Shown here: positions 1-44,645 of the stretch, one piece after another
Layout of the letters: every line of letters starts with the position of its first letter
How positions within the stretch are numbered: the stretch's first letter is position 1
Assembly: GCA_964346935.1 (NCBI GenBank)
Contig: CAYFXP010000190.1
Coordinates: forward strand, 1-44,645
Direction: 5' to 3'
DNA from: an uncultured Syntrophobacterales bacterium
GTDB lineage: Bacteria > Desulfobacterota > BSN033 > WVXP01 > G020346125
Length of the DNA stretch: 44,645 nucleotides
Program-made: the position numbers and the translations under genes
Notes under the pieces: model-generated
What the model saw: the letters and a program-made list of their open reading frames with translations, nothing else
What the model was told of the DNA's origin: nothing
Database searches by the model: none

Positions 1-79
1 CAGAGTTTAAAATTGGGAATCCCTGGAAAACCGGAAAAACGAGCTCTGAGCGAAAGGAAGTTCGGGCAACGGTCCCTTG
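1..79 (-). repeat. Partial copy of the dispersed intergenic repeat family (arm motif CAAGGGnCnGTTGCCC ... CGCTCA), cut by the window edge
   Basis: The reverse complement of 1-79 reads CAAGGGACCGTTGCCCGAACTTCCTTTCGCTCAGAGCTCG... By eye it matches the arms at 6525-6600 (-), 33207-33280 (+), 33433-33485 (+) and 34531-34586 (-). Confidence 0.4.
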
Positions 80-132
80 ACAACTGACCCTTGGTCCGCT
101 TTATTTATTGGTGTTTGGACTGGAGGAGTTGG

Positions 133-300
133 ATGTCGATAAAGGTCGTCTTCGATGAGCCCCTGGAGGAATTCCAGCGAGATGGAGGAATCAGCTCACA
201 CGCTCTCGCCGATGGTTTAACCCGCCTCCACGAGGAAGAACCAACGACTTCGGAATTAATGGCTCAGCTGATTTACGAGGATTTCGTCAAAAACCGTTAA
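133..300 (+). CDS. Hypothetical small acidic protein (55 aa)
   Basis: ATG at 133 lies 4 nt after GGAGGAG (122-128). The ORF track lists the longer TTG-started form 91..300. No family recognised. Confidence 0.3.
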   Translation: MSIKVVFDEPLEEFQRDGGISSHALADGLTRLHEEEPTTSELMAQLIYEDFVKNR

Positions 301-437
301 GCCACAGGCATAGATTTGCCTTCCCACCGCATTCACATTCTCTCACACAGATTGGTTTGTACGCTTCGGTCTTCATTGGCACTTTCTTTCAGGAAAACTT
401 GATAATATAGCGACGCCGTCGGAGAAGCATGACGCTT

Positions 438-466
438 TTGACAACAAAAAACTATCCCGCTATCAT
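438..466 (+). promoter_or_regulatory. sigma70-like promoter TTGACA-17 nt-TATCAT upstream of the first radical SAM gene
   Basis: TTGACA at 438-443, a 17-nt spacer, then TATCAT at 461-466. It lies about 90 nt upstream of the ATG at 558. Confidence 0.5.
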
Positions 467-557
467 TACTGCCTAAGATCATGAAAGTCGAACACCGTGA
501 AATCCCCTGGCTTACGCGATCCATTCTGGCCAAGCGGTGTGCGAAACGGGTGCGGGT

Positions 558-1904
558 ATGCCCAAGGCTCTCTTGATTCACGCGACGGACCCCGATCTTG
601 AGCTCGCAGAACAGCCTCCGAAGCCCTTCCCCGTTCTCGGGGTAACGACCATAGCCTCTCTCTTTCCACGGGAATGGGAGGTATCGGTCATCGACGAAGA
701 TATCCAGCGGGTCGATCCCTTCCAGGGTGCCGACTTCGTGGGGATCTCGACCCTGACGCTAAACGCCCCTCACGCTTACAAACTCGCGGACGCTTTCAGA
801 AAGAGAGGGACCCCCGTCCTCATGGGGGGAATGCACCCCTCGGCGCTTCCTGAGGAAGCGCTCGAGCACTGCGACGCCGTCGTGGTGGGAGAGGCCGAAG
901 ACGTCTTCTCGAAGGTACTCGACGATTTTTCAAGGGGAACCATGCGCGGCATGTACCGGGGAGGGTTGGTGGACATCGCAAAGGTCCCTGGTCCAAGGCT
1001 TGATCTGTTACAACGATCTCACCGCGAGATACTCCAGCCCGTTCAAGCAACCCGTGGATGCCCTAACAATTGCGAGTTCTGTTCGGTGACACCTTTCTTC
1101 GGACACCGTTATCGCCTGCGCCCCATTTCCGCCGTCGTCGCCGAGATCGAGGCGATGCTTGAATATGGGCGCTCGGACATAATCTTCTTCGTCGATGACA
1201 ACATAGCGGGAGAGCCGGACTACGCGAAGGAGCTCTTCAAGAGCCTTATTCCCCTCAACATAAGGTGGGCCAGCTTTTCCTCGGTCGCCATGGCTGCTGA
1301 CAGAGAGGTCATGGAGCTTGCACGCAAGTCGGGCTGCATCGAGCTCTTCATAGGGTTCGAATCGATTCACCAGGAGAACCTCGACCTAGCGGGCAAGAAT
1401 TGGGTCCGCGCCGACATGATGAAGGAATACATAAGGGTCTTTCACGATCACGGAATAATCGTGGAGGGAGCCTTCATATTCGGACACGACTACGATTCCA
1501 AGGATGTGTTCAGAAAGAGCGTCGAATTTATCCAGATAACCGGAATTCAGGTTCCCGTGTTCGGGATACTCACACCGTACCCTGCCACGAGACTAAGGTC
1601 CCGGCTTGACAGGGAAGGCAGGCTTCTCCCCGAAGCTTCCGATTGGCGGCGCTATGACGCCTCGCACGTGCTCTTCAGGCCGGCGAAGATGAGCCCTGAG
1701 GAACTTGAGGAAGGTTTTCTGTGGACGAAGAAATACTGCTGCGCACCACGCTCGACCCTCATGAGGATGTTCCGCGCACCCAGGGCAAACTGGCTCATGG
1801 CCCTCGGCCTTAACTTCTCCATGCGTGGAGGCAGGATGAGGCAGATAAACCATCGCTGGCCCAAGAATATCAAAGGTCCCCTCGCCCGCCCTGCCTCTTG
1901 GTAG
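558..1904 (+). CDS. B12-binding-domain radical SAM protein (paralogue of 13143..14468)
   Basis: Radical SAM motif RGCPNNCEFCSV (CxxxCxxC). The N-terminal Rossmann-like B12-binding-type region contains ADFVGIS...VLMGGMHPS...VVVGEAE. It is collinear along its whole length with the 441-aa minus-strand protein (roughly 40-50% identity by eye). Start taken at ATG 558 (MPKALLIH) rather than GTG 537. Confidence 0.88.
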   Translation: MPKALLIHATDPDLELAEQPPKPFPVLGVTTIASLFPREWEVSVIDEDIQRVDPFQGADFVGISTLTLNAPHAYKLADAFRKRGTPVLMGGMHPSALPEEALEHCDAVVVGEAEDVFSKVLDDFSRGTMRGMYRGGLVDIAKVPGPRLDLLQRSHREILQPVQATRGCPNNCEFCSVTPFFGHRYRLRPISAVVAEIEAMLEYGRSDIIFFVDDNIAGEPDYAKELFKSLIPLNIRWASFSSVAMAADREVMELARKSGCIELFIGFESIHQENLDLAGKNWVRADMMKEYIRVFHDHGIIVEGAFIFGHDYDSKDVFRKSVEFIQITGIQVPVFGILTPYPATRLRSRLDREGRLLPEASDWRRYDASHVLFRPAKMSPEELEEGFLWTKKYCCAPRSTLMRMFRAPRANWLMALGLNFSMRGGRMRQINHRWPKNIKGPLARPASW

Positions 1905-1936
1905 AGGGGCATACGAGGCGATCTCGCCTATCGCCG

Positions 1937-2605
1937 TTAGACCCTGTCCTTGAAGTCGTTTTTCCCCTCCCATTCACATTCTTCATAGACTGGACAAAGT
2001 GCACATCTCGGTCCCCTCGCCTTGCAGATCTCCCGGCCGAATTCGAAGAGGGCCAGATGGACCCTTCGCCTCTTTCCCCGGGGAATAACGGCTTCGTAAG
2101 CAGATCGTATCTCCTCATAACCGGCATTTCCCCTGACCATCTTCCACCGCTTGGCGATCCGGCTGATATGCGTGTCCACTGCGAAACTTCCCCTTTCGTA
2201 CACTAGCGATAAGAACACATCGGCGGTCTTGAATCCTACCCCGGGGATTCCGAGCAACTTCTTCCTGGCCTTATCTACGGGCAGACGGGCGAGTTTATCG
2301 AGATCCCCCCCATATTCCTCCAGGATAATTCGAGCGATCTCCCTGATCCTGGGGGCCTTTGTATTATAGAGGCCCGATGGCTTGATACAGTCCTTGATCT
2401 CCTCCACCTCCGCCCCGGCCAAAACCTCCGGGGTAATACGAAATCTCCTCCTCAGGTTTTCGAACCCCCTTATCCTTGCCTCCCGGGAGGTGTTCTGTGA
2501 AAGGATGGTGGAAACCAATCCCTCGAAGGGCGTTAGCTCCCTATGCCACCTCCTTCTGGGAAGAAATTCGAGAATCCTATCGATCCTGTCGGGAATCGAT
2601 CTCAT
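1937..2605 (-). CDS. nth: Endonuclease III-type DNA glycosylase/lyase (HhH-GPD with an Fe-S cluster loop)
   Basis: HhH motif LLGIPGVGFKTADVFL, catalytic-Asp context AVDTHISRIAKR, and C-terminal C-x6-C-x2-C-x5-C (CKARGPRCALCPVYEEC). The ORF track extends it to 2707, which would overlap the upstream gene by 80 nt. ATG 2605 gives a typical ~222-aa Nth, but the start is uncertain. Confidence 0.8.
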   Translation of the reverse strand: MRSIPDRIDRILEFLPRRRWHRELTPFEGLVSTILSQNTSREARIRGFENLRRRFRITPEVLAGAEVEEIKDCIKPSGLYNTKAPRIREIARIILEEYGGDLDKLARLPVDKARKKLLGIPGVGFKTADVFLSLVYERGSFAVDTHISRIAKRWKMVRGNAGYEEIRSAYEAVIPRGKRRRVHLALFEFGREICKARGPRCALCPVYEECEWEGKNDFKDRV

Positions 2606-2627
2606 GGCATAGAAAGCATATCGGAGA

Positions 2628-3326
2628 TCAACGTGACCGAAATCGCTCAAGAAACTCCATGACCTCTCCCTCGGAGAGGTCATGCCATTCGTCGTAGGCA
2701 TCGGCAACCGCGAAATAGAAACCCCGTCGGATGTTCAGGCAAAGGATTTCATCCACCGAGTCTGAAATGAACTGAATGGAGCTCTCCGGCGCTGTAGGGA
2801 TAGCCACCACAACTCGCCTCGGTTTCCTCTTCTTGACGAAGTTGATAGATGCCATCATGGTATACCCGGAGGCCAAACCATCGTCCACCAAGATGGTAAT
2901 CTTCCCCCCAAGATCGGGAAAGGGACGTTCACCGCGGAACACCGCATTCCTTCGCTGGATTTCCTTCATTACCGGGATGCTGAGCTCTCGTATCTCCTCT
3001 CCGGTGAGATGAAGCTCCCTCACCAGGGGCTTGTTGAGGAAGAGGGTCCCCTCGAAGGAGAGGGCGCCAAATCCGGCCTCCGGATTGCCGGGAATGGGGA
3101 TCTTTCGGGAAATCACGAGATCAACGGGAAGCTCCAGATGTTGAGCAATCGTTAGCCCGATGGGGATGCCACCCGAGGGAATGGCAAGGACGATCCCATT
3201 TTTTTCCTCATATTTTTCGAGTCGCCGCGCAAGATGATCCCCAGCCTCCATCCGATCCCTGAACACGTGGGTCTTGTTCCTGAGGGATTTCTCCTCGATG
3301 ATTTCAGCGGCCATGGCCTCTCCCAA
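2628..3326 (-). CDS. Predicted phosphoribosyltransferase (type I PRTase fold)
   Basis: PRPP-binding motif ILVDDGLASGYTMMASI, plus an N-terminal LAIPSGGIPIG segment typical of the stand-alone predicted-PRTase family. Confidence 0.8.
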   Translation of the reverse strand: MGEAMAAEIIEEKSLRNKTHVFRDRMEAGDHLARRLEKYEEKNGIVLAIPSGGIPIGLTIAQHLELPVDLVISRKIPIPGNPEAGFGALSFEGTLFLNKPLVRELHLTGEEIRELSIPVMKEIQRRNAVFRGERPFPDLGGKITILVDDGLASGYTMMASINFVKKRKPRRVVVAIPTAPESSIQFISDSVDEILCLNIRRGFYFAVADAYDEWHDLSEGEVMEFLERFRSR

Positions 3327-3479
3327 TTTCCCCTTTGTCTTAATCTAGGGAAACGGCGGCAAAGAAGTCAATGCCGGGGTTGCAAAAACTTCGGTCCCCT
3401 TGTTATGCTTCATGCTAATAACACTGTTTGCTCATCCCTTTTATCTGGTCAATCTCCTCGTTAAGGAGGGCAACCTGCC

Positions 3480-4001
3480 ATGATCTTATTAAAGCTTATC
3501 GCTAAGATCTTCCGCATCTTGAACGCCGAGGCGACGCCGAAGCAGATCGCCGGGGGAGTCATGTTGGGCATGATCATAGGGTTAACGCCTACGTTCAGCC
3601 TCCACAACATCGTTTTGGTCTTCCTCATCCTGGTCATCAAGGTGAACATTACCTCGGCCATTTTGTCCATGTTCGCCTTCGACTTGATCGGCTATGCGGT
3701 GGATCCCCTTTCCGACTGGCTTGGCTATACGATCCTCACCTCCGCTGTGCTCAGGCCGCTCTGGATCGAGGCGTACAATGCCGCGATCATTCCCTTTACC
3801 CGGTTCAACAATACCATCGTCATGGGAAGCTTCGTCATTTCCCTCATGCTTCTCTACCCGATATTTCGCCTTGCTATCTACGGCGTTGACAGGTACCGCG
3901 CCGATATAGCGGCCAAATTCCAACAGTGGAGGATCGTCAAGGCTGTTAAGATGAGCAGTTTTTATAGATACTACCAAAGCTATAAGGGCATCACGGGATA
4001 G
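3480..4001 (+). CDS. Small polytopic membrane protein, TIGR03546/DUF2062-like
   Basis: AAGGAGGG RBS at 3463-3470. Hydrophobic segments GGVMLGMIIGLTPTFSLHNIVLVFLILVI. The family name comes from my memory of the conserved TIGR03546/TIGR03545 gene pair. Confidence 0.8.
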   Translation: MILLKLIAKIFRILNAEATPKQIAGGVMLGMIIGLTPTFSLHNIVLVFLILVIKVNITSAILSMFAFDLIGYAVDPLSDWLGYTILTSAVLRPLWIEAYNAAIIPFTRFNNTIVMGSFVISLMLLYPIFRLAIYGVDRYRADIAAKFQQWRIVKAVKMSSFYRYYQSYKGITG

Positions 4002-4010
4002 GAGGAAAAG

Positions 4011-5837
4011 ATGCGTTGGAAATTCGTCATACCATCCTTAGTCTTCATTCTCATCATCGTTGCCTTCGTGGCCTTCTTCCTCGATGGCATCGTCGAGTCC
4101 ATCGTGGAGGAGAAGGCGAGCCTTCTCAATAAGGCGAAGGTGGAAATCGCAGACCTCGATCTCCGCTTTTTGCGGCCGGGCGTGAGGATTCGGGGATTGG
4201 CCGTGGCCAATGCCGATAATCCCTGGAGGAATATCGTTGAAATGGGGGATATCGCGATCTCGGTCTCCGTCCTTCCCCTCTTCTCCAAGAGGGTTGTCAT
4301 CGACGAGATGGTAATGGAGGGCTTACAGCTGAACACGAAACGGAAAACATCGGGGGAGTTGCCCCGGCGCCTGAAAAAGAGGTTGAAAACGGAGGAGAGG
4401 GAGGAGAAGCCGGCCGAGGTTCCCTGCATGAAATTACCCAACCTCGAGGTCTTCAAGAAGAGGTTCGATGTCGAGGAGTTAGTCGATATCAACCGGCTGG
4501 AATCGGTGAGGAGGGCCAAACAACTGGGCGAAGATGTCTCCCAGTGGAAGTCCAGGTGGGAATCGGAACTCAAGGATCTTGACGTGGAGCCGAAGCTGGA
4601 TGAGATTATTACCAAGGCCCAGGGTAGCCTTGAATCCCTCCAGAAGACAGAGGTCAAGGGTCCCGCCGATCTGCTGAAACTGCAGAGCGATCTTAAGAAC
4701 CTCCGGGAGGCAACTGATGCCCTTAAAGGCCTAAGAAAAGATATCGAGGCAAAAAAGGCCGCCTTCAAAAGGCAGGTGGCGACGCTGGAAAAGTCGCTCA
4801 AGGACGAAATAAAGAAGCTAAAAGAGATGGACCTGCAGGACATTCTTAAGGATTTGGGCCTTGAAAGGATTACAAAGGTTCGTTTGGCTGAAGCATTCCT
4901 CTGTCCCTTCCTGGGTAAGACCCTGAACTCCATCTGGAACCATGCCGACAAGATTCGTAAGTTCATGCCCAACAGGGGAAAGGACGAACCGGTCCAAACG
5001 AGGATACGGGCCGAGGGCCGCGACATTTTATTCCCGGTCATCGAGAAGGGCCCTGATTTCCTCTTGAGGGAAGCGAGGCTTTCCATGGAGCAGGAAAAAT
5101 GGTCGCTCAAGGGCATTATCCAAGGGGTCACTTCCGATCCCATATCCTACGGGAAGCCCACGCGGGTCGACGTAAAGGGCAAACGCCCTCAGCTCGCCCT
5201 CAATGCCATTTTGGATCACACCGGCAAGACGCCCGTCGACACCGTATCTCTCGACCTGGCGGGGCACCCGTTGGAAGGGTTCACGTTCTCCGAGAACCCC
5301 CTGTCGCTATCAAGCATCGCGAGAGGGTTTTTGGATCTCAGCGCAAATCTGGTGCTGAAAGGAAATTCCATCGACCTTAAGACCAGGGGCACGGTGAAAA
5401 ATCTCGTTCTCAATTTCTCCGAGGAAGGGCGGGAGAATCTCATGGTAAACATGGTGAAGGAGGCCATGAGGGCGGTTCCCTCCTTCAGCATGGGCCTGGC
5501 GGCCAAGGGGACGAGGGAAAGTCCTCAAATGTCCATCTCTTCCGACATCGACCGACTCTTTGCCCGGCAGTTGAAGCGATTTGCGGGTAAAAAGATAGAT
5601 GAATTGAAGGCCTCCCTTGGGATGCAGATCGATAGGGCTTCGGGAACGGATATCAAGGGGTTTTCCGACGCCCTCGCCCGGGGTAAACTGGATATACTCA
5701 ACCAGCTCGGATCGGATGAATCGCTGGTTCAGGAGAAAATCGATTCTCTGACTGGTATTGTAGCGACGAAAACGCGCAAGAGAAGGCCGGCCAAAAAAGG
5801 CCTCGAGGGGATCTTGCCGGGCTTAATCAAACAATAG
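4011..5837 (+). CDS. Large N-terminally anchored protein with a K/E-rich coiled-coil centre, TIGR03545-like
   Basis: RBS AGGAGGAAAAG directly upstream, one N-terminal TM helix (FVIPSLVFILIIVAFVAFFL), and a long charged heptad-like middle region. It is always paired with the preceding small membrane gene in my recollection of this family. Confidence 0.8.
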   Translation: MRWKFVIPSLVFILIIVAFVAFFLDGIVESIVEEKASLLNKAKVEIADLDLRFLRPGVRIRGLAVANADNPWRNIVEMGDIAISVSVLPLFSKRVVIDEMVMEGLQLNTKRKTSGELPRRLKKRLKTEEREEKPAEVPCMKLPNLEVFKKRFDVEELVDINRLESVRRAKQLGEDVSQWKSRWESELKDLDVEPKLDEIITKAQGSLESLQKTEVKGPADLLKLQSDLKNLREATDALKGLRKDIEAKKAAFKRQVATLEKSLKDEIKKLKEMDLQDILKDLGLERITKVRLAEAFLCPFLGKTLNSIWNHADKIRKFMPNRGKDEPVQTRIRAEGRDILFPVIEKGPDFLLREARLSMEQEKWSLKGIIQGVTSDPISYGKPTRVDVKGKRPQLALNAILDHTGKTPVDTVSLDLAGHPLEGFTFSENPLSLSSIARGFLDLSANLVLKGNSIDLKTRGTVKNLVLNFSEEGRENLMVNMVKEAMRAVPSFSMGLAAKGTRESPQMSISSDIDRLFARQLKRFAGKKIDELKASLGMQIDRASGTDIKGFSDALARGKLDILNQLGSDESLVQEKIDSLTGIVATKTRKRRPAKKGLEGILPGLIKQ

Positions 5838-5852
5838 GATCCGGGAAAAGAC

Positions 5853-5888
5853 AAAGGGCCGTATGGGAATAACCCCATCTGGCCCTTT
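5853..5888. terminator. Bidirectional intrinsic-terminator-like hairpin between convergent genes
   Basis: AAAGGGCC-GT-ATGGG / loop AATAAC / CCCAT-CT-GGCCCTTT. It is followed by T-rich sequence on both strands (CTTTTG on plus, GTCTTTTCC on minus). Confidence 0.6.
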
Positions 5889-5913
5889 TGCGCCATAAGG
5901 ATTTAGCCAAGAC

Positions 5914-6288
5914 TTACTTCTTGGGATGACATTTCGTGCAAATGGTCGGACCCGTCGCCTTGCCCGCCTTTTTCATATCGCGGTGACAATTCTTACAATT
6001 GGTGTGGAAGGCCTTATAGGCGGTAACCTTGGAATCCGTGGTGTGGCAATCCACGCACTTCTTGACCTTTTCACCCTTCTTCCATTTGTGATGGCACACC
6101 TTGCAGTCCTTCAGCGTGTCGGCATGCTTTTTGTGGGTGAACTGAATTCCCTTGTACCTATCGCTCTTGTGATGCTGCGGATGATCGATGGTGAATACAT
6201 CCGCCTGACCAAAGGCGCCCTGCAAAACGAGCAAGGATCCGAAGAATAGAATTGCGGCAACAATAGAAACGAGCTTTCTGTCCATCAA
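5914..6288 (-). CDS. Tetraheme cytochrome c3-family protein with a signal peptide
   Basis: Four CxxCH motifs (CKVCHH, CVDCH, CKNCH, CTKCH) in about 100 mature residues. N-terminal signal LVSIVAAILFFGSLLVLQGAFG. RBS AAAGGAGG upstream. Confidence 0.9.
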   Translation of the reverse strand: MMDRKLVSIVAAILFFGSLLVLQGAFGQADVFTIDHPQHHKSDRYKGIQFTHKKHADTLKDCKVCHHKWKKGEKVKKCVDCHTTDSKVTAYKAFHTNCKNCHRDMKKAGKATGPTICTKCHPKK

Positions 6289-6330
6289 ACCCTAACCTCC
6301 TTTCTGCCTTTCTTCGCAAACATCGGCCAC

Positions 6331-6358
6331 ATCATATCAAAAAAACCCCCTTTGTCAA
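6331..6358 (-). promoter_or_regulatory. sigma70-like promoter TTGACA-16 nt-TATGAT for the cytochrome c3 gene
   Basis: The minus strand reads TTGACA (6358-6353), a 16-nt spacer, then TATGAT (6336-6331). This is about 40 nt upstream of the start at 6288. The same DNA can also fold as CCCCTT/AAGGGG plus a T-run. Confidence 0.45.
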
Positions 6359-6383
6359 GGGGAAAAATGGGGGTCATGTGTTG

Positions 6384-6600
6384 ACAGGCTGTTGCCCATA
6401 TCCCTGGAGCGAACAATAAAGAATTTTTGGTAACCATTCTTAGTCAAGCGAAACGGTCGCAAATCCAGTTATCTGAGCCCATAGGGCGCGGTATGGGAAC
6501 GAAGTAGCGCCGAACAGGCGCTCTTTGCAGTGAAGCGAACATTAGAATGGTCAAAAATTATTTTCGGTGAGCGGAATGGGTTTTGGGCAACAGCCCCTTG
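6384..6600. repeat. MITE-like palindromic element with two imperfect inverted arms
   Basis: The left arm (plus strand) starts GGCTGTTGCCCATATCC...GAATTTTTGGTAACCATTCTTAG. The right arm (reverse complement from 6596) starts GGCTGTTGCCCAAAACC...AATAATTTTTGACCATTCTAATG. The interior contains GCCC-TATG-GGC and GGGCTCAGATAACTGGATTTGCGACCGTTTCGCTT, both shared with 33290-33335. Confidence 0.6.
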
Positions 6601-7616
6601 ACCCCCCAGTTATGTGATTGGATGATTTCGCCATCGGGGGTGACGACTAAGGCTTCAACTCCATCCATCGCTTCGATAAGATGCAATCCCTTCTCGGGAC
6701 CCATCACAAAGACGGCAGTGGCGAGCGCGTCGGCGCTGAGGGCGTCCTTGGCAAGGATGGTCACGCTCCGACACTGGCGGGCTGGAAACCCCGTAAAAGG
6801 ATTGAGCAGGTGGTGATATCGTATCCCATCCACCTCGAAATAGCGCTCGTAATCCCCGGAGGTCGCGATGGAAATTTCCGAGGCTTCAAAGGTGGCCAGG
6901 ATTCGAGAACGGTCTCTCGGATCCTGAATTCCGATGATCCAAGGGCCATTTGGCTTCCTTCCCCCCACTCGCATGTCTCCCCCGGCATTGATGATCATAT
7001 TCCCGTATCCCCTTGCCCTGAGCACCTCGTAGGCGCGATCCACGGCGTACCCCTTGGCAATTCCGCCCAGGTCGATCCGCATCCCCTTGCTCTCAAACTG
7101 AACGGTTGTGGCCTGCTCATCTACAACGACTGCCCCATATCCTACTGACCGGAGCGATTTTTCCACCTCAGCTTTAGCGGGAACACGGCTTCCGCTGTCC
7201 TCAAACCCCCATAGGTCCAAAAGGACCCCGATGGATATATCAAAATACCCCCCCGATGCCCTCGAGATCTCCTTCGCCTTTCCAATCACCTTCAGCACCT
7301 CACGCGAAACCTTTACCGGTTTGACCCCCGTCCATCCGTTAATCCTCGAGACATCGCTTGTGGGAATTCTCCTGCTCATCAAATTCTCTATCCGCTCCAT
7401 TTCGGCAAAGGCGCCGTCGATAGCCGCTGCGGCCCTATCCTCATCCCTCCCAATGACGGAGATTTCCACTAGTGTCCCCATCAAAATTCGGTGCCTCTTG
7501 ACGATGCGGGGGGATCGCCGCTGACAGGACGGGAGAAGGAGGGATAGGATCGCGAGGATAAGAATCGCCCTGAATCGAATGGACTCGATGAACATCGATT
7601 TCATCCCCCAATCCAA
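6558..7616 (-). CDS. apbE: FAD:protein FMN transferase (ApbE family), probable lipoprotein
   Basis: ApbE-like core (RILMGTLVEISV..., DLGGIAKGYAVDRA, ATSGDYERYF..HHLLNP) and a lipobox-like LLLPSC near the N-terminus. The last ~14 codons lie inside the repeat at 6384-6600. Confidence 0.88.
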   Translation of the reverse strand: MDWGMKSMFIESIRFRAILILAILSLLLPSCQRRSPRIVKRHRILMGTLVEISVIGRDEDRAAAAIDGAFAEMERIENLMSRRIPTSDVSRINGWTGVKPVKVSREVLKVIGKAKEISRASGGYFDISIGVLLDLWGFEDSGSRVPAKAEVEKSLRSVGYGAVVVDEQATTVQFESKGMRIDLGGIAKGYAVDRAYEVLRARGYGNMIINAGGDMRVGGRKPNGPWIIGIQDPRDRSRILATFEASEISIATSGDYERYFEVDGIRYHHLLNPFTGFPARQCRSVTILAKDALSADALATAVFVMGPEKGLHLIEAMDGVEALVVTPDGEIIQSHNWGVKGLLPKTHSAHRK

Positions 7617-7640
7617 ACGGAGATAATACGATCGCCCTCT

Positions 7641-8087
7641 TTACGGACCCTTGGCCAGGACGATCTTACCCTGGGCCACCACGGTTTCGTTTACCTTTGC
7701 CTCCACCTTCACCATGGCCAAGGACTCGAAGACGCGAAGGACTTCTGCATGAAGCCGTAGCTGATCACCCGGCGAGACGGCCGATCGAAAGCTCATGTCC
7801 TCGATCTTGGCCAGTATGGGCAACCGAAAGCCCCCTGCCTCGTCGGGGTTCTCCTCACCAGAGGCGAAGGCCAGCCCACCTGTTTGGGCCAAGGCCTCGG
7901 CAATGAGCACACCGGGCATGACCGGAATACCGGGGAAATGGCCCCGAAAGAAGGGCTCATCAATAGTCACATTCTTTATGGCCGTGGCCGCCTTGCCAGG
8001 CTCGAGGTGAACCAGCCGATCGATCATCAAGAAGGGATACCGATGGGGTAGATGCCTCATGATTTCATCGATGTTCATGGCTGGCAT
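7641..8087 (-). CDS. fabZ: 3-hydroxyacyl-ACP dehydratase FabZ
   Basis: [34 protein letters not shown] (catalytic His and Glu contexts). Start taken at ATG 8087 (MPAMNIDEI) after GAGAAAGGA. The 221-aa track ORF adds a non-homologous extension that overlaps the upstream gene. Confidence 0.9.
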
Positions 8088-8095
8088 TCCTTTCT

Positions 8096-8572
8096 CTAAA
8101 AAACGGAAATAATTTGAAGGACCCCGGTGGTTAATCCGAAGACGATGAGTATCCCCAGGACGGATCCGGTCATCAGCAGCAACGTCCCGTGCAGGCGCCG
8201 CTTCCCGATGAGAAAGCAAAAAACCGATCCCGAATGGATGCCGAAGCCCTTGATGGGGAGGGCGGAGATGAGGACTATCCCCAAGTTCCCCAGTGAGGTA
8301 ATCCATCGGATTAGGCGTTTCTCCCGCATACGCTCCTGCATTCGTTCCACCTGTTTCCGAGCCCAGCGAAAGGGAAATTTCTCGGAAAACCGCTCAAGGA
8401 GATACCCGTAAATGGGTATCTGCACGTAATCATAACCCAGCGCCAGGGGAATGTAGTAGTGTAGGGGCAGATGATTGATAATGGCGTATACCATGGACAC
8501 CGTGCGCCCGCAGGCGAAATGCAGGGCGGTAAAGATCAATAGGTGATTAGTAGGGGAAAAGAGGTCTTCCAC
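8096..8572 (-). CDS. Hypothetical polytopic membrane protein
   Basis: About four hydrophobic helices. The GTG start overlaps the stop of the upstream KS-like gene by 1 nt (TAGTG). It faintly resembles small multidrug-export-like (COG2426-type) proteins, from memory only. Confidence 0.6.
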   Translation of the reverse strand: MEDLFSPTNHLLIFTALHFACGRTVSMVYAIINHLPLHYYIPLALGYDYVQIPIYGYLLERFSEKFPFRWARKQVERMQERMREKRLIRWITSLGNLGIVLISALPIKGFGIHSGSVFCFLIGKRRLHGTLLLMTGSVLGILIVFGLTTGVLQIISVF

Positions 8573-9780
8573 TATTTACCCATGAGGATGGAGGCGAAGG
8601 TTCCATCGGGTGAGAGGGCGTTGTGAAGGATGGTCTTAACCTCACTATCGACGGAGCTATTGACCACGTAACTGAGGTCACACCGGGGATCGGGGGTTTT
8701 ATAGTGAATGGTTGGGGGTATGAATCCCTCCTCAAAAATGATGGCATTTGCCGCCATTCTTATCCCACCCGAGGCGATGGACTCCCCAACCATGGACTTG
8801 ATGGAGCTTATGGGAAGGGCGCCATAATCCGATGGGAACGCCCCTTTGATCGCCTTTGCCTCTATCTCGTCCACCTTTTTCGAAGAATTACCCACCCCCG
8901 AAATATAGTCAACCTTCCTCTCCTCGTCCGTGCCTTCTATGGCTAGTCGAATGCTGCGCTCCATATCCCTCCATGGGGAAGCGGCATCGAACCCGCCCAC
9001 GAAGGAATAGCCCAAGATCCGCCCATAGGGCTCGACGCCCCTGGAAAGGGCACTTCCCTCCCTCTCCAAGACGAGGATGGCTGCCCCTTCCCCGAGAACG
9101 ATTCCATTTCGGTTCAGGTCATAAGGGCAGCTCATCTCCCCATCCCCACGATCATATGACAGGAGATTAATGGCGGAAAAGCCCCTGAAGAGGATTTCGC
9201 TCAGCTCATCCACGCCTCCCGTCAATATGGCCTTCGCCCTCCCCTCTGCCAGCAGATCGCAGGCCATGATTATGGCGGCCTCGGCCGTGCAATAGGATTG
9301 GACCACCGTTGAATTTACACCCCTGATCCCGAGCTCTATGGAGACATTCCCGGTGGCCGCGTTGGGAACGGTATTGGGGAAGAGGATGGGATTCAATTCC
9401 AGAAATCCCCCCAGTACTTGTTCCCTATGGAAGGCCTCCGAATTGGCAAGCCCGCAGAAACCGGAACCCAGGATGATCCCAACCTCACAGCTATTGGAGT
9501 CGGTAATGGTCAATTTGGCATCCCCCAAGGCCAACTTCGACGCCGCAATGGCCAGCTGACTCGCCCGGTCCAGTTTCCTGATCTTGGAGACTGGGATGAA
9601 TTCCCGGGCATTGAACCCCTTGACCATACCCCCCTTCTTCGCCTTAAAGAGACCGGTGTCGAATTCGGAGATCTCGGAAATGCCATCCGCGCCGTCCCGC
9701 AGACCCCGGCAGAACTGGGTCTTTCCAATTCCGATGGAGCTTACAACGCCGATGCCCGTTATGACGATTCCCTCATTCAT
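8572..9780 (-). CDS. Beta-ketoacyl synthase-like protein lacking both catalytic His residues (CLF-like partner)
   Basis: Thiolase-fold KS throughout. Cys is retained (VVQSYCTAEAAI), but the HGTGT position reads YISGVGNSS and the KSMxGH position reads SIKSMVGES. Confidence 0.85.
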   Translation of the reverse strand: MNEGIVITGIGVVSSIGIGKTQFCRGLRDGADGISEISEFDTGLFKAKKGGMVKGFNAREFIPVSKIRKLDRASQLAIAASKLALGDAKLTITDSNSCEVGIILGSGFCGLANSEAFHREQVLGGFLELNPILFPNTVPNAATGNVSIELGIRGVNSTVVQSYCTAEAAIIMACDLLAEGRAKAILTGGVDELSEILFRGFSAINLLSYDRGDGEMSCPYDLNRNGIVLGEGAAILVLEREGSALSRGVEPYGRILGYSFVGGFDAASPWRDMERSIRLAIEGTDEERKVDYISGVGNSSKKVDEIEAKAIKGAFPSDYGALPISSIKSMVGESIASGGIRMAANAIIFEEGFIPPTIHYKTPDPRCDLSYVVNSSVDSEVKTILHNALSPDGTFASILMGK

Positions 9781-10987
9781 ACTTTTTCAGCACGATGGTG
9801 GTGCAATTTCCCCCGAAGGCAAAGGAATTGGACAAGACGGTTCCCACCCCTTGCCTTCTCGATCGATGGGGAACGTAGTCCAAGTCGCACGCCTCATCCC
9901 TTTCGCCATAGGTAGCCGTGGGTGGGACAAACCCATGGATTATCGAAAGGACCGAGGCCACAGCTTCAATGGCTCCTGCCGATCCCAGGCAGTGCCCCAC
10001 CATGGACTTGATGGAGCTGACGGGAACGGAATAGGCCCTCTCCCCCAACGCGTCCTTGATGGCCATTGTCTCGACTTTGTCGTTGAGCGGCGTCCCCGTT
10101 CCGTGGGCGTTGATGTAGTCCACCTCACCGCGGGCAATGTTGGCCGCGTTCATGGCCTCCCCCATCGTCCTGGATTGTTCCCTGCCGCTTGCCTCCGGCG
10201 CGGTCATATGGTAGGCCTCTCCAACGGTGGAATAGCCCAGGAATTCCGCGTAGATAGTTGCCCCCCTCGCTCTAGCACGCTTCAATTCCTCCAGAACCAA
10301 AATCGCCGCCCCCTCTCCCAGGGTCATTCCCCTTCTTCTCGCATCAAAGGGCTTGCAGGGAGTCGGATCCACCACTCGGAGGGAATTGAAGCCCCCGAAG
10401 GTTAGTTCGCTCATGGCATCGCTTCCGCCACAGATCATGATCTCCACATGTCCCCTCTTGATAAGGTCTGCGCCGTATCCGATGGATGTGGCGGAGGAAC
10501 TGCAGGCCGTCGTGATAGTGGCCTTCGGTCCACAGAGGCAAAACCGTTGTGATACAGCATCAGTGGAATAACTGGGGAGGAAGGGAAGAATCAGCGAGGG
10601 ACGAGGTTTTCCCCTCCCCTTGAGAAGGAGGTCACGATGGTACTGCTCAGCCGAAAGCATGCCGCCTGCGCCCGCACCGAGACATACTCCGATTTCCCGG
10701 TGGGGCTTCCCGTTCATATCGATTCCGGCATCTTTGACGGCCTCCATCGAGGCGATGAGGGCAAACTGGTCTGTCCGGGAGAGCCTTCTCAATTCGGTAG
10801 GGCCGAAATAATCCAGGGGGTCGTAATCCCTGATCTGGGCCGCAATCTTGGAGGGGTACTTGGAGGCGTCGAACAGGGTCACCTCGCCGATGCCCACCCT
10901 GCCCTCCTCGAGGGAACGGTGGAACTGGGAGATGTTCTTCCCGATGGCGGTAATCGCCCCCAACCCGGTGATCACAACCCTTTTCAT
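9773..10987 (-). CDS. Beta-ketoacyl-ACP synthase II-type condensing enzyme (intact Cys-His-His)
   Basis: TTACSSSATSIG (Cys), YINAHGTGTPLND (His), SIKSMVGHCLGSAG (His). Start taken at ATG 10987 (MKRVVITGLG), 13 nt after the fabG stop and preceded by GAGGGGA. The track start at 11017 is also possible. Confidence 0.9.
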   Translation of the reverse strand: MKRVVITGLGAITAIGKNISQFHRSLEEGRVGIGEVTLFDASKYPSKIAAQIRDYDPLDYFGPTELRRLSRTDQFALIASMEAVKDAGIDMNGKPHREIGVCLGAGAGGMLSAEQYHRDLLLKGRGKPRPSLILPFLPSYSTDAVSQRFCLCGPKATITTACSSSATSIGYGADLIKRGHVEIMICGGSDAMSELTFGGFNSLRVVDPTPCKPFDARRRGMTLGEGAAILVLEELKRARARGATIYAEFLGYSTVGEAYHMTAPEASGREQSRTMGEAMNAANIARGEVDYINAHGTGTPLNDKVETMAIKDALGERAYSVPVSSIKSMVGHCLGSAGAIEAVASVLSIIHGFVPPTATYGERDEACDLDYVPHRSRRQGVGTVLSNSFAFGGNCTTIVLKKYE

Positions 10988-11000
10988 TCCCCTCGGCTGA

Positions 11001-11741
11001 TTAGACAATTCCCCCATCCACGACTACCGTCTGGCCGGTGATGTAGTCGGATCCCTCCGAGGCCAGAAACAGCACGGCATGGGCGACCTCCTCGGGTCGA
11101 CCGATGCGCCCCAAGGCGGTTTGCCTGATGATGGCCTCGACCTTCTCCTTTGGGACCCTCGCCAACCAGTCCGTTTCGATAACCCCCGGCGCCACCGCAT
11201 TGACCTGGATGTTGAATTGACCCAACTCTCTGGCCAGGGATTTGGTGAAGCTTATCAAGCCTCCTTTAGAAGCGGCATAGTTGACCTGACCAGCCGTGCC
11301 CAAGATGCCGCTGACCGATGCGATATTGATGATCTTGCCCTTCCGCTGGGGAATCATCTTTCGCAGGGCGGCGCGACAGCAATAGAAGGTGCTGGTCAGA
11401 TTCGCCTTCAGGACGCGCTCCCAATCCTCATCGGACATCAACATGAGAAGGTTATCCCTCATCATGCCCACGTTGTTGACGAGGATGTCGATCCTGCCAT
11501 AGCGGCCCGCGACATCCTCCATCATAGCGCTGACTTGGTGAAAATCAGTCACATCGGCTTGGTATGGATCGAGCGTGCCCCCGAGGGATTCGGCCTCCTC
11601 GGATAGCTCCTGGGCCGCCCGTTCGTCGGAGGCATAATTGGCGATAACGAAAGCTCCCATCTCGCAGAAAGCTAAACCAATGGCCTTCCCTATTCCCTTC
11701 GAGCCACCGGTTACTATGGCTATTCGGCCATCGAACTCCAT
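11001..11741 (-). CDS. fabG: 3-oxoacyl-ACP reductase (SDR family)
   Basis: [11 protein letters not shown] cofactor motif, the NNVG segment and the YAASKGG catalytic motif. Length 246 aa. Confidence 0.9.
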
Positions 11742-11745
11742 AACA

Positions 11746-13146
11746 TTACTCCCCGGCGAGAGGCCTCACCCTTGGCCTCTTCATTCTCGCGACCAAGTTC
11801 CAAAGAGGGCCCCTGATGTGAAACCGGCGGATTTGGTCCATCAATTTCTGGGAAATGTTAATCTCTAATCCCGGCACAATCCACCCCTTCCTCTCCAAGG
11901 CCTTTTGGGAGACCCAAGACAGGATTTCATCCCCCAATTGGGGGGAGACGTAAAAATGGGGATACATGAGGTTGGTGTCGCGACCGATGATCCCCTCCGA
12001 CAGGGATATCCTCTCCAGCTCCGTTCCAGGGTATATCCGAATTCCCACCATGACGATGACTGCCGTTGGCTTGACTTGGTCCATCAAGGAGGCGGTCTCC
12101 CCCAAGGTCTTCTCGTCCTCCCCGGGCCCACCTAAGAGGAGGTAGTGGGCAAAGGGAACCTCGACCATCCTGCATATCTCAGAGGCCCGAGAAATATCCC
12201 CCAGGGAGAAGGATTTCCCAAGCCTCCTCAACATGGCGGGAGACCCTGAATCGGTGCCGAACTCGACTCCCGTACAGCCCGCCTCTTTCATGGTTTCGAT
12301 CAGCTCCTCATCGACATACCCCGGATTGACAAAGGCGCTCCATTTCAACCCGATGCCCTGATCCGCCATGGATCGGCAGAGCCCAAGGGCATAATCCCGT
12401 GGAAAGTTAAAGATATCATCCACGAAGTAGACGTAATCGACATCGTGGAGTTCCTCCAGAGCCCGGAGCTCCTGGACGACCTCCTCCGGGGGCCTCGTGC
12501 GCACGGAGGACCCCTCCAGCAGCGGGTAGGTGCAGTAGATGCACCCGAAGGGGCATCCCCTTTTGGTCTGAATGTTCCCCATCCCTCCATGGCGCAGATA
12601 TCGTGCGTTGTCCAAGAGGTCCCGATACGGAAACCCAATGGATTCGACTCCATCGATGGCCGGAACCGATTCGGGAAGATCCTCCCGTACCATCAGTCCG
12701 GGGATCCCCTTCACCGAGATTCGCTTTTCCAAGCGCCGAACAAGGGAGAGCATGGGATTCTCACCCTCTCCCACAATCCCAAAATCGACATTCAGCACCT
12801 CCAAGAGCTCCCTTGGGGCCAACGAGAACCCAGAGCCCCCAATGATCACCTTGGCCCCCGAATATTTCCTGCAGAGCGCGATCACCTCCTCCGCTTCTGG
12901 AACATATGAGAGGGCAGTTGGATAGGTCAAATTGTCCAGGTTTCTCAACGAAAGTCCGATCAGGTCAGGCCTCCACCGCGATATCTGATCTTTTAGCTCC
13001 TCCTCCACGTCGTCACTGAAACAGAGGTCCACGATTCTCAACTGATGCCCTTCCTCCTTGAGCCCGGAAGCGATATAGGCCAATCCCAAGGGGAAGACCG
13101 GAAAGGGCATTCTCTCCCTGTTTACCGATAGCAAGAGAATCTTCAT
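11746..13146 (-). CDS. B12-binding-domain radical SAM protein (lipid-cluster type)
   Basis: N-terminal MKILLLSVN...[12 protein letters not shown]...DLIGLSLRN...VIIGGSGFS, and radical SAM motif [18 protein letters not shown] overlap with the next gene at 13143-13146. Confidence 0.9.
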
Positions 13147-14468
13147 GATGGATCCGCGTCAAACCGGCGATACCTAAGCCTGTTGACGATCTCCATTTGA
13201 GCCTTCCTCAGGGCGAAATTGCTCATCAAGAAGTAGAGGAAGTGGTTCCTGTTGCCCCCCAGGAGCCTTCCAAAGATAGAGCGAGGGGAACAGCAGTACT
13301 TCTGAGCCCATAGGTATCCCTGCTGGAGTTCTTCCGGGCTCATCAGCTTTGGCTTGAATACCACATGGCTCATATCGTAGTGAGGCCAATGGTTATCGAA
13401 GATTCGCCCCTCCTCCTCGAGCCTCCTCCTCAGAGGCGTCCCGGGAAAGGGCGTGAGCACGAAGAAGTTAGGGAGCTCAATATGGGTCTCATGAACGAAA
13501 TCGACGGTCCTCCTAAACACGTCCTTGTCATCGTGATCGAATCCAAAAATAAAGGAACCCTGAATCCCTATCCCGTGGTCCTGGATTTGTTTGATGAGGT
13601 CAGCCAGCTCTCGGGTGTCCACAAAGGTCTTTCTCGCCCCATCCAAGTTCTCCTGATTGAGGGATTCGAACCCGATAAAGAGGGAGATGCACCCGCTTTC
13701 CCTGGCCAGGGCGAGCAGCTCCGGATTGCGGGCGATTTTGAGAGTACAAAATCCCATCCACTTGGGCTCATATTTCTTGAGGATGCGGAAGAGTTCGGCC
13801 GCGAATTTCGGCTGGGCAATGACGTTATCGTCGGTCAGCATGAGATATTCTCCCCCTCTCCGGATGAGGGAGGAGAGTTCGGAATCGATGTGGGAGATAG
13901 ACCTGGTCCGATATCGCATCCCGTTGATCATGGGGACGGAGCAAAACTCGCACCGATTGGGGCAACCCCTCGTCGTCTCAATAGCATTGAAGAAGCGGCT
14001 ATACCTGGAGCCCAGCAATTCCCTCCTCGGGAGGGGCATTTTTCTCAAATCGAAATAGTTTTCGGTCCGATAAAATGGCTTTAGGCAGCCTGCTTCATAG
14101 TCGGAGATGAGCTCCTGGAAGATTCCCTCCGCCTCGCCAATCAGGACGGCATCTGCATGGGCTTTTGCCTCTTGAGGCAAAAAACTCGCATGTACCCCCC
14201 CGATGACCACCGTTTTCCCCCTCGTGCGAAATTCATCCGCTAGGAAGTGAGTCCGATCCGCAACACACGTCAAAGAGGTGAGTCCCACCAAATCCACATC
14301 CGCTTTCAGATCCACCTTCTCGATGGCTTCGTTTACAATGGTAATATCCCAATCCTTGGGAAAGAGGGAGGCCAATACCGTGAGACCGAGCATGGGGAAG
14401 GGGCGGCACGTATCCGTGGACACCCTCTTTCCCCTTTCCCTCGGAAAGATGAGCAGAGCTCGCTTCAC
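13143..14468 (-). CDS. B12-binding-domain radical SAM protein (paralogue of 558..1904)
   Basis: TRGCPNRCEFCSVP. GTG start preceded by AAGGAGGT. GTGA overlap with the upstream gene. The C-terminal YLWAQKYCCSPRS is shared with the 558..1904 protein (FLWTKKYCCAPRS). Confidence 0.9.
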   Translation of the reverse strand: MKRALLIFPRERGKRVSTDTCRPFPMLGLTVLASLFPKDWDITIVNEAIEKVDLKADVDLVGLTSLTCVADRTHFLADEFRTRGKTVVIGGVHASFLPQEAKAHADAVLIGEAEGIFQELISDYEAGCLKPFYRTENYFDLRKMPLPRRELLGSRYSRFFNAIETTRGCPNRCEFCSVPMINGMRYRTRSISHIDSELSSLIRRGGEYLMLTDDNVIAQPKFAAELFRILKKYEPKWMGFCTLKIARNPELLALARESGCISLFIGFESLNQENLDGARKTFVDTRELADLIKQIQDHGIGIQGSFIFGFDHDDKDVFRRTVDFVHETHIELPNFFVLTPFPGTPLRRRLEEEGRIFDNHWPHYDMSHVVFKPKLMSPEELQQGYLWAQKYCCSPRSIFGRLLGGNRNHFLYFLMSNFALRKAQMEIVNRLRYRRFDADPS

Positions 14469-15868
14469 GTTACCTCCTTCAGAAATTCATCATACTCCTG
14501 AAAGTTCGGCTGTCTCCACTGCCTCCTGGTAGCGTTCTCCCATACGTACCTCATGATGAGCCGATACGCCATCCGCTTAAAGGGATTGCGGCTCAGCAGG
14601 GGCCCTAGCAATATCCGGGGCTGAGTATAGTACTTCTTGAGGTACGTCTTCTGGAGAGATTCCACTTCTTCTGCTGAAAGGCAATGAGTCGGCATAACAG
14701 GATGCATGAAATCATATTTACCGAGGTCAAACTCAACGATTCTCCCCGCCTTCATGGCCTCCTCATAGTAAGGAGTTCCCGGTAGTGGAGTTGTCATGGT
14801 CAATATGAGAAAATCGCTCTGCTTCTTCACGAACTGGAAGATCTCTCGTAATGTCTCCTTGCTATCGAGCCAATCCACGAACATCACGTTGGCCATAACC
14901 ATGATCCCGTTTTCCCTCAGGATATTGATGGCCTCTTGGGCCATATCCCGGTCTTGCCTCTTGTCATATCGGTCCAGCACGGAGGAGGTCACGCTCTCGA
15001 CCCCCAACATCACCTCGTAGAGCCCCAGCCGCTTGAACTCGGACATGAGATCCCGATCCCTGATGATATCCCTCACCCGCGACTGAAACCAGAAGTGAAC
15101 CCCCAGGCCCGATTTCCCCAGTTCCTCCAAGAATTCCTCCACCCGTTTCCGACTCCAATTGAAGCTATTCTCGTTGAAGACGAAGAGCGTCTTTCCGTAC
15201 CGTCCGTTCAGATAAACCATTTCCTCAACAACCCTCCTGGCACTCCTCGCCCGCCAATACCCTTGCCAGAAGGCCGTCTCGGAACAGTATGCACAACAAT
15301 CACCACAGCCGCGGCTCGTCGAAATCCCAAAAGCCTCCCTTCCCATCCCATGCCAGTAGTAGGCATCGTTCTCCACGTCGATGAGGTGGTATGCGGGCAG
15401 GGGAAGGTCATCCAAATCCTGGATGAGGGGCCTCATTCGGTTCATCACCACCTCCCCGTCATTCGAAAAGGCCAAGCCCCTGATCCCTTTCACCCCCTCC
15501 CAATCACCCTCGGCGACCTGGGAGACGAATTCAGCCATTGATCCCTCGCCCTCCCCCAACAGGACGTAGTCGAGCTCCGGCACATCTTTAAGGATGGACC
15601 TGGCTAAAAGGGTGAAATGGCTCCCGCCCGCCACGATCACGGATCGTCGCGAGAGCCGTTTGGCCAGGGCAATGGTCTGAAAGGCCTCGGGCGAAAGGCA
15701 GGTCGCACTCGCCGTGACCCCGATGATATCGGGCTGGGCCCCCGAAATCCTCCTCGCCAAATCGGACCAGGGCCTATCGAAGGTTGTGCAGTCGAGGATT
15801 TGGCAGGAAAATCCCGCCTTTTCCAGGTATGCCCCCAGGCTCAAAAGGCCGAAGGAGGGGGTCCACAT
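14465..15868 (-). CDS. B12-binding-domain radical SAM protein (N-terminus probably extends to ~15931)
   Basis: SRGCGDCCAYCSE. Coordinates use the first ATG. The in-frame upstream codons (KGKPTIFLVDPPHRLFPGLR) still align with the N-terminus of the 18512..19879 paralogue, yet contain no ATG, GTG or TTG. Confidence 0.85.
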   Translation of the reverse strand: MWTPSFGLLSLGAYLEKAGFSCQILDCTTFDRPWSDLARRISGAQPDIIGVTASATCLSPEAFQTIALAKRLSRRSVIVAGGSHFTLLARSILKDVPELDYVLLGEGEGSMAEFVSQVAEGDWEGVKGIRGLAFSNDGEVVMNRMRPLIQDLDDLPLPAYHLIDVENDAYYWHGMGREAFGISTSRGCGDCCAYCSETAFWQGYWRARSARRVVEEMVYLNGRYGKTLFVFNENSFNWSRKRVEEFLEELGKSGLGVHFWFQSRVRDIIRDRDLMSEFKRLGLYEVMLGVESVTSSVLDRYDKRQDRDMAQEAINILRENGIMVMANVMFVDWLDSKETLREIFQFVKKQSDFLILTMTTPLPGTPYYEEAMKAGRIVEFDLGKYDFMHPVMPTHCLSAEEVESLQKTYLKKYYTQPRILLGPLLSRNPFKRMAYRLIMRYVWENATRRQWRQPNFQEYDEFLKEVT

Positions 15869-15927
15869 CCTCAGCCCCGGAAAGAGCCGATGCGGGGGAT
15901 CGACCAGAAATATCGTCGGCTTGCCCT

Positions 15928-16356
15928 TTATCGTTCCACCTCCAAGTATTCCATCATCCTGCCGATCCTCTTCTGGATCGGCTCGGGAATTCGATACAAG
16001 AGGGTCCCCTTGGAATCAGTCAGCACGTGAACCGTACGCCCCGTGGCCAGGACCCTGTTTGTCTCCGCGTGCAGCACCTCATAGGTGAAGATGAGGTTGG
16101 CCAATTCCGATGGTTGCATCCCCGTCCGGATGAGCAATTCATCGTTGGGCCTTGCGGGTTCCTTGAATTGACAGTGGACCTCGACCACCGGGGCGAGAAA
16201 GCCGGCATCCTTGAGGGTCAGCGGATCCAGTTCAAATTGAAGGGCGAGCTCATTGCGGCTCACCTCGAACCAATTAATGTAGTGGCCATGCCAGACCACT
16301 TCATAGAGATCAACCTCGGTAAAACGGACCTTAAGGCGCGTCTCGTGAAATCTCAT
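15928..16356 (-). CDS. Hotdog-fold acyl thioesterase (YbgC/4HBT-like)
   Basis: VRFTEVDLYEVVWHGHYINWFEVSRNE matches the catalytic-Asp N-terminal signature of YbgC-type thioesterases. Length 142 aa. Confidence 0.8.
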   Translation of the reverse strand: MRFHETRLKVRFTEVDLYEVVWHGHYINWFEVSRNELALQFELDPLTLKDAGFLAPVVEVHCQFKEPARPNDELLIRTGMQPSELANLIFTYEVLHAETNRVLATGRTVHVLTDSKGTLLYRIPEPIQKRIGRMMEYLEVER

Positions 16357-17287
16357 TCGGTCCTAACTTCCCCATGGAGCTGGAATCTCCCGTTGCCGTG
16401 GCTTTAACTCCCCTGTCGATCCATCGGATCAATTTACAGAGGGTGGCATCGTATCCCACCTCGATAAACCAGGCCACTCCTCGACGGAGGAGCTCCCTGA
16501 CACATCCCTCCCAATAAACTGGCCTGCATATCTCATCGGCCAAGAAAGGCTTGATGTCCCCCTTTTCCAGAAACGATAGCGTCATGTGATTGAGTATTCG
16601 GAACTTGGGTTCCCTGATATCGATGTGGTCCACCAGCTCCTGGATTTCAGCCCGAACGGGTTCCATAAGGTCACAGTGAAGAGGGGCGGAAAACGTCAGC
16701 CGGTGGGCGGCAATGGCGCCCAAATCGAGGGCCAAGGGGATGAGCTTGTCAATCCCTCCATTCAATCCGGAAAGGACGAAATTTCTCGATCCGTTGTAGT
16801 TGGCGATGGAGATTCGATACCCATCCAGCCGATCCCGAATGCCCTCGATTTGATCCATCTCCAAGCCGAGGACGAGGCACATGGATCCCCCTATCTCCCT
16901 TGCCCGTCCTTCTATGAGGAGGCCGATATCCCTCGTGAGGAGGAGCCCTTCTTGAAAATCGATGCTTTCCGCGGCCACCAAGGCCGCATAGATTCCCATG
17001 CTGTGCTCAGCGATGACATGGGGGAATATCCCCTCCCGCTGTAGACGATAATAATGGATGAGGCTGATGAGGTAGCTCGCCAGCTGAAGCTTGACGTTGA
17101 AATATGGCTCCCACTCCAGCTCCTGAATGGAGAAATTGAGGACGTCAAACCCACTGACCCGCTGGGTTTCCTCGTAAATCTCCTTGGCTAACCCCTCCCC
17201 GTAAATGGAATGATACGCGGGCAGGCGAGGACGTTCCTGGAGCTGCCCAGGAAAGCAGAAGCAGATTTTCTCCCCGCCTCGCTTCAT
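16331..17287 (-). CDS. FabD-like acyltransferase (malonyl-CoA:ACP transacylase fold)
   Basis: FCFPGQ (compare FPGQGSQ), the nucleophile elbow AEHSMGIYAAL (compare GHSLGEY), and FSAPLHCDLMEP (compare the PSHCALMKP His motif). Confidence 0.8.
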   Translation of the reverse strand: MKRGGEKICFCFPGQLQERPRLPAYHSIYGEGLAKEIYEETQRVSGFDVLNFSIQELEWEPYFNVKLQLASYLISLIHYYRLQREGIFPHVIAEHSMGIYAALVAAESIDFQEGLLLTRDIGLLIEGRAREIGGSMCLVLGLEMDQIEGIRDRLDGYRISIANYNGSRNFVLSGLNGGIDKLIPLALDLGAIAAHRLTFSAPLHCDLMEPVRAEIQELVDHIDIREPKFRILNHMTLSFLEKGDIKPFLADEICRPVYWEGCVRELLRRGVAWFIEVGYDATLCKLIRWIDRGVKATATGDSSSMGKLGPNEISRDAP

Positions 17288-17302
17288 CGAATTACTCGTT
17301 TT

Positions 17303-17575
17303 TCAGCCATTATCGCGGTTTTCGACAACGTACTGGGCAATTGTTCCCACGGATTGAAAGACCTTCTGCCCCACTTCAGCATCGGGAATGATCACCCCAT
17401 ACTCCTTTTCCAGCCCCAGGACTAGCTCCAGGGCATCGATGGAATCCAAACCCAACCCCTCACCAAAAAGAGGATCGTCGGTCCCGATATCCTCGGGCGT
17501 GACCTCCTCCAGTTTAAGCCGCTCGATGATGAGCCTCTTGAGCTGAAGGATGAGCTCTTCCGTTACCGTGGTCAT
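17303..17575 (-). CDS. Acyl carrier protein
   Basis: 90 aa and acidic, with the phosphopantetheine site LGLDSIDALELVLGLE. Confidence 0.9.
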   Translation of the reverse strand: MTTVTEELILQLKRLIIERLKLEEVTPEDIGTDDPLFGEGLGLDSIDALELVLGLEKEYGVIIPDAEVGQKVFQSVGTIAQYVVENRDNG

Positions 17576-17598
17576 CTTATCATCTCACCCATGTTCGG

Positions 17599-18555
17599 TC
17601 ATTCCCAATAAGAATAAAAGTTATACCATTGATCCGGGTATCGGCGAATGTAATCCTCGAAGACTCGGGTAATCTCCTGCATACCCTCCCGAATAACCCG
17701 CTCCCGTTTACCCCTTTCGCTCCCATCGAAGTAGATCGGCTTCTCGATGATTCCCCGATATTTCCAACCCTTCTCCATCACCACGAAGACGGGAAGAACC
17801 GGTGACCCGGCCATCATAGCCAGCATGGCAACGCCCATGGGAAACCGCGTCCTTCGGCCGAAGAAATCCACGTCGATGGTATTGGGGGAATCCTGCCGGT
17901 CGCCCAACATGGCGACGATCTCGTTATTCCTCAAGGCCTTGACCAGCTCTATGGTCGAAAAGGGATCCTCCCCTCCTCCCTTGATATAGAGTTCCCTGAT
18001 CCCCTTGGAATGCCTGAATCTCCCTCTGAAGGCCTTGGTCCTGGGGTCGGGTTCATCCAAGGACAGTACATTAAGGGTTCCCCCCCTGAAGGCCAGCAAC
18101 AGGCCCCCCATCTCCCAATTCCCCAGGTGCGGGGTAATGCAGATAGCCCCTTTTCCCTTCCTGAGTGCCTGGGCCATGTACTCCGCTCCGAGTTCTCCCT
18201 CTATCACCCTCCGCTTGTTGGAGGGGGTAATTTGATGTATCACCATGTAGTCCAACAGATATTGCCCATAGTTTCGAAAGGTCTTGCGGGCCAACCTGGA
18301 AATTTCTTGAGGGCTCAGTCGTCCTCGGCCGATTACCTCAAGGTTCCGTTTCACCGCCCGCCGGCTTCGCCTCATCAGCATATAGAAGATGTCGCCCACC
18401 GGAATGGCGACGAACTTCTGTACCGAACGAGGAATGAGGATCGAGCCCAAAAAGAACCCCAAGAGGTAAATGTATCTGTTCAAGGGACGGACGTTCTGTT
18501 CCCGCCTGGAATCACCCAATAAAGTACTCCTTGATAAAACGGAGAAGGGTTCCAA
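17599..18555 (-). CDS. LpxL/HtrB-family lysophospholipid/lipid A-type acyltransferase
   Basis: N-terminal membrane anchor and the family signature ITPHLGNWEMGG (HxGNWE). Length ~318 aa. Confidence 0.8.
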   Translation of the reverse strand: MEPFSVLSRSTLLGDSRREQNVRPLNRYIYLLGFFLGSILIPRSVQKFVAIPVGDIFYMLMRRSRRAVKRNLEVIGRGRLSPQEISRLARKTFRNYGQYLLDYMVIHQITPSNKRRVIEGELGAEYMAQALRKGKGAICITPHLGNWEMGGLLLAFRGGTLNVLSLDEPDPRTKAFRGRFRHSKGIRELYIKGGGEDPFSTIELVKALRNNEIVAMLGDRQDSPNTIDVDFFGRRTRFPMGVAMLAMMAGSPVLPVFVVMEKGWKYRGIIEKPIYFDGSERGKRERVIREGMQEITRVFEDYIRRYPDQWYNFYSYWE

Positions 18556-19879
18556 CCCCCAACCTGTGGCGTTTGATCAGTTGAAAGACATCTGTTCGTC
18601 CCTTTTTGGACCTCATATAATAGAGGAAATTGGCCTTCAGAAGCAACCACTGGAGACGGACGAAGGAGATATGATCGTGCTTAAACACCAGGTGCTGGGC
18701 ATCATAGAAGGTCCACGGCCTGCGGAACAAGCGGGCCTTCACCTTCTCATAGAGGGCGGTACCCGGGTAAGGCGTTAGAATGGAGAACTGCGCGACGTTG
18801 GTATCGAGCCGCTTGGCCCAATGGATGGTTTCGTTAACGGCCCCGGCCGTTTCCCCGAGTCCCCCCAAGATGTAGCTGGCGAAGATCTCAAATCCATTCC
18901 GCTTCAAAATCTCTACCGCTCGTTCGGCCATCCCGATATCGGACCTCTTCCCGAACTCCTCCAGGCTTTGCCGATGGGGGGTCTCAACTCCTATGTATAT
19001 GGTCTTGGCACCCGCTTTCCGCATCTTCCTGAGCATTGGCTCGTTCTTAACGATGGTATCGGCTCGGGAGAAATTCCACCACCAGATGTCAAGATTTCTC
19101 TGGATGATTCCTTCCGATAGCTCCATAATCCTTTGGGGGGAGAGGGTAAAATTATCATCCACAAATGCGATGGCATTAAAGCGATAACGCCGAACAAGCT
19201 CCTCGATCTCCTGGAGTACCGAGGACACGCTGCGGCTCCTCCACTTTCTGCCGAAGAAGGTGGAGGACGAACAAAAGGAGCAGTTGCTGGGACACCCTCG
19301 GCTGGTGATCACGGGCGTAATATCCCGATCCCCGAACTTGGTCTGCCGGTAATCGTTCATGTCGATGAGATGTCGAGCGGGCAAGGGGAGCTCGTCGAGG
19401 TCTTGGATGAACTCCCTCCGGGGTGTCCTCACGATATGACCATTCTGAGCAAAGCTGACCCCCTTAATGCGGGAAAACTCTCCCCTCTCCTTTTGCAATT
19501 CGACGAGGAGCTCGTGGAGGGTGACTTCCCCTTCCCCATGGACAACGAAATCCACACGGCCGGCCTTCAACACCTCCTCATCGACAAAACAGGGATGGGG
19601 GCCCCCCATGATAACGGTGCACCCTGCCCTTCGAGCCCTCTTGGCGATCTTGAGGGCATTGTAAAAGCGCGTTGTATCAGTGCCAATGCCCACCACGTCA
19701 TAATCTCGAAACCGGATATCCCCCTTCGAACCTCTGTGGATACACAGGTCCTTCACCTCTGGATGATGGCCCTCCCTCTCCAGATAGGCAGCCAGGGAGA
19801 GGAGCCCAAGCGGGGGAAAGTGGAGGCCTACGGCCTTCAGAATGCCGGTGTTGGGTGGGTTAATCAGCAACATTCTCAT
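18512..19879 (-). CDS. B12-binding-domain radical SAM protein
   Basis: MRMLLINPP...FPPLGLLSLAAYLEREG...DVVGIGT...VIMGGPHP, and SRGCPSNCSFCSS. Start taken at ATG 19879 after a G-rich RBS (the track starts at 19927). The 3' end overlaps the next gene by 44 nt. Confidence 0.9.
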   Translation of the reverse strand: MRMLLINPPNTGILKAVGLHFPPLGLLSLAAYLEREGHHPEVKDLCIHRGSKGDIRFRDYDVVGIGTDTTRFYNALKIAKRARRAGCTVIMGGPHPCFVDEEVLKAGRVDFVVHGEGEVTLHELLVELQKERGEFSRIKGVSFAQNGHIVRTPRREFIQDLDELPLPARHLIDMNDYRQTKFGDRDITPVITSRGCPSNCSFCSSSTFFGRKWRSRSVSSVLQEIEELVRRYRFNAIAFVDDNFTLSPQRIMELSEGIIQRNLDIWWWNFSRADTIVKNEPMLRKMRKAGAKTIYIGVETPHRQSLEEFGKRSDIGMAERAVEILKRNGFEIFASYILGGLGETAGAVNETIHWAKRLDTNVAQFSILTPYPGTALYEKVKARLFRRPWTFYDAQHLVFKHDHISFVRLQWLLLKANFLYYMRSKKGRTDVFQLIKRHRLGVGTLLRFIKEYFIG

Positions 19880-19933
19880 GCGGCCCCCCGTTTGTCGACC
19901 CACCATCGGCCTATGGGAAGCCCCCAAGCAGAA

Positions 19934-20926
19934 TCAGTCGGGTACCGACCGGATCGCGACTCGAGCCTCCTCCTGGGCGCCCTCAAAGGCATCGCTATGC
20001 TTTCCACAGGTATCCCCCCAGCAGGCCACGGCTTTCCCTTCGGCAATCAGTTCCATCACGTCACAGGTATTTCCACATCCATCGCATTCGAAGCTTCGGG
20101 TCGAAAAATTCCATTCGGCGACTTCTACTCCCTTGAAGCAAGTCTTGGAGGGCCTCACCCTTCTCACCAGCTTTGCGGCTCCGATAGCACCCATCAGGTC
20201 AAAGTGAGGCGGGACGATGACTTCCAACCCCAATTCCCTTTCCAAGGCCTGTCTGATTCCCCTGTTTGCGGCCACCCCGCCTTGGAAGACGACAGGGGGC
20301 AAGATCTCCTTACCCCTTGAAACGTTGTTCAGGTAGTTCTTGACCAGGGAATCGCATAACCCGGCGATGATATCCTCTATTTGATACCCCAGTTGCTGCT
20401 TGTGGATCATATCCGTTTCGGCAAAGACCGTACACCGCCCCGCAATGCGGACCCTATCCCGAGACCTTAAGGCCCAATCCCCGAAGTCCTCTATGGAAAT
20501 CCCAAGCCGGGAGGCCTGTTGGTCCAGAAAGGAACCCGTTCCCGCTGCGCAGACCGTGTTCATGGCGAAATCAACTACCACCTCCTCCCTCAGGATGATG
20601 ATCTTCGAGTCCTGCCCCCCGATTTCAATGATGGTCTTTGCATCGGGTACATAATCGACGACCGCCAAGGCGTGGGCCGTAATCTCATTCTTCACGACAT
20701 CGGCCCCAACCAGATAGGCCGCCAAGTGTCGAGCGCTTCCCGTGGTCCCAATCCCTTCTATGGAAAGGGGATTGCCCGCCTGACGAGTGATGCTCCGTAT
20801 TCCTTCCTGAATAGCGGCGATGGGCTTTCCCGCGTTTCTGAGGTAGGCATGGGCGATAACGCGATCTTCCCCATCGGTGAGGACAACCTTGGTCGTGATG
20901 GATCCCACATCGATTCCTAAATACAC
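19934..20926 (-). CDS. BcrAD/BadFG/HgdC-type ATPase (activase-like) with a C-terminal 4-Cys motif
   Basis: YLGIDVGSITTKVV (ASKHA phosphate-1). Cluster-ligand contexts NTVCAAGTGSFLDQQ and AGRCTVFAETDMIH. C-terminal FECDGCGNTC...CWGDTCGKH. GTG start after GAGGGGGAG. Confidence 0.88.
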   Translation of the reverse strand: MYLGIDVGSITTKVVLTDGEDRVIAHAYLRNAGKPIAAIQEGIRSITRQAGNPLSIEGIGTTGSARHLAAYLVGADVVKNEITAHALAVVDYVPDAKTIIEIGGQDSKIIILREEVVVDFAMNTVCAAGTGSFLDQQASRLGISIEDFGDWALRSRDRVRIAGRCTVFAETDMIHKQQLGYQIEDIIAGLCDSLVKNYLNNVSRGKEILPPVVFQGGVAANRGIRQALERELGLEVIVPPHFDLMGAIGAAKLVRRVRPSKTCFKGVEVAEWNFSTRSFECDGCGNTCDVMELIAEGKAVACWGDTCGKHSDAFEGAQEEARVAIRSVPD

Positions 20927-21930
20927 GTCTCCCCCTCAGACTGCAACGCTCTCGTCCTTCTCTGCGTACAGATGTCTACAAAGGCCTCCAATCTGGTGGC
21001 CAGGCCCTGGACGGTGGCATGCTCGTCCAGCGATAAGGTCAGGAAGGGAATGGTACTTTCTCCATGGGCCTTAAAAGCCCTCTTGAGATACTCCTGCAGG
21101 AGGGCATCGATACCGCATTTGAAGGAGCTTAAGAAGACCACGCCATCTATGTCGTTTCGCCTAAGGAAAATAAACGCAGCCCCAACAATTTCCCTCCCCG
21201 ATGACCAGTAGATCTCCTTGGATAGATTTGAGACCCTCCTATCGACCTCACCTCCGTCCAAGGAGTCGGCGATGGCGATCTGGCAGCCCAATTTCCTGAC
21301 CATCCCGAGGACATCTTTACTTACATCCGCATCATAGATATTGTAGGGATGACCGATGAGGGCGATATTGAGATCTCCAGACCAGGAGGTCGTCTCTGGT
21401 GTTGGTATCTCCAACGTGAAGATATCCCTAATGGGCAACCCGTTCACCCTCTTCGCCAAATCACCCTCGAATTCCCGCTGGGCAGAAAGAGCCGCGCGGG
21501 ACGCAGCACGGATCTGCCCTGGTTTCAACCCCAACCGCTCGCCTATGGCCTTAGAGAAGCCGCTCCATGGATCACTCCCCAACCGATAATCGAGGGAATC
21601 ATCAATGACTTCAGCTTGGTTCCCGGTGGCTAATTTAACGATATCAGGAACCCCCCTGAACTTTGGGCACATGATGTATTTGCGATGAATGCTGATTAGC
21701 CGCGGCACGAAGAGGAAGTCCACCTCCTTCGCAAGGTCAAGACAATGGGCGACCATCAACTTCATGGGGAAACAGCTATCCTCGAAATAACCGATGGCTT
21801 GTCTGCCGAGCAATCCCCTTCCCATCGGATCAGAGGTAACTACTTCACATCCCATTTCCCGGAAAAAGGCGGACCAAAGGGGAAAGAAGCGATAGTACAT
21901 GAGTCCCTTAGGGATGCCTACTCGTCTCAA
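20917..21930 (-). CDS. HgdA/B-like, DUF2229-type 'CoA enzyme activase-associated' protein (middle-domain type)
   Basis: VGIPKGLMYYRFFPLWSAFFREMGCEV and FLSSFKCGIDALL...LSLDEHATVQGLATRLEAFVD align by eye with residues ~680-990 of the 1407-aa protein. TTG start. Confidence 0.8.
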   Translation of the reverse strand: MRRVGIPKGLMYYRFFPLWSAFFREMGCEVVTSDPMGRGLLGRQAIGYFEDSCFPMKLMVAHCLDLAKEVDFLFVPRLISIHRKYIMCPKFRGVPDIVKLATGNQAEVIDDSLDYRLGSDPWSGFSKAIGERLGLKPGQIRAASRAALSAQREFEGDLAKRVNGLPIRDIFTLEIPTPETTSWSGDLNIALIGHPYNIYDADVSKDVLGMVRKLGCQIAIADSLDGGEVDRRVSNLSKEIYWSSGREIVGAAFIFLRRNDIDGVVFLSSFKCGIDALLQEYLKRAFKAHGESTIPFLTLSLDEHATVQGLATRLEAFVDICTQRRTRALQSEGETCI

Positions 21931-21967
21931 TGAAATCCTTGCCTCCCCTGATCCACCATCAAGGCAT

Positions 21968-22212
21968 CATCTGCGGCGTTGCCTTCGATCGCTCCTCCTT
22001 GCGGCGTATTGCTCCATACGCCTCAGTCGTCGCTCCTCGGCGCCTTGCATCTAATACCTTGCTGGTGATCAGGAATATTTCTATAACCTGCTGATTTCAG
22101 TTTTGACGGCTTCGTAAAAAGTCCACCTGCTGCGTTACGCCTCATCTTTCGTCATTGCGGCGTACTGGTAAGTACGCCTCATTCCTCAAGATTCGCAAGC
22201 CTTGCATTTGGC
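21968..22212. repeat. Two direct copies (~85 nt, offset 156 nt) of a hairpin-containing REP-like element
   Basis: Copy 1 is 21968-22052 and copy 2 is 22124-22209 (CTGC[G/T]GCGTT...TTGCGGCGTA...TACGCCTCA...GCCTTGCAT). Hairpins are GGCGTAT/ATACGCC (22003-22022) and GGCGTACT/AGTACGCC (22159-22178). Confidence 0.6.
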
Positions 22213-23379
22213 GCTTTTTACTTTGCCGTCGGATTTTTGACATTTTACGAGTTCATCAGTTTTAATACCTAAATTAGACGGTGGATTTTGGCGTCTCCTC
22301 CACCTGAGCATATCCACGAAGGCCTCAAGCAACGTGATAATCCGCCCCTCGTTCTCCTGCTCGTCCAAGATGAGGGTAAGGACGGGAAGGCCCAAATCCC
22401 TGCTCACCCGATCGAGGATCCCCGATGCAGTGGTTTCCGGCATACACGCGAAGGGCATCAAGTGGACGACCCCGTCGTAACCGTCCTTTGCCCTGAGGAT
22501 GGTTTCCCCTATGGAGACGTTGCATTCGGCCCCCACATCGTAGCCTAAATATTCAAGGGAAGCCTGATGGTAGCTCAGCCGCTCCCGCCGATTCTTCCTC
22601 CCCACGCCCAGGCTTCTCATAATGTGCGAGGAAAACCACGAGGTTCGGCTTACCTCGACCCCCAATTCCCCTAGTTTTCGCTCGACTCCCTTGTTGATTT
22701 GGGGATCCATCACCGTATAGAGCTCACCCACGATGGCTACCTTCAGGGGCTGTCGACCACGGTCTTGATCAACGGAATCGAGGATTTTCTCCCCATCGAT
22801 GACGGCCCTTTCGATGGCCTTGCCCGTTTTCGCCCTATCGAGACCTGCGAGGACTTTCTGCAAAGCCTTCTCCGTTCGCCCTATAATGACTTCTCTGGCC
22901 CGCACCTTCAAGGCCAGCTTCTCCAGCTTTTCGCAGGCCATCATCTTTTTCCAGCCAACCCAGAGGGCATAGGGGAACGTCGCGATGTTCTTGAAGCTTA
23001 ACTCCTTCTTCAGCTCCATGGTCTCTTCCCTATTCTTGAGCAGGGCCGGCCAGTCCAGCGTGGGGGGAATGGTCAACCATCTATAGTGAAGGCCTAAGTC
23101 CTCAAGGATGACCTTTTGAACCAGGTCATAGAGGCCGAGCCTACAAGGAGGACCGCTTCCCACCATTATGATGGTGTCCGCGCCCAGCTCCAGGGCCTCG
23201 ATGAAATTTCCCAGGATAATCTTAAAAGGGAGGCAAATACATTCGTTGGAATTCTTAACGCCTAGGGTGAGGGTCTTCTTGCTCGTTTTGGGTGGGACGA
23301 CATAATCGATACCCGCGGTTTCCGCGATCGCCTTGCAGAATATGTGCATCGTTCCCAGGTGCGGAAAGGTGACCTTCAT
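22186..23379 (-). CDS. HgdA/B-like, DUF2229-type protein (C-terminal-domain type)
   Basis: KVTFPHLGTMHIFCKAI...NECICLPFKIILG and HLMPFACMPETTASGIL...LILDEQENEGRIITLLEAFVD align by eye with residues ~1000-1390 of the 1407-aa protein. ATGA overlap with the upstream radical SAM gene. Confidence 0.8.
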   Translation of the reverse strand: MKVTFPHLGTMHIFCKAIAETAGIDYVVPPKTSKKTLTLGVKNSNECICLPFKIILGNFIEALELGADTIIMVGSGPPCRLGLYDLVQKVILEDLGLHYRWLTIPPTLDWPALLKNREETMELKKELSFKNIATFPYALWVGWKKMMACEKLEKLALKVRAREVIIGRTEKALQKVLAGLDRAKTGKAIERAVIDGEKILDSVDQDRGRQPLKVAIVGELYTVMDPQINKGVERKLGELGVEVSRTSWFSSHIMRSLGVGRKNRRERLSYHQASLEYLGYDVGAECNVSIGETILRAKDGYDGVVHLMPFACMPETTASGILDRVSRDLGLPVLTLILDEQENEGRIITLLEAFVDMLRWRRRQNPPSNLGIKTDELVKCQKSDGKVKSAKCKACES

Positions 23380-24767
23380 GCATGTTTACCCCCTGCTCCT
23401 ACCTCCACCTCCCCCGCATCCCCTTCCTGCCACGCGGCATCGGCTATTGCCCCGTACTCCTCGGCAAACCGATCGATATCGGGCGCCAAATCCGCAAAGA
23501 GGGCCCGCGCACCGGGATGGGTAAAGTATCCGGCATAATTGAGGGCAAGATCCCTCCCCTGACGAGGATGATCGATTAACATACAAGGCCTCATGTGATT
23601 CTCGGAAAAGGGCTGCCGAGCCCGAATCTCCCTGAAAAGGGGAGATGTAAGCACCTCAAGAAGGGATTTCCCCCGAATATTATCCGATGCAAAATGACAG
23701 AAAACACAGGGCTCCACATCGCCCCGGGCGTTGATGTGCAAGTACTTCCTCCCCCCAGCAATACACCCCTGGGTGAGATGACCATCGTTCCAAAAATCAA
23801 CAAACAGCATGGGCTTGGTTGCCCGAAAATACCGCAACCGCTCCCGCATCAAATTCCTCTGCCCAGGGGTAGCCATCATCCTGAGATCCGGATTCCTCCC
23901 AATGGGAACGTAATAGAAATTCCACATCAGAATACACCCCTTCTCCACCAAAAAATCGATGAACTCGTCGCTCGTCAGAATATCGGTGTTAAAACACGTC
24001 TGAGTCGTGGAAACCGCGAAAAAAAGACCCGCCTCCCTCAAAAGATCCATCACCCGCACATTCCACTCGAAACGACCCTCGCCCCTCCTCAAATCGGTAT
24101 GATCCTGAAGCCCCTCCACGCTGATGGCCGGCATGACATTGCCCAACCCGATAAACCGATCCACCATCTTCTCGTCAATCAGGGTCGCATTGGTATAGAT
24201 CTGAAAACTTACATCCCCGTGCCTCTCGAAAAGCTCGAATATGTCACCCCTCAGGAAGGGCTCCCCCCCCGTAAAGAGAATGAGGTGAATCCCCATCTCC
24301 TTGCCCTCGGCGATCACCCTGTCGATGATCTCCAACTCCATCTCCTCCCCATACTCATAGTCCCCCGAATAGCACCCATCGCAGCTGAGGTTGCACCGCA
24401 TGGTCGGACTGATGAGAAGGGCATCGGGCGGATAGACCCCCGTGCTCGCCTCGAATTCCTTCCGCCTATTGGTGCCCACCAAGAGCTGATTGATGATGAA
24501 GTTGGTGATGATCTTCCTGCGGTGATGCGAATTTGCCTCCCTCAATATTCGCTTGGCTAACTGAAGCCCCGGGTGCTTCCGCCTGAAGAGCTCCCTGATC
24601 CAACGGATCTTCCTCCGATATGAATCCTTTCGCGGGATTCTCTCGGCCAGGTGTGTCAGACGGATCAGCTGCTCATCGGATGCACTGGCCAGAAGGGAGA
24701 GGGCACTGGTGGTGAACTTCTCGAGGGAGTAGTGCTTCATCCTCGTGTAGACGCTTACCTTTGACAT
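23376..24767 (-). CDS. Radical SAM protein with a C-terminal SPASM/twitch-like Cys region
   Basis: PTMRCNLSCDGCYS (CxxxCxxC), LFTGGEPFL, and C-terminal GCIAGGRKYLHINARGDVEPCVFCHF...RPCML. Start taken at ATG 24767 after AAAGGTGGAG (the track starts at GTG 24776). Confidence 0.85.
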   Translation of the reverse strand: MSKVSVYTRMKHYSLEKFTTSALSLLASASDEQLIRLTHLAERIPRKDSYRRKIRWIRELFRRKHPGLQLAKRILREANSHHRRKIITNFIINQLLVGTNRRKEFEASTGVYPPDALLISPTMRCNLSCDGCYSGDYEYGEEMELEIIDRVIAEGKEMGIHLILFTGGEPFLRGDIFELFERHGDVSFQIYTNATLIDEKMVDRFIGLGNVMPAISVEGLQDHTDLRRGEGRFEWNVRVMDLLREAGLFFAVSTTQTCFNTDILTSDEFIDFLVEKGCILMWNFYYVPIGRNPDLRMMATPGQRNLMRERLRYFRATKPMLFVDFWNDGHLTQGCIAGGRKYLHINARGDVEPCVFCHFASDNIRGKSLLEVLTSPLFREIRARQPFSENHMRPCMLIDHPRQGRDLALNYAGYFTHPGARALFADLAPDIDRFAEEYGAIADAAWQEGDAGEVEVGAGGKHA

Positions 24768-24791
24768 TCGCTCCACCTTTTCCGCCGAGAT

Positions 24792-25466
24792 TTACCGCCA
24801 TAACAGACTCCGTAGGTAGAGCATGCAGATCTTAAAGGTGTCGATGACTGGTCTGAAATGACTGGTGCTGGTACCAGAAATGGCATGGCCTTTAGTTGAC
24901 ATAGTTACCACACGATACCCTTTTTTGCAAGCCTTGATGAGCAACTCCATCTCCGTTTCGTAAGTTGAGGTGGTGAGCTCGACGTTCCGTAACACCTCTG
25001 TACGGATGAGACGATAACCGGATTGACTGTCGCTTATCGGGGTATGGGTTAATCGTGAAACGGCCTTTGCCCCCAATCGATTCCAGAACCGCCTCAGCCA
25101 GGGCATCTGGCCGAACTGGGCGGCCCTGGATCCAATGATGATATCCGGGCTCTCGTTCCGGTCAAGCTCTACAAAACGTGGGATCTCAGCGGGATGATGT
25201 TGGCTATCAGCATCAAGAGTGATGACCGCTTCATACCCGTGCTCCATCACATGGGCAAAGCCCGTCCTAAGGGCACGGCCCTTTCCTTTGTTGGTGGGGT
25301 GTCGCAATAGGGTGACCCCCATCTCCCTGCCGATTCGAGCCGTTGAATCCGTCGAGCCATCGTCTACAACGATGATATCGAGACGGCTTTGTTTTACCCC
25401 TTCAATTACCCCCTTGAGGGTCTTTTCTGCATTGTAGGCCGGTATGAGAACGCACAATTCGCTCAA
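24792..25466 (-). CDS. Family 2 glycosyltransferase (polyprenyl-phosphate/DPM1-like size class)
   Basis: VLIPAYNAEKTL...IIVVDDGSTDST...TLDADSQH (DxD context). 224 aa with no TM tail. TTG start overlapping the upstream stop (TTGA). Confidence 0.85.
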   Translation of the reverse strand: MSELCVLIPAYNAEKTLKGVIEGVKQSRLDIIVVDDGSTDSTARIGREMGVTLLRHPTNKGKGRALRTGFAHVMEHGYEAVITLDADSQHHPAEIPRFVELDRNESPDIIIGSRAAQFGQMPWLRRFWNRLGAKAVSRLTHTPISDSQSGYRLIRTEVLRNVELTTSTYETEMELLIKACKKGYRVVTMSTKGHAISGTSTSHFRPVIDTFKICMLYLRSLLWR

Positions 25467-26305
25467 GGTGAATCCCCATAAATCTGCCTGATGGCACCGA
25501 AGGAAAACTCCCCCAGAAGCCTTTCCATCCTTTCCTCGGTGCTCTTGATCTTTCCGTGACAGACGAAGCGCTTTACCAGAGGCAATGAAATTTTCGGCGG
25601 ATCGGGATCGAACTCGGAGGGGTGGAGAAAAATCACCGCAGGTATCTCGTGACCATTCAACTCCTCAATGGCCCCCCTGATCATTCCGTATGGAAAAACC
25701 CTTAACCCCCATCCTCCCCCCACGGGTACGTTCCCCGCCCAGGTACTCTTAACCAGGGGAGGAAATTCCTCAATCCTCCCATGGTCCGTCGAGATGCTAT
25801 AGGGTTTCCTGGGGGCGTTGGGGATTCCGATGATCCTTAGAGGCGCGATGCTGGAGTCGTATCGGAATCCATTTGAGGCCAAGATCGGCAAGGCCCAAAG
25901 GGAATTCCTCGGCCCCTTTCTGATGGACCATTCAGGAGCCCGGTACCCAAAAACCTGGCCGCCGATTACCTCTTGAATGACACTCCTTGACCGGGTAAGA
26001 TCCCTCTCGAACTTATCCGGAGTCATCTTATAGACCTGTATGTGGCCAAACCCATGGGAGGCGATCTCATGCCCTTCATCCGCGATCATCTTGATTACAT
26101 CCGGGAGCCGTTGGGCGACGTATCCCAGGACGAAAAAGGTACCGAAGACCCGATTCGTGGAGAGGATCTCAAGAATTCTGGTGACGTTTTTCTCCACCCT
26201 ACTCTCGCAGCGATCCCACTGGGATGGAGGGACGATGTTTTCGATATCACAGATATGAAACCAATCCTCCACGTCGACCGTTATGGCATTGAGAACATCC
26301 TTCAT
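25463..26305 (-). CDS. Polysaccharide deacetylase-family protein (PEP-CTERM-locus/DUF3473-like subtype)
   Basis: N-terminal NAITVDVEDWFH and HEIASHGFGH metal-site motifs. The subtype name is from memory. Confidence 0.8.
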   Translation of the reverse strand: MKDVLNAITVDVEDWFHICDIENIVPPSQWDRCESRVEKNVTRILEILSTNRVFGTFFVLGYVAQRLPDVIKMIADEGHEIASHGFGHIQVYKMTPDKFERDLTRSRSVIQEVIGGQVFGYRAPEWSIRKGPRNSLWALPILASNGFRYDSSIAPLRIIGIPNAPRKPYSISTDHGRIEEFPPLVKSTWAGNVPVGGGWGLRVFPYGMIRGAIEELNGHEIPAVIFLHPSEFDPDPPKISLPLVKRFVCHGKIKSTEERMERLLGEFSFGAIRQIYGDSP

Positions 26306-27567
26306 CGAGGCGCTAAGAATCTCCTCATATCCCTGTCGTAGAGAAGGGTCAAAAGGGTTAAAACCCTGCCAAGCACGGGACCAGGATCCTGCCGGGAGAT
26401 TATATCATAGCAGGTATTCTGGTTGAAGAAATCGAAAAAAGGGGGGGAGAGGTGAAATCGGTTTGGGCTTCGGAAGAAGTGGAAGAGATCCCCGGGAAGC
26501 AGCCAGCGGCAACGTAGACCAACCTCATAGTTAAGGACCGGCTCGAAACGTTCCCCTTTCGCCATTCGGTATATGAGATAAGGGAAATCCACCCCGGAGG
26601 AAATAGCTAATTGCAGGGATCCCCAGAACCTGGGATTCACCTCCATCAGCTTCGGGGTATTATCCCTTGGATCCATTTTGAACTCCACCATGGCCACACC
26701 GAACCAATCCAGGGCCCTGAGTAGCGATAGCCCCAGCTCCAAGAGCTCGGGGTGTAAAACCGACTCCCGTAGAGTACTAGGGCCACCACTGATGGGATAT
26801 TCCCTCAATCTACGATGGACGAAGGCCGCCTTCACCTTTGAATCCTCATCGAAAAGGGCCGATATTCCGAAGGAATCCCCCTCCCGGGGAATACGCTCCT
26901 GAACCAGGGGAAGGGGATACTTTTGGTGAGCTGCCAGGTAGGCTGCTAAAAGGTCTTGCCCTTCGTTGACGTAACGAACTCCAAAGGCCCCGGACCCTAT
27001 TCGTGGCTTAACGACGGCCGGAAACCTAAATCGGCTGGCCTTAACCTCTTCGGGAGTTCTGAAGAAGAAGGTCCTTGGACAGGGAATTCCCTTTTTCATG
27101 GCGAATTTCAGCAGCTTTTCCTTATCCCGGACGAACTGGATCTTTTCATAGGGTGCAACGGGCAGGAACGCGAGGCCATCAAAGAGGTCCCGATGCCGTG
27201 CCAGCAGCAGCAGGGTGACCTCCTCCATTGGAAAGATTGCACAGTAACCCCTCGCAAGCTCCCGGCGCAAATAAGTAAGAAACCCATCGGGATTCCTGAT
27301 GGGAGAGGGATATATGACCCGTCGTGAGCAGTATCTGGAGAAAAAGGACGTTGCGATAGCCGTGCTTTCGCCAACGGTCACCCGGATCCCTTTCCTCCCG
27401 AGCGAACGAACGACCGCTAACGTCTTTCTCCAATGTCCATCGGTAACGAAAACCCGCATCTCCCTCGTCAGGGAGGGAATTCCAGCTTCCCCCATTATCT
27501 CGACGAAAAGGGAAAGGAGACCCTGGAGTGAAAAAAATCTAAGCTCATGGGTCTCCCGTGGCGGCAT
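26302..27567 (-). CDS. ATP-grasp domain protein (carboxylate-amine ligase-like)
   Basis: MRVFVTDGHWRKTLAVVRSLGRKG pre-ATP-grasp Rossmann segment, FPAVVKPRIGSGAFG, and EFKMD...PKLMEVNPRFWGS. The start is ambiguous: ATG 27567 (4 nt after the upstream stop) or ATG 27459 (after GAGGGAG). Confidence 0.8.
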   Translation of the reverse strand: MPPRETHELRFFSLQGLLSLFVEIMGEAGIPSLTREMRVFVTDGHWRKTLAVVRSLGRKGIRVTVGESTAIATSFFSRYCSRRVIYPSPIRNPDGFLTYLRRELARGYCAIFPMEEVTLLLLARHRDLFDGLAFLPVAPYEKIQFVRDKEKLLKFAMKKGIPCPRTFFFRTPEEVKASRFRFPAVVKPRIGSGAFGVRYVNEGQDLLAAYLAAHQKYPLPLVQERIPREGDSFGISALFDEDSKVKAAFVHRRLREYPISGGPSTLRESVLHPELLELGLSLLRALDWFGVAMVEFKMDPRDNTPKLMEVNPRFWGSLQLAISSGVDFPYLIYRMAKGERFEPVLNYEVGLRCRWLLPGDLFHFFRSPNRFHLSPPFFDFFNQNTCYDIISRQDPGPVLGRVLTLLTLLYDRDMRRFLAPR

Positions 27568-27570
27568 GGA

Positions 27571-27867
27571 TCAGTAGGTGATGGAGAACCGGTCGAACTC
27601 CCCGAGATACTCCCCCCAATCGGTATCGACCCTTTGGACGTAAGCACCTGGGGGCCCCTTACGACACCATTCGATCATCTCCTTAACCCTATCTTGGTCC
27701 CCTTCGAAGACCGCCTCCACCGCTCCATCCCACCTATTCTTTACCCACCCGAAGACGCCGAGCTGCTTGGCCATCTCCTGCGTACTATAGCGAAAGAAAA
27801 CGCCATGTACTCTCCCCCTTACAATGACCCGGGCTCTAACCTTTTGCGTTTCCTTCCCCTTTTCCAT
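27571..27867 (-). CDS. Acylphosphatase
   Basis: 98 aa with VRARVIVRGRVHGVFFRYSTQEMAKQLGVFGWVKNRWDGAVEAVFEG, the classic V.G.VQGV.FR / GWV.N signature. Confidence 0.85.
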   Translation of the reverse strand: MEKGKETQKVRARVIVRGRVHGVFFRYSTQEMAKQLGVFGWVKNRWDGAVEAVFEGDQDRVKEMIEWCRKGPPGAYVQRVDTDWGEYLGEFDRFSITY

Positions 27868-27918
27868 CCGGCAAACCCTATGGAAAACTGTAAGAATTGT
27901 CTTATGGTAGTGTCCAAA

Positions 27919-27947
27919 AAATTAGCACAGGCCCTCATAAAAAGCAA
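27919..27947 (-). promoter_or_regulatory. Possible promoter of the long minus-strand gene train (TTGCTT-17 nt-TAATTT)
   Basis: The minus strand reads TTGCTT (27947-27942), a 17-nt spacer, then TAATTT (27924-27919). This is ~50 nt upstream of the acylphosphatase ATG. The match is weak. Confidence 0.25.
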
Positions 27948-28034
27948 ACTCAATGATCCTCGTGTTTGCTGAGCTTGAGGACCGAGTGAACCCGTTGCCC
28001 CTGAGCGAAATCTGCTGGAAAAGTGGGGGCCATC

Positions 28035-28151
28035 CACATGGAGTGATGGAATAGTGGAAAAGTGGAGTACTGGCTAGAAAAATCGAAAGGCATTGACCTT
28101 TTTTTCTCCCCCCTCAGCCCATCATTCCAGTATTGCATCATTCCAATATTC
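28035..28151. repeat. Inverted array of ATTCCA-type short repeats in the divergent control region
   Basis: The plus strand has CATCATTCCAGTATTG (28120-28135) followed by CATCATTCCAATATTC (28136-28151). The minus strand of 28041-28073 reads CCAGTACTCCACTTTTCCACTATTCCATCACTC. The two blocks face each other across ~45 nt. Confidence 0.5.
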
Positions 28152-28237
28152 CAGGGAAGGTCCCTGGGATCGTCTATGACCAATAGGTTACAGAAATCCT
28201 GCCAATAAAAATCAAGCAACTCCGGGTCATTAATTTC

Positions 28238-28267
28238 TTGAAAAGAAAATTTGAATTCTTATATAAT
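28238..28267 (+). promoter_or_regulatory. sigma70-like promoter TTGAAA-18 nt-TATAAT for the 1407-aa gene
   Basis: TTGAAA at 28238-28243 and a perfect TATAAT at 28262-28267. It lies ~80 nt upstream of ATG 28345, with GAGGA at 28332-28336. Confidence 0.5.
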
Positions 28268-28344
28268 CATGCATTATATCTGCTCGTTATTTCCATTTGT
28301 GGGTAGATCCCTAATGAGATAAGGAACTTACGAGGAACAAACAC

Positions 28345-31300
28345 ATGGACGGGTTCTATTTAGGCATCGACGTCGGATCGGTGAGTGCCAACACGGTTAT
28401 CTTGGACAGCAATCGACTGGTCGTTGAGGAGCACTACACGCGGACTAGGGGACGTCCGCTGAGGGCTGTCAAGACAATCCTAGAGGAAATAGTGGATCGC
28501 ATTCCTATGGAGCGGTTTCAAGCGATTTCCCTGACGGGAACGGGGGGAAAACTGCTGGCTGAACTCCTGGGCGGGATGTTCATCAACGAAATCATGGCAC
28601 AGGCTAAAGCGGTCTCCTCCCTCTATCCCGAAGTACGAACGATAATCGACGTGGGAGGCGAGGACTCCAAACTTATTCTCGTCGACTACGAGGGAGGGGA
28701 CGGGCATTTCAAGATCAACGATTTTGCCATGAACACCCTCTGTGCAGCGGGAACGGGCTCCTTTCTGGATCAACAGGCCAGCCGGCTGGGGCTCACTATC
28801 GAGGAATTTGGGCAGCTGGCCTTGAGGTCGGAGAATCCTCCCCGTATTGCGGGTAGGTGCAGCGTCTTCGCAAAATCGGATATGATCCATTTGCAGCAGA
28901 TTGCCACGCCCGACTATGACATCGTGGCCGGCCTCTGTTTCGCCCTGGCCAGGAATTTCAAGAGCAACATCGCAAAGGGGAGAACGCTTATAAAGCCCGT
29001 CTCGTTTCAAGGAGGTGTGGCCGCTAATCTGGGGATGAGGAGGGCTTTCCAGGAGGTCTTGGATTTAGCTGAGGGAGAATTGATCATCCCGAAATACTAC
29101 GCCTCCATGGGGGCCATCGGGGCCGTGTTGATGACCATGGAGGATCAGGCCTCTGATCGGCACTTCATGGGCATCGAGCGGCTTGAAGACTACCTCAACC
29201 ATCACCGGGAGTCTAGGGCGAGCCTCGAAAAACTCTCCCTATCAGAGAATTACCTGAAGACGGGTGAAAAGGGAGCACCCACTCCCCTTCAAGGGAAAAG
29301 GATCGATGCATACCTTGGCTTGGATGTGGGTTCCATCAGTACCAATCTCGTAGTCATCGATGAGAATGAAAACGTGCTCTCGAAGCGATACCTCATGACG
29401 GCGGGCAGGCCCATCGAGGCCGTGAGGATAGGCCTCAAGGAGATCGGAGAGCAAATCGGAGACCGGGTCAACATAAAGGGTTGTGGAACCACAGGATCCG
29501 GAAGGTATCTCACCGCTGATTTCGTGGGGGCGGACATCGTCCGAAACGAGATTACGGCTCAGGCAACGGCCGCGGCACGCATTGACCCCCACGTCGATAC
29601 CATTTTTGAAATCGGTGGACAGGATTCCAAATACATTAGCCTCGAGAACGGCGTCGTCGTGGACTTCGAGATGAACAAGGTATGTGCTGCCGGAACTGGT
29701 TCCTTCCTGGAGGAGCAAGCGGAAAAGCTGGATATCTCCATCAAGGAGGAATTCGGGAACCTCGCCCTCGATGCCCCTGAGCCCATCAGGATGGGGGAGA
29801 GGTGTACGGTCTTCATCGAGTCGGATCTGGTTCACCATCAGCAACGAGGTGCCAAGACCGACGACCTCGTGGCTGGACTGAGTTACTCCATCGTCCAGAA
29901 TTACCTCAACCGCGTGGTAGGTGAAAAACGCGTAGGGGATCACATCTTCTTCCAAGGTTGTACAGCCTTCAACAGGGGGGTCGTAGCCGCCTTCGAGCGG
30001 TGGCTCGGAAAGGATATCGTCGTTCCCGAGAACCACGATGTTACCGGGGCCATCGGGGTGGCCATCCTGGCAAAGGAGGAGAGGACCTGGGAGGAGAGCA
30101 CGTTTAAAGGATTTGACCTCAGCGAAAGGAAATATGAACTCACCACCTTCGAATGCAAGGGCTGCTCCAATATGTGCCTCATCCGGAGGGTGAGCGTCGA
30201 GGGGGAGAAGCCCCTCTTTTACGGGAGCAGGTGCGAGAAGTACGATGTCATCAAGAGGAGCCGGGGAGAGAACGTGCCCGATATCTTCGCCGAGAGGGAA
30301 GAGCTGCTGTTCGCCCCCTATGAGGGGGAGGAGGACCTCCCCGAGGATGCTCCGGTAATCGGCATTCCCAGGATTCTGCACTTCCACGAGCTCTTCCCCT
30401 TCTGGAAGGCATTTTTGACGGAGTTGGGCTATCGAATCGTGCTTTCAGACCCCACCAATAAAGAGCTCATTCGAGAAGGGGTTGAAACCATTGTGGCCGA
30501 GACCTGCTTTCCCATCAAGGCGGCACATGGCCATGTGCTCAACCTCCTGAAGAAGGGGATCAAGGATATCTTCATCCCCAGTGTCATCAACATCGAATCT
30601 CCCGACCCCGAAATCGAGCTTACCCAGACCTGTCCCTACATCCAATCCTTTCCCTATGCGGCGAAATCCTCCATCGACTTCAACGGGTATGGAGCGAAGG
30701 TCCTTCAGCCCATCATCCATTTCGGGTGGGGGAGAGACCAGGTGGAAAGGGAATTGGTTCGGTTTGGAAGGCAGTTGAAACGCAGCGCCTCCAAGGTGAG
30801 GAAGGCCTTCGAAAAGGCTAAGGCAAATCAGAAGAAGTTCTACGGGGCGCTGATCAAGAGGGGACGGGAAATTGTGGAGGGGTTGAAACCGGGGGAGAAG
30901 ATAATGGTTATCGTGGGGCGACCGTATAACAGCTGTGATTCCGGAGTCAACCTCGAGGTTCCCAAGAAGCTCAGGGAGATGGGCGTACTGGCGCTGCCCA
31001 TGGACTACCTGTCCCTGGATTTGGCCTCTCGCAAAGAAGGGATAAAGGAGATGTACTGGCGCTATGGGCAGAAGATCTTGAGCGCTGCCCATCTCATCAG
31101 GGAGAATCCAAACCTCTCTGGGGTTTTCATCAGCAACTTCGGCTGTGGGGCGGACTCCTTCATCCTTCACTTCTTCAGGGATACGCTGAGGGGGAAACCC
31201 TTTTTGCAATTGGAGATCGATGAACATAGCGCCGATGCCGGGGTGATCACCCGGTGTGAGGCCTTCCTGGATAGCCTGAAACACGCCAGGGAACCGGCAA

Positions 31301-32568
31301 AGGAAAAAGTCAGGAGACCGTTAAAGACCGATACCACCAGTAAGATCTACATCCCGTACATGTGCGATCACTCCTACGCCGTGGCGGCTGCGTTTGAGGC
31401 CTGTGGAATCTCGGCTGATGTATTTCCCGAATCCGACGAGGAGACCCTTTTCTGGGGGAGGAAGATGACCTCCGGCAAGGAGTGCTATCCCTGCACGCTC
31501 ACCACTGGGGATATGGTGAAGCTCGTGAGCAACCCTCAGTTCGACCGGGATAGAGCGGCGCTATTTATGCCCTCGGGAAATGGCCCCTGTAGGTTTGGAC
31601 AGTACAACCGCTTCCAGCGCATCGTCCTCGATGAACTCGGATTTGAGGACGTTCCCATCTATTCGCCAAATCAGGACGAGACCCTCTACACCGATTTGGG
31701 AGTGATGGGGTCCAGGTTCACCCGATTGGGGTGGCAGGCGATTGTCGCCGTGGATCTGCTCATAAAAAAGCTCCTTGAGACCAGGCCATACGAAAGGAAT
31801 GAGGATGAAACAGATAGGGTATACCGAGAGTGCCTCGATTTGGTCTGCGAGGCCATCAAGAATGAGGATGATTTGGAACAGGCATTAGCGGAAGCCCGGA
31901 ATAGGCTTAATGGAATTGCGGTGGAGGCCCCAGGCGCAAAGCCTCTGATCGGAATCGTCGGGGAGATTTACGTGCGCTCCAACCGATTCTCCAATGAGGA
32001 CGTGATCCGAAAGATCGAACAGTTCGGCGGGGAAGCATGGCTTTCACCTGTCTCGGAATGGATCCTGTATATTAACGCCATGGGCAAGAGGCACAGCCTG
32101 AGGCACAAGAGCTTCTCCACCCTCTTGAGGATCTTCCTCACCGACTACTACCAGAGAAAGGACGAACATCGCCTGACAAAGGTCTTCAAGGGACACCTCA
32201 GAAACCTGCATGAGCCGACGGTAAAATCGATCCTGCGACAGGCAAGGCCCTATCTGCACGATTCCTTCGAGGGGGAGGCGGTCTTGAGCGTGGGTCGCAC
32301 CGTCGATTTCGCCGATTCGGGGTGTAGCGGAATAATCAACGTCATGCCCTTCACGTGCATGCCGGGTACAATAGTGAGCGCCATCCTGAAACGATATCGG
32401 GAGGAGAGCAACAACTTTCCCGTCCTCAACATGGCCTATGATGGCCAAGAACAGACCAACACCCTCACCCGCATTGAGGCCTTCATGTACCAGACTAAAC
32501 AGTACCAGGAAAGGAACCTGCTCAACAGCCGGAGGACTGCAGCACTGCAACACCGCAGCACCGGATAG
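28345..32568 (+). CDS. Giant fused protein: two BcrAD/HgdC-type ATPase domains plus two HgdA/B-like (DUF2229-type) domains
   Basis: Domain 1 has YLGIDVGSVSANTV, NTLCAAGTGSFLDQQ and AGRCSVFAKSDMIH. Domain 2 has YLGLDVGSISTNLV, NKVCAAGTGSFLEEQ and GERCTVFIESDLVH, followed by FECKGCSNMC...SRCEKYD. Next come FISNFGCGADSF...LEIDEHSADAGVITRCEAFLD, and then NVMPFTCMPGTIVSAIL...MAYDGQEQTNTLTRIEAFMY. Confidence 0.92.
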   Translation: MDGFYLGIDVGSVSANTVILDSNRLVVEEHYTRTRGRPLRAVKTILEEIVDRIPMERFQAISLTGTGGKLLAELLGGMFINEIMAQAKAVSSLYPEVRTIIDVGGEDSKLILVDYEGGDGHFKINDFAMNTLCAAGTGSFLDQQASRLGLTIEEFGQLALRSENPPRIAGRCSVFAKSDMIHLQQIATPDYDIVAGLCFALARNFKSNIAKGRTLIKPVSFQGGVAANLGMRRAFQEVLDLAEGELIIPKYYASMGAIGAVLMTMEDQASDRHFMGIERLEDYLNHHRESRASLEKLSLSENYLKTGEKGAPTPLQGKRIDAYLGLDVGSISTNLVVIDENENVLSKRYLMTAGRPIEAVRIGLKEIGEQIGDRVNIKGCGTTGSGRYLTADFVGADIVRNEITAQATAAARIDPHVDTIFEIGGQDSKYISLENGVVVDFEMNKVCAAGTGSFLEEQAEKLDISIKEEFGNLALDAPEPIRMGERCTVFIESDLVHHQQRGAKTDDLVAGLSYSIVQNYLNRVVGEKRVGDHIFFQGCTAFNRGVVAAFERWLGKDIVVPENHDVTGAIGVAILAKEERTWEESTFKGFDLSERKYELTTFECKGCSNMCLIRRVSVEGEKPLFYGSRCEKYDVIKRSRGENVPDIFAEREELLFAPYEGEEDLPEDAPVIGIPRILHFHELFPFWKAFLTELGYRIVLSDPTNKELIREGVETIVAETCFPIKAAHGHVLNLLKKGIKDIFIPSVINIESPDPEIELTQTCPYIQSFPYAAKSSIDFNGYGAKVLQPIIHFGWGRDQVERELVRFGRQLKRSASKVRKAFEKAKANQKKFYGALIKRGREIVEGLKPGEKIMVIVGRPYNSCDSGVNLEVPKKLREMGVLALPMDYLSLDLASRKEGIKEMYWRYGQKILSAAHLIRENPNLSGVFISNFGCGADSFILHFFRDTLRGKPFLQLEIDEHSADAGVITRCEAFLDSLKHAREPAKEKVRRPLKTDTTSKIYIPYMCDHSYAVAAAFEACGISADVFPESDEETLFWGRKMTSGKECYPCTLTTGDMVKLVSNPQFDRDRAALFMPSGNGPCRFGQYNRFQRIVLDELGFEDVPIYSPNQDETLYTDLGVMGSRFTRLGWQAIVAVDLLIKKLLETRPYERNEDETDRVYRECLDLVCEAIKNEDDLEQALAEARNRLNGIAVEAPGAKPLIGIVGEIYVRSNRFSNEDVIRKIEQFGGEAWLSPVSEWILYINAMGKRHSLRHKSFSTLLRIFLTDYYQRKDEHRLTKVFKGHLRNLHEPTVKSILRQARPYLHDSFEGEAVLSVGRTVDFADSGCSGIINVMPFTCMPGTIVSAILKRYREESNNFPVLNMAYDGQEQTNTLTRIEAFMYQTKQYQERNLLNSRRTAALQHRSTG

Positions 32569-32621
32569 CTTCGCGCATGGAGTTCATTTTCGCGTCTCCC
32601 CGAGGATACCACCCCGCCTCG

Positions 32622-32990
32622 TTACACCCAAGATAAGATGGCCATCCCCAGGACGACTATGATGAGCCCCCAGAGTCGATACGTCCGATCCTGAGCCGAA
32701 TTGAGCCACCAGTTGAGCAATGCCTCTGTTTGAGCGTGGGGGGCCAACAGGAGGTAGATGCCCTTTCCGATGGCCAGAAGGCCCAGAATGAGGATAAACC
32801 AGAAGGCGGCACTTGCCTTAGCTGAGATGATTAAGAGGACTCCAACGACCATGGGAATGAATGCCAGGAACCTCGGCTTCATCTTCCCCATGAAATTCCC
32901 GAGCACACGGCGGCTCTCCTCAGTGTAAAGGATAAATAAAGTGCCCACCGCAATCCAGAACAGGGCTAGACCGTAGAGAAACCAAATCAT
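32622..32990 (-). CDS. Hypothetical 4-TM membrane protein
   Basis: Four hydrophobic helices and a strong RBS AAGGAGGATATACC before the ATG. No family recognised. Confidence 0.65.
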   Translation of the reverse strand: MIWFLYGLALFWIAVGTLFILYTEESRRVLGNFMGKMKPRFLAFIPMVVGVLLIISAKASAAFWFILILGLLAIGKGIYLLLAPHAQTEALLNWWLNSAQDRTYRLWGLIIVVLGMAILSWV

Positions 32991-33040
32991 GGTATATCCT
33001 CCTTACGTAGTATCGCACCGACCCTCTGCCTTCTTGGTCA

Positions 33041-33069
33041 TTGACGAGTTGTATGCCAATTCTTATACC
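33041..33069 (+). promoter_or_regulatory. Possible sigma70-like promoter TTGACG-17 nt-TATACC
   Basis: TTGACG at 33041-33046 and TATACC at 33064-33069. It would give a ~500-nt repeat-filled leader before the ATG at 33572. Confidence 0.3.
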
Positions 33070-33206
33070 ATCATTTCATTCTTATTTCATCCTTAATTGT
33101 AAGCGAAATTTCCGGACTTTCAGACCATGTGTTTCCGTAATCCTTTGATAATATTTTTTTTCGACCTTTGCAGGAGAATACCACCGTCCCTTCGCTTCAG
33201 TGCTTT

Positions 33207-33335
33207 CTGGTCTGTTGCCCGAATTCCCCTACACTCACTGAAAATAATTTTGGACCATTCTAAAGTTCGGTTCACTGCAAACCCAAAACTCGCCCTTCGG
33301 GCTCAGACAGATGGATTTGCTGCCGTTTCGCTTCC
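33207..33335 (+). repeat. Copy of the dispersed repeat family (arm plus interior)
   Basis: CTGGTCTGTTGCCCGAATTCCCC...GAAAATAATTTTGGACCATTCTAAAGTTCGGTTCACTGCAAA...GCCCTTCGGGCTCAGACAGATGGATTTGCTGCCGTTTCGCTT. By eye it is ~80% identical to the reverse complement of 6445-6598. Confidence 0.6.
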
Positions 33336-33432
33336 CCATTGCTCCTGCGAGTCGCTCATGAACGCTGGTGTACTCCTTAGACTCCGGAAACTTTGCCAAT
33401 GACAACAATAGCCCGTTTCAGGGGCCAGCTTT

Positions 33433-33485
33433 CAAGGGGCTCCTGCCGAAAACCCATTTCAATCACCGAAAAGAATTTTCCCCAA
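33433..33485 (+). repeat. Short copy of the repeat arm
   Basis: CAAGGGGCTCCTGCCGAAAACCCATTTCAATCACCGAAAAGAATTTT compares with the reverse complement of 6552-6600, CAAGGGGCTGTTGCCCAAAACCCATTCCGCTCACCGAAAATAATTTT. Both translate to KGLLPKTH in the ORF track. Confidence 0.55.
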
Positions 33486-33571
33486 AGCTCCCATGGAGAA
33501 ATGATCCACTATTGGGTAAACTTCTAGAAATCTCCCCTGATAAAAGAAAGGGGCTTCGAAAGGAAGAAGAA

Positions 33572-34453
33572 ATGTCTGCAAAAAACATGATGGGCATAGA
33601 TGGTCATCCCGAAAAGTGGGTGAGGGAGAGGATTAAGGGTTTTATCGCGGCAAGGGAGATCAATAGATTGGCCTTGGATGGGGGTGTAATCTACGACGAA
33701 CCCCTGGTAGGTTTTGCGCGAGGGGACGACCCCCTCTTCAGGAGGTACAAACAGGTCATCGGGAAATTTCACTGTACTCCCCTGGAATGGATGAAGCTAG
33801 CGTTAGGGAGGGAATTCCCTGCAGACCTTCGGGCCAGGGATCTGAGGGTGATTGCATGGGTACTCCCCATTACGGAGCCAACGAGAAAGGAAAACCGGCG
33901 GAAGAAGAAAGCCACATCCCGGCGGTGGGCCCATACCCGGCTCTACGGGGAAGAGTGCAACGAACGCCTCAGGAGATACATGGTCTCCACGCTCGAGGCG
34001 GAGGGGTATCTGGCTCTCGCGCCTTTTCAAAGTAAGTTCTTTTCAACGCTGAGGGATAGCCGGGTCGGGCATACATCCAACTGGTCGGAACGCCATGCAG
34101 CCTACGCCGCCGGGCTTGGAACCTTTGGCCTCTCCGACGGGCTCATAACCCCTAGGGGAAAGGCAATGCGCTGCGGCAGCGTCATCACAGATCTCCCGTT
34201 GAAGCCGACACCACTTCCCTATAGAGGCAGAGGGGATTATTGCCTCTTTCATCGGAAGGGAACGTGTATGAAATGCGTCGGTCGCTGCCCCGTGGGAGCT
34301 ATCACGGAAATGGGACATGATAAAGATGCGTGCAGGGCGTTCGTCTTCGACAAGATGACCCCCTACATAAAGAAAACCTTTGAAATCGACATTCATGCTT
34401 GCGGGCTCTGCCAGACCGGAGTTCCGTGTGAATCCCGAATTCCCGTTCGATAG
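33572..34453 (+). CDS. Fe-S protein of the epoxyqueuosine reductase (QueG)/reductive dehalogenase-like superfamily
   Basis: Two ferredoxin-like Cys groups near the C-terminus (C-x8-CMKCVGRCPVGA and ACGLCQTGVPCE). Start taken at ATG 33572 after AGGAAGAAGA. The upstream part of the track ORF is repeat-derived. Confidence 0.6.
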   Translation: MSAKNMMGIDGHPEKWVRERIKGFIAAREINRLALDGGVIYDEPLVGFARGDDPLFRRYKQVIGKFHCTPLEWMKLALGREFPADLRARDLRVIAWVLPITEPTRKENRRKKKATSRRWAHTRLYGEECNERLRRYMVSTLEAEGYLALAPFQSKFFSTLRDSRVGHTSNWSERHAAYAAGLGTFGLSDGLITPRGKAMRCGSVITDLPLKPTPLPYRGRGDYCLFHRKGTCMKCVGRCPVGAITEMGHDKDACRAFVFDKMTPYIKKTFEIDIHACGLCQTGVPCESRIPVR

Positions 34454-34530
34454 GTCCATGAGTGAAAACTTCAGTTACCCGAACTCTTGGAGAAAACCGT
34501 TTTCCCCGAGCGAAATTCAGATACCTAGGA

Positions 34531-34586
34531 ATTCGGAAAAGGAGCTCTGAGCGCGAATTATATTTTTTACGGCAACCGCTATCAGG
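34531..34586 (-). repeat. Copy of the repeat arm in inverted orientation
   Basis: ATTCGGAAAAGGAGCTCTGAGCGCGAATTATATTTTTTACGGCAACCGCT parallels 28-79 (CCGGAAAAACGAGCTCTGAGCGAAAGGAAGTTCGGGCAACGGTC) and 6560-6596. Extra TGAGCG/CGAGCG motifs occur at 34507-34513 and 34659-34666. Confidence 0.45.
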
Positions 34587-34719
34587 CAATCGGAGCGGCT
34601 GCAAACCCAGTTCTGAGTTGAGGGTAGCATAAACGATGGAATATTCGAAAAAATATGCTTGAGCGGCGAGGAGCGACTTTTCCGGAGATCTCAATAAAAG
34701 TAAAGAAAGGAGGCACGGA

Positions 34720-35385
34720 ATGAAAGAGGCAAGGGAAGATCCAGTGGGATTAGCTTATCAGTTTTTCCAGGCCAAGCAGGTTGAACGGACCAGGAAGGCA
34801 TTGGAGAAGAACGGTTTTGAATCCCTCTTCGTGCCGGATGCTCAATCGGCGGTAAAGGCCATCCTGGATATGATCCCAGATGGCGCAAGCGTGGGCATCG
34901 GTGGTTCGATGACGTTGACTCAAATCGGCTTCTTCCAGGGAATAAAAGGCCGTGCGGTGAACCTGATAAACCCCCTTGCCAAGGGTATTACTCCTGAAGA
35001 GGCAGATGAACTGCGCCGAAAGATCTTCTCATGCGATTACTTCCTCAGCGGCACCAACGCTATCACGGAGGAAGGCCAGCTATACAACGTAGATGCCACC
35101 GGAAACAGGGTTGCGGCCATGTTCTATGGCCCCAAGAAAACCATCGTCGTATGCGGGATCAATAAGATTACAAAAAATATGGATGAGGCCCGAAGGAGGG
35201 TTTGGAACCTGGCCGCGCCCATGAACGCCAAGCGCCTTGGCCGCAAAACACCGTGCGCTGAAACAGGGGTTTGTTCAGACTGCAATTCACCGGAAAGAAT
35301 CTGCAATATAGGCGTGGAGATAGTAAAGAAACCCACCCGGTCCGACATCCTGATACTTCTCGTTGGGGAACCACTGGGATTGTGA
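34720..35385 (+). CDS. LUD-domain (LutC/YkgG-like, DUF162) protein
   Basis: RBS AAAGGAGG upstream. GASVGIGGSMTL and SGTNAITEEGQLYNVD segments are typical of LUD-domain proteins. C-terminal Cys pair CAETGVCSDCNSPERIC. Confidence 0.75.
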   Translation: MKEAREDPVGLAYQFFQAKQVERTRKALEKNGFESLFVPDAQSAVKAILDMIPDGASVGIGGSMTLTQIGFFQGIKGRAVNLINPLAKGITPEEADELRRKIFSCDYFLSGTNAITEEGQLYNVDATGNRVAAMFYGPKKTIVVCGINKITKNMDEARRRVWNLAAPMNAKRLGRKTPCAETGVCSDCNSPERICNIGVEIVKKPTRSDILILLVGEPLGL

Positions 35386-35396
35386 GAACTAATACC

Positions 35397-36494
35397 TTAC
35401 GGGAGAATCACTACCTTGATGGCTTCCTCCCCCTCGATTTCCCCACCTACAAGACGGACTGCCATCTCAGCCTCTTCAAGGGGTAATCGGTGGGTCACCA
35501 TCTTTTCGATGGGGTATTTCCTCGATTCCGCCAGGGCAATGGCTGGAATCACGGACTTTATGTTGTGGCTGTATGCCCCTTGAACCCTGACCTCCTTAAA
35601 CACGATCTTATCCATCACAAGGGGAATCTCCTTATCCATGCCATACAATCCCGGAAGAATCACGGTCCCTCCCCTTCCAACGATATCGAGGGCTTTGATG
35701 GCGCCCTCCGGGTTACCAGTTACATCCATGACCACATCGGCCATTTTCCCAGCCGTGATTTCCCCCACCGCCTCCACTGCTTCCTCTTTTTCCACATCGA
35801 TACAGTGGGTTGCCCCAAATTCCCTGGCCAGGTCGAATCTCTTACGGTCCTTTGTCACCCCGGTAACGATGATGTTCAGTGCGCCGGATTCCCTGGCAAC
35901 GATGACTCCTGCCAATCCCTGCTGCCCTGGACCTTCAATGACCACAGTGTTGCCGATGGAAACCCCACCTATTGTCCGCAACCATCGGATGGCGTTCCCC
36001 AGAACGGCGCAAATCAGAACCGCTGCCTCCGGCGGCAGCATCTCGCTCACCTTATGAACCATGGCCCTGGGGGCAATATAGAGATACTCCCCATAAGCCC
36101 CCCACAGGTGGGGAGGCTCCTTGCACGAGATCATGTTCCCATACGTAAGGAAGGACTCGCATTGGCCATAGTTTCCCGTGATGCAGGGGTAACACTGACC
36201 ACAGCCGAATGCGTATTCGATGATCACCCGATCGCCCACCTTAACCCCGTGTCTCTTGGCGGCGACATCCCCGATCTCCTCGATACGCCCGACAATCTCG
36301 TGGCCCATGATGATGGGATATGGTCGAGGACCCCTGCTCGCCTTTCCGCGATACATGCCTGGATCCGATCCGCAAACACCGGCCATCTCGACCTTGAGAA
36401 GTCCGTCCTCGGGTCCTATATGGGGAAGGTCGAACTCCCACATGGACATCTTCCCCGGGGCTTCCAGAACCATAGAGCGTGTTTTTTTGGACAT
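35397..36494 (-). CDS. Zinc-dependent medium-chain alcohol/polyol dehydrogenase
   Basis: GVCGSD, GHEIVGRIEEIG, the structural-zinc motif CGQCYPCITGNYGQC, and the Rossmann segment VIEGPGQQGL. Confidence 0.88.
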   Translation of the reverse strand: MSKKTRSMVLEAPGKMSMWEFDLPHIGPEDGLLKVEMAGVCGSDPGMYRGKASRGPRPYPIIMGHEIVGRIEEIGDVAAKRHGVKVGDRVIIEYAFGCGQCYPCITGNYGQCESFLTYGNMISCKEPPHLWGAYGEYLYIAPRAMVHKVSEMLPPEAAVLICAVLGNAIRWLRTIGGVSIGNTVVIEGPGQQGLAGVIVARESGALNIIVTGVTKDRKRFDLAREFGATHCIDVEKEEAVEAVGEITAGKMADVVMDVTGNPEGAIKALDIVGRGGTVILPGLYGMDKEIPLVMDKIVFKEVRVQGAYSHNIKSVIPAIALAESRKYPIEKMVTHRLPLEEAEMAVRLVGGEIEGEEAIKVVILP

Positions 36495-36708
36495 TCGAAT
36501 TGCCCCGCGCCTTAAATTTCCTCCGCCTCAGGCGGATCATCCGTGTCAAAAGCTATTATCCAGAAAAAAGATCACCTCCTTCTATCTCCCTCATTCTCGA
36601 CACCTTTGTCAAGCCTAAACCCGAGGTCGAATCATTGCTTATTCGGTTTTCCTTCGATAAAATAGAAGAGTAGCAACGCGAATGTACAAACGATGAAAGG
36701 AGAAGCCC

Positions 36709-36870
36709 ATGTGCCCTCGCTGTCAGGCCGAGCTAAAACGCTGGGATGATCTGGAAAGGGAAGAACAAGATCGCGTTAGAGAGCTTCCCAACCGGGATGC
36801 CCAGTCAATCGATCACCGTATGGCCAAGCACCTATCTTGCCCCACTTGTTTCTATGAAGCTCACGGGTGA
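36709..36870 (+). CDS. Small zinc-ribbon protein (53 aa), not in the supplied ORF track
   Basis: My own translation is MCPRCQAELKRWDDLEREEQDRVRELPNRDAQSIDHRMAKHLSCPTCFYEAHG. It has CxxC...CxxC. GAAAGGAG (36695-36702) lies 6 nt before the ATG. Confidence 0.5.
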   Translation: MCPRCQAELKRWDDLEREEQDRVRELPNRDAQSIDHRMAKHLSCPTCFYEAHG

Positions 36871-37011
36871 ATGTCACCCTATGTATGAGTAGGTCTACTC
36901 GTATTTCTAATGTCTGATACCATATTTTATCACTTCTCAATTCTCTCCTAAAGAAATTGCTCCTTTAGACCTTGATCTATCTCCGCTCACAACGTAAAAT
37001 CGCTACCGCCA

Positions 37012-38337
37012 TTGAAAAAAAGTGACCCAACCACGATGAGGACGAGAGCCATATCCCGAAAAGGGAAACGGTGGGCTATCTTCGGGATACTATCGTCGAT
37101 GTACATCGTTTCCATGTTTTACCGGGTTTCCACCGCCGTCATTGCCCGGGAGTTGGTCCAAGACTTGGGGTTGAGCGCCGAGGCCCTGGGACTATTGGGA
37201 GGGGCATTCTTCTATTCCTTCGCTGTTGTTCAGGTGCCCATGGGAACGGCTCTCGACCGGGTTGGTCCCCGTATCATAATTGCCACGCTCCCGTTGCTGA
37301 CTGCCTTAGGGGCGTTTCTCTTCGCCATTTCCGAAAGCTTCGCCTTGGCTTTTGCTGCCCGGCTTTTGATGGGAATGGGTATGGCGTGCGTGCTGATGGG
37401 TACATTCAAGGCCCTCACCGCTTGGTTCACGCCGGATGAGTTCGCCACTATGATCGGTTTGACCTATTCGGTGGGGACACTGGGAAACATTCTGGGCGCC
37501 TCCCCTCTGGCATGTATGGCCTCCCTCTTTGGATGGAGGATCTCCTTCGTCATCATCGGAATAGCCACGATCCTACTATGCACCATGGTTTTCAAGGTAG
37601 TAAGGGATCGCCCTGAAAGCCCAAAAGAGGGCCGGGTTGCAGGAACCGCATCGGAGCAAACAGACCATATCCCCATAATCCTCTCCCTGAGGATGATCTT
37701 CAGAAGCCTCGCCTTCTGGCAGATAGCAACGGCCGGCTTCTTCCGGTACGGGACGTTCGTTGCCATACAGGGGTTATGGGCAGGTCCTTACCTGATGGAG
37801 GTCTTGGGTTACTCCCCCATTAAGACGGGAAATATCTTGTTGATGATGTCCTTGGGTGGTATCATCGGGGCCCCTATAGGGGGCAGGCTCTCCGACAGGG
37901 TGCTCCGTTCGAGGAAAAAGGTCGTGATCTTAGGGATGTTCGCCTATGCCGTAGGAATCCTCTTTCTCACCGGCTCGACCCGCATTGCCGGGGAAGTATT
38001 TTACTATGGGCTTTTCTTTTCGCTGGGCTTTTCCATGGGCTTTGGAATGGTGGCCTTTTCCCACATCAAGGAGCTCTTCGATACTCGGATGGCCGCCACT
38101 GCTATGACGGCCATCAACTTCTTCACCATGATGGGTGCGGCGATTTTCATGCAGGGGATGGGCAAGGTCATCGAGATATTCCCAAGGGTTGGAGGAATCT
38201 ATCCGCCACGAGCTTACCATATGGCCTTTTTATCATGCCTTTTGGGAATGGGCATAGCAACAGTCTTTTACGCTTTTTCAAGGGATACCAGGCCCTCGGA
38301 TGTTCCGAGCATTGAGATGGACAATGGCCAACCATGA
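37012..38337 (+). CDS. MFS transporter
   Basis: About 12 hydrophobic helices and an MFS loop motif GTALDRVGPR between TM2 and TM3. The start is TTG 37012 or ATG 37036. Confidence 0.85.
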   Translation: MKKSDPTTMRTRAISRKGKRWAIFGILSSMYIVSMFYRVSTAVIARELVQDLGLSAEALGLLGGAFFYSFAVVQVPMGTALDRVGPRIIIATLPLLTALGAFLFAISESFALAFAARLLMGMGMACVLMGTFKALTAWFTPDEFATMIGLTYSVGTLGNILGASPLACMASLFGWRISFVIIGIATILLCTMVFKVVRDRPESPKEGRVAGTASEQTDHIPIILSLRMIFRSLAFWQIATAGFFRYGTFVAIQGLWAGPYLMEVLGYSPIKTGNILLMMSLGGIIGAPIGGRLSDRVLRSRKKVVILGMFAYAVGILFLTGSTRIAGEVFYYGLFFSLGFSMGFGMVAFSHIKELFDTRMAATAMTAINFFTMMGAAIFMQGMGKVIEIFPRVGGIYPPRAYHMAFLSCLLGMGIATVFYAFSRDTRPSDVPSIEMDNGQP

Positions 38338-38376
38338 AGGGATACCGCACCATGGTCATAGTTTCCCTCAAAAACC

Positions 38377-38406
38377 TTGACAAACCTCCCCCTTATGTGA
38401 TGCAAT
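38377..38406 (+). promoter_or_regulatory. Possible sigma70-like promoter TTGACA-18 nt-TGCAAT
   Basis: TTGACA at 38377-38382 and TGCAAT at 38401-38406, ~30 nt before ATG 38434. Confidence 0.35.
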
Positions 38407-38433
38407 ATCGCCCCCAAGGACTGCCGTGCTGTT

Positions 38434-39411
38434 ATGAATGTCGAAGATAAGGTCATGGACCTTTCGGAGGCGATCCGTCGCTTCGTTCACGATGGGGATC
38501 ACGTCTCCATCGGTGGGTTCACCATTACGAGGAACCCCATGGCCCTGGCCTACGAGATCATACGGCAGGGGAAAAAAGGCCTTCACATTTATGTCCACTC
38601 CCACGGCCAGGCCTTCGATCTCCTTATCGGCGCGGGGTGCACCGATGCCATTGAGCTGAGCTACGGGGGCACTGCTCGGTTCTCCCCGGGAGGTGGTATA
38701 CGGTTCAAAAAGGCCATCGAGGGCGGTAAGATTCGCTTCGAGGATTACACCAATTTTCAGATGACCCTGAGGTTTTTAGGCGGGGCCATGGGGCTTCCCT
38801 TCATGCCCATCCGATCCCTGCGCGAAACCGACGTGGTCAAGAAGTGGGGTTTCGATGAGGAATTTCGAAAAATGAACGCCAGAATTCCCCCGAAGAAGGT
38901 GGCCGTGGTGGATAATCCCTTCGCCCACGATGGGAGGGAGGAAAAGATCGTGCTCGTCCCGGCCATCAATCCCGATGTGACCATCATCCATGTCCAACAG
39001 GTCGATCGCCAAGGCACCATCAGGATCAAGGGGTTGACCTATACCGATGTGGAACAGGCCAAGGCCGCCAAGTACTTAATCGTCTCCTGCGAGGAGCTCG
39101 TTGAGACTGAGGTGATTCGGGAGAACCCGGATCAGAACCAGATTCCCTTTTTCATGGTTGATGCCGTCGTCGTCGTTCCCTATGGCGCCCATCCTACGGC
39201 CTGCTACGGGTATTACGATTACGACCCGCTCCACTTCAACCTCTACAAGGAGATGGCGCCCGACGATGGGACATTTCGACAATACCTTGAGGAGTACGTT
39301 TTTGGGATTGGATCACACGAAGAATATCTCGAGAAAATCGGAAAGGATCACCTATCCCAAATCAGGGCGGACCCGAGACTGGGTTATCGGCCCGGGTTGG
39401 ACAGGAGGTAG
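38434..39411 (+). CDS. CoA-transferase subunit A (glutaconate CoA-transferase GctA-like)
   Basis: N-terminal DLSEAIRRFVHDGDHVSIGGF is typical of family I CoA-transferase alpha subunits. Length 325 aa. Confidence 0.85.
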   Translation: MNVEDKVMDLSEAIRRFVHDGDHVSIGGFTITRNPMALAYEIIRQGKKGLHIYVHSHGQAFDLLIGAGCTDAIELSYGGTARFSPGGGIRFKKAIEGGKIRFEDYTNFQMTLRFLGGAMGLPFMPIRSLRETDVVKKWGFDEEFRKMNARIPPKKVAVVDNPFAHDGREEKIVLVPAINPDVTIIHVQQVDRQGTIRIKGLTYTDVEQAKAAKYLIVSCEELVETEVIRENPDQNQIPFFMVDAVVVVPYGAHPTACYGYYDYDPLHFNLYKEMAPDDGTFRQYLEEYVFGIGSHEEYLEKIGKDHLSQIRADPRLGYRPGLDRR

Positions 39412-39413
39412 CG

Positions 39414-40178
39414 GTGCCTGAGTATTCCCTGCGGGAGATGATGATCCTGGCAGCGGCCAGGGAAATTCGAGACGGGGATATCGTCTTTTGCGGAACGGGG
39501 ATGTCCATGATTGCCGCTATGGCTGCCAAACATATCAGCGCCCCTTACAGCATCATCTTCTTCGAGACGGGGGGAGTCGATTCCCAGCTCTTGGAGCTCC
39601 CCTTCTCCGTGGGCGACCCCAGGGTAATGGTCGGAACGAGCATCAACGCGGGCCTGGCCGAGTCCTTCGGTATTCTGCAAAACCCGTTTACGGGGCCTCA
39701 GGTAGTTGGCATCTTCGGGGCGGCACAGATCGATCGGTACGGGAACCTCAATACCACCTGCATCGGGGATTACTGGCGTCCTAAGGCCCGCTTTCCCGGC
39801 TGTGGCGGGGCATGCGATGCCGCCTCCTACGCGGGGAGAACCATCATCTTCATGCAGCAGGAGAAGAGGAAGTTCGTGAAGAGTTTGGACTACCTATCTA
39901 CTCCTGGATGGATATTGGGGCCCGGGGGGCGGAAGGAGGCTGGTCTTCCAGAAGGGGGGCCAACCATGGTAATAACGGACATGGGGGTGATGCGCTTCGA
40001 CAACGAATCCAAGGAGATGTACCTCTCCAGCACCTATCCAGGTATTCGCCCTCAACAGATTCAGGACCAGATGGGGATTGAGATCGATTTGAACAGGGCG
40101 GAGGAGGAGAAGCCTCCGACGGAGGAGGAGTTGGCCCTCTTACGGGAGAGGATCGACCCCCAGAGGCTGATCATCTGA
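39414..40178 (+). CDS. CoA-transferase subunit B (GctB-like)
   Basis: GTG start 5 nt after AGGAGG. EMMILAAAREIRDGDIVFCGTGM, and the FFETGG segment (catalytic Glu context of beta subunits). Confidence 0.85.
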   Translation: MPEYSLREMMILAAAREIRDGDIVFCGTGMSMIAAMAAKHISAPYSIIFFETGGVDSQLLELPFSVGDPRVMVGTSINAGLAESFGILQNPFTGPQVVGIFGAAQIDRYGNLNTTCIGDYWRPKARFPGCGGACDAASYAGRTIIFMQQEKRKFVKSLDYLSTPGWILGPGGRKEAGLPEGGPTMVITDMGVMRFDNESKEMYLSSTYPGIRPQQIQDQMGIEIDLNRAEEEKPPTEEELALLRERIDPQRLII

Positions 40179-40266
40179 CCTGGGGAGATCAAGGGTAAAG
40201 GGGGTGATAACCAAAGACCTTTGAAACAGGACAGACTACAAATTCCACGATCAAAAGGAGGGAGAG

Positions 40267-41247
40267 ATGAGAAAGATTGTTATCTTATTGGTAATCGGTG
40301 CTTTCACTCTCTGCCTAGCCACGGGGGCGATGGCGGAGTGGAAGCCGGAGAAGAAATTTCTCAAAATGGTCTCAGGCCCTGAAGGGGGCTCCTGGTATCC
40401 CCTGGGATCGGGGATAATGCGCCTGGTCGAGGCCAACATCAAGGGCATCTCGACATCCAATGGCCCGGGAGGTGGCGTGGGAAACTGCAAAGTCGTCCAG
40501 AGGGGAGATGCCGATCTGGGATGGAGCTATTCACACACGTCCTTCGATGCGTACAATGGTCGTTCTCCCTTCAAGAAGAAGCTGACTAAGGTCCGTTACC
40601 TGGCCTCCCTCTATCCGGGCGTTTTTCAGACGGCCGTGCCTCAAAGTAGCAAAATCTTTTCTTATGCCGACCTGGCCGATAAACGAATCGTCCCCGGAAA
40701 GGTAGGATTTTCCGGCGAAGTGGCGGGCAAGTCAGTGCTGGAAATATACGGCATCACCTATGACAGCATCAAGAAGAAGGGTGGGGTTGTTAATTACGTG
40801 GGCTATTCGGATGCCGCAGCCCTCATGAAGGACGGACACCTGGACGCGGCTATGTTCTTGACATCCTGCCCTCAGGCGACCATTATCGACCTCAACTTCA
40901 GGCCAGGCATCAGGTTGCTTCCCGTCGACAAGAAGCACATGAAGAAACTCCTGAAGAAGTATCCCGGTTACATGACGACGGTGATTCCGAAGGGGGCGTA
41001 CGAGGGGGTGACGAAGGATATCCTCACCATTGGCACGGTAACCTCCCTCATCTGTTCGGCCGATCTCTCCGACGAGATGGTCTACCGGATCACCAAGGCC
41101 ATCTTCGAGAACCTGCCTGAGTTGGCCAAGATCAAGAAGAAGGCCATCGCCAATGTGAGCCTGGAAAATGGTCTCAGGGGGTGTAAGATTCCCGTTCACC
41201 CCGGAGCCAAGCGTTACTACGACGAACATGGGGTAAAGGTAAAGTAA
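40267..41247 (+). CDS. TAXI-family TRAP transporter solute-binding protein
   Basis: Signal peptide, then GPEGGSWYPLGSGI and C-terminal HPGAKRYYDEHG, both typical of TAXI receptors. Confidence 0.88.
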   Translation: MRKIVILLVIGAFTLCLATGAMAEWKPEKKFLKMVSGPEGGSWYPLGSGIMRLVEANIKGISTSNGPGGGVGNCKVVQRGDADLGWSYSHTSFDAYNGRSPFKKKLTKVRYLASLYPGVFQTAVPQSSKIFSYADLADKRIVPGKVGFSGEVAGKSVLEIYGITYDSIKKKGGVVNYVGYSDAAALMKDGHLDAAMFLTSCPQATIIDLNFRPGIRLLPVDKKHMKKLLKKYPGYMTTVIPKGAYEGVTKDILTIGTVTSLICSADLSDEMVYRITKAIFENLPELAKIKKKAIANVSLENGLRGCKIPVHPGAKRYYDEHGVKVK

Positions 41248-41273
41248 ACCGAGGATACCCTATCGGATTGGAC

Positions 41274-41302
41274 GGAGGGGGAGATCATGAATTTCCCCCT
41301 CC
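41274..41302 (+). other. Intercistronic stem-loop between the binding-protein and permease genes
   Basis: GGAGGGGGA (41274-41282), an 11-nt loop, then TCCCCCTCC (41294-41302). This is a 9-bp GC-rich stem followed by TCCTTCTG. Confidence 0.5.
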
Positions 41303-41331
41303 TCCTTCTGTAAAGGGGGAAAGCAGGGTTT

Positions 41332-43266
41332 ATGGCGGAAAGAGGGGAAGTGACGTATAAGGAGGTAAGGGATGAGACAGCACTGGAGTGGTTTCTTCGA
41401 CAGGAGGGACTGAGCCCTCATCTCATCATCGCCATCATCATCGCGGGGACGGGGATCGCGTTGTCCCTTTATCACCTGTTTACGGGATATGCGGGACCCG
41501 TGGAGGCCCATTCCTTCAGGTCGACCCACCTGGCTCTCATCATGATTTTGGCCTTCTTCTTCCGCCCGCTAGGGAGGAAGTCCTGGAGGGACCCCATCCG
41601 GTGGACCTTTTACGTGGATATGCTTCTCATCCTCTTGATCGTTGCCATTGAGGTCTACACCCTTTACGACATCGAGCAGTTCATCTGGCGCCGGGGAGAC
41701 CTTACGAACTGGGACATCTGGGCTGGAACCATATTGATCATCTTACTCCTTGAGGCCACCCGTCGGGTTGTGGGCTGGGCCATGGTCATCATCGCCTCCT
41801 TTTTTCTCATACAAACGAGATTCTCGGATCACTTCTTCGGTATCCTCTACGGGCCCCCCAATTCCTGGTTCACCATCGTCGACTACATCTTCATGCGGGA
41901 GAACGGCATCTACGGAATTCCCATCATGGTCATGGCCACCTACATCTTCCTTTTCATCCTCTTCGGTTCAATCCTGATTCGTTCGGGAGCCGGAAGGTTC
42001 TTCATCAACCTGGCCCTTGCCGTTACAGGCCACCGGTTGGGGGGGCCGGCAAAGGCATCCATCGTCTCCAGCGCCCTGATGGCCACGGTCTCGGGCAGCG
42101 CCGTGGCCAACGTGGTCACCACGGGCTCTTTCACCATTCCCCTGATGAAGAAGGTGGGATACCGACCCCATTTTGCCGGCGCTGTGGAGGCCTGCGCCTC
42201 CAGCGGAGGTCAGATCATGCCACCGGTCATGGGGGCGGCGGCCTTCATCATCGCCGAATTCCTGGCCGTCCCGTACCTCAAGGTTTGCGTGGCGGCTATG
42301 GTACCGGCAACCCTCTACTTCTTCTCCATCTTCGTCATGGTCCATTTCGAAGCCATAAAGACGGGCTTGAGTGCGCTCCCGAAAGCGGACCTGCCGAATT
42401 TCTGGCAGGAGATGAAGTGGGGATGGCCTCTGTTGATCTCCATTCTGGTGATCATCGGCGTTCTCATTTGGGGGAAAACCCCCATGTACGCGGCCTTTCT
42501 CGCCATCCTCTCCGTGTTGGGTCTGAGCTTCTTGAGGCCCGAAACCCGGATGTCGCCCGTTGGAATCCTAAGCGCCCTGGAGGACGGGGCAACCAAGTCC
42601 ATTCCCGTCTCCGTGGCCTGTGCCTGCGCGGGCATCATCATCGGGTGCGTCTTCGTTTCCGGCTTAGGCCTCAAGTTCACCAACCTGATTATCGATATTG
42701 CGGCGGGGAGGCTCTGGGTCGCCCTGGTACTCACCATGATCGCCGCCCTCATTCTGGGAATGGGACTGACGACGACGGCAGTATACATCACCGTGGCCGC
42801 CTTAGTCGTCCCATCCCTAGTGGAGATGGGGGTTGAGCCCATGGCCGCCCATCTCTTCGCCTTCTACTATGGGTTGGTTTCAGCCATCACCCCTCCCGTG
42901 GCCTTGGCCGCCTTTGCCGGGGCGGGAATTGCCCGTTCAAACCCTATGCAAACGGGGTTTTCCTCCTTCAGGCTGGGCTTCGCCAAGTACATCATACCCA
43001 TTGTCTTCGTCTATGTCCCCGGGCTGGTACTCGTGGGGACACCCTTGGATATTCTCCGATATATCCTTATGGCGTTCATAGGGATTTTCTCCCTCACCAT
43101 CGCCACGGAGGGCTGGCTGTACCGAAGCGTGAATGTTTTTTGGCGGATTGCCATGATACCAATCTCCTTCATGATTTTGATGCCGCAATTGCGATACAAC
43201 GTAGTGGGCATCGCCATGCTGGCGGGTTTTATCGTCTATGAGAAATTGAGGGGCAAAACGGATTAG
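41332..43266 (+). CDS. TRAP transporter fused permease (TAXI-associated DctQM-type)
   Basis: 644 aa and highly hydrophobic throughout, immediately downstream of the TAXI receptor. Confidence 0.88.
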   Translation: MAERGEVTYKEVRDETALEWFLRQEGLSPHLIIAIIIAGTGIALSLYHLFTGYAGPVEAHSFRSTHLALIMILAFFFRPLGRKSWRDPIRWTFYVDMLLILLIVAIEVYTLYDIEQFIWRRGDLTNWDIWAGTILIILLLEATRRVVGWAMVIIASFFLIQTRFSDHFFGILYGPPNSWFTIVDYIFMRENGIYGIPIMVMATYIFLFILFGSILIRSGAGRFFINLALAVTGHRLGGPAKASIVSSALMATVSGSAVANVVTTGSFTIPLMKKVGYRPHFAGAVEACASSGGQIMPPVMGAAAFIIAEFLAVPYLKVCVAAMVPATLYFFSIFVMVHFEAIKTGLSALPKADLPNFWQEMKWGWPLLISILVIIGVLIWGKTPMYAAFLAILSVLGLSFLRPETRMSPVGILSALEDGATKSIPVSVACACAGIIIGCVFVSGLGLKFTNLIIDIAAGRLWVALVLTMIAALILGMGLTTTAVYITVAALVVPSLVEMGVEPMAAHLFAFYYGLVSAITPPVALAAFAGAGIARSNPMQTGFSSFRLGFAKYIIPIVFVYVPGLVLVGTPLDILRYILMAFIGIFSLTIATEGWLYRSVNVFWRIAMIPISFMILMPQLRYNVVGIAMLAGFIVYEKLRGKTD

Positions 43267-43276
43267 AGGAGTTCAG

Positions 43277-43486
43277 ATGAAGGGAACATCTTTCACCCAG
43301 TGGGTCCTTTTGGCCTGTATCATCGGCGTCTTTATCCTCTTCAAGACCATCCACCTTCAGGTCGGCCGCTATAACCTGTTCCTCGCGCTCCTGATCTCAT
43401 CGGCTTTTGTCGCGGTCCTCTGCACATGGATGTTGGAGAAGAGGGGGAAGGAAGGACAGAGGCCAGGCGAGCATGAATCCCGTTGA
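43277..43486 (+). CDS. Small 2-TM membrane protein downstream of the TRAP permease
   Basis: AGGAG RBS 6 nt upstream, two hydrophobic helices and a basic C-terminal tail. Confidence 0.55.
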   Translation: MKGTSFTQWVLLACIIGVFILFKTIHLQVGRYNLFLALLISSAFVAVLCTWMLEKRGKEGQRPGEHESR

Positions 43487-43576
43487 GCAAACGAACTTTG
43501 TCCCGAAACCGCTCACCTCTCGTTGCATCGCGGGTTCAACCTCTTGAGCAACGTCCCTAAAAAGGAGAGAAATGTA

Positions 43577-44113
43577 ATGGGAAAGGGGCATGAGAAGACG
43601 AACCTCATCCCCTTCAAGGGGAAATCCCCTCATGTGGAAGAGGGAGTGTTCATCGACCCCTCCAGCAGGATTATCGGGGATGTAACCCTGGGAAGCGGGG
43701 CCAGCGTCTGGCCCCTGGCGGTCCTGAGGGCGGATACCGAGGCCATCGTCATCGGAACGAATTCAGCCATCTTGGATAAGGCCTTGGTTGAAGCGCCCAT
43801 GGGACACAGGGTGTTCATCGAGGAGGACGTGATCATCAGCCACGGGGCTATTCTCCACGGAGCCGTCGTCCGAAGGGGAGCCCTTGTCGGGATAGGGGCC
43901 ATCGTCTTGGATGGGGCTGAGGTGGGGAGGGACTGCATCATCGCCAGCGGAAGCGTCGTTCCCCCCGGAACTCAGATACCCGATCAGTCGCTGGCCATGG
44001 GGATTCCGGCCAAAGTGGTGAGATCCCTCAATGAGAAGGAGATGGCAGCTAAACGGGAGCAATTGGCGGAGCTCAAGGAGAAATCGGCGGACTATCGGAA
44101 AATTTTTGGCTAA
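43577..44113 (+). CDS. Gamma-carbonic-anhydrase-family/hexapeptide-repeat protein (PaaY/YrdA-like)
   Basis: Left-handed beta-helix hexapeptide pattern (IIGDVTLGSGASVWPLAVLRAD...IGTNSAI...ISHGAILHGAVV). Start taken at ATG 43577 after AAAGGAGAG (the track starts at TTG 43523). Confidence 0.85.
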   Translation: MGKGHEKTNLIPFKGKSPHVEEGVFIDPSSRIIGDVTLGSGASVWPLAVLRADTEAIVIGTNSAILDKALVEAPMGHRVFIEEDVIISHGAILHGAVVRRGALVGIGAIVLDGAEVGRDCIIASGSVVPPGTQIPDQSLAMGIPAKVVRSLNEKEMAAKREQLAELKEKSADYRKIFG

Positions 44114-44292
44114 AAGGGGAAATCGTCCTGATCAGGTACGTATTGCTGGAAATTCAACTACGGAAAACGCTGGCGCAGCGGGGGTGGATTGGGAACAAAT
44201 CATTGCAGAGATCCGGATAGTTGAGTATGCACCCGGAGATGGCATGAGGCTCGGTAAAAAAGAGACACAAGATCATTGGGGAGGAATCATTT

Positions 44293-44645
44293 ATGGATTT
44301 TGACCTGACGGAAGAACATGTACTTTTTCAGAAAGCTATTCGAACCTTTGCCCAAAAGGAGATTGCCCCTCTGGTAGATGAAGCGGAGGAGACCAATGTC
44401 TTTCCCAAACAGCTCTTTAAAAAAATGGCTGCCCTTGGCTTTTTATTCCCGCGGTATCCAGTAGAATTAGGTGGAGGTGGTGGAGACAAGATTATGGATT
44501 GTATCATGGCAGAGGAGCTCAGTAAGGTGAATGCAGGAATCGGTGCTTCTCTCATGGTTCAGAGTGGTTTGAGTACCCAGCCCATCTATCGGTTTGGCTC
44601 TGAAGAACAAAAGGAAAAGTTTCTTATCCCCGCTATTAAGGGAGA
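44293..44645 (+). CDS. Acyl-CoA dehydrogenase, N-terminal part (runs off the window)
   Basis: My own translation is MDFDLTEEHVLFQKAIRTFAQKEIAPLVDEAEETNVFPKQLFKKMAALGFL... This is the classic ACAD N-terminal domain. GGGGAGGAA RBS. There is no stop before the window end, so it is absent from the ORF track. Confidence 0.85.
   Translation, partial: MDFDLTEEHVLFQKAIRTFAQKEIAPLVDEAEETNVFPKQLFKKMAALGFLFPRYPVELGGGGGDKIMDCIMAEELSKVNAGIGASLMVQSGLSTQPIYRFGSEEQKEKFLIPAIKG

Follow-up and report, generated by a model that had tools for sequence, protein, structure and literature searches.

A conserved gene cluster of anaerobic Thermodesulfobacteriota with a putative role in the synthesis of a radical SAM-tailored lipid

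Gene clusters that combine fatty acid synthase (FAS) and radical SAM (rSAM) genes and encode a ketosynthase (KS) together with a dead KS have been proposed for ladderane synthesis, and were noted in deltaproteobacteria in 2009. antiSMASH labels such clusters "ladderane" in Desulfobacterota, and no product is known for FAS/rSAM clusters outside anammox bacteria. The bacterial ether-lipid enzyme Ger, which comprises two BcrAD domains plus DUF2229 and HGD-D pieces, converts the sn-1 ester to an ether, and PlsA and PlsR represent its natural two-protein version.

The window analyzed here is the whole stretch of 44,645 nucleotides from an uncultured Syntrophobacterales bacterium. All supported genes from position 27867 down to 6558 are on the minus strand without a break, and the predicted train of ~21 genes is, judged by its layout, a real, tightly packed operon. 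A preliminary description gave this run as 27867 down to 7641, and the ORF table confirms it as uninterrupted, from 27571-27867 through 7641-8306; the train reaches one gene further, to an ApbE flavin transferase (6558-7616; PF02424), its last and doubtful member. The FabZ-ApbE pair also occurs in a close relative (L001), where an OmpA gene parts it from the cluster. A terminator-like hairpin lies at 6363-6346, although the terminator scan was at chance level. All five reported 4-nucleotide start/stop overlaps (26302-26305, 25463-25466, 23376-23379, 14465-14468, and 13143-13146) and all longer ones (20917-20926, 18512-18555, 16331-16356, 9773-9780, and 8572) are present, and an overlap between the FabG and KS genes (11001-11017) was missing from that list. 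Gaps were said to be ≤25 nucleotides except at 21931-22185; the hairpin repeat reported there exists, but the gap at 15869-15927 is 59 nucleotides. Every gene identity is backed by Pfam and NCBIfam profiles.

The train encodes a private type II FAS-like set, as previously proposed. The dedicated acyl carrier protein (ACP; 17303-17575) is of the PRK09184 type (NF006617, 78.7 bits versus a cutoff of 70) and carries the DSI serine; assignment as AcpP was ruled out, with just 45 bits to TIGR00517 (cutoff, 70). The FabD-like acyltransferase (16331-17287; EHSMG motif) scores 150 bits against the TIGR00128 cutoff of 261, and the adjacent hotdog thioesterase (TE; 15928-16356) is of the 4HBT/YbgC type (PF13279; TIGR00051, 61.5 versus 68.7 bits). 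A FabG-type ketoreductase (11001-11741; TIGR01830, 294.9 versus 297.75 bits; NF009466, 256 versus 222 bits) is followed by a FabF-like active KS (9773-11017), which is below equivalog cutoffs and has an intact Cys-His-His triad (motifs ACSSS, YINAHGTGT, and KSMVGHCLG). Its chain-length-factor-like partner (8572-9780) is predicted to be catalytically dead, as alignment with Bacillus subtilis FabF (4ls6) places Tyr, Val, and Glu at the Cys, His, and His positions. A small membrane protein gene (Sm_multidrug_ex, 8096-8572; PF06695) always adjoins that of the KS partner, including in L001, L002, L003, and L059. The FabZ dehydratase (7641-8087; TIGR01750, 161.9 bits versus a cutoff of 155.15) likely starts near 8087, although the ORF extends to 8306. 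The initial ~73 codons, which overlap the membrane protein gene, are probably spurious, because the first residue that the FabZ profile covers is 77 and the homologue in L001 has 159 amino acids. No enoyl reductase is encoded at the locus.

Five rSAM enzymes were reported in the train, and the CxxxCxxC motif is intact in all of them. One has a SPASM/twitch-type C-terminal domain (23376-24776; PF04055 and PF13186; CNLSCDGC motif); it falls below every NCBIfam family cutoff (NirJ2, 111 versus 500 bits) and scores 19 bits against GDGT-MAS (7tol). The others bind B12: rSAM1 (18512-19927; BchE/HpnJ/HpnR-like, below all family cutoffs), rSAM2 (14465-15868; BchE-like), rSAM3 (13143-14468), and rSAM4 (11746-13146). 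The profile searches suggested previously place rSAM4 in curated NCBIfam family TIGR04072, "lipid biosynthesis B12-binding/radical SAM protein" (393.3 bits versus a cutoff of 360), the name that NCBI gives to its relatives; its solved relatives include TsrM and AprD4. A fifth B12-rSAM gene (537-1904, plus strand) encodes a paralogue 43% identical to rSAM3 and is probably an associated member, its homologue (66 to 68% identity) adjoining FabG in L002, L003, L050, and L059. With the exception of this pair, the five B12-rSAMs share 25 to 31% pairwise identity and are each ~60% identical to their own orthologues, which argues for distinct roles. Since rSAM1 to rSAM3 and the SPASM enzyme are below curated family cutoffs, methylation and cyclization are not separable.

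Some of the remaining genes may serve to link the chain to a headgroup. The LpxL/PatA-family acyltransferase (17599-18555; PF03279 [Lip_A_acyltrans], 116 bits; HLGNWE motif) is nearest to the PatA family, which acylates the sugar of PIM, and its best NCBIfam match is PIM acyltransferase PRK07920 (132 bits versus a cutoff of 209). Its overlap with rSAM1 at 18512-18555 is probably a product of longest-ORF calling. Homologues of rSAM1 have ~455 amino acids and cover residues 17 to 471, so its start probably lies ~16 codons downstream; the acyltransferase ORF has 318 amino acids, compared with 302 in a homologue. The GT2 glycosyltransferase (24792-25466; PF00535; DAD motif) is of the polyprenyl-phosphate-sugar synthase type, with AglJ, PpgS, dolichyl-P hexose transferase, and ArnC as top NCBIfam matches and DPMS (5mlz), ArnC, and GtrB as best solved relatives. 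A NodB/ArnD-type polysaccharide deacetylase-family enzyme with DUF3473 (25463-26305; PF01522 and PF11959; TIGR03006, 272.7 bits versus a cutoff of 276.2) is a variable member, found in just 3 of 17 relatives. The ATP-grasp ligase (26302-27567; ATPgrasp_Ter and ATP-grasp_3) opens the cluster in most relatives, and its sole solved relative at an E value of <1e-10 is 2pn1, deposited as "Carbamoylphosphate synthase large subunit." The acylphosphatase (27571-27867; PF00708, 94 bits), first in the train, is also variable. Its position beside the ATP-grasp gene is shared only by L060; upstream of that gene, 12 of 12 distant loci that reach there lack it and have tatB-tatC-radC in its place. In L012 it adjoins a Ger-like fusion, as a divergent pair like that found here.

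That neighboring fusion (28345-32568, plus strand; 1,407 amino acids), with two BcrAD_BadFG domains, DUF2229, and a C-terminal PlsR-like region, matches the described architecture of Ger. It is transcribed divergently from the train, and a promoter-like site lies at 28238-28267 (promoter scan at chance level). Within the train, an HgdC/BcrAD-type ATPase, or activase (19934-20926; PF01869, 166 bits; TIGR00241, 193 bits versus a cutoff of 125), accompanies two proteins here called D2229b (20917-21930; PF09989, 148 bits) and D2229a (22186-23379; DUF2229, weak HGD-D). The ATPase shares 48 and 46% identity with the fusion's two ATPase domains (48% over residues 323 to 633) and a C-terminal Cys-rich motif with the fusion's linker. 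D2229b aligns with fusion residues 672 to 985 (29% identity), including three Cys motifs, and corresponds to the central "D" region of Ger/PlsA; D2229a aligns with residues 1000 to 1391 (24% identity) and corresponds to the C-terminal, PlsR-like part of Ger. Taken together, the three proteins align as a homologue of the Ger/PlsA-type fusion that is divided among three genes. The insertion at 21931-22185 contains two copies of a 64-nucleotide repeat, each with a short hairpin (GAGGCGTA..TACGCCGCA); 100 shuffles gave no such match. It lengthens the D2229a ORF by ~31 codons; in L001, which lacks it, the D2229a and D2229b genes overlap and D2229a has 366 amino acids.

The preliminary description saw these genes as an ATP-driven electron-transfer module. 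The HgdC-type ATPase and the two proteins of HgdA/B fold are indeed present, but the homology to the fusion suggests that the module is more probably a reductase that transforms a substrate than a general source of electrons. The reaction could nevertheless be other than ester-to-ether reduction. D2229a, which has invariant residues Cys49, Cys79, and Cys312, shares 30 to 44% identity with hundreds of proteins of unknown function, either standalone or D-D fused and at least one of them outside any lipid context, but 24% with the Ger-like fusion, which makes the module a separate subfamily. The AF2 model of D2229a has an HgdA/B, DCCP, or BCR fold by Foldseek, with all 16 matches at E values up to 0.001 being DCCP, HadBC, BzdNO, or MbdON, and all structurally characterized relatives act on coenzyme A thioesters or small molecules. 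In favor of ester-to-ether reduction, all three proteins align to the Ger/PlsA-type fusion, Cys motifs included, and such a conversion, as with Ger/PlsAR, is considered most likely.

Conservation was assessed in 17 Thermodesulfobacteriota loci with long flanks and rSAM1 of at least 55% identity. GT2 through rSAM2 occur in unchanged order in 14 loci, 13 of which also carry the next two genes (rSAM3 and rSAM4). By gene, the BcrAD ATPase and acyltransferase are found in 16 loci; the SPASM rSAM in 15; GT2, D2229a, D2229b, ACP, FabD-like protein, TE, and rSAM2 in 14; rSAM3 and rSAM4 in 13; and the ATP-grasp ligase in 12. L001 has an identical gene order and proteins of 74 to 91% identity, and no protein of the cluster is more conserved than D2229a (70 to 73% identity across Thermodesulfobacteriota). 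Rearranged clusters retain GT2-SPASM-D2229a and BcrAD-rSAM1-acyltransferase as whole pieces. In Nitrospirota, a single train (D2229b-D2229a-BcrAD-LolA-KS-dead KS-rSAM-DUF2062-rSAM-rSAM4) still combines the ATPase module, KS, its partner, and three B12-rSAMs, and the cluster core is common to two phyla. The DUF2062 gene, inside this version in L036 and L038, lies here with an AsmA/DUF748-like gene (TIGR03546 and TIGR03545; 3480-5837, plus strand), a possible lipid-export accessory pair. All relatives found are uncultured metagenome-assembled genomes. The gene arrangement is not due to chance, as the identical order recurs across many other genomes, and the FAS, rSAM, HgdC-like, and headgroup blocks, whose joint occurrence elsewhere had been in question, are found together. 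No cluster with matching synteny and a known product was found.

On balance, the evidence leans slightly toward a conserved operon of anaerobic Thermodesulfobacteriota for a specialized rSAM-tailored lipid, most likely a chemically unusual envelope lipid. The KS/dead-KS heterodimer, FabD-like transferase, ACP, FabG, and FabZ would assemble an ACP-bound chain, its length set by the dead partner; as no enoyl reductase is encoded, the chain may be reduced by housekeeping enzymes or left unsaturated. Four nonredundant B12-rSAMs (five with that at 537-1904) could then act on unactivated carbons through methylation and/or ring formation. Transfer to a glycosylated or aminated acceptor, as proposed earlier, may follow, with the PatA/LpxL-like acyltransferase esterifying the chain onto a hydroxyl of a lipid-linked sugar, putatively a product of the GT2 enzyme that the deacetylase and ATP-grasp ligase trim or extend. 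The [Fe-S], ATP-driven BcrAD-D2229b-D2229a module would pass a low-potential electron to the carbonyl of the (thio)ester.

The earlier view that no known class fits is only half right: the ladderane-type FAS/rSAM class does fit, by TIGR04072 and the KS plus dead KS. Lack of anammox context is no ground against it, as such clusters are reported in deltaproteobacteria too. The TIGR04072 member adjoins the active KS and its dead partner (rSAM4, FabG, KS, and KS partner), and this pairing parallels anammox Kuste2805 and Kuste3606. In 9s5h_C, the third-best solved relative of the KS partner, the triad positions hold Val, Asn, and Glu, as published for anammox amxFabFmut; here they hold Tyr, Val, and Glu. 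New here are the co-occurrence of the blocks across genomes and the ATPase module as a split Ger/PlsA-type homologue. The locus includes three genes that together form a relative of the bacterial ether-lipid reductase and has, in our judgment, a somewhat better than even chance of belonging to the ladderane-type FAS/rSAM class, here extended with a module for linkage and headgroup.

The cluster consists of an unbroken series of minus-strand genes running from the acylphosphatase gene (27571-27867) to the FabZ gene (7641-8306). This series had been proposed in the preliminary description and was borne out by a six-frame ORF table, as were all five 4-nt start/stop overlaps and all of the longer overlaps listed there, and Pfam and NCBIfam scans confirmed every gene identity that it had named. 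In transcription order, the genes encode an acylphosphatase, an ATP-grasp protein, a PF01522/DUF3473 deacetylase, a GT2 glycosyltransferase, a SPASM radical SAM protein (23376-24776), D2229a (22186-23379), D2229b (20917-21930), a BcrAD_BadFG ATPase (BcrAD; 19934-20926) and the B12-binding radical SAM protein (B12-rSAM) rSAM1 (18512-19927). They are followed by genes for a Lip_A_acyltrans acyltransferase, an acyl carrier protein (ACP), a FabD-like protein, a 4HBT thioesterase, the B12-rSAMs rSAM2 (14465-15868), rSAM3 (13143-14468) and rSAM4 (11746-13146), FabG, a ketosynthase (KS; 9773-11017), a dead KS partner (8572-9780), an Sm_multidrug_ex membrane protein and FabZ. Corrections to the earlier layout are a gap of 59 nt at 15869-15927 and a FabG/KS gene overlap at 11001-11017. 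Between the acylphosphatase and FabZ genes, 13 of the 20 junctions in the ORF table are overlaps or gaps of ≤6 nt.

Two of the overlaps are probably artefacts of choosing the longest ORF. Homologues of rSAM1 are ~455 amino acids long and span ORF residues 17 to 471, and the acyltransferase homologue has 302 amino acids. The FabZ profile begins at ORF residue 77. The first ~73 codons of the longest FabZ ORF (7641-8306, minus strand), which encode its N-terminal 73 residues, share their DNA in another frame with the membrane-protein gene and look nongenic; translation probably begins at the Met near 8087. The protein scores above the equivalog cut-off for housekeeping FabZ (TIGR01750, 161.9 bits versus 155.15). 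An OmpA gene stands between FabZ and the cluster in the homologous locus L001. The train extends one gene past FabZ, to an ApbE gene (6558-7616). Just past the ApbE gene lies a terminator-like hairpin (6363-6346; TCCCCTTGACAAAGGGGG followed by a T-run), the strongest of the region, and these positions (6346-6363) overlap the promoter-like site that scores best (11 of 12 matches) and precedes a class III cytochrome c gene (region 5914-6288, minus strand).

Promoter and terminator scans of the sequence were at shuffle level (12 sigma-70 promoter-like sites versus 12.4 expected and 28 terminator-like sites versus 19.1 ± 5.1), so that no internal operon boundaries can be inferred from them, and scanning for the sigma-54 consensus found a single off-target match versus 1.7 expected. 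The 255-nt gap between the D2229a and D2229b genes (21931-22185) contains a 64-nt repeat twice, the copies being 70% identical, and each copy carries a hairpin with an 8-bp stem (22000-22024 and 22156-22180). The motif is found nowhere else in the window. The whole window was scanned for tRNAs and, at gathering thresholds, against Rfam, with no match; the gap is not a known structured RNA. In L001, which is 82 to 90% identical here, the repeat insertion is absent, the D2229a and D2229b genes overlap and D2229a has 366 amino acids, indicating that the repeat is a local insertion that lengthens the D2229a ORF by ~31 codons. The G+C content is 0.53 to 0.58 over the cluster and similar in its flanks.

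The fatty acid synthase (FAS)-like set of the cluster is, as judged from its sequences, distinct from housekeeping FAS. The Cys-His-His triad of the KS is intact, and its partner has Tyr, Val and Glu at those positions. The FabD-like protein retains the EHSMG motif and the ACP retains its serine. The ACP is of the PRK09184 type (NF006617, 78.7 bits versus 70), with an AcpP score of 45 versus 70, and the FabD-like protein falls below its cut-off (150 versus 261). Neither FabH nor an enoyl reductase was found among the proteins of the train in the Pfam and NCBIfam scans.

Of the five B12-rSAMs of the window, rSAM4 exceeds the cut-off of TIGR04072, the NCBIfam "lipid biosynthesis B12-binding/radical SAM protein" family (393.3 bits versus 360), and the other four score 78 to 111 bits. 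The profile comparison suggested in the preliminary description therefore has a positive outcome for this protein, whose 61%-identical relatives in Thermodesulfobacteriota carry the family name at NCBI. We take this family to be modeled on the B12-rSAM that belongs to the FAS/rSAM clusters put forward for ladderane synthesis in Kuenenia; no paper was retrieved by searching the literature for TIGR04072 or for the family name. In Kuenenia, kuste2802-2805 encode AcpS, a B12-rSAM, FabF and a noncanonical FabB with Phe163, Asn298 and Glu333, and Cluster I (KustE3603-3608) encodes an ACP, FabZ, FabF2, FabFmut, a phytoene-desaturase-like protein and a B12-rSAM. FabF2 and FabFmut form a KS/chain-length-factor (CLF)-like heterodimer that decarboxylates malonyl-ACP, and the triad positions are occupied by F, N and E in Kuste2805 and by V, N and E in Kuste3606. 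The third-best solved relative of the dead KS, 9s5h_C, has Val, Asn and Glu at the triad, as published for FabFmut, and the active KS matches the other chain of the same entry, 9s5h_B. Judged from the Val-Asn-Glu pattern alone, 9s5h is presumably the anammox heterodimer; the KS and its partner score slightly higher against Bacillus subtilis FabF than against the 9s5h chains, so that the likeness to 9s5h does not establish specific orthology. The best solved match of the cluster ACP is 9ls6_A.

The earlier view that neither known class fits the locus was too strong, as a TIGR04072-type rSAM4 and a KS/dead-KS pair characterize a known, although uncharacterized, class. On its gene content, the locus is best assigned to this ladderane-type FAS/rSAM class, minus its desaturase-like gene and plus much more. 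Similar clusters were described in D. psychrophila, Geobacter and Pelobacter, and no ladderanes were detected in D. psychrophila (Rattray et al. 2009). Clusters of the antiSMASH "ladderane" type, with function unassigned, are reported from Desulfobacterota.

The CxxxCxxC motif is intact in all six radical SAM proteins of the window. Pairwise identities among the five B12-rSAMs are 25 to 31%, except for rSAM3 and the fifth protein, encoded at 537-1904 (43%), and each protein retains ~60% identity to its own orthologues, which together argue for distinct functions. The fifth gene lies on the plus strand, 4.7 kb past the ApbE gene. Its homologues (66 to 68% identity) directly adjoin the FabG gene of the cluster in four other loci (L002, L003, L050 and L059), and it is therefore probably a detached cluster member. 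HpnJ is the second-best family match of rSAM1 (174.9 bits versus a cut-off of 577.6), and the SPASM protein scores 46.5 versus 225 for HpnH. Membership of the SPASM protein in the Tes/GDGT-MAS tail-coupling enzymes was considered and rejected, as 7tol matched with only 19.4 bits (E value 0.003) over ~75 core residues; Tes/GDGT-MAS-like tail coupling is retained as a speculative idea of its function. Literature searches on mid-chain methylation by B12-rSAMs in sulfate reducers, on brGDGTs and on ether lipids yielded no tie to this cluster.

Divergent from the cluster is a Ger/PlsA-type gene (28345-32568, plus strand) encoding a 1,407-amino-acid fusion of two BcrAD_BadFG domains (PF01869), DUF2229 (PF09989) and a PlsR-like C-terminal region. 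Ger is an anaerobic glycerol ester reductase that converts the sn-1 ester to an alkyl ether, has two BcrAD_BadFG domains and DUF2229, as in the fusion, and corresponds to PlsA and PlsR (plasmalogen synthase) joined in one protein. With this gene, the host is likely to make ether lipids irrespective of the role of the cluster. A promoter-like site (28238-28267) precedes the fusion gene, in a scan that is at shuffle level overall, and the divergent acylphosphatase/fusion pair is also found in locus L012.

BcrAD, D2229a and D2229b (the module) align along this fusion. BcrAD matches residues 323 to 633 (48% identity) and also residues 4 to 281 (46%), D2229b matches residues 672 to 985 (29%) and D2229a matches residues 1000 to 1391 (24%). 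Three Cys motifs of each D2229 protein are aligned with the fusion, and an alignment containing the fusion shows no variation at Cys49, Cys79 or Cys312 of D2229a. BcrAD scores 192.9 bits against TIGR00241 (cut-off, 125.4), and the best solved relatives of the fusion are HadI and HgdC. An AlphaFold (AF2) model of D2229a (pLDDT 72.7, pTM 0.75) retrieved 16 Foldseek PDB matches at an E value of ≤0.001, all of them to the double-cubane cluster protein, HadB/C, BzdN/O or MbdO/N, with a probability of 1.0 and TM-scores of about 0.5. Matches to Pfam HGD-D (PF06050) remained under the gathering score (22.7 and 24.0 bits versus 28.4) and covered only the C-terminal 60 residues. These comparisons place the module, by predicted homology, in the HgdAB/BCR superfamily, as a relative of Ger/PlsAR that is divided over three proteins.

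An exhaustive HMMER search with D2229a retrieved 273 representative clusters at an E value of ≤1e-30, mostly standalone proteins of ~360 amino acids or D-D fusions of ~730 amino acids with 30 to 44% identity, and one example of these relatives sits outside any lipid context. D2229a is nearer to these uncharacterized proteins than to the Ger-type fusion (24%), and ester-to-ether reduction is therefore put forward as a reasoned hypothesis and not as a claim of membership. In the searchable literature, the function of DUF2229 is discussed only for Ger/PlsA.

The headgroup side of the cluster is represented by several enzymes. The best families and solved relatives of the GT2 protein are all polyprenyl-phosphate sugar synthases (AglJ, PpgS, DPMS, ArnC and GtrB), with scores far below the family cut-offs (ArnC, 47 versus 529; PpgS, 103 versus 370). 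It contains the DAD motif, and the acyltransferase contains HX4E and is nearest to the PatA family, which acylates PIM mannose (132 bits versus 209). The deacetylase is of the NodB/ArnD type. The ATP-grasp protein had no informative relative among solved structures. Together, these proteins suggest an acylated, lipid-phosphate-linked (amino)sugar. The pathway logic of ArnC/ArnD, of mycobacterial PpgS and of HpnI/HpnK/HpnJ in hopanoid side-chain tailoring provides a lead by analogy for these steps.

Conservation was assessed by scanning one genome per species with an rSAM1 alignment and mapping the window proteins onto the loci found. The scan gave 54 loci, all in metagenome-assembled genomes (MAGs) and mostly in Thermodesulfobacteriota/deltaproteobacteria (Syntrophaceae and Syntrophorhabdus), followed by Nitrospirota and a few other labels; in this one scan of a genome collection, which gave MAGs only, no cultured organism with known lipids carried the full cluster. 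L001 (about 80 to 90% protein identity) has the same gene order from the SPASM protein to ApbE. Gene presence was counted in 17 loci with long flanks and rSAM1 identity of ≥55%. BcrAD and the acyltransferase are present in 16 of the 17, the SPASM protein in 15, GT2, D2229a, D2229b, ACP, the FabD-like protein, the thioesterase and rSAM2 in 14, rSAM3 and rSAM4 in 13, the ATP-grasp protein in 12, the deacetylase in 3 and the acylphosphatase in none. The genes of these loci are all in the order of the window, with protein identities of 43 to 75%, D2229a being the best conserved (70 to 73%). Blocks of the cluster thus co-occur elsewhere, contrary to a refuting outcome named in the preliminary description, with the order from GT2 to rSAM2 retained in 14 of the 17 loci and that to rSAM4 in 13. 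A conserved trio upstream of the ATP-grasp gene in distant relatives was considered as a part of the cluster and rejected; by sequence these are the housekeeping genes tatB, tatC and radC, which fix the 5' boundary of the cluster in those genomes.

Parts of the cluster also occur separately. In the 1.09-Mb deltaproteobacterial MAG chromosome CP070817.1 (loci L028 and L060), the linkage/headgroup module is in two pieces, with the genes for acylphosphatase, ATP-grasp protein, GT2, SPASM protein, D2229a and a short D2229b at one site and those for BcrAD, rSAM1 and acyltransferase at another. No dedicated FAS or rSAM2-4 (tail) genes lie within 10 kb of either piece, and the linkage/headgroup module may therefore work on ordinary acyl chains. 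Other contigs carry only genes for an acyl-CoA dehydrogenase, the dead KS, the membrane protein, rSAM3, rSAM4 and FabG, with a homologue of the 537-1904 gene nearby. In Nitrospirota, the train reads D2229b, D2229a, BcrAD, LolA, KS, dead KS, an rSAM, DUF2062, an rSAM and rSAM4. In one such locus (L036), D2229 and BcrAD genes were not seen, and the train continues with FabD, FabG, ACP, FabZ, thioesterase and MMPL genes. What stays constant between the two phyla is the ATPase module, together with the KS/dead-KS pair and at least three B12-rSAMs.

The DUF2062 gene stands between rSAM genes in the Nitrospirota cluster (9570-10004 in L036 and 9609-10022 in L038), and the window contains a DUF2062 (TIGR03546) and AsmA/DUF748-like (TIGR03545) gene pair at 3480-5837 (plus strand), which may serve in lipid export to the outer membrane. 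Immediately upstream of the Nitrospirota cluster, L036 encodes a 1,006-amino-acid protein (2037-5057, minus strand) that has an HNH endonuclease domain and matches RRXRR weakly. A 361-amino-acid Fe-S protein of the window (33368-34453, plus strand), weakly similar to QueG and reductive dehalogenases and with a LUD-domain protein next in line, seems to have no relation to the cluster.

We conclude that the operon probably makes a specialized lipid; its genes, their conservation and their homologies are established by sequence comparison, and from these we infer the order and chemistry of the steps. The private FAS would make a chain, which the B12-rSAMs would tailor and the acyltransferase would esterify to a lipid-linked sugar, and the ATP-dependent [Fe-S] module would then reduce the ester carbonyl, probably to an ether. 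As a tentative reading, possible rather than probable, the operon may specify an undescribed class of bacterial ether lipid, in which chains from a private KS/CLF-type FAS are methylated and/or cyclized at several positions by four or five distinct cobalamin-dependent rSAMs and the ether bond is formed by a new three-subunit branch of the Ger/PlsA family.

It is doubtful, however, that the module has no role in lipid linkage and acts by ketyl-radical chemistry directly on the chain while it is bound to ACP or CoA, for example eliminating a 2-hydroxyl or reducing a conjugated (poly)enoyl thioester in place of the missing enoyl reductase. This would be consistent with the structurally characterized relatives from the fold search (HadBC, BzdNO and MbdON), which all act on thioesters, with the lack of an enoyl reductase in the train, with the placement of D2229a in a large subfamily distinct from Ger and with the Nitrospirota module, which lies directly upstream of the KS/dead-KS genes and has no acyltransferase in the examined loci. 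Ester reduction by Ger/PlsA is nevertheless the only function tied to DUF2229 in the searchable literature, the whole module is colinear with the Ger-type fusion, the ATPase stays with the ester-forming acyltransferase in split clusters, and full-length HGD-D (PF06050) matches are under threshold. The electron-transfer module of the preliminary description could also be a dedicated low-potential source of electrons that reductively activates the cobalamin and [4Fe-4S] cofactors of the neighboring rSAMs, which is unlikely. The module does lie between the SPASM protein and rSAM1 and co-occurs with B12-rSAMs in both phyla, but both of its HgdA/B-fold subunits are retained in full, are of the catalytic type and have three conserved Cys residues apiece, and one of the two (D2229a) is, at 70 to 73%, the best-conserved protein of the cluster. 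In every characterized relative such subunits bind and transform substrate, and relatives of the module exist with no rSAM nearby.

Other readings concern the product or the unity of the locus. KS/CLF, ketoreductase, dehydratase, ACP, hotdog thioesterase, LPLAT and GT2 are also the established parts list of aryl polyene (APE) clusters, and a cluster without an enoyl reductase could make an exported polyene outer-membrane lipid of APE or related type. These shared parts are generic and common to the ladderane-type class; the FabZ homologue in L001 additionally matches ApeP-like and ApeI-like Pfam families, and Nitrospirota relatives carry LolA-like and MMPL export genes. Such a product is distinctly improbable, as no adenylating enzyme or CoA ligase for aryl-starter activation is present (no AMP-binding or chorismate-lyase-type domain in the window), there is no APE-type methyltransferase and one ACP rather than two, and APE clusters contain nothing equivalent to the five radical SAM genes or the ATPase module. 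Synthesis of ladderanes or of a direct precursor outside anammox bacteria would fit the TIGR04072-type B12-rSAM, KS/dead-KS pair, dedicated ACP and FabZ that the locus has in common with anammox candidate clusters, but there is very little likelihood of it. The window contains a class III cytochrome c gene and nothing that suggests anammox, it carries no phytoene-desaturase-like gene, most of the nearest relatives carry the label Thermodesulfobacteriota or deltaproteobacteria (Pseudomonadota in two of the closest records), and D. psychrophila has a syntenic cluster yet no ladderanes. The anammox genes themselves lack an experimental link to ladderanes, and their heterologous expression yielded none. 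It is equally hard to credit that several unrelated operons stand head to tail by chance. The acylphosphatase, deacetylase, ApbE and possibly FabZ genes are variable or peripheral, but chance juxtaposition is contradicted by the 14 of 17 loci that retain the GT2-to-rSAM2 order, 13 of them as far as rSAM4, at only 43 to 75% identity, by the survival of the core across phyla and by overlaps or gaps of ≤6 nt at 13 of 20 junctions.

The class to which the locus appears to belong is already known. What would be new, as read from sequence comparison, is the full 20-gene architecture, its division into tail and linkage/headgroup parts, its conservation in two phyla and the reading of the ATPase module as a split relative of Ger/PlsA that adjoins a full-length Ger-type gene; none of these was found in the searchable literature. 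Radical SAM modification of fatty-acyl (nonisoprenoid) lipids is almost unexplored, and a 2026 review names only ladderanes and jawsamycin as proposed cases. The KS/dead-KS/B12-rSAM core belongs to a larger and strongly conserved pathway of nonanammox anaerobes that divides into two modules, each able to occur alone, and both are linked with a split branch, not remarked on before, of the one enzyme family known to form ether bonds anaerobically. A "ladderane-like BGC" thereby becomes a source of testable predictions, namely ether-bound, methylated or cyclized chains, dependence on ATP, cobalamin and anoxia, and module-wise heterologous expression. The cluster is common in uncultured Thermodesulfobacteriota of peat, soil and sediment, with its core in Nitrospirota, and if an ether-lipid product is correct, it could therefore be an anaerobic source of orphan branched or cyclized ether-lipid biomarkers. 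Its carriers are candidate producers of unassigned sedimentary lipids. The operon, whose core is common to the anammox clusters, could likewise offer a second system for learning the role of that core. The locus, with functions assigned bioinformatically, is a strong and well-bounded target for the discovery of new lipids and for work on this core.

The headgroup genes resemble ArnC/ArnD (Und-P-Ara4FN synthase and deformylase), PpgS and HpnI/K/J in the succession of a polyprenyl-phosphate-type GT2 and a de-N-acylase, with a B12-rSAM. Unlike those systems, the window has no ArnT-type GT-C and no squalene-hopene cyclase, and the deacetylase is missing in most relatives. The ATPase module shares with HgdAB/HgdC, HadBC/HadI, class I benzoyl-CoA reductases and double-cubane proteins an ASKHA-type ATPase activator, two paralogous catalytic subunits and a predicted fold, and Cys126 and Cys164 of BcrAD presumably correspond to the HgdC cluster ligands. 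It differs from that superfamily in its weak C-terminal PF06050 match, in TM-scores of only ~0.5 and in the lack of a CoA-ester context.

Likeness to Ger and PlsA/PlsR extends to the BcrAD_BadFG ATPase, the DUF2229 region, the PlsR-like HgdA/B-fold region, the conserved Cys motifs, the colinear similarity to the fusion of the window and the lipid context in an anaerobe. Whereas Ger is one polypeptide and PlsA and PlsR are two, the module consists of three proteins with a single ATPase domain, and its catalytic parts are only 24 to 29% identical to the fusion and form a subfamily of their own, many of whose members lie outside lipid clusters. With the candidate ladderane clusters of anammox bacteria (Kuenenia), the locus shares a TIGR04072-family B12-rSAM, an active KS beside a dead KS and a dedicated ACP, FabZ and FabG, and a polysaccharide-deacetylase-like gene is also found in a Kuenenia cluster. 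At the second His position the dead KS carries Glu, a residue it shares there with Kuste2805 and Kuste3606, and its Cys position is taken by an aromatic residue, which is true of Kuste2805 as well. Unlike the anammox clusters, the window encodes neither a phytoene-desaturase-like protein (41 ORFs scanned) nor a SAM methyltransferase. Beyond those clusters, this locus, in a host that by its genomic context is probably not an anammox bacterium, has four extra radical SAM genes, the split Ger/PlsA-type ATPase module, a PatA/LpxL-like acyltransferase, a GT2 and an ATP-grasp protein.

Follow-up and report, generated by a model that had tools for sequence, protein, structure and literature searches.

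Introduction

The window analysed here, a 44,645-nucleotide stretch of DNA from an uncultured Syntrophobacterales bacterium, contains two adjoining open reading frames of the ketosynthase (KS) family, one encoding a complete enzyme (alpha, P0002) and the other a KS-like, catalytically dead paralogue (beta, P0001). What is the second protein for? A preliminary description read the two as a KS-alpha/KS-beta-type heterodimer of a specialised lipid pathway, not of housekeeping fatty acid synthesis (FAS), and saw an unusual degeneracy in the beta protein, which was said to lack both catalytic histidines, to keep the cysteine and perhaps to be acylated on it. A pair for comparison is amxFabF2/amxFabFmut, together amxFabFhet, of the anammox 'Cluster I' (KustE3605/3606, Brocadia fulgida; PDB 9s5h/9s5i), which shows activity only as a heterodimer (Granatino et al., bioRxiv 10.64898/2026.05.19.726425).

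Results

Gene pair and cluster

The two genes overlap by 8 nt, as previously described, and the junction reads ATGAATGA, which suggests translational coupling of the KS and KS-like genes. Both lie on the minus strand (Table 1), a location absent from the preliminary description. The longest KS open reading frame extends to 11017, but that ATG falls within the 3' end of fabG; a GAGG ribosome-binding site precedes the ATG at 10987.

Table 1. Coordinates of the KS pair, its key residues and neighbouring genes
Feature	Position	Strand	Remarks
Cluster-specific ACP	17303-17575	-	
FabD-like acyltransferase	16331-17287	-	
Three B12-binding radical SAM genes	11746..15868	-	between thioesterase and fabG
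FabG-type ketoreductase	11001..11741	-	immediately upstream of KS
KS, alpha subunit	9773..10987	-	404 aa from ATG at 10987; PF00109 + PF02801
KS Cys162 codon (nucleophile)	10502..10504	-	TTACSSS
KS His295 codon	10103..10105	-	NAHGTGT
KS Lys327 codon	10007-10009	-	
KS His332 codon	9992..9994	-	KSMVGH
Overlap	9773..9780	-	KS stop TGA overlaps KS-like ATG
KS-like, dead paralogue, beta/chain-length-factor-like	8572..9780	-	402 aa; PF00109 + PF02801
KS-like Phe108	9457..9459	-	GSGFCGL; position of pocket-blocking I108F mutation in B. subtilis FabF (4ls6)
KS-like FPNTV motif (Phe134...Val138)	9367..9381	-	helix-loop-helix dimer-interface element
KS-like Tyr163-Cys164 codons	9289..9294	-	Tyr163 in nucleophile column, Cys164 at +1
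KS-like Val296	8893..8895	-	first catalytic His position
KS-like Lys328	8797-8799	-	kept Lys
KS-like Glu333	8782..8784	-	second catalytic His position
Small membrane protein, PF06695	8096..8572	-	GTG start shares one base with KS-like stop (TAGTG)
FabZ/ApeI-like dehydratase	7641..8078	-	longest ORF to 8306

In all related loci that we examined, the gene of the PF06695 membrane protein comes after the KS-like gene, and KS-like, PF06695 protein and FabZ form the truly invariant gene string there. The FabZ/ApeI-like start near 8078 is approximate, being placed from homologues of 141-146 aa. Among the three B12-binding radical SAM genes, the first scores above the cut-off of TIGR04072 ('lipid biosynthesis B12-binding/radical SAM protein'; 393 vs 360 bits). 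The cluster holds four such genes in all, together with an LpxL-like acyltransferase and a split PlsA/Ger-like module, and its ACP and FabD-like acyltransferase probably serve the KS pair as carrier and loader. It contains no FabH and no enoyl reductase of its own, the latter by itself no proof of the polyene-like product considered in the preliminary description.

The active ketosynthase

The motifs TTACSSS, NAHGTGT and KSMVGH reported for the upstream protein are present and supply Cys162, His295, Lys327 and His332, numbered from the ATG at 10987. Among NCBIfam models, this protein clears the cut-off of the KAS II subfamily (NF005589, 426.7 vs 387 bits) but not that of the fabF equivalog (TIGR03150, 438.5 vs 493.75 bits). 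The KS-like protein falls under every NCBIfam KS cut-off (TIGR03150, 286 vs 493.75 bits). Since both score under the TIGR03150 cut-off and a canonical, separate FabF is encoded on another contig (C563) of the same genome, the pair appears to be distinct from the housekeeping KAS II.

Register of the KS-like protein

The KS-like protein carries the motifs QSYCTAE, YISGVGNSS and KSMVGES. We aligned it by BLASTP with the neighbouring KS, by phmmer with B. subtilis FabF (4ls5/4ls6) and amxFabFmut (9s5h_C), by MAFFT within sets of 121 and of 134 sequences, and by profile-profile hhalign. All five alignments are ungapped across the nucleophile segment and all place Tyr163 in the nucleophile column with Cys164 at +1. 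In this register Tyr163 lines up with the Val of amxFabFmut that, according to its crystallographers, replaces the catalytic Cys there. The claim that the beta protein keeps the Cys hence arose from a one-residue register slip. The loss of both catalytic His was correctly recognised: Val296 and Glu333 fill the two columns, Lys328 is kept, and the alignments revealed no His that the earlier by-eye register had missed. Because Tyr163 and not Cys164 occupies the nucleophile column, the KS-like protein has lost the whole triad in the manner of a classical chain-length factor. The Phe-Gly-Gly oxyanion/gate loop has gone as well, with NALSPDG in place of NSFAFGG (hhalign).

Cys164 is invariant in 120 out of 120 members of the KS-like family aligned with MAFFT, and a Geobacteraceae homologue and some of those from Omnitrophota have a Cys at +1 too. 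This invariance is no special signal, because the entire surrounding motif, T-[LV]-V-Q-S-x-C-T-A-E-A-A, is invariant except at x, the nucleophile column itself (F89, Y26, S2, H2, L1). Active KSs have a small residue (Ser, Ala or Thr) at +1 of the nucleophile, and to judge from the alignments Cys would fit there as another.

Fold, tunnel and selection

An AF2 model of the KS-like protein built from a diverse alignment has an intact KAS II fold (pLDDT 93.9) and replaced a model from a shallow family alignment (pLDDT 60.6). Its best PDB match was B. subtilis FabF (TM 0.95) in a fold library that extended to April 2026 and had no entry for 9s5h. DSSP on this model begins a helix at residue 165, which leaves Cys164 just ahead of the helix start. 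Tyr163 and Phe108 probably obstruct the protein's own pocket.

Within the FPNTV motif, Phe and Val do not vary across the KS-like family and are the same in 9s5h_C. Phe134 and Val138 match the tunnel-lining Phe135 and Val139 of amxFabFmut, on the assumption of a one-residue offset between the numbering of the paper and that of the PDB chain; mutation of the tunnel Phe/Val in amxFabFmut changes chain-length preference (Granatino et al.). Charge complementarity explains heterodimerisation of the anammox pair (Granatino et al.), and a test modelled on that work gave a weak, inconsistent asymmetry here: the KS-like element carries about -1, the KS 0 to +3.

The KS-like gene is under purifying selection, with dN/dS of 0.15-0.17 compared with 0.12 for the KS, and it has more than 100 full-length homologues at 59% identity or above, with many invariant columns.

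Phylogeny and co-occurrence

Dead paralogues with the kept Lys and a Glu at the second His position all fall in one clade (support 100/99 in the careful tree). Its 28 members include the KS-like protein of the window and 9s5h_C, and the quick tree supports it at 100. Streptomyces chain-length factors form a separate clade outside it. The partner KSs make up two clades that mirror the dead clade, alpha1 and alpha2 (each 100/100), with the KS of the window in alpha1 and 9s5h_B (amxFabF2) in alpha2; the tree leaves the relationship between the two without resolution.

Orthologues of the two genes are together present or together absent in all 15 informative related genomes. All six tested carriers of a KS-like orthologue also have the KS orthologue, and all nine tested genomes that lack the one lack the other. 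Five of the six carriers have the two genes at unlinked loci, with a KS orthologue of 64-66% identity; in the sixth (G005) they are directly adjacent. The order KS then KS-like is shared with close relatives, with L004 and with a Geobacteraceae MAG in which the same cluster occurs. In a sister family (about 60% identity) the start of the KS-like gene is overlapped through the same ATGAATGA junction by an acyl-CoA dehydrogenase gene rather than by a KS gene. Because the dead paralogue there is coupled to this gene and unlinked from the KS, KS adjacency is not universal; one sister-family locus, L081, has no KS within 10 kb of the KS-like gene.

Discussion

We consider it probable that the two proteins form a fatty-acid-type KS/chain-length-factor-like heterodimer for a dedicated FAS-like lipid cluster, the B12-radical-SAM ('ladderane-like', TIGR04072) cluster of this Desulfobacterota MAG. 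The heterodimer and the specialised pathway put forward in the preliminary description are well supported, though indirectly, by membership of the amxFabFmut clade, co-occurrence with the KS, purifying selection, the kept tunnel residues and the separate FabF. In our model the upstream KS, with its intact Cys-His-His-Lys site, would be the condensing subunit. We infer that it associates physically with the downstream protein, in which a full-length KAS II fold is combined with replacement of Cys by Tyr163 and of the two His by Val296 and Glu333, and with loss of the gate/oxyanion loop. By analogy with the anammox proteins, the dead subunit may steady the active one, and its helix-loop-helix (FPNTV, Phe134/Val138) may line the partner's acyl tunnel on its far side, which would bias the chain length. 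The pair would act together with the cluster ACP, the FabD-like loader, FabG and FabZ and, because the cluster has no FabH, may prime itself through malonyl-ACP decarboxylation. The B12-radical-SAM enzymes would modify the acyl chain, which the LpxL-like acyltransferase would then transfer. Counting against a heterodimer are the weak charge complementarity, the unlinked genes of the sister family, the lack of resolution between alpha1 and alpha2 in the tree and a gene order opposite to that of the anammox cluster.

The beta protein might instead hold a usable nucleophilic Cys that is acylated as a holding or priming site, with no decarboxylation or condensation. The invariance of Cys164, its recurrence in Geobacteraceae and some Omnitrophota homologues and its position just before a helix speak for such a site. 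Against this, Cys164 stands at +1 in five ungapped alignments, with Tyr163 in the column of the amxFabFmut Val; the whole motif is invariant, so that the Cys is not singled out and is one more small residue at +1; and the NSFxFGG gate/oxyanion loop is replaced by NALSPDG. We therefore regard an acylated beta subunit as very unlikely, and the unusual degeneracy that the preliminary description attached to it finds no support, since the nucleophile column holds Phe or Tyr and the Phe-Gly-Gly loop is gone. The retained Cys sits one residue beside the catalytic position, which makes the pair ordinary for its kind. Even less credible is that the KS-like gene is a decaying, functionless duplicate or encodes a stand-alone active KAS with non-canonical residues. 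The absent triad and the scores under all curated KS cut-offs agree with such a reading, but a dN/dS of 0.15-0.17, the numerous full-length homologues and an intact predicted fold do not. Claisen condensation by the known mechanism is moreover impossible without the Cys, both His and the oxyanion loop, as established KAS enzymology holds, and with triad and gate loop lost we rejected a stand-alone active KAS.

The sister family raises another alternative, namely that the dead paralogue is an independent module whose main partner is not the adjacent KS. It could, for instance, be a homodimeric scaffold that binds acyl-ACP and serves other enzymes such as an acyl-ACP dehydrogenase, together with the PF06695 protein and FabZ. 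The coupling to an acyl-CoA dehydrogenase gene, the L081 locus and the invariant string of KS-like, PF06695 and FabZ genes all favour it, as does the fact that S. brodae amxFabFmut crystallises as a homodimer. The same sister-family genomes nevertheless keep an orthologous KS elsewhere (5/5 tested), genomes that lack one gene also lack the other, the beta tree mirrors that of alpha, and the interface and tunnel residues are conserved. We judge an independent module of this sort unlikely. Because the sister family couples through ATGAATGA to an acyl-CoA dehydrogenase-like enzyme, one may also picture the VQS[FY]C-TAE branch of dead KSs as a portable acyl-ACP-docking subunit with varied catalytic partners, in which Cys164 would be a functional thiol and not a packing residue; this, too, seems improbable.

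Returning to the KS/chain-length-factor-like heterodimer, a Cys beside the nucleophile position is easily misread as the nucleophile, and the corrected register guards against this. The crystallised anammox heterodimer is part of a far wider and older alpha/beta lineage that spans Desulfobacterota, Geobacteraceae, Acidobacteriota and Omnitrophota and whose members invariably sit in FAS-like lipid clusters that have yet to be characterised. This matters for how 'ladderane' calls from genome-mining tools are read and for chain-length control in specialised bacterial lipid pathways.

Comparison with known systems

The ApeO/ApeC pair of aryl-polyene clusters is, as proposed for the present pair, a KS/chain-length-factor heterodimer in a FAS-like cluster, and those clusters share with the present one an LpxL-like acyltransferase, a glycosyltransferase, a thioesterase, a ketoreductase and ApeI/ApeP-like dehydratases (PMC8358021). 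ApeC is truncated to about half the size of a KS, a single thiolase half (PMC8358021), whereas the KS-like protein is a 402-aa double thiolase fold with both PF00109 and PF02801 halves, and we rejected an identity with ApeC. Type II PKS KS-alpha/chain-length-factor pairs (actinorhodin; ishigamide Iga11/Iga12) also have the active KS first and the dead paralogue adjoining, and their chain-length factor shapes the acyl tunnel as proposed here. Classical chain-length factors have Gln at the Cys position and D-K-R elsewhere (VS[DE]QAG in Streptomyces loci); with Tyr163 in place of Gln and a position outside the Streptomyces (QA/DKR) clade, the KS-like protein is not one of them.

Kuste2805 and G. 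sulfurreducens NP_951518 were tabulated as degenerate FabB/F paralogues and never characterised (Rattray et al. 2009, PMC2649909, Table 2). Kuste2805 has Phe163, Asn300, Lys328 and Glu333, the pattern of the present KS-like family, and NP_951518 has Phe163 (PMC2649909); in the Geobacteraceae MAG L073 the same cluster is found, the KS gene being followed by a KS-like gene (VQRFCS). Residue pattern and synteny suggest that both proteins are orthologous to the KS-like family. Beyond Rattray et al. we found in the literature no characterised product of such a cluster in Geobacter or Desulfobacterota.

The present pair differs from amxFabFhet in the nucleophile column, where Tyr (most relatives have Phe) stands instead of Val or Thr, and at the first His position, where its family has Val or Ala instead of Asn. 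The KS-like protein is no more similar to 9s5h_C than to ordinary FabF (222 vs 236 bits), the KS belongs to alpha1 and not to the alpha2 of amxFabF2, and the KS gene comes first, contrary to the anammox gene order. A Desulfobacterota MAG is the host, the cluster has four B12-radical-SAM genes, an LpxL-like acyltransferase and a split PlsA/Ger-like module, and ladderanes are not expected from it. What the two systems have in common is a FabF-like KS coupled with a dead paralogue, both of full length, the latter with the Lys retained and the second His replaced by Glu. The two dead subunits share one clade (100/99), identical FPNTV tunnel residues and B. subtilis FabF as nearest solved fold, and each pair is encoded within a FAS-like cluster that includes a dedicated ACP along with a FabZ and a B12-radical SAM enzyme. 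The KS/KS-like pair thus belongs to a kind already described with amxFabFhet, and will not surprise the specialist.

Organisation of the ketosynthase gene pair

The preliminary description had reported two adjacent ketosynthase-family genes here, and both are real and lie on the minus strand within a FAS-like, B12-radical-SAM lipid gene cluster. The 8-nt overlap between them is also borne out, as the stop codon of the active gene (KS) overlaps the start of its catalytically dead partner (dead KS) at 9773-9780, which reads ATGAATGA. The longest KS ORF begins at an alternative ATG at 11017, within the 3' end of fabG; however, a GAGG ribosome-binding site ahead of the ATG at 10987 and the N-termini of homologues (MKRVVITG) support the latter as the start. 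BLASTP aligns the two proteins over their full length with 33% identity. Of the NCBIfam models, the KAS II subfamily one is the only one whose cut-off KS reaches; it fails the fabF equivalog, and the dead KS falls under all curated ketosynthase cut-offs.

Elsewhere in the cluster, one radical SAM gene passes TIGR04072 ("lipid biosynthesis B12-binding/radical SAM"), and an ATP-grasp gene may mark the cluster boundary or point to head-group modification.

Coordinates of the gene pair, its neighbours and related loci
Feature	Location	Strand	Remarks
KS	9773-10987	-	404 aa from ATG at 10987; upstream gene of the pair
Dead KS (KS-like)	8572-9780	-	402 aa; both KS Pfam halves
PF06695 ('small multidrug export') small membrane protein	8096-8572	-	next after dead KS
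FabZ ORF	7641-8306
ATP-grasp protein (PF15632/PF02655)	26302-27567	-	upstream end of gene train, before polysaccharide deacetylase and GT2 genes
Second KS and dead-KS pair	own-genome contig C7 (L086) 9806-13969
Acyl-CoA dehydrogenase-like gene (sister family)	L081:8779-10008; L082:8779-10008; L083:455-1684		409 aa; directly upstream of dead KS
Syntenic block (uncultured bacterium)	L051:464-11194		rSAM, LpxL, ACP, FabD, 4HBT, three rSAM, FabG, KS; KS last

Catalytic residues of the dead partner

The KS motifs TTACSSS, NAHGTGT and SIKSMVGH provide Cys162, His295, Lys327 and His332. In the dead KS the catalytic histidine positions are taken by Val296 and Glu333 with Lys328 retained, so the loss of both histidines noted earlier is genuine. 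The accompanying statement that this protein keeps the Cys (QSYCTAE) was a register error. Tyr163 is the nucleophile-column residue in five alignments, with Cys164 following at +1. These comprise BLASTP against KS, which is gap-free across a stretch of over 80 residues that includes the site, phmmer comparisons with 9s5h_C and with B. subtilis FabF (4ls5/4ls6), MAFFT with 121 and with 134 sequences, and a profile-profile hhalign comparison of the dead-KS family with twelve active KSs. Furthermore, the spacing from the conserved Gly before the strand to the A-x-D-L of the next helix is equal in KS and dead KS, which leaves no room for a register shift. Tyr163 pairs in the same register with a Val of Brocadia fulgida amxFabFmut (9s5h_C), the dead subunit of an anammox heterodimer, in which the authors of the structure describe Val as replacing the catalytic Cys (Granatino et al., bioRxiv 10.64898/2026.05.19.726425). 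The gate/oxyanion loop is also changed, from NSFAFGG to NALSPDG (hhalign).

Among 120 homologues that share 59% identity or more, the motif T-[LV]-V-Q-S-x-C-T-A-E-A-A varies little or not at all outside x, the position of the nucleophile (F in 89, Y in 26, S in 2, H in 2 and L in 1). Hence the invariance of Cys164 is no special signal, and since x is the sole free position it is the nucleophile site that varies, as expected of a dead site. The +1 residue of active KSs is Ser, Ala or Thr, and Cys164, being small too, fits there. One member of the dead-partner clade, from an Omnitrophota single-cell genome (L032:9983-11209), does carry its Cys at the nucleophile position itself (STGCAS), and its histidine positions read Cys and Glu; this is the pattern that had been believed present in the protein studied here.

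For the dead KS, dN/dS is 0.17 relative to an 89%-identical orthologue and 0.15 relative to a 71%-identical one; the value for KS is 0.12. An AF2 model of the dead KS (66-sequence alignment; pLDDT 93.9, pTM 0.94) has KAS II enzymes as its top PDB matches, the best being B. subtilis FabF (TM 0.95, 35-36% identity), which is also the nearest structural neighbour of amxFabFmut (bioRxiv 10.64898/2026.05.19.726425). Phe108 of the dead KS (GSGFCGL) occupies the position of the B. subtilis FabF I108F substitution, which blocks the acyl pocket (PDB 4ls6). Together with Tyr163 this suggests that the partner's own pocket is plugged.

Relationship to other ketosynthase pairs

The dead KS has thousands of matches in the protein database; the best 120 are 59-94% identical, with Deltaproteobacteria, Syntrophaceae and Thermodesulfobacteriota among their named hosts. 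A genome scan found dead-KS loci of 56-61% identity in Syntrophorhabdus, Syntrophaceae and Thermodesulfobacteriota, and many KS and dead-KS pairs in Omnitrophota, Acidobacteriota, Nitrospirota and others.

In an IQ-TREE phylogeny of 64 sequences, one branch (100/99) gathers every dead paralogue that keeps the Lys and has Glu at the second histidine position. Within it, beta1 (97/89) holds the dead-KS family described here, a Geobacteraceae homologue, the type found on contig C7 of the same genome and an Acidobacteriota type, and beta2 (100/99) holds amxFabFmut and Omnitrophota proteins. This split is mirrored among the partner KSs, which make up two clades (100/100 each), with our KS in alpha1 and amxFabF2 (9s5h_B) in alpha2. 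Judged from this placement, the pair appears to represent a lineage sister to the anammox heterodimer, whose biochemistry has been characterised. A classical type II PKS pair is rejected, as the Streptomyces KS-alpha and CLF sequences stand apart in the tree, and so is the ApeC type, given that ApeC is half-size and the dead KS has 402 aa with both Pfam halves.

The contig C7 pair consists of a KS with ATVCSS/HKH and a dead KS with Glu in the nucleophile column and A-K-E. It is followed by a phytoene-desaturase-like flavin amine oxidase gene (PF01593), which recalls the gene content of anammox Cluster I.

Co-occurrence and gene neighbourhood

Of 41 related genomes, those of two congeners and of the majority of a sister family, whose dead KS is about 60% identical to ours, carry an orthologue of the dead KS (57% identity or more). 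All six partner-carrying genomes checked have the orthologous KS, which in five is 64-66% identical and unlinked from the partner (on separate contigs or at a distance of 50 kb) and in the sixth directly adjoins it. No KS orthologue was found in the nine tested genomes without the dead partner. In one genome KS is truncated by the contig end. As relatives are non-independent samples this co-occurrence is suggestive rather than statistical, and it points to a functional coupling of the two proteins. Collectively, the tree and the co-occurrence give good, if indirect, support to a heterodimer, so that the KS-alpha/KS-beta-type reading of the preliminary description stands without its retained Cys.

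The order KS then dead KS is found in close relatives, at locus L004 and in a Geobacteraceae MAG with the same cluster. In the sister family an acyl-CoA dehydrogenase-like gene, not KS, overlaps the dead-KS start, with the same ATGAATGA junction and terminal Tyr-Glu-stop as our KS; this gene lacks an orthologue in the genome studied here, where the best match has 33% identity. The sister family's orthologous KS stays elsewhere, at the end of a radical-SAM/ACP/FabG block (L051). Isocitrate dehydrogenase and 2-oxoacid:ferredoxin oxidoreductase genes come after it, so the cluster is split into two loci there. The sister family also has a C7-type pair, which follows a LolA-like gene and is 4 kb downstream of its dead KS.

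In our sequence and related loci alike, the dead KS, the PF06695 gene and a FabZ/ApeI-like dehydratase form an invariant string that is better conserved than the KS/dead-KS adjacency. The PF06695 start shares one base with the dead-KS stop (TAGTG), and in related loci this gene abuts or slightly overlaps the dead KS. The FabZ ORF overlaps the PF06695 gene, so the real FabZ start is probably near 8078. This invariant string and the acyl-CoA dehydrogenase that replaces KS at the sister-family junction leave some room for a less favoured reading, namely that the dead KS would be a more general docking subunit that acts beyond its partnership with KS. The heterodimer, with its support from the tree and the co-occurrence, is the reading that we prefer.

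Proposed mechanism and comparison with known systems

Activity of the anammox heterodimer requires co-expression of both proteins; the complex carries out malonyl-ACP decarboxylation and acetoacetyl-ACP formation, and mutating Phe135 or Val139 in the dead subunit alters its chain-length preference (bioRxiv 10.64898/2026.05.19.726425). These two residues map to an FPNTV motif that is identical in our dead KS (Phe134, Val138) and invariant in its family, a mapping that presumes a one-residue offset between the numbering of the paper and the PDB chain index. Based on this biochemistry and the identical residues, we propose that KS would be the condensing subunit and that the dead subunit would stabilise it and line its tunnel. 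As FabH is missing from the cluster, the pair may self-prime from malonyl-ACP, and it would use the ACP encoded at 17303-17575 and the FabD-like loader, FabG and FabZ of the cluster, which has no enoyl reductase.

Degenerate FabF paralogues with a pattern like that of the dead-KS family were tabulated as early as 2009, among them Kuste2805 (Phe163, Asn300, Lys328 and Glu333) and, from Geobacter, a protein that has Phe163 (Rattray et al. 2009, PMC2649909). A preprint of May 2026 established the heterodimer concept with the anammox pair (bioRxiv 10.64898/2026.05.19.726425). The present pair is an addition to an already known kind of KS/dead-KS pair.

Follow-up and report, generated by a model that had tools for sequence, protein, structure and literature searches.

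Three B12-binding radical SAM genes in a 'ladderane-like' lipid operon of Syntrophales type

The window analysed in this study is a 44,645-nucleotide stretch of DNA from an uncultured Syntrophobacterales bacterium, an anaerobic member of the Desulfobacterota. It contains three adjacent genes for B12-binding/radical SAM proteins (B12_1, B12_2 and B12_3) in an operon that is a Syntrophales-type variant of the TIGR04072 or 'ladderane-like' secondary-lipid cluster of Desulfobacterota, and is not new in kind. The three enzymes probably tailor a special acyl chain for a specialised membrane or envelope lipid that is not ladderane. The cluster is neither BchE, a RiPP system nor ladderane synthesis proper. 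It is a real, lineage-specific version of a catalogued but biochemically uncharacterised lipid cluster, and merits study.

The three genes and their paralogues

The coordinates given for the three open reading frames in the initial annotation were right, and all three genes, as well as the rest of their gene train, lie on the minus strand (Table 1). Each protein had been credited with a B12-binding-type N-terminus and a CxxxCxxC motif. The motif was present in all three with exactly the letters quoted earlier, and both Pfam domains scored above their gathering cut-offs (32.1 for PF02310, B12-binding; 29.5 for PF04055, Radical_SAM). The respective scores were 66.3 and 70.7 bits for B12_1 (11746-13146), 36.6 and 69.3 bits for B12_2 (13143-14468) and 66.6 and 52.4 bits for B12_3 (14465-15868). 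The described divergence, with differing C-terminal halves, was also borne out. Pairwise identity was 25-27%, PF13282 (DUF4070) was found within the trio only in the middle protein (23.9 bits), and BchE-like coverage extended to the C-terminal end only in the third. Judged by sequence, these are genuine, anciently diverged class-B-type enzymes and not recent duplicates.

Translational coupling was seen at both junctions as described, with an ATGA overlap at 13146-13143 (B12_2/B12_1) and a GTGA overlap at 14468-14465 (B12_3/B12_2), the latter with AGGAGG 6 nt upstream. The upper end of B12_3, originally placed at about 15931, needs one correction. The first canonical start codon in this frame is the ATG at 15868, but homologues start about 20 residues further upstream (MKVLLIDPPH...), and the frame is open and conserved as far as 15931. 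This extension contains no ATG, GTG or TTG, and the one candidate start in it is an ATA codon (15931-15929) that shares bases with the thioesterase stop (ATAA). Thus, an end near 15931 is biologically sensible from the conserved reading frame, but would require a near-cognate start.

Domain matches also recovered the fourth copy reported upstream of the LpxL-like gene (17599-18555) and the fifth reported outside the train. The fourth, B12_4, for which ATG 19879 had been picked earlier, is optional in related loci. The fifth, B12_5 (537-1904), is 43% identical to B12_2, and its orthologues (66-68% identity) directly adjoin cluster genes in three loci (L006, L009 and L013).

Table 1. Positions, strands and supporting evidence of the features in the window
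Feature	Position	Strand	Evidence or remark
B12_5	537..1904	+	fifth B12-binding/radical SAM protein; DUF4070-type family
ApbE-like FAD:protein FMN transferase	6558..7616	-	profile match; last train gene
FabZ dehydratase	7641..8078	-	TIGR01750 161.9 bits, cut-off 155; likely start ATG 8078
Small membrane protein	8096..8572	-	PF06695; kept beside KS_b in L006, L009, L013
KS_b, chain-length-factor-like inactive ketosynthase partner	8572..9780	-	Cys/His/His replaced by Tyr/Val/Glu in KS_a alignment
KS_a, active FabF-type ketosynthase	9773..11017	-	NF005589 426.7 bits, cut-off 387; Cys/His/His triad present
FabG-type ketoreductase	11001..11741	-	NF009466 256 bits, cut-off 222
B12_1	11746..13146	-	B12-binding/radical SAM protein; TIGR04072 family (rSAM_ladder_B12)
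B12_2	13143..14468	-	B12-binding/radical SAM protein; DUF4070 C-terminal domain; paralogue of B12_5
B12_3	14465..15931	-	BchE-like, not BchE; canonical ATG 15868, conserved N-terminus reaches ATA 15931
YbgC/4HBT-type thioesterase	15928..16356	-	TIGR00051 61.5 bits
Divergent FabD-like acyltransferase	16331..17287	-	TIGR00128 149.7 bits, cut-off 260.9
Dedicated acyl carrier protein, not AcpP	17303..17575	-	NF006617 78.7 (cut-off 70); TIGR00517 45 (below cut-off 70.45)
LpxL/PIM-acyltransferase-like acyltransferase	17599..18555	-	PF03279 115.6 bits; NCBIfam matches
B12_4	18512..19927	-	fourth B12-binding/radical SAM protein; BchE/HpnJ/ApyD-like, under all cut-offs
Split PlsA/HAD-like set	19934..23379	-	HAD_A 22186-23379, HAD_B 20917-21930, activase 19934-20926
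Radical SAM/SPASM protein	23376..24776	-	domain matches
GT2	24792-25466	-	
Polysaccharide-deacetylase/DUF3473	25463-26305	-	
ATP-grasp	26302-27567	-	
Acylphosphatase	27571-27867	-	
Fused BCR/HAD-family protein, divergently transcribed	28345..32568	+	two BcrAD_BadFG + DUF2229; PlsA/Ger layout (Act1-Act2-Red1-Red2)

Operon context and conservation

The trio lies inside a 22-gene co-directional train that runs from 27867 to 6558, with a terminator-like hairpin at 6363-6346, past the ApbE-like gene. Overlaps of 4 nt occur at three successive junctions, and gaps range from -44 to +24 nt with two exceptions, +255 nt between HAD_A and HAD_B and -211 nt at the unrevised FabZ ORF. The trio was correctly placed between FabG on one side and the thioesterase, FabD-like and ACP genes on the other. 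The split PlsA/HAD-like set matches DUF2229, HGD-D and BcrAD_BadFG, and its three parts are collinear with the fused 1407-aa protein of the window. This fused protein has the same layout as single-gene PlsA (PMC12838417) and Ger (PMC13159169).

Much of this scaffold is homologous to that of the type II PKS aryl-polyene (APE) cluster of E. coli, with ACP, thioesterase, GT2/acyltransferase, ketoreductase and ketosynthase common to both. In a direct comparison with the cluster of strain CFT073, the ACP was 47% identical to ApeE, the thioesterase 30% to ApeK, FabG 34% to ApeQ, and KS_a 31% to both ApeR and ApeO. GT2 and the LpxL-like protein were 27% and 25% identical to the N-terminal and C-terminal parts of ApeJ, respectively.

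For the B12_1 family, more than 2900 homologues were found, and at least 563 species genomes, the majority from Syntrophales and Geobacterales, carry a relative. The order TE-B12_3-B12_2-B12_1-FabG is kept in 14 of 71 informative loci. Since the trio order recurs in 14 other species-level genomes at 60-85% protein identity, the arrangement is not due to chance. The Geobacter layout accounts for 47 of the 71 loci, and in 53 of 70 informative loci the gene next after the B12_1 orthologue is a FabG. In Geobacter-type clusters the core pair (one TIGR04072-type and one DUF4070-type gene) stands apart, in separated positions. The BchE-like B12_3 is a separate accessory gene, which co-occurs with the split PlsA-like reductase set in related loci. 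The proposal that several ordered radical modifications act on one acyl or lipid substrate is supported only as far as acyl- or lipid-directed tailoring is concerned. A single ordered series finds no support in a trio that splits into a core pair and an accessory gene.

This type of cluster has been noted before. Rattray et al. (2009) described it as common to anammox bacteria, Desulfotalea and Geobacter, and similar clusters are recorded in Desulfotalea, Geobacter and Pelobacter (PMC2649909). The antiSMASH label for it is 'ladderane', and 'ladderane' clusters in Desulfobacterota have no assigned function (PMC9902471). No product, substrate or activity was found in the literature for any member of the cluster family, and 2026 reviews call the 'ladderane' B12-radical SAM enzyme uncharacterised.

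Synthesis of true ladderanes (concatenated cyclobutanes) is nevertheless very improbable here. B12_1 does pass a model named rSAM_ladder_B12, and Kuenenia kuste3335-3352 has the same FabG-rSAM-rSAM adjacency, KS with inactive KS, deacetylase and GT (PMC4790861; PMC2649909). However, ladderanes are known from anammox Planctomycetota only, with none found in Desulfotalea, and the cluster held to be anammox-exclusive is a different one, kuste3603-3608. The breadth of the B12_1 family given above also argues against ladderanes. So do the closest relatives, which belong to Thermodesulfobacteriota, Syntrophales and Geobacter, and the presence nearby of a gene for a class III cytochrome c.

Family assignment and candidate chemistry

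B12_1 passes the NCBIfam equivalog TIGR04072 ('lipid biosynthesis B12-binding/radical SAM protein') with 393.3 bits (cut-off 360). Its best characterised NCBIfam relatives are methyltransferases (BzaD 224, TsrM 151 and PhpK 136 bits). The closest solved structure by sequence is TsrM (6wte, E 1.7e-36), which was also the best PDB match by fold among Foldseek matches that included AprD4, MgmA, OxsB and TokK; the predicted structure models are poor (pLDDT 61 and 51). The chemistry of B12_1 is uncertain because its R68 aligns with TsrM R69, a position tied by a review to enzymes without radical methylation.

B12_2 matched no NCBIfam model at or above its cut-off, and B12_3 scored 239.9 bits against TIGR02026 (BchE; cut-off 481). 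Orthology of the trio to BchE was ruled out, with scores of 240, 89 and 75.6 bits. Such orthology, or a peptide-modifying radical SAM enzyme beside a precursor peptide, had been named as grounds against an acyl-directed role. No precursor-peptide gene was found in the window either, and in the sole unassigned gap of the train (21931-22185) the ORFs are all short, rich in arginine and unconserved. Thus, it is hardly credible that these are misplaced homologues of BchE or of RiPP-maturing radical SAM methylases. BchE is the top NCBIfam match for B12_2, B12_3 and B12_4, many homologues of B12_3 carry the JGI name 'anaerobic Mg-protoporphyrin IX monomethyl ester cyclase', and there are weak matches to ApyD and RiPP C-methyltransferase models. 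These scores are well under the curated cut-offs (BchE 240 and 210 against 481, ApyD 124-174 against 750), the window has no chlorophyll genes, and synteny with FAS genes persists across many genomes.

It is unlikely, though less so, that some or all of these enzymes modify the head group, by rearranging or methylating an amino sugar from GT2 and the deacetylase. Hopanoid biosynthesis would be the precedent, with HpnI (GT2), HpnK (deacetylase) and HpnJ (B12-type radical SAM). Conservation in the cluster extends to GT2 and the polysaccharide deacetylase, and the better NCBIfam matches include HpnJ (B12_4 174.9, B12_5 90.5 and B12_2 87.9 bits), but every score is far under the cut-off of 577. 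In addition, the trio belongs to the FAS half of the operon, where thioesterase and FabG flank it, and is not next to GT2 and the deacetylase. In Acidobacteriota (Holophagales and Thermoanaerobaculia genomes), a pair of B12_2-type and B12_1 genes has neither GT2 nor deacetylase as a neighbour.

An anaerobic pathway to PUFAs or polyunsaturated hydrocarbons, with the radical SAM enzymes as oxygen-independent desaturases, was the idea of Rattray et al. for Desulfotalea, and seems rather improbable for this operon. D. psychrophila has a syntenic cluster and contains polyunsaturated hydrocarbons but no ladderanes (Rattray et al., PMC2649909), and Ted is a known B12-radical SAM lipid desaturase. However, the tie between the Desulfotalea cluster and the hydrocarbons is a proposal only. 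The window also has no phytoene-desaturase-like gene, unlike the Kuenenia and Desulfotalea clusters (PMC4790861), and the methyltransferases noted above are the characterised proteins nearest to B12_1. No enoyl reductase was matched among the 22 train genes, which would suit desaturation, but the argument from this to an unsaturated chain is weak since the housekeeping enzyme FabI might supply this activity in trans.

The most economical reading is radical tailoring of an acyl chain or lipid, because the trio forms part of a dedicated FAS/PKS-like block and is coupled to it in translation. The dedicated ACP would carry the growth of a special acyl chain, which is probably unsaturated, and the B12-radical SAM enzymes would methylate, cyclise or desaturate unactivated or sp2 carbons of this chain. 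B12_1, predicted to bind cobalamin, is most likely a cobalamin-dependent C-methyltransferase, and the DUF4070-type B12_2 may be the partner that acts with it. The BchE-like B12_3 could add further methylation, cyclisation or desaturation tied to the split PlsA-like reductase. The LpxL-like enzyme would then move the chain to a sugar- or lipid-linked acceptor from GT2 and the deacetylase, or the chain might enter ether lipids, and the end product would be a specialised membrane or envelope lipid. Because the Acidobacteriota pair also has no nearby FAS genes, at least B12_2 and B12_1 may act on ordinary lipids instead of a dedicated ACP-bound chain. In archaea, inert lipid tails are cyclised, methylated and desaturated by paralogous B12-radical SAM enzymes (bioRxiv 10.1101/2025.10.20.683597).

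Radical SAM paralogues and the lipid operon

The three tandem reading frames B12_1, B12_2 and B12_3, described in the initial annotation as B12-binding radical SAM genes, are real: each lies on the minus strand and matches the B12-binding and Radical_SAM families of Pfam. The other features read from the DNA also held, namely a CxxxCxxC motif in each member, ATGA and GTGA junctions, mutual divergence with different C-terminal halves, a location between FabG and the thioesterase, FabD-like and ACP genes, and two further copies (B12_4 and B12_5). The N-terminal Rossmann-type B12-binding domain, PF02310, scored above its gathering cut-off of 32.1 bits in all five paralogues, and the PF04055 Radical_SAM core scored 52-85 bits across them (Pfam). 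The CxxxCxxC motif starts at residues 198, 169, 209 (extended reading frame), 212 and 175 in B12_1 to B12_5, respectively. Pairwise identity within the trio is 25-27%, and DUF4070 is present in B12_2 alone of the three (Pfam). B12_2 and B12_5 share 43% identity, while every other pair shares 24-31%. The B12_2/B12_1 junction is an ATGA overlap at 13146-13143, and the B12_3/B12_2 junction is a GTGA overlap at 14468-14465 with AGGAGG ahead of it. Structure prediction had been proposed as a check on the N-terminal domains. AlphaFold models of B12_1 and B12_2, which came from shallow alignments and were used for secondary-structure order and Foldseek ranking, contain a plausible five-strand beta/alpha N-terminal domain at low confidence (pLDDT 61 and 51).

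Features of the window and of the operon, with coordinates and supporting matches
Feature	Position	Strand	Description
B12_5	537-1904	+	PF02310 53.4 bits
TIGR03546 and TIGR03545 genes	3480-5837	+	adjoining uncharacterised conserved proteins, 173 aa (DUF2062) and 608 aa
Cytochrome c gene	5914-6288	-	class III tetrahaem type
Terminator-like hairpin	6363-6346		end of the operon
Lipid operon	27867 to 6558	-	22 co-directional genes
ApbE-like gene	6558-7616	-	FAD:protein FMN transferase; N-terminal hydrophobic lipoprotein-like leader
B12_1	11746-13146	-	466 aa; Pfam B12-binding 66.3, Radical_SAM 70.7 bits
B12_2	13143-14468	-	441 aa; Pfam B12-binding 36.6, Radical_SAM 69.3 bits
B12_3	14465-15868	-	467 aa from first canonical start; B12-binding 66.6, Radical_SAM 52.4 bits
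B12_3 N-terminal extension	15869-15931	-	21 conserved codons
LpxL-like gene, aligned with ApeJ	17599-18555	-	
B12_4	18512-19927	-	PF02310 63.0 bits
Split PlsA/HAD-like set	19934-23379	-	activase 19934-20926, HAD_B 20917-21930, HAD_A 22186-23379
HAD_A/HAD_B gap	21931-22185		255 nt
GT2 gene, aligned with ApeJ	24792-25466	-	
Fused BCR/HAD-family protein	28345-32568	+	1407 aa; two BcrAD_BadFG domains, DUF2229, C-terminal Red2-like region

The conserved N-terminal stretch of B12_3 upstream of the ATG at 15868 is evidently translated, judging from its pattern of substitution. Homologues of B12_3 start with MKVLLIDPPH, about 20 residues ahead of a conserved internal Met, and the window carries IKGKPTIFLVDPPHRLFPGLR upstream of this Met, in frame and open. 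A related locus that is 84% identical (L002) differs from the window across IFLVDPPHRLFPGLR by synonymous changes only, and for this reason the stretch is taken as coding. ATG, GTG and TTG are absent from its 21 conserved codons. The sole candidate start, ATA at 15931-15929, lies 7 nt downstream of GGAGG and overlaps the stop codon of the thioesterase gene (ATAA); the corresponding codon of L002 is GTG, giving a GTGA overlap. If the ATA start is assumed, there are three successive 4-nt overlaps (thioesterase/B12_3, B12_3/B12_2 and B12_2/B12_1). Gene callers begin the close relatives of B12_3 at the internal Met or further downstream, and the NCBI call for the window's gene is 431 aa.

The operon reads, 5' to 3', acylphosphatase, ATP-grasp, polysaccharide deacetylase/DUF3473, GT2, a radical SAM/SPASM enzyme, two DUF2229/HGD-D proteins, a BcrAD/BadFG activase, B12_4, an LpxL/PIM-acyltransferase-like protein, an ACP (PRK09184 type, not AcpP), a divergent FabD-like protein, a YbgC-type thioesterase, B12_3, B12_2, B12_1, FabG, an active FabF-type ketosynthase (KS_a), its CLF-like partner (KS_b), a small membrane protein, FabZ and ApbE. 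All but two intergenic distances fall between -44 and +24 nt; HAD_A and HAD_B are +255 nt apart, and the unrevised FabZ reading frame has a nominal overlap of -211 nt. KS_b has Tyr/Val/Glu where KS_a has its Cys/His/His triad. Family-model matches identified no enoyl reductase among the 22 genes.

The HAD_A/HAD_B gap is the only sizeable non-coding stretch in the operon. It contains only arginine-rich ORFs of 27-54 aa without conserved character, and may be an internal promoter or the result of a mis-called HAD_B start. ApbE is the last gene, and the operon encodes no obvious flavinylation target. No cobalamin riboswitch or other RNA family was found in the window with Rfam. The TIGR03546/TIGR03545 pair sits between the B12_5 gene and the operon and is followed by the cytochrome c gene.

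Family membership and modularity of the trio

The placement of B12_1 and its operon in the TIGR04072 (NCBIfam rSAM_ladder_B12) cluster family is near certain. B12_1 scored 393.3 bits over residues 2-451 against a curated equivalog cut-off of 360 bits and is a member, while B12_2, B12_3, B12_4 and B12_5 are non-members with 78, 88, 111 and 79 bits. This was the sole curated NCBIfam family cut-off reached by any of the five paralogues. The corresponding antiSMASH type for the FAS-radical SAM cluster family is 'ladderane'. More than 2900 homologues of B12_1 were found below 1e-20, and relatives turned up in no fewer than 563 species-representative genomes, which makes the TIGR04072 core enzyme part of a very widespread Desulfobacterota lipid operon. 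The best 80 loci came from Syntrophales-like MAGs (57-85% identity), from Geobacterales (about 50%), including the cultured Oryzomonas japonica, Geobacter sp. AOG1, G. argillaceus and Geotalea sp., and from a few Holophagales and Thermoanaerobaculia. The loci nearest to that of the window carry Thermodesulfobacteriota, Syntrophobacterales, Syntrophaceae and Geobacter labels.

The window proteins were mapped on these best 80 loci by tblastn, and 71 loci had enough upstream sequence. The window's own order, thioesterase-B12_3-B12_2-B12_1, was found in 14 of the 71. The Geobacter layout was found in 47 and reads polysaccharide deacetylase-GT2-SPASM-[B12_4]-LpxL-ACP-DUF4070-type rSAM-FabD-thioesterase-B12_1-FabG-KS-CLF-FabZ. 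Three loci had memb-B12_2-B12_1 and three, all from Acidobacteriota, had the DUF4070-type enzyme and B12_1 as a pair alone. In the remaining four no such gene lies upstream of B12_1; FabG is downstream in two of these, the other two having too little flanking sequence on that side. FabG comes directly after B12_1 in 53 of 70 informative loci, and genes for ACP, FabD, thioesterase and KS share the locus with the TIGR04072 gene in most loci except those of Acidobacteriota. The Acidobacteriota pairs (L070 8633-11422, L072 5462-8230 and L077 5339-8110, from Thermoanaerobaculia and Holophagales) lack neighbouring genes for FAS, ACP or glycosyltransferase, and L070 has a Ser/Thr kinase gene upstream of the pair.

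Geobacter-type clusters, for example those of O. japonica (L025), Geobacter sp. AOG1 (L053) and G. argillaceus (L060), share the window's gene order with 30-60% identity throughout, but lack both B12_3 and the HAD/activase set. Their DUF4070-type enzyme lies between ACP and FabD and not beside B12_1. Thus, with B12_3 also missing, they have no three-gene tandem. When B12_3 was compared with the DUF2229/activase genes, 10 loci had both, one had B12_3 only, 47 had neither and none had the DUF2229/activase genes alone (loci for B12_3 and the split set: L004, L005, L007, L008, L012, L014, L018, L019, L021, L062 and L063). This association is confounded with the phylogeny of the loci, and it suggests that B12_3 and the split reductase set are a co-inherited accessory module. 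From these layouts and this co-occurrence, the trio is modular: it is a widespread core pair of the TIGR04072 and DUF4070 types plus a lineage-specific BchE-like accessory enzyme that comes with the reductase module.

Related cluster families

FAS clusters with radical SAM genes have been described in Kuenenia stuttgartiensis, with similar clusters in Desulfotalea psychrophila, Geobacter and Pelobacter; polyunsaturated hydrocarbons were found in Desulfotalea and ladderanes were not (Rattray 2009, PMC2649909). The D. psychrophila genes are DP1853/DP1855. In the Kuenenia cluster, kuste3335-3352, FabG (3341) adjoins two radical SAM genes (3342 and 3343), accompanied by additional ACPs, a deacetylase-like protein, a FabF of non-canonical type, a glycosyltransferase, and phytoene-desaturase-like, methyltransferase and phenylacetyl-CoA-ligase genes (PMC4790861). 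Its heterologous expression yielded no products. The 'ladderane' clusters that antiSMASH predicts in Desulfobacterota and other phyla are reported to be expressed and of unknown function (PMC9902471), and 2026 reviews still list the ladderane B12-radical SAM family as uncharacterised. Our literature searches found no paper that characterises a non-anammox cluster, and nothing on TIGR04072, on G. sulfurreducens GSU0455-0463, or on cobalamin radical SAM enzymes with ACP or sulfate-reducer fatty acids.

Like the window, these clusters place FabG next to two radical SAM genes (FabG-rSAM-rSAM), carry an additional ACP, pair a KS with a catalytically dead one and include a glycosyltransferase and a polysaccharide-deacetylase-like gene; for Kuenenia and Desulfotalea the likeness is one of gene content and order by published description. 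The window differs from those two in having no phytoene-desaturase-like genes, SAM methyltransferases or phenylacetyl-CoA ligase, and none of the 22 operon genes matched the phytoene-desaturase-like and SAM methyltransferase families (kuste3336/3607 and 3338/3347). It also has a BchE-like third radical SAM gene in tandem, B12_4 before the LpxL-like gene, the SPASM enzyme and the split PlsA-like set, which they do not. An anammox planctomycete host was rejected, given the Desulfobacterota-type labels of the nearest loci and the class III cytochrome c gene in the window. A true ladderane biosynthesis cluster, for all the shared gene content, was rejected on taxonomy, distribution and the missing genes, and is highly improbable. 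The window's arrangement represents one variant of a cluster family that is known but unsolved. Since this cluster type is already present in NCBIfam and antiSMASH, and in the literature since 2009, the finding extends a known puzzle and opens no new one. Cultivable Geobacter relatives carry the cluster, so genetics is possible outside the intractable anammox bacteria; the family, although already catalogued, is widespread, amenable to genetics in Geobacter and entirely uncharacterised.

The aryl-polyene (APE) cluster of E. coli CFT073 (NC_004431.1, 1143727-1158748) was compared with the window proteins by BLASTP. The ACP matched ApeE (47%), the thioesterase ApeK (30%), FabG ApeQ (34%) and KS_a both ApeR and ApeO (31%). 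ApeJ (558 aa) matched the GT2 with its N-terminal part (27%) and the LpxL-like protein with its C-terminal part (25%). No window protein matched ApeH (the aryl-starter adenylating enzyme) or the LolA-like and MMPL export proteins (ApeL and ApeM) at E <= 1e-3. There was also no window match to ApeC, ApeD or the dehydratases ApeI and ApeP; FabZ and the CLF thus had no BLAST partner among ApeI, ApeP and ApeC. Both gene sets combine a KS with an inactive partner and neither has an enoyl reductase; the window has the APE-type complement of ApeE-type ACP, KS pair, ketoreductase, dehydratase, thioesterase and GT2/acyltransferase. APE clusters, unlike the window, have no radical SAM enzymes. The BLASTP matches therefore point to a homologous chassis, on which a chain carried by a dedicated ACP, without an enoyl reductase, would be passed to a glyco/lipid anchor, with radical SAM enzymes in the window taking the predicted place of aryl-starter chemistry. 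ApeJ is annotated as GT2 only (L081 41212-42888). Since the separate GT2 and LpxL-like proteins both align to it, ApeJ is apparently a fusion of a GT2 with an acyltransferase, and the GT2 and LpxL-like proteins of the window probably work together.

Enzyme chemistry and proposed lipid tailoring

The best characterised relatives of B12_1 are all methyltransferases, namely BzaD (224 bits), TsrM (151 bits) and PhpK (136 bits). TsrM was the top PDB match both by sequence (E 1.7e-36) and by fold, and the Foldseek ranking obtained with the AlphaFold models repeated the sequence result. AprD4, a family member that works without cobalamin, was also a close structural match to the paralogues. Arg68 of B12_1 is invariant and aligned with TsrM Arg69, a residue located beneath the corrin and linked to non-radical chemistry (2026 review). 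Tyr207 occupies the position of TsrM Glu236 and is similar to what radical methylases have here, a hydrophobic or aromatic residue. On this kinship and these two residues, B12_1 is probably a cobalamin-dependent methyl-transfer enzyme, of a mechanism that may be radical or non-radical. B12_2, B12_3 and B12_4 gave generic class B matches only (AprD4, QCMT, CysS, OxsB and TokK). The characterised class B enzymes TsrM, BzaD, PhpK, BchE, HpnR, HpnJ, TokK, OxsB and QCMT/MgmA have the N-terminal B12 domain followed by the CxxxCxxC core, as do the window paralogues, and their substrates are not fatty-acyl chains.

Two roles that would have told against lipid chemistry in the initial annotation, orthology to BchE and modification of a nearby precursor peptide, were both rejected and are very unlikely. 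BchE (TIGR02026) was the top match of B12_3 (239.9 bits) and B12_4 (210.6 bits), with 88.9 bits for B12_2 and 75.6 bits for B12_1. Orthology was judged by a score of at least 481 bits together with a bacteriochlorophyll gene context; the scores fall far under this cut-off and the window contains no chlorophyll genes. Many B12_3 homologues (P0255-P0370) are named 'anaerobic magnesium-protoporphyrin IX monomethyl ester cyclase' (BchE) by JGI. Because B12_3 reaches 240 of 481 bits and sits in a lipid operon, this naming is probably a systematic over-annotation. For a RiPP role, the operon is gap-free apart from 21931-22185 and has no precursor-peptide gene.

Acyl or lipid tailoring by the radical SAM enzymes is the best explanation, and we hold it to be fairly probable. 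It had been put forward as several ordered modifications of one acyl- or lipid-bound substrate; the tailoring stands as the best reading, and the single ordered series on one substrate is conjectural, the trio being modular in related loci. The steps assigned to individual enzymes are ones that we infer. Chemistry on the head group, as another target for these enzymes, is unlikely. Anaerobic desaturation, as the change made, is quite unlikely.

Archaea have paralogous B12-radical SAM enzymes that introduce rings, methyl groups and double bonds into assembled lipid tails (bioRxiv 10.1101/2025.10.20.683597). The GrsA/B ring synthases, the GDGT/GMGT methylases and the Ted desaturase are several paralogues that make different changes on inert lipid tails, a precedent for one lipid being modified by more than one kind of paralogue. 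Their likeness to the window is one of concept, for they act on assembled isoprenoid tetraethers and their genes lie outside any FAS operon. The SPASM enzyme was rejected as a GDGT-MAS-like tetraether synthase on a marginal match (E 0.003 over 75 residues). The five B12-radical SAM enzymes and two PlsA/Ger-like reductases, the split one of the operon and the fused one beside it, could be the bacterial equivalent of the archaeal toolkit for GDGT tailoring, a reading that we regard as doubtful. Such a toolkit would carry out anaerobic methylation, cyclisation or desaturation of unactivated mid-chain carbons, with fatty-acyl or alkyl-ether lipids as targets. If so, the TIGR04072 and DUF4070-type pair would be the first radical SAM enzymes on ketoacyl-derived lipid tails, and candidates both for mid-chain methylations that lack an explanation, such as those giving 10-methyl fatty acids or the methyls at C5/C6 of branched tetraethers, and for an initial committed step in common with ladderane producers. 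We know of no characterised radical SAM enzyme that acts on fatty-acid-derived (ketoacyl) lipid tails. According to a 2026 review, ladderanes and the Jaw5 product alone among ketoacyl-derived lipids have even been proposed as targets of such enzymes.

The fused 1407-aa protein is transcribed divergently from the operon and has the layout Act1-Act2-Red1-Red2. The same layout has been published for single-gene PlsA plasmalogen synthases (PMC12838417) and for Ger, the related ester-to-ether reductase found in Thermotoga and Desulfatibacillum (PMC13159169). Successive segments of the fused protein correspond in order to the in-cluster activase, HAD_B and HAD_A (46-48%, 29% and 24% identity), a version that is split into three genes and has a single activase domain. 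The likeness of the window proteins to PlsA/PlsR and Ger is by domain layout. If orthology to them is true, the locus joins radical tail-tailoring to ether-bond-forming enzymes. The added radical SAM paralogues and PlsA-like reductases of the Syntrophales variant point to a richer, possibly ether-linked, tailored lipid. Lipids of this kind would be relevant to the membrane physiology of syntrophs and are potential sedimentary biomarkers.

Follow-up and report, generated by a model that had tools for sequence, protein, structure and literature searches.

A candidate three-polypeptide member of the PlsA/PlsR and Ger branch of the BCR/HAD superfamily in a conserved lipid cassette of uncultured sulfate-reducer relatives

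We analysed a 44,645-nt stretch of DNA (the window; contig CAYFXP010000190.1 of assembly GCA_964346935.1) from an uncultured Syntrophobacterales bacterium. Three adjacent open reading frames of 397, 337 and 330 aa lie on its minus strand, as a first-pass annotation had stated, and all of the motifs quoted there were found in their products. The trio and the element that interrupts it are as follows.

22186..23379, minus strand: Red2-like DUF2229 subunit, 397 aa (Pfam DUF2229 and an HGD-D-like C-terminus)
~21939..22292, no strand: MITE-like insertion of ~354 nt between Red2 and Red1, outside the enzyme system
20917..21930, minus strand: Red1-like DUF2229 subunit, 337 aa, TTG start (Pfam DUF2229, full length)
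19934..20926, minus strand: Act, HgdC-type activator ATPase, 330 aa, with an extra C-terminal Cys4 module (PF01869, TIGR00241)

The outer junctions of the trio were also confirmed: the Red2 gene is ATGA-coupled to a radical SAM-SPASM (rSAM-SPASM) gene with an overlap of 4 nt, and a 6-nt gap separates the Act gene from a B12-rSAM gene. Inverted repeats of 10 nt mark both ends of the insertion, a 64-nt repeat with hairpins lies inside it, and a search against Rfam gave no match for it. It is missing from the close relatives L088 and L089, where Red2 and Red1 overlap as TTGA, and a partial copy was observed in L022. The insertion disrupts the translational coupling between Red2 and Red1, and it accounts for both the 31-aa extra tail of Red2 and the 255-nt gap before the Red1 gene. 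Red2 homologues have 366 aa, compared to 397 aa in the window; the conserved protein is thus ~366 aa long, and its last 31 aa here are read-through into the insertion.

The first-pass annotation spoke of a split HgdC-type ATPase. However, the ATPase is intact, and it is the system that is spread over three polypeptides. Act matched Pfam BcrAD_BadFG (PF01869) with an E-value of 2e-48 and the TIGR00241 profile "acyl-CoA dehydratase activase" with 192.9 bits (cutoff 125.4). Its matches to PDB entries 4eht (1.6e-37) and 1hux (2.4e-36) covered residues 3-254 only. C126 and C165, which occupy the bridging-cluster contexts, were invariant in 60 split-system ATPase sequences, and together with the PDB matches they identify Act as an HgdC/HadI-type activator, as had been proposed. 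The C-terminal motif, for which an x17 spacing had been given, actually reads C281-x2-C284-x3-C288-x13-C302-x4-C307. C302 is kept in just 20% of homologues, whereas C281, C284, C288 and C307 were invariant in the same 60 sequences, which gives a Cys4 module with the spacing C-x2-C-x3-C-x18-C.

Red1 showed a full-length match to DUF2229 (PF09989; 3.5e-43), and Red2 matched the same family with 3.2e-12 (47 bits vs a cutoff of 29.4). The C-termini of both resembled HGD-D (PF06050) at scores below the gathering threshold (22.7 and 24 bits vs 28.4). C49, C79 and C312 of Red2 were invariant in 86 sequences and C53, C88 and C272 of Red1 in 73, the invariant sets for all three proteins being drawn from 60-86 split systems in several phyla. 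The fold evidence for the catalytic pair comes from the Red2 model (AF2, pLDDT 85.9), whose best 15 Foldseek matches in the PDB were all DCCP, HadBC, BzdNO or MbdON, with TM scores of 0.45 to 0.56. In a profile search with Red2, the matches to DCCP and to HadC fell on the Cys-containing C-terminal motif. More than 1282 Red2 homologues were found, the best 120 of them at an identity of at least 70%, and these searches returned generic protein names only. The Foldseek matches and the three invariant Cys in each protein support the view of the DUF2229 proteins as remotely related HgdAB/HadBC/BcrBC-type subunits. The conservation of Fe-S ligands in these proteins had been set beforehand as a point on which the first-pass interpretation could fall, and the Cys residues proved to be conserved. 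With an HgdC-like ATPase and a Red2 model that adopts the fold of HAD/BCR/DCCP catalytic subunits, the superfamily had been assigned correctly.

A second system of the same domains is encoded 5 kb from the trio; the first-pass annotation did not contain it.

28345..32568, plus strand: fused paralogue, 1407 aa, Act1-Act2-Cys4-Red1-Red2 (Pfam 2x PF01869 and PF09989)

The trio could be aligned colinearly, domain by domain, with Act2, Red1 and Red2 of this protein. Act is 48% identical to Act2, including the Cys4 motif, which is formed in the fused protein by C604, C607, C611 and C630 with a spacing identical to that in Act. Red1 is 29% identical to residues 672-985 (E 7e-39) and Red2 24% identical to residues 1000-1391 (E 1e-24), and the same Cys pattern was observed in the fused protein as in the trio. 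In its domain content, the fused protein fits the published PlsA/Ger architecture, which is defined by two PF01869 domains, PF09989 and HGD-D-like pieces (PMC13159169, PMC8788747, PMC11150832, PMC12838417). The close relative L091 keeps the fused gene and lacks a 20-kb cassette that holds the trio together with the following genes.

26302-27567, minus strand: ATP-grasp protein (Pfam), which with the next two forms the upstream genes of a conserved core
25463-26305, minus strand: polysaccharide deacetylase (Pfam; TIGR03006 272.7 vs cutoff 276.2)
24792-25466, minus strand: GT2 (Pfam), resembling polyprenyl-phosphate glycosyltransferases (NCBIfam)
23376..24776, minus strand: radical SAM/SPASM enzyme with a ~112-aa helical N-terminal extension (Pfam Radical_SAM and SPASM); stop overlaps the Red2 start
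7641..19927, minus strand: downstream lipid block (Pfam, NCBIfam), in conserved order in clade I loci

The downstream block runs in the order B12-rSAM, LpxL/PatA-like acyltransferase, ACP, FabD-like AT, 4HBT thioesterase, three B12-rSAMs, FabG, KS, CLF-like KS, small membrane protein and FabZ. The last of the three B12-rSAMs (11746-13146) scored 393.3 against TIGR04072 (cutoff 360), and the ACP, KS, CLF-like KS, FabG and FabZ genes adjoin it; KS2 lacks the catalytic His residues. An operon of ATP-grasp, GT2, rSAM-SPASM, the trio and the ladderane-type ACP/FAS/B12-rSAM block was conserved in ~15 species-level MAGs of Thermodesulfobacteriota. In clade I loci, Red2 is always directly preceded by the rSAM-SPASM gene, and the family of this enzyme parallels that of Red2. 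Its fold is that of a generic SPASM enzyme and is not Tes-like. The trio also occurs in two further Desulfobacterota clades, beside B12-rSAM, an LpxL-like acyltransferase or a phytoene-desaturase-like gene; the last is an extra gene of clade II loci. In "type B" Desulfobacterota loci, Red2 (71-73% identity) is paired with a canonical HGD-D protein and ATP-grasp, GT2 and rSAM-SPASM are kept; no ATPase is encoded nearby, and a 10-kb neighbourhood holds neither an ACP nor FAS genes. The split trios of Bacillota are surrounded by sporulation and housekeeping genes rather than lipid genes. Amino-acid fermentation or aromatic degradation contexts, also named beforehand as evidence against the first-pass reading, were found at none of the annotated loci, and no CoA-transferase, fermentation or aromatic-degradation genes surround the trio in the window or at those loci. 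The 20-kb lipid cassette is accessory, conserved and uncharacterised in these uncultured relatives of sulfate reducers, and the trio itself belongs to an apparently undescribed, old split lineage present in several phyla.

The radical SAM neighbourhood bears on one option raised in the first-pass annotation, that the ATPase and the Red proteins have no substrate of their own and supply low-potential electrons to the nearby radical SAM clusters. Four B12-rSAM genes lie close by, and the 4-nt overlap with the rSAM-SPASM gene recurs in every clade I locus. However, the 10-kb surroundings of ~55 split trios in Bacillota and other phyla contain no homologue of the radical SAM genes of the window, and the type B loci combine rSAM-SPASM and Red2 with no ATPase in the vicinity. 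Moreover, three invariant Cys per Red protein correspond to the pattern of a substrate-binding cluster and not to a four-Cys relay, so that the sites look more catalytic than relay-like. The option gained no positive support; we know of no precedent for an Act/Red-type system that supplies reductant to radical SAM enzymes, and we consider this role very improbable.

The other option raised there, chemistry on an acyl thioester, would place the trio inside fatty-acid synthesis. In the manner of a 2-hydroxyacyl-CoA dehydratase or a BCR-type reductase, it would carry out an unusual dehydration or reduction of an acyl-ACP or acyl-CoA made by the dedicated ACP/KS/KR/DH set, before chain transfer. 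The best-understood members of the superfamily use thioester-stabilised ketyl radicals, and Red2 shares the fold of HadBC and BzdNO. The clade I trio is located directly upstream of B12-rSAM, acyltransferase, ACP, FabD-like and 4HBT genes, and in L027 genes for an LpxL-like acyltransferase and a B12-rSAM adjoin those of Act and Red. Against this, the Red proteins score as DUF2229 and not as HGD-D, the sole characterised DUF2229 proteins work on O-esters of membrane lipids, and the type B loci contain Red2 and the core genes but lack ACP and FAS genes over the 10 kb covered. We regard such a role as unlikely.

The persistence of the ATP-grasp/GT2/rSAM-SPASM/Red2 core at those FAS-free loci would fit another substrate, a non-glycerolipid envelope glycoconjugate. 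The core, with the deacetylase as a further member, would assemble and modify a head group such as an amino sugar linked to a lipid phosphate, and the Red complex would deoxygenate or reduce a carbonyl within it. The GT2 best matched AglJ, PpgS and ArnC-type lipid-phosphate glycosyltransferases, the deacetylase resembled the XrtA-system deacetylase, and the best matches of the acyltransferase were PIM and lipid A acyltransferases. However, these family matches are weak evidence of function because all are at or below the cutoffs, and there is no precedent for BCR/HAD-type enzymes acting on sugars. We regard this possibility as a decidedly improbable one.

In our preferred reading, to which we give a probability of roughly 55%, the trio belongs, as three separate polypeptides, to the DUF2229 branch (PlsA/PlsR, Ger) of the benzoyl-CoA reductase/2-hydroxyacyl-CoA dehydratase (BCR/HAD) superfamily and probably reduces an ester or thioester carbonyl of the operon's lipid. 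An Act homodimer would hold one [4Fe-4S] cluster between two C126/C165 pairs, and a ferredoxin-type donor would reduce it. ATP hydrolysis would then drive a very-low-potential electron into a Red1/Red2 heterodimer. Each Red subunit is predicted to carry a [4Fe-4S] cluster held by three Cys only, so that one iron would be free for the substrate carbonyl; a ketyl radical would result, making carbonyl reduction and dehydration possible. The least secure step is the substrate, for which we would offer slightly less than an even chance: an acyl ester in the unusual lipid or glycolipid made by the operon, or possibly a thioester in the form of acyl-ACP. The product would be an ether, vinyl-ether or deoxygenated linkage. 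The trio probably works with the rSAM/SPASM enzyme whose gene overlaps Red2. The low identity of the Red subunits to their paralogue (24-29%) means that the substrate may differ, and the nearby genes for a GT2, a deacetylase and an ATP-grasp protein might indicate a glycoconjugate instead of a glycerolipid. The Bacillota trios outside lipid contexts and the type B loci also count against this reading.

According to the first-pass annotation, both of its proposed roles would be novel in a lipid cluster. For a lipid role as such this fails, because PlsA/PlsR and Ger are lipid enzymes of the same domains and a fused homologue lies 5 kb away; indeed, the characterised PF01869 and PF09989 proteins are all lipid enzymes. 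Novelty is left to the split arrangement and the product, which appear undescribed for a known type of ATP-driven iron-sulfur enzyme, one that converts lipid esters to ether bonds in anaerobic bacteria. The first-pass assignment to the superfamily stood, while the reductant option and the general claim to novelty did not.

Comparison with the classical HAD/BCR systems (HgdC/HgdAB, HadI/HadBC, BcrABCD, BzdNOPQ, MbdONPQ) showed a homologous activator (E ~1e-37) with both cluster Cys, a shared Red2 fold, three Cys per catalytic subunit and a common logic of ATP-driven electron injection. However, the Red proteins are only ~10-17% identical to their counterparts and fall under the PF06050 threshold, the ATPase ends in a Cys4 module not present in HgdC or HadI, and the genomic context is neither fermentative nor aromatic-degrading. 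The best structural and profile match to Red2 was the double-cubane cluster protein DCCP (with its reductase DCCP-R, PDB 6ENO, 7YYL; Foldseek 8e-10, hmmsearch 1.3e-4), which also has an ASKHA ATPase partner. DCCP forms homodimers, and six Cys are required for its [8Fe-9S] cluster. The trio has two distinct subunits, and in each of them only three Cys are invariant.

The distal half of the operon resembles the ladderane-type clusters of anammox bacteria and Desulfotalea in its TIGR04072 B12-rSAM, FabF and CLF-like FabF, FabZ variant and dedicated ACP, and it shows their hallmark, a TIGR04072 B12-rSAM beside ACP, FabF-type and FabZ genes. The phytoene-desaturase-like gene of clade II is a further likeness (PMC2649909, PMC10139942), and the Kuenenia ladderane cluster includes a polysaccharide-deacetylase-like gene, Kuste3351 (PMC2649909). 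The text of these two papers makes no mention of an HgdC- or DUF2229-type system.

The closest relatives by domain content, which the first-pass annotation did not name, are PlsA/PlsR and Ger, and the link rests on the shared Pfam architecture, the window's fused paralogue and the literature. Experimentally characterised members include Q8XL48/Q8XL47, Q835P9, AGL49404 and SHJ90043. Ger and PlsA act only under anoxia, turning the ester bond at sn-1 (and sn-2) into an alkyl or vinyl ether (PMC13159169, PMC8788747, PMC11150832, PMC12838417); PlsA/PlsR makes vinyl ethers and Ger alkyl ethers (PMC13159169, PMC8788747, PMC12838417). The two are held to be indistinguishable by sequence (PMC11868695, PMC13274423). 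Two fused activation domains have been linked to alkyl-ether formation, and the role of PlsA homologues without activation domains is not known (PMC13274423). PlsA/PlsR (C. perfringens CPE1194/1195; single-gene PlsA in Enterococcus, Lactococcus and Bifidobacterium) is a BCR/HAD-family Fe-S enzyme that is sensitive to oxygen and works in lipid metabolism; a split at the Red1|Red2 boundary, into PlsA and PlsR, is already known (PMC12838417, PMC8788747). The trio contains all of its domains: an HgdC-type activation domain (PF01869), a DUF2229 Red1 (PF09989) and a second reduction/dehydration domain, Red2, with an HGD-D-like C-terminus. A hallmark of these enzymes is a tandem pair of activation domains joined to Red1, in a single polypeptide or in PlsA plus PlsR. 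The trio lacks it and has three polypeptides, a single stand-alone ATPase and the order Red2-Red1-Act; this permuted order with one ATPase appears undescribed. Furthermore, the trio is embedded in a 20-gene rSAM/FAS cassette, as opposed to the stand-alone PlsA/PlsR, and is only 24-48% identical to the window's own protein of PlsA/Ger architecture. Ger (T. maritima Tmari_0479; D. alkenivorans SHJ90043) combines BBD and H/D pieces in ~150-160 kDa, occurs in Thermodesulfobacteriota and converts esters to alkyl ethers under anoxia (PMC13159169, PMC11150832). The split trio with its single ATPase differs from it in form, whereas the window's 1407-aa protein matches the description of Ger. The trio is the domain-by-domain paralogue of that protein, and in both the C-x2-C-x3-C-x18-C module follows the second activation domain or its counterpart, Act.

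The three open reading frames and the sequence motifs quoted for them in the first-pass annotation were found as described, and they form part of a long minus-strand gene train in the window. Together with a further gene on which the annotation did not remark, their positions and domains are as follows.

Trio genes and fused paralogue
22186-23379, minus strand: Red2, 397 aa, DUF2229 match weaker but above threshold (3.2e-12)
20917-21930, minus strand: Red1, 337 aa, full-length DUF2229 (PF09989, 3.5e-43)
19934-20926, minus strand: Act, 330 aa, BcrAD_BadFG ATPase (2e-48)
28345-32568, plus strand: fused protein, 1407 aa, two BcrAD_BadFG domains, then DUF2229

Both DUF2229 proteins of the trio (397 and 337 aa) also matched the C-terminus of HGD-D (PF06050) below threshold, and Act scored above the NCBIfam cutoff for 'acyl-CoA dehydratase activase'. 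The 4-nt overlap between Red2 and the upstream radical SAM gene (rSAM-SPASM, 23376-24776, minus strand) and the 6-nt spacer between Act and the downstream B12-binding radical SAM (B12-rSAM) gene were likewise correct. The cysteine motif reported at the C-terminus of Act is present, but its true spacing is C-x2-C-x3-C-x13-C-x4-C, and four of its five cysteines are conserved. The original observation is confirmed, and its interpretation is supported in part.

The names of the trio proteins follow from a colinear, domain-by-domain alignment to the fused protein (Act1-Act2-Cys4-Red1-Red2). Act aligned with its second ATPase domain and Cys4 module (residues 323-633, 48% identity), the 337-aa protein with residues 672-985 (29%) and the 397-aa protein with residues 1000-1391 (24%). 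The fused protein showed the same cysteine pattern and the same Cys4 spacing as the trio. The trio order, Red2-Red1-Act, is permuted relative to the Act1-Act2-Red1-Red2 order of the fusion, and only one ATPase is present. Recent fission of the neighbouring fused gene was rejected as the origin of the trio because each protein lies nearer to split-system proteins of other phyla (clade III) than to the fused paralogue, with distances of 0.65 versus 0.83 for Red2, 0.69 versus 0.75 for Red1 and 0.41 versus 0.55-0.57 for Act. The split form is an old, widespread lineage. The fused gene is transcribed divergently from the ~20-kb minus-strand lipid operon that includes the trio (hereafter the cassette, 7641-27567). 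Its homologues of ~1400 aa number in the thousands in Thermodesulfobacteriota MAGs (70-92% identity) and carry only generic 'activase' names. The acylphosphatase and fused genes diverge from an intergenic region in which 38 nt (window 27992-28029) are 92% identical to an intergenic site of the cassette in a relative (L089:10891-10928), perhaps as a short repeat or a regulatory motif.

Profile and structure comparisons, which the first-pass annotation had proposed, placed Act among the HgdC-type activators and matched the fold of Red2 to HadBC, BzdNO, MbdON and DCCP. Act matched the activators of 2-hydroxyisocaproyl-CoA and 2-hydroxyglutaryl-CoA dehydratase over residues 3-254 (~1e-37), whereas its last ~75 residues, which bear the Cys4 module, have no counterpart in those activators. 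A direct sequence search of the PDB with Red1 gave no match even at E = 1. A profile of 20 Red2 homologues matched DCCP and HadC across the C-terminal 65 residues and aligned the invariant cysteine of the Red2 'PFxCMPE' motif with that of 'FCQP'/'FCDPE'. The significant fold matches of the Red2 AF2 model (pLDDT 85.9, pTM 0.84) were confined to DCCP, HadB/HadC, BzdNO and MbdON, with E values of 8e-10 to 2e-5 and TM scores of 0.45 to 0.56. Across 60-86 split systems of 36-95% identity, exactly three cysteines were invariant in Red1 (53, 88 and 272) and three in Red2 (49, 79 and 312), and Act kept the bridging-cluster cysteines 126 and 165 together with C281, C284, C288 and C307. Since these cysteines are invariant across the split systems and their pattern recurs in the fused paralogue, the lack of Fe-S conservation named earlier as counter-evidence was not what we found. 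The cysteine count ruled out membership of the trio in the DCCP family. We regard the identity of the trio as a DUF2229/BCR-HAD system as secure, with little room for doubt.

In a full-text search of the literature, DUF2229 was essentially confined to studies of Ger, a glycerol ester reductase of bacteria. Ger from T. maritima and D. alkenivorans contains two PF01869 'activation' domains, one PF09989 'reduction' domain and small D/H pieces, and, when expressed anaerobically in E. coli, it converts glycerolipid ester bonds to alkyl ethers (PMC13159169; PMC11150832). Ger is homologous to the C. perfringens plasmalogen synthase PlsA/PlsR, a BCR/HAD family enzyme encoded in many bacteria by one ~4.2-kb gene (Act1-Act2-Red1-Red2) (PMC12838417). 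PlsA and Ger are inseparable by sequence, and Bacillota have further PlsA homologues that lack activation domains and have no known role (PMC11868695, PMC13274423); extra PlsA/Ger homologues of unknown role have also been reported (PMC13274423, PMC11150832). A PlsA/Ger-type system is the best-supported reading of the trio. The first-pass annotation had held that either of its two proposed roles would be new in a lipid cluster; because Ger and PlsA are characterised lipid enzymes with such an architecture, this enzyme type already has an established role in lipid metabolism.

Red2 has more than 1282 homologues, of which the best 120 are all 366 aa long, at least 70% identical and from Deltaproteobacteria, Thermodesulfobacteriota or Syntrophaceae MAGs. 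Its clade had a single representative in a library clustered at 50% identity, and the next relatives, at 44% or less, were mostly stand-alone proteins of ~365 aa or Red1-Red2 fusions of ~700-770 aa. A scan of species-representative genomes yielded 80 loci, which were mapped with the window's proteins. Clade I (~15 MAG species at 66-91% identity, plus the loci L088 and L089 at 90-95%) has the order ATP-grasp, (deacetylase), GT2, rSAM-SPASM, Red2, Red1 and Act, followed by (B12-rSAM), an LpxL-like acyltransferase, ACP, FabD-like, 4HBT, three B12-rSAM genes and FabG. Clade II (53-55%) has B12-rSAM, Red2, Red1 and Act, then a phytoene-desaturase-like flavoprotein. Two Syntrophorhabdus-type loci (L007 and L027, 43%) carry Act-Red2-Red1-Red1-Red2, an LpxL-like acyltransferase and B12-rSAM (L027:4172-9319), and may represent a doubled reductase set with one shared activator. 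Clade III comprises ~55 loci (36-43%) from Bacillota, Actinomycetota, Atribacteria and Dehalococcoidales, with the order Red1-Red2-Act and without the lipid genes of the window; the trio of Desulfotruncus arcticus is flanked by sporulation and housekeeping genes. Fervidicola ferrireducens and Pelotomaculum propionicicum, like D. arcticus cultured members of Bacillota, also have clade III trios. In an Actinomycetota MAG (L029:8255-14977), the trio lies close to B12-rSAM/GT2 sugar genes, preceded by an opposite-strand ApbE and followed by NfnA-like and NfnB/GltD-like genes; these could supply electrons to the activator as a donor module. ApbE is likewise found next to the trio in another locus (L071) and, in the window, next to the cassette (6558-7616). 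None of the annotated loci showed an amino-acid fermentation or aromatic-degradation context, which the first-pass annotation would have taken as evidence against its proposal.

Four loci (L001, L005, L006 and L026, type B) keep (acylphosphatase), ATP-grasp, GT2, rSAM-SPASM and a Red2 orthologue of 71-73% identity (e.g., L005:10001-12120). After Red2, a canonical full-length HGD-D protein (PF06050, 1.7e-35) replaces the DUF2229 Red1, and no ATPase or FAS genes were found within 10 kb. The two branches of the superfamily seem to have exchanged a subunit naturally in type B. In clade I, Red1 is only 48-50% identical, versus 70-73% for Red2, 67-70% for Act and 64-73% for rSAM-SPASM. That Red1 is far less conserved and can be replaced by an HGD-D protein suggests that Red2 is the specificity-bearing subunit.

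The length of Red2 in the window (397 aa) and the 255-nt gap to the next gene result from an insertion of ~354 nt (window 21939-22292) between Red2 and Red1, which is missing from relatives at 90-95% identity. In close relatives without it, Red2 is 366 aa long, and its stop codon overlaps the TTG start codon of Red1; the insertion encodes the 31-aa non-conserved tail. It has 10-nt terminal inverted repeats (21951-21960 and 22277-22286), an internal 64-nt direct repeat with GCGGCGTA...TACGCCTCA hairpins, and flanks with a possible target duplication (GGAGGAG.C / GGGGAGGCA). A 158-nt piece matched another locus (L022:932-1084) at 72%, and the insertion may therefore belong to a MITE-like repeat family of Desulfobacterota. 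It matched no Rfam family and no plasmid, and the window held no second copy.

The families of rSAM-SPASM and Red2 are alike in size and in range of identity. The protein has a CX3CX2C motif, five further invariant cysteines and an all-helical N-terminal extension of ~112 aa, and both profile and fold placed it with generic SPASM/twitch enzymes (SkfB, SuiB, anSME, PqqE and BlsE). A Tes/GDGT-MAS-like tail-coupling enzyme was rejected: 7tol matched on the rSAM core only (9.4e-7), behind SkfB and SuiB, and GDGT-MAS was absent from the best 50 Foldseek matches of the AF2 model. A RiPP reading of ATP-grasp, GT2 and rSAM-SPASM was set aside: no conserved small precursor ORF was found, an 89-aa ORF (27950-28219) is not conserved, and the N-terminal domain of rSAM-SPASM is all-helical. 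Pure supply of reductant to the radical SAM enzymes, one option in the first-pass annotation, is in our view highly improbable.

The ATP-grasp gene (27567) and FabZ (7641) bound the cassette, whose genes for the most part overlap or are very closely spaced. The distal half forms a 'ladderane-type' block that comprises FabF, a CLF-like FabF homologue, FabG, FabZ, a dedicated ACP and a B12-rSAM (11746-13146), which exceeded the TIGR04072 cutoff and was the only B12-rSAM of the window to reach an NCBIfam cutoff. The adjacent FabF homologues (8572-9780 and 9773-11017, both minus strand) resemble a KS/CLF pair: the upstream one shows Cys-His-His contexts, and the CLF-like downstream one has lost both catalytic histidines (HGTGT to VGNSS; GHCLG to GESIA). 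For the anammox ladderane cluster, the same has been reported (2026 preprint). Two papers on ladderane-type clusters used for comparison (PMC2649909, PMC10139942) mention no HgdC- or DUF2229-type system. The window has five B12-rSAM genes in 20 kb, four in the cassette (11746-19927, minus strand) and one at the left edge (537-1904, plus strand); those other than 11746-13146 are nearest to BchE, HpnJ and HpnR-type enzymes, far under those cutoffs. As called, FabZ (7641-8572, minus strand) is extended by 76 aa at its N-terminus, and this extension shares 211 nt with a 158-aa ORF that matches 'small multidrug export protein' (PF06695); the true FabZ start probably lies further downstream.

The cassette is accessory, and retention of the fused Ger/PlsA-like gene does not depend on it. 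This is because one relative (L091), whose fused protein is 88% identical and whose flanking genes have the same order (HhH-GPD, PRT, DUF2062, DUF748 ... ApbE, acylphosphatase, fused gene, Fer4, LUD), lacks the whole ~20-kb block between ApbE and the acylphosphatase gene (L091:7786-9357), and a 91% relative (L090) has the upstream part adjoining the fused gene, its contig ending inside Red2. The whole cassette looks like a presence/absence polymorphism.

The sole characterised relatives of the trio, together with the acyltransferase and ACP context, point to an O-ester of a lipid or glycolipid as the substrate class, to which we assign a probability of roughly 0.4 to 0.5. The same ACP neighbourhood brings in thioester chemistry on acyl-ACP, which we regard as unlikely. 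The GT2 resembles polyprenyl-phosphate glycosyltransferases, the deacetylase an XrtA-system enzyme and the acyltransferase PIM and lipid A acyltransferases; that the trio tailors a lipid-phosphate-linked glycoconjugate is nevertheless very unlikely in our estimation. In a PlsA/Ger-type mechanism, homodimeric Act would pass an ATP-energised electron to a Red1/Red2 heterodimer, whose three-cysteine clusters would bind and reduce the carbonyl of a lipid made by the cassette.

Ether lipids of bacteria, among them the branched tetraethers that serve as climate proxies, are produced under anoxia, and their producers and enzymes are largely unassigned. To our knowledge, PlsA/Ger are the only anaerobic ether-forming enzyme types with experimental support so far. 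A bolder proposal, decidedly unlikely as a whole, is that the cassette is a self-contained pathway for an undescribed ether-linked lipid or glycolipid of uncultured Thermodesulfobacteriota, tailored by radical SAM enzymes with, for example, multiple methyl branches. In that case the trio, together with the translationally coupled rSAM-SPASM enzyme, would be an ester-to-ether reductase specialised for a substrate outside the range of Ger (for example, a non-glycerol ester, an sn-2 ester or an acyl chain specific to the cassette), in contrast to the fused housekeeping Ger/PlsA. Orphan branched ether lipids of anoxic sediments could originate from a pathway of this kind; should the trio do no more than repeat the activity of Ger, the finding would be ordinary.

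The enzyme chemistry is as expected. As a defined set of genes that can be cloned, the cassette makes it possible to test how two classes of radical enzyme, ATP-driven ketyl-radical and radical SAM, may cooperate in anaerobic lipid tailoring. In Thermodesulfobacteriota, the split enzyme is an integral part of a lipid cassette that is conserved, abundant and transferable and that also encodes five radical SAM enzymes and a ladderane-type FAS block; the cassette occurs alongside the canonical fused enzyme and does not replace it. Compared with PlsA/PlsR and Ger, the trio of the window is split and permuted, has a single ATPase and is embedded in this cassette.

Follow-up and report, generated by a model that had tools for sequence, protein, structure and literature searches.

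Why does one stretch of DNA appear to encode the same ATP-driven reductase twice, once as a single giant polypeptide and once as three separate proteins? In the window analyzed here, a stretch of 44,645 nt from an uncultured Syntrophobacterales bacterium, the fused version is a 1407-aa protein encoded on the plus strand (28345..32568, 4224 bp) and the split version is a trio of genes within a 20-kb lipid-type cluster on the minus strand (7641..27567). The initial annotation took this pairing as a sign of related but distinct substrates in one pathway. We arrive at a different reading, to which we assign a probability of roughly 0.7: the fused gene encodes a member of PlsA/Ger (anaerobic plasmalogen synthase / glycerol ester reductase), the split trio is an ancient paralog that probably acts on the lipid of its cluster, and the two loci are adjacent through an indel of the cluster, without being coupled.

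Results

The fused protein has the architecture of PlsA/Ger

The fused protein is ordered ATPase1-ATPase2-Cys4-Red1-Red2, with all parts on the plus strand. ATPase (activation) domain 1 (aa 1-300, 28345..29244) carries GIDVGS and DVGGEDSK motifs and the cluster cysteines C133 and C172; domain 2 (aa 318-600, 29296..30144) carries GLDVGS and EIGGQDSK, with C447 and C487, and is followed by a CX2CX3CX18C motif (C604, C607, C611 and C630; 30154..30234). Reductase module Red1 (DUF2229; aa 672-990, 30358..31314) has only three invariant cysteines (C721, C763 and C934), as does Red2, the PlsR equivalent (C1047, C1082 and C1338; aa 1000-1391, 31342..32517). Every ATP-binding motif is intact and every cluster cysteine is invariant. 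A sigma-70-like promoter match (28238..28267, plus strand), a consensus match only, agrees at 11 of 12 positions and lies 78 nt upstream of the ATG.

A Pfam search returned two BcrAD_BadFG stretches and DUF2229 at aa 672-888, with a weak second DUF2229 match in Red2 (E = 1.6e-5), giving a domain string of BB + D + weak second D; on the reductase modules, HGD-D scored under its gathering threshold. The ATPase domains exceed the domain cut-off of TIGR00241 ("acyl-CoA dehydratase activase") and match the solved HAD, BCR and DCCP activators 4eht, 1hux, 9gai and 7yyl in the PDB, and the BCR subunit equivalog models all score far under their cut-offs (170 versus 578, for example). More than 8000 homologs were found, the best being 70-92% identical and ~1400 aa long, and the family is much more widespread than the 20-kb cluster.

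Experiments have shown that PlsA/Ger enzymes turn sn-1 acyl esters into vinyl or alkyl ethers. Single-gene, ~1400-aa proteins built like the fusion belong to this group, and their ability to convert glycerolipid esters to ethers has been demonstrated (PMC13159169, PMC12838417, PMC8788747). The view that the giant family lacks an assigned substrate is therefore outdated; the family is not an orphan, and its architecture and size match PlsA/Ger. Judging by its architecture, its size, the residues it conserves and how broad the published family is, with validated PlsA/Ger proteins compared by description, we assign the product of 28345..32568 on sequence grounds as an ordinary single-polypeptide PlsA/Ger member within the BCR/HAD superfamily.

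The split trio aligns to the fusion along its length

On the minus strand, the trio comprises a Red2-like reductase subunit (397 aa, 22186..23379), a Red1-like subunit with DUF2229 (337 aa, 20917..21930) and an ATPase (330 aa, 19934..20926), which is the gene order C, middle, ATPase described initially. Each reductase subunit has three invariant cysteines, and the final ~33 codons of the Red2-like gene derive from a lineage-specific insertion. By BLASTP, the split ATPase aligns to the fusion twice, at aa 5-281 (46% identity, E = 1e-73) and at aa 323-633 (48%, E = 7e-92), the latter alignment spanning the Cys motif; the 337-aa protein aligns to aa 672-985 (29%, E = 8e-37) and the 397-aa protein to aa 1000-1391 (24%, E = 1e-24). 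Together with the Pfam search, these alignments bear out the initial description of a single 1407-aa ORF with two ATPase domains, a Cys motif and two collinear regions. The split system thus has one ATPase to the fusion's two, as noted at the outset.

A motif block described earlier as nearly identical in the two proteins lies at aa 130-156 in the fusion and at aa 123-149 in the split ATPase, with 23 of 27 residues shared, and the CX2CX3CX18C spacing reported after ATPase 2 recurs exactly in the split ATPase (C281, C284, C288 and C307). This motif is invariant or nearly so in all sampled ATPase-2 and split-ATPase sequences, was absent from the ATPase-1 sequences sampled, and probably binds a metal or Fe-S center. 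Both cysteines at the bridging-cluster ligand positions are retained without exception across the three ATPase groups, which makes the proposed contrast between a split homodimer and a fused pseudo-dimer plausible. At the fold level, the first matches of a model of the split Red1-like subunit are the catalytic subunits of DCCP, HAD and BCR, with 3o3m, 9gai and 8s02 among the matches.

Fused and split systems are distant relatives

We compared fused and split parts in bootstrapped neighbor-joining (NJ) trees, simple distance trees of 28 sampled representatives. Bootstrap values were 98 for ATPase-1, 99 for ATPase-2, 85 for the split ATPase, 92 for the fused Red1 clade and 100 for the fused Red2 clade; in none of 100 replicates did the window's own split and fused parts pair up. 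When 151 diverse family members are ordered by similarity to the split parts, the fusion from the window itself comes only 3rd, 4th and 16th. All split parts are closer in identity to split systems of Bacillota (52-61% for the ATPase, 32-39% for Red1-like and 32-42% for Red2-like) than to the neighboring fusion. Judged by these comparisons, the two systems are deep, ancient paralogs and the split trio is a separate lineage.

Adjacency of the two loci is lineage-specific

The fused gene had been described as divergently transcribed. It does lie on the plus strand, but the gene that truly diverges from it encodes a 98-aa acylphosphatase (27571..27867, minus strand) and is the first gene of the window's minus-strand train; the trio lies 5-8 kb beyond it. 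This fused gene/acylphosphatase pairing is conserved, also occurring at loci L081/L082, L084, L085, L090 and L091. The cluster starts 3 nt behind the acylphosphatase gene, and occupies the same site in L084, whose fused protein is 90% identical. In a relative with an 88% identical fused protein the entire cluster is missing and ApbE adjoins the acylphosphatase gene, and in another genome ~230 kb of a 2.2-Mb contig separates the fused locus from the cluster. Another 18 cluster loci had usable flank on the relevant side, and none showed a fused gene there; no cluster was found around three further fused genes. The fused gene, itself widespread, is usually not linked to the cluster. The adjacency is thus lineage-specific; it is kept in at least two close genomes. 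Its origin would be an indel, confined to this lineage, that involved the complete cluster on the downstream side of the acylphosphatase gene; that gene would be the ancestral divergent neighbor of the fused one.

The trio resides in a lipid-type gene cluster

In addition to the trio, the cluster encodes an ATP-grasp protein, a polysaccharide deacetylase, a GT2, a radical-SAM (rSAM)/SPASM protein, a B12-rSAM, an LpxL-like acyltransferase, an ACP (17303..17575), a FabD-like protein, a thioesterase, three B12-rSAMs (one TIGR04072), FabG, two KS, a small membrane protein and a FabZ-like protein. The product of 11746..13146 exceeds the TIGR04072 cut-off (393 versus 360 bits). The cluster with its trio is syntenic in 33 Syntrophia-like species genomes (loci L001-L033), and the LpxL-type, ester-forming acyltransferase is a conserved neighbor of the trio. 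In many Bacillota, the trio is found as a self-contained three-gene operon without FAS genes.

Discussion

The closest described counterpart of the fused protein is Ger ("modified PlsA") of Thermotoga maritima (Tmari_0479) and Desulfatibacillum alkenivorans (SHJ90043), a single ~1400-aa polypeptide in which a pair of activation domains (PF01869) is joined to a PF09989 reduction domain and, at the C-terminus, to another reductase-like module (PMC13159169). These hosts too are anaerobic, D. alkenivorans shares a phylum with the window's relatives, and both Ger proteins yield 1-O-alkyl glycerols in E. coli, under anoxic conditions only; BBD is conserved in all alkyl-ether producers (PMC13159169). 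Small HGD-D/DUF2229 sub-hits in the C-terminal part, however, vary among members. The single-gene plsA of E. faecalis, L. cremoris and B. longum has the same BCR/HAD-derived Act1-Act2-Red1-Red2 order and conserved [4Fe-4S] cysteines, and the E. faecalis gene measures 4248 bp where the fused gene has 4224 bp (PMC12838417). The C. perfringens enzyme (CPE1194/1195, PlsA/PlsR) is encoded by two genes and makes a vinyl ether, whereas the window's split system has three genes (Red2-like, Red1-like and ATPase). Ger, compared here by description, and PlsA are currently indistinguishable from sequence, which leaves an alkyl or vinyl ether outcome unreadable from it (PMC13274423); the two-ATPase architecture and the Thermodesulfobacteriota host favor the alkyl ether outcome by analogy.

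By analogy with HgdC/BCR activators and published PlsA/Ger proposals, the fused enzyme would use ATP to reduce the ester bonds of membrane lipids and would be sensitive to oxygen. Its two actin-fold ATPase domains would form an intramolecular pseudo-dimer bridging a [4Fe-4S] cluster through C133/C172 and C447/C487. ATP hydrolysis would drive a low-potential electron, possibly through the CX2CX3CX18C site, into a Red1/Red2 pseudo-heterodimer with a three-Cys [4Fe-4S] site in each module, where the sn-1 acyl ester carbonyl of a glycerolipid would be reduced and dehydrated to a vinyl ether; Ger-type enzymes would reduce this further to a saturated alkyl ether. The split genes would build the same machine from three polypeptides, an ATPase homodimer and a Red1-like/Red2-like heterodimer.

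This ATP-driven "archerase" logic, in which two actin-fold ATPases hold a [4Fe-4S] cluster between them and feed a catalytic alpha/beta pair of Fe-S subunits, is shared with the 2-hydroxyacyl-CoA dehydratases and their activators (HgdABC and HadBCI) and with the class I benzoyl-CoA reductases (BcrABCD, Bzd and Mbd), which the ATPase resembles in sequence and the reductase subunit in fold. The CX2CX3CX18C motif was not seen in the matching solved activators, for which the alignments stopped short of it. DCCP and DCCP-R of Carboxydothermus hydrogenoformans (PDB 6eno, 7yyl) provide the best fold matches of the split Red1-like model and a match to the ATPase domain, respectively. DCCP is a homodimer whose [8Fe-9S] cluster has six Cys ligands per subunit, whereas the window's systems pair two distinct paralogous modules with three invariant cysteines each.

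The name "CoA-substrate-specific enzyme activase" implies a role in a syntrophic host's fermentation of aromatics or amino acids. That the fused protein is an acyl-CoA-directed enzyme of this superfamily, an aryl-CoA reductase or 2-hydroxyacyl-CoA dehydratase with a built-in activase, would agree with its TIGR00241 and PDB matches and with one paper's interpretation of a similar Ruminococcus protein (PMC11362221). We consider this very improbable: the reductase modules are DUF2229 and fall under the HGD-D and BCR thresholds, no aromatic-degradation genes lie beside the fused gene in six contexts, and the characterized relatives, some with exactly this architecture, use lipid esters rather than CoA thioesters (PMC13159169, PMC12838417). 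The proposal that the fused and the split system are paralogs coupled in function, working on related substrates in one pathway, also has points in its favor. Both are PlsA/Ger-like, at least one other genome has both loci, and L084 shares the adjacency; the 3-nt abutment of the cluster on a gene divergent from the fused gene would allow a shared control region, and with the adjacency kept in at least two close genomes, local co-regulation is possible in this lineage. Coupling nevertheless seems unlikely to us, given the relative without the cluster, the 230-kb separation, the 18 cluster loci without a neighboring fused gene, the wider distribution of the fused family and the lack of any special sequence relationship in ranks or trees. 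We therefore do not take the adjacency as a sign of coupling, and the claim that proximity indicates a common pathway does not survive either the phylogeny or the survey of co-occurrence.

A further alternative concerns the trio alone, which might make no ethers but work on intermediates of its cluster's fatty-acid line while these are bound to ACP or CoA. An ATP-driven enoyl/polyene reductase or a radical dehydratase, replacing the missing enoyl reductase, would be examples. The cluster encodes KS, KS, KR, DH, AT, ACP and TE without an enoyl reductase, leaving ACP-bound intermediates as a possible substrate of the trio, and the BCR/HAD superfamily covers such chemistries. Related TIGR04072-type "lipid biosynthesis B12-binding/radical SAM" FAS clusters of Kuenenia, Desulfotalea and Geobacter likewise have atypical KS, FabG and further radical-SAM genes, and have been tied to polyunsaturated hydrocarbons in Desulfotalea (PMC2649909). 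Published descriptions of those clusters are without a PlsA/Ger-like trio, SPASM radical-SAM, LpxL-type acyltransferase, GT2, deacetylase or ATP-grasp, and the phytoene-desaturase-like genes typical there were not seen in the window's cluster. Against this alternative, the trio's nearest characterized domain-level relatives are DUF2229/PlsA-Ger rather than HGD-D or BCR, an ester-forming acyltransferase is conserved beside it, and its FAS-free operons in Bacillota point to a substrate found in cells generally, a membrane lipid for example. We therefore hold this alternative to be possible but doubtful. Under our preferred reading, the trio most likely performs an analogous radical reduction on its cluster's own lipid product, probably from ester to ether, the substrate being purely inferred.

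Taken as a whole, the initial interpretation is partly supported, and the observation behind it is confirmed. The pairing had been offered as a handle on the giant family's function, and the direction is reversed: the characterized fused family suggests possible roles for the uncharacterized trio and the cluster around it. Set in a FAS/ACP/radical-SAM/acyltransferase cluster, the trio is a more interesting object than the fused gene.

The fused gene as a predicted PlsA/Ger-type enzyme

The open reading frame at 28345..32568 (+), hereafter the fused gene, is real and encodes 1407 amino acids, with a sigma-70-like consensus match 78 nt upstream of its ATG. Pfam places two BcrAD_BadFG stretches at the N-terminus of the product (PF01869, 265 bits in total), and the ATP-binding motifs are intact in both ATPase domains. 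PF09989 (DUF2229) follows directly at residues 672-888, scoring 227 bits against a cut-off of 29.4, and residues 1000-1391, which match DUF2229 weakly (E 1.6e-5), are homologous to the Red2-like protein of the neighboring split trio, a set of three minus-strand genes that each encode one part.

BLASTP reproduced the collinearity previously proposed between the fusion and this trio. The 330-aa split ATPase (19934..20926, -) aligns with fusion residues 323-633 (48% identity, E 7e-92), a match that spans the Cys motif, and also with residues 5-281 (46%, E 1e-73). The 337-aa Red1-like protein (20917..21930, -) aligns with residues 672-985 (29%, E 8e-37), and the 397-aa Red2-like protein (22186..23379, -) with residues 1000-1391 (24%, E 1e-24). 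The near-identical motif blocks quoted in the initial annotation are present in the fusion and the 330-aa ATPase, and the four-Cys motif shared by these two proteins has identical CX2CX3CX18C spacing. As an observation the initial annotation therefore stands; its interpretation is only partly borne out.

We examined residue conservation in 29 diverse fused proteins and ~22 split systems. The predicted cluster ligands of the ATPases (C133/C172 and C447/C487) are invariant throughout this sample, as are three cysteines in each reductase module (C721/C763/C934 and C1047/C1082/C1338). The Cys motif after ATPase-2 is likewise invariant, except that its fourth Cys is aligned in 79% of ATPase-2 sequences. 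By sequence, the ATPase part of the fusion matches the activators of HAD, BCR, and DCCP (PDB 4eht, 9gai_D, 1hux, and 7yyl_E). For the reductase modules, PDB sequence and profile searches gave no match, and the link to these enzymes comes from a fold search: for the split Red1-like protein, modeled at moderate confidence (pLDDT 69), the best Foldseek matches were 7yyl_A, 3o3m, 6eno, 9gai_A, and 8s02, at probabilities of 0.99-1.0 and low TM-scores (~0.3). These folds are subunits of DCCP, 2-hydroxyisocaproyl-CoA dehydratase, and benzoyl-CoA reductase. Both hallmarks of the BCR/HAD/DCCP superfamily are present, namely an actin-fold ATPase with two cluster cysteines and catalytic subunits of the HAD/BCR/DCCP fold.

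The giant proteins of this kind had been described as a family lacking an assigned substrate, a view that is now out of date, as conversion of the sn-1 acyl ester of glycerolipids to a vinyl or alkyl ether has been published for glycerol ester reductase (Ger) and anaerobic plasmalogen synthase (PlsA) (PMC13159169, PMC12838417, PMC8788747). [quoted passage not shown] The C. perfringens plasmalogen synthase is a two-gene plsA-plsR operon, and single-gene versions of ~4.25 kb, ordered Act1-Act2-Red1-Red2, occur as plsA in E. faecalis, L. cremoris, and B. longum (PMC12838417, PMC9702350, PMC8788747). This single-gene layout is exactly that of the fused gene, whose length of 4224 bp compares with 4248 bp for E. 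faecalis plsA (PMC12838417). Because of its architecture, size, and conserved residues, we conclude that the fused gene is, as judged from sequence, probably a new member of the functionally characterized PlsA/Ger kind. The sequence does not distinguish between a vinyl ether and an alkyl ether as product; in Thermodesulfobacteriota hosts, two ATPases correlate with the alkyl form (PMC13274423). The assignment itself adds little, extending the already broad PlsA/Ger family to another Syntrophia-like anaerobe and correcting a stale 'CoA activase' annotation.

Other members of the superfamily fit less well. All class I benzoyl-CoA reductase models (BcrABCD/BzdNOPQ) score below cut-off (TIGR02259, 170 versus 578; TIGR03192, 138 versus 380; TIGR02261, 116 versus 313), and the generic NCBIfam model for the acyl-CoA dehydratase activase domain, TIGR00241, is passed by the ATPase only. 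The 2-hydroxyacyl-CoA dehydratases (HgdAB/HadBC) are disfavored by HGD-D (PF06050), which scores 13.8 for the fused Red1, 24.0 for the split Red1-like protein, and 22.7 for the split Red2-like protein against a cut-off of 28.4. DCCP has six Cys ligands per catalytic subunit for its [8Fe-9S] cluster (PDB 6eno); the reductase modules here have only three invariant cysteines each and differ in this from DCCP/DCCP-R, despite the similarity in fold.

More than 8000 homolog clusters were scored for the fused protein; the best homologs, 70-92% identical and ~1400 aa long, come from Syntrophaceae/Thermodesulfobacteriota MAGs. When the reductase half was searched against 1.84 billion representatives clustered at 50% identity, 4961 matched at E <= 1e-3 and 1090 at E <= 1e-30, and 84 of the 150 best matches were at least 1300 aa long. 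The 337-aa protein falls in a separate family of stand-alone ~330-aa proteins, with many members 50-99% identical. Across the family the four domains occur in one gene, in two genes, or in three, and as ATPase+Red1 or Red1+Red2 fusions. Examples of the other fusion states (loci L047, L064, L077, L065, L068, and L078 of other genomes) include an ATPase+Red1 fusion bordered by two Red2-like genes and a Red1-like gene, next to ATP-grasp and deacetylase genes; a Red1+Red2 fusion with a separate ATPase; and one locus with a SPASM radical-SAM gene, one ATPase, two Red pairs, and an LpxL-like gene.

The neighboring trio as an ancient paralog

The fused and split systems had been taken as two paralogous versions of one machine. 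Every split part is nearer to the split systems of another phylum, Bacillota, than to the adjacent fusion: the ATPase shares 52-61% identity with Bacillota trios versus 48% and 46% with ATPase-2 and ATPase-1 of the fusion, the Red1-like protein 32-39% versus 29%, and the Red2-like protein 32-42% versus 24%. Among 150 diverse representatives plus itself, the window's fusion ranked 3rd, 4th, and 16th in similarity to the split parts. In neighbor-joining trees (100 bootstraps), Red1-like and Red2-like modules separated at 100, and clades were recovered for all fused Red1 modules (92), all fused Red2 modules (100), ATPase-1 (98), ATPase-2 (99), and the split ATPases (85). The window's split parts clustered with Thermodesulfobacteriota split parts at 98-100, and in none of the 100 replicates did they pair with the fused domains of the window. 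The alignments, the ranks, and the trees all run contrary to a special relationship between the two neighbors.

We also considered and rejected the idea that ATPase-1 and the split ATPase arose by recent duplication or have undergone gene conversion. The near-identical 27-residue block that they share has 81% DNA identity, with 7 of 23 synonymous third positions differing, and the two proteins fall in separate clades. The near-identity of this block reflects conservation around a cluster-ligand cysteine, and the neighboring trio is an ancient three-gene paralog of the fused gene.

Placement of the trio by a cluster indel

The split trio lies within a 20-kb lipid-type gene set at 7641..27567 (-), hereafter the cluster. 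When genomes were scanned with a 337-aa family profile, 80 loci were recovered, of which 33 (L001-L033, from Syntrophia-like MAGs) carry the trio in the same cluster as the window. In the 18 of these 33 with usable flank on the corresponding side, the fused gene was not found beside the cluster. In L084, where the fused protein is 90% identical to the window's, deacetylase, ATP-grasp, acylphosphatase, and the fused gene are still arranged in this order; in the 88% identical relative (L081/L082), ApbE, acylphosphatase, and the fused gene follow one another with nothing between. By DNA alignment, window segments 6622-7600 and 27563-27880 map 267 bp apart in L082, the distance that there separates ApbE from acylphosphatase, two genes ~20 kb apart in the window; the whole 20-kb cluster is therefore an indel. 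The fused gene and the cluster are far apart on one MAG contig of 2.2 Mb (421.7-425.9 kb and ~654-676 kb, respectively), and three further fused-gene contexts have no cluster within 6-10 kb.

We conclude that the trio was placed beside the fused gene by a lineage-specific 20-kb cluster indel, and that the adjacency is mostly not meaningful. The initial annotation had read the side-by-side placement as a sign of a shared pathway; the relative lacking the cluster, the 18 cluster loci lacking the fused gene, and the separation on the 2.2-Mb contig speak against this. Adjacency of paralogs is here a poor guide to shared function.

As signs of mobility, we found no Rfam match, no tRNAs, and no integrase or compositional shift at the cluster boundaries, and base composition does not mark the cluster as foreign. 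A short dispersed repeat occurs in inverted orientation at 6446..6600 and 33209..33333 (80-84% identity), and these two copies bracket a segment with ApbE, the cluster, the acylphosphatase gene, and the fused gene. This repeat has no Rfam match and a folding energy that is not unusual (z -1.0), and one copy of its type lies 3' of the fused gene in L081-L083.

The conserved divergent neighbor of the fused gene is the acylphosphatase gene (27571..27867, -; 98 aa, PF00708). The two are paired in five other contexts (L081/L082, L084, L085, L090, and L091), in relatives of ~72% to 90% identity, and the pairing persists even without the lipid cluster.

The trio in its lipid-type gene cluster

In L034-L080, mostly from Bacillota (Desulfotomaculum, Pelotomaculum, Desulfoscipio, and others), the trio occurs without FAS or radical-SAM genes, in the order Red1-like, Red2-like, ATPase. 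The site is conserved, with spoIIAA-spoIIAB-sigF/spoVA-like genes on one side and trpB-like/lysA on the other; these neighbors (the sporulation genes sigF and spoVA, and lysA) gave no biosynthetic clue. The trio stands alone in many Bacillota and is therefore a self-sufficient enzyme. With one ATPase, its motifs intact and bearing the Cys4 extension, and two distinct catalytic subunits of three invariant cysteines each, it has all the components of a BCR/HAD-type machine. The split ATPase is presumably a homodimer.

Samples of peat, soil, lake, and subsurface origin yielded the 33 species genomes of Syntrophia-like Thermodesulfobacteriota that keep the cluster. The gene order of the cluster in L001-L033, some of which are truncated or without individual genes, is ATP-grasp, deacetylase, GT2, SPASM radical-SAM, Red2-like, Red1-like, ATPase, B12-radical-SAM, LpxL-like, FabD-like, thioesterase, three B12-radical-SAMs, FabG, and KS. 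In the window the cluster has its own ACP (17303..17575), FAS genes (two KS, FabG, a FabZ-like dehydratase, a FabD-like transferase, and a thioesterase), four B12-radical-SAM genes and one SPASM radical-SAM gene, an LpxL-type acyltransferase, a polyprenyl-phosphate-type GT2, a deacetylase, an ATP-grasp ligase, and a small membrane protein. Outside the cluster, on the opposite strand and ~6 kb beyond ApbE, 537..1904 (+) is a fifth gene for a B12-binding radical-SAM protein. The product of 11746..13146 (-) scores 393 bits against the 360-bit cut-off of the NCBIfam equivalog TIGR04072, 'lipid biosynthesis B12-binding/radical SAM protein', which ties the cluster to a family initially noticed in FAS clusters of ladderane type and of Desulfotalea; a literature search for TIGR04072 gave no match.

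The idea that the SPASM radical-SAM protein encoded beside the trio is a Tes/Mss-type membrane-spanning lipid synthase found no support: GDGT-MAS (7tol) matches the generic radical-SAM core only (E 0.003), SkfB and others match better, and no NCBIfam model came near its cut-off.

Some loci vary locally. A lineage-specific insertion of ~348 nt at 21947..22294, between the Red2-like and Red1-like genes and not present in L001 or L002, holds two ~65-nt direct repeats, each with the hairpin GAGGCGTA-N-TACGCCGCAA (21999-22024 and 22155-22180), and accounts for the last ~33 codons of the 397-aa reading frame and a 255-nt gap before the 337-aa gene. In the cluster of one MAG (L023), a stretch comprising GT2, the SPASM radical-SAM gene, and the first 42 Red2-like codons is partially duplicated in tandem at 13985..15840.

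What might the trio do in this setting? Additional PlsA homologs lacking an activation domain have been noted in the literature, where their role was called unclear (PMC13274423). Our best inference, held with low confidence, is that the trio turns the ester installed by the cluster's acyltransferase into an ether. The main rival places the trio instead at a reductive or dehydrating step on ACP-bound intermediates; the cluster encodes an ACP and a FabZ-like dehydratase, and no enoyl reductase gene is found among its genes. The trio may catalyze ether formation, or another radical reduction driven by ATP, within a dedicated lipid pathway that is as yet undescribed and would be encoded by the ~20-kb cluster, a reading to which we give a probability of roughly 15%.

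The finding as originally posed is of modest interest, and the part worth following up is the conserved radical-SAM/FAS/acyltransferase cluster around the split trio, which gives a defined genetic context for the role of PlsA homologs without an activation domain. If the proposed pathway exists, the ether (glyco)lipid made by these anaerobes would be methyl-branched or carry some other radical-derived modification, and Syntrophia-like anaerobes could be a source of the orphan branched ether lipids in anoxic environments. The cluster may lead to ether-lipid chemistry that is new for bacteria and bears on lipid biomarkers.
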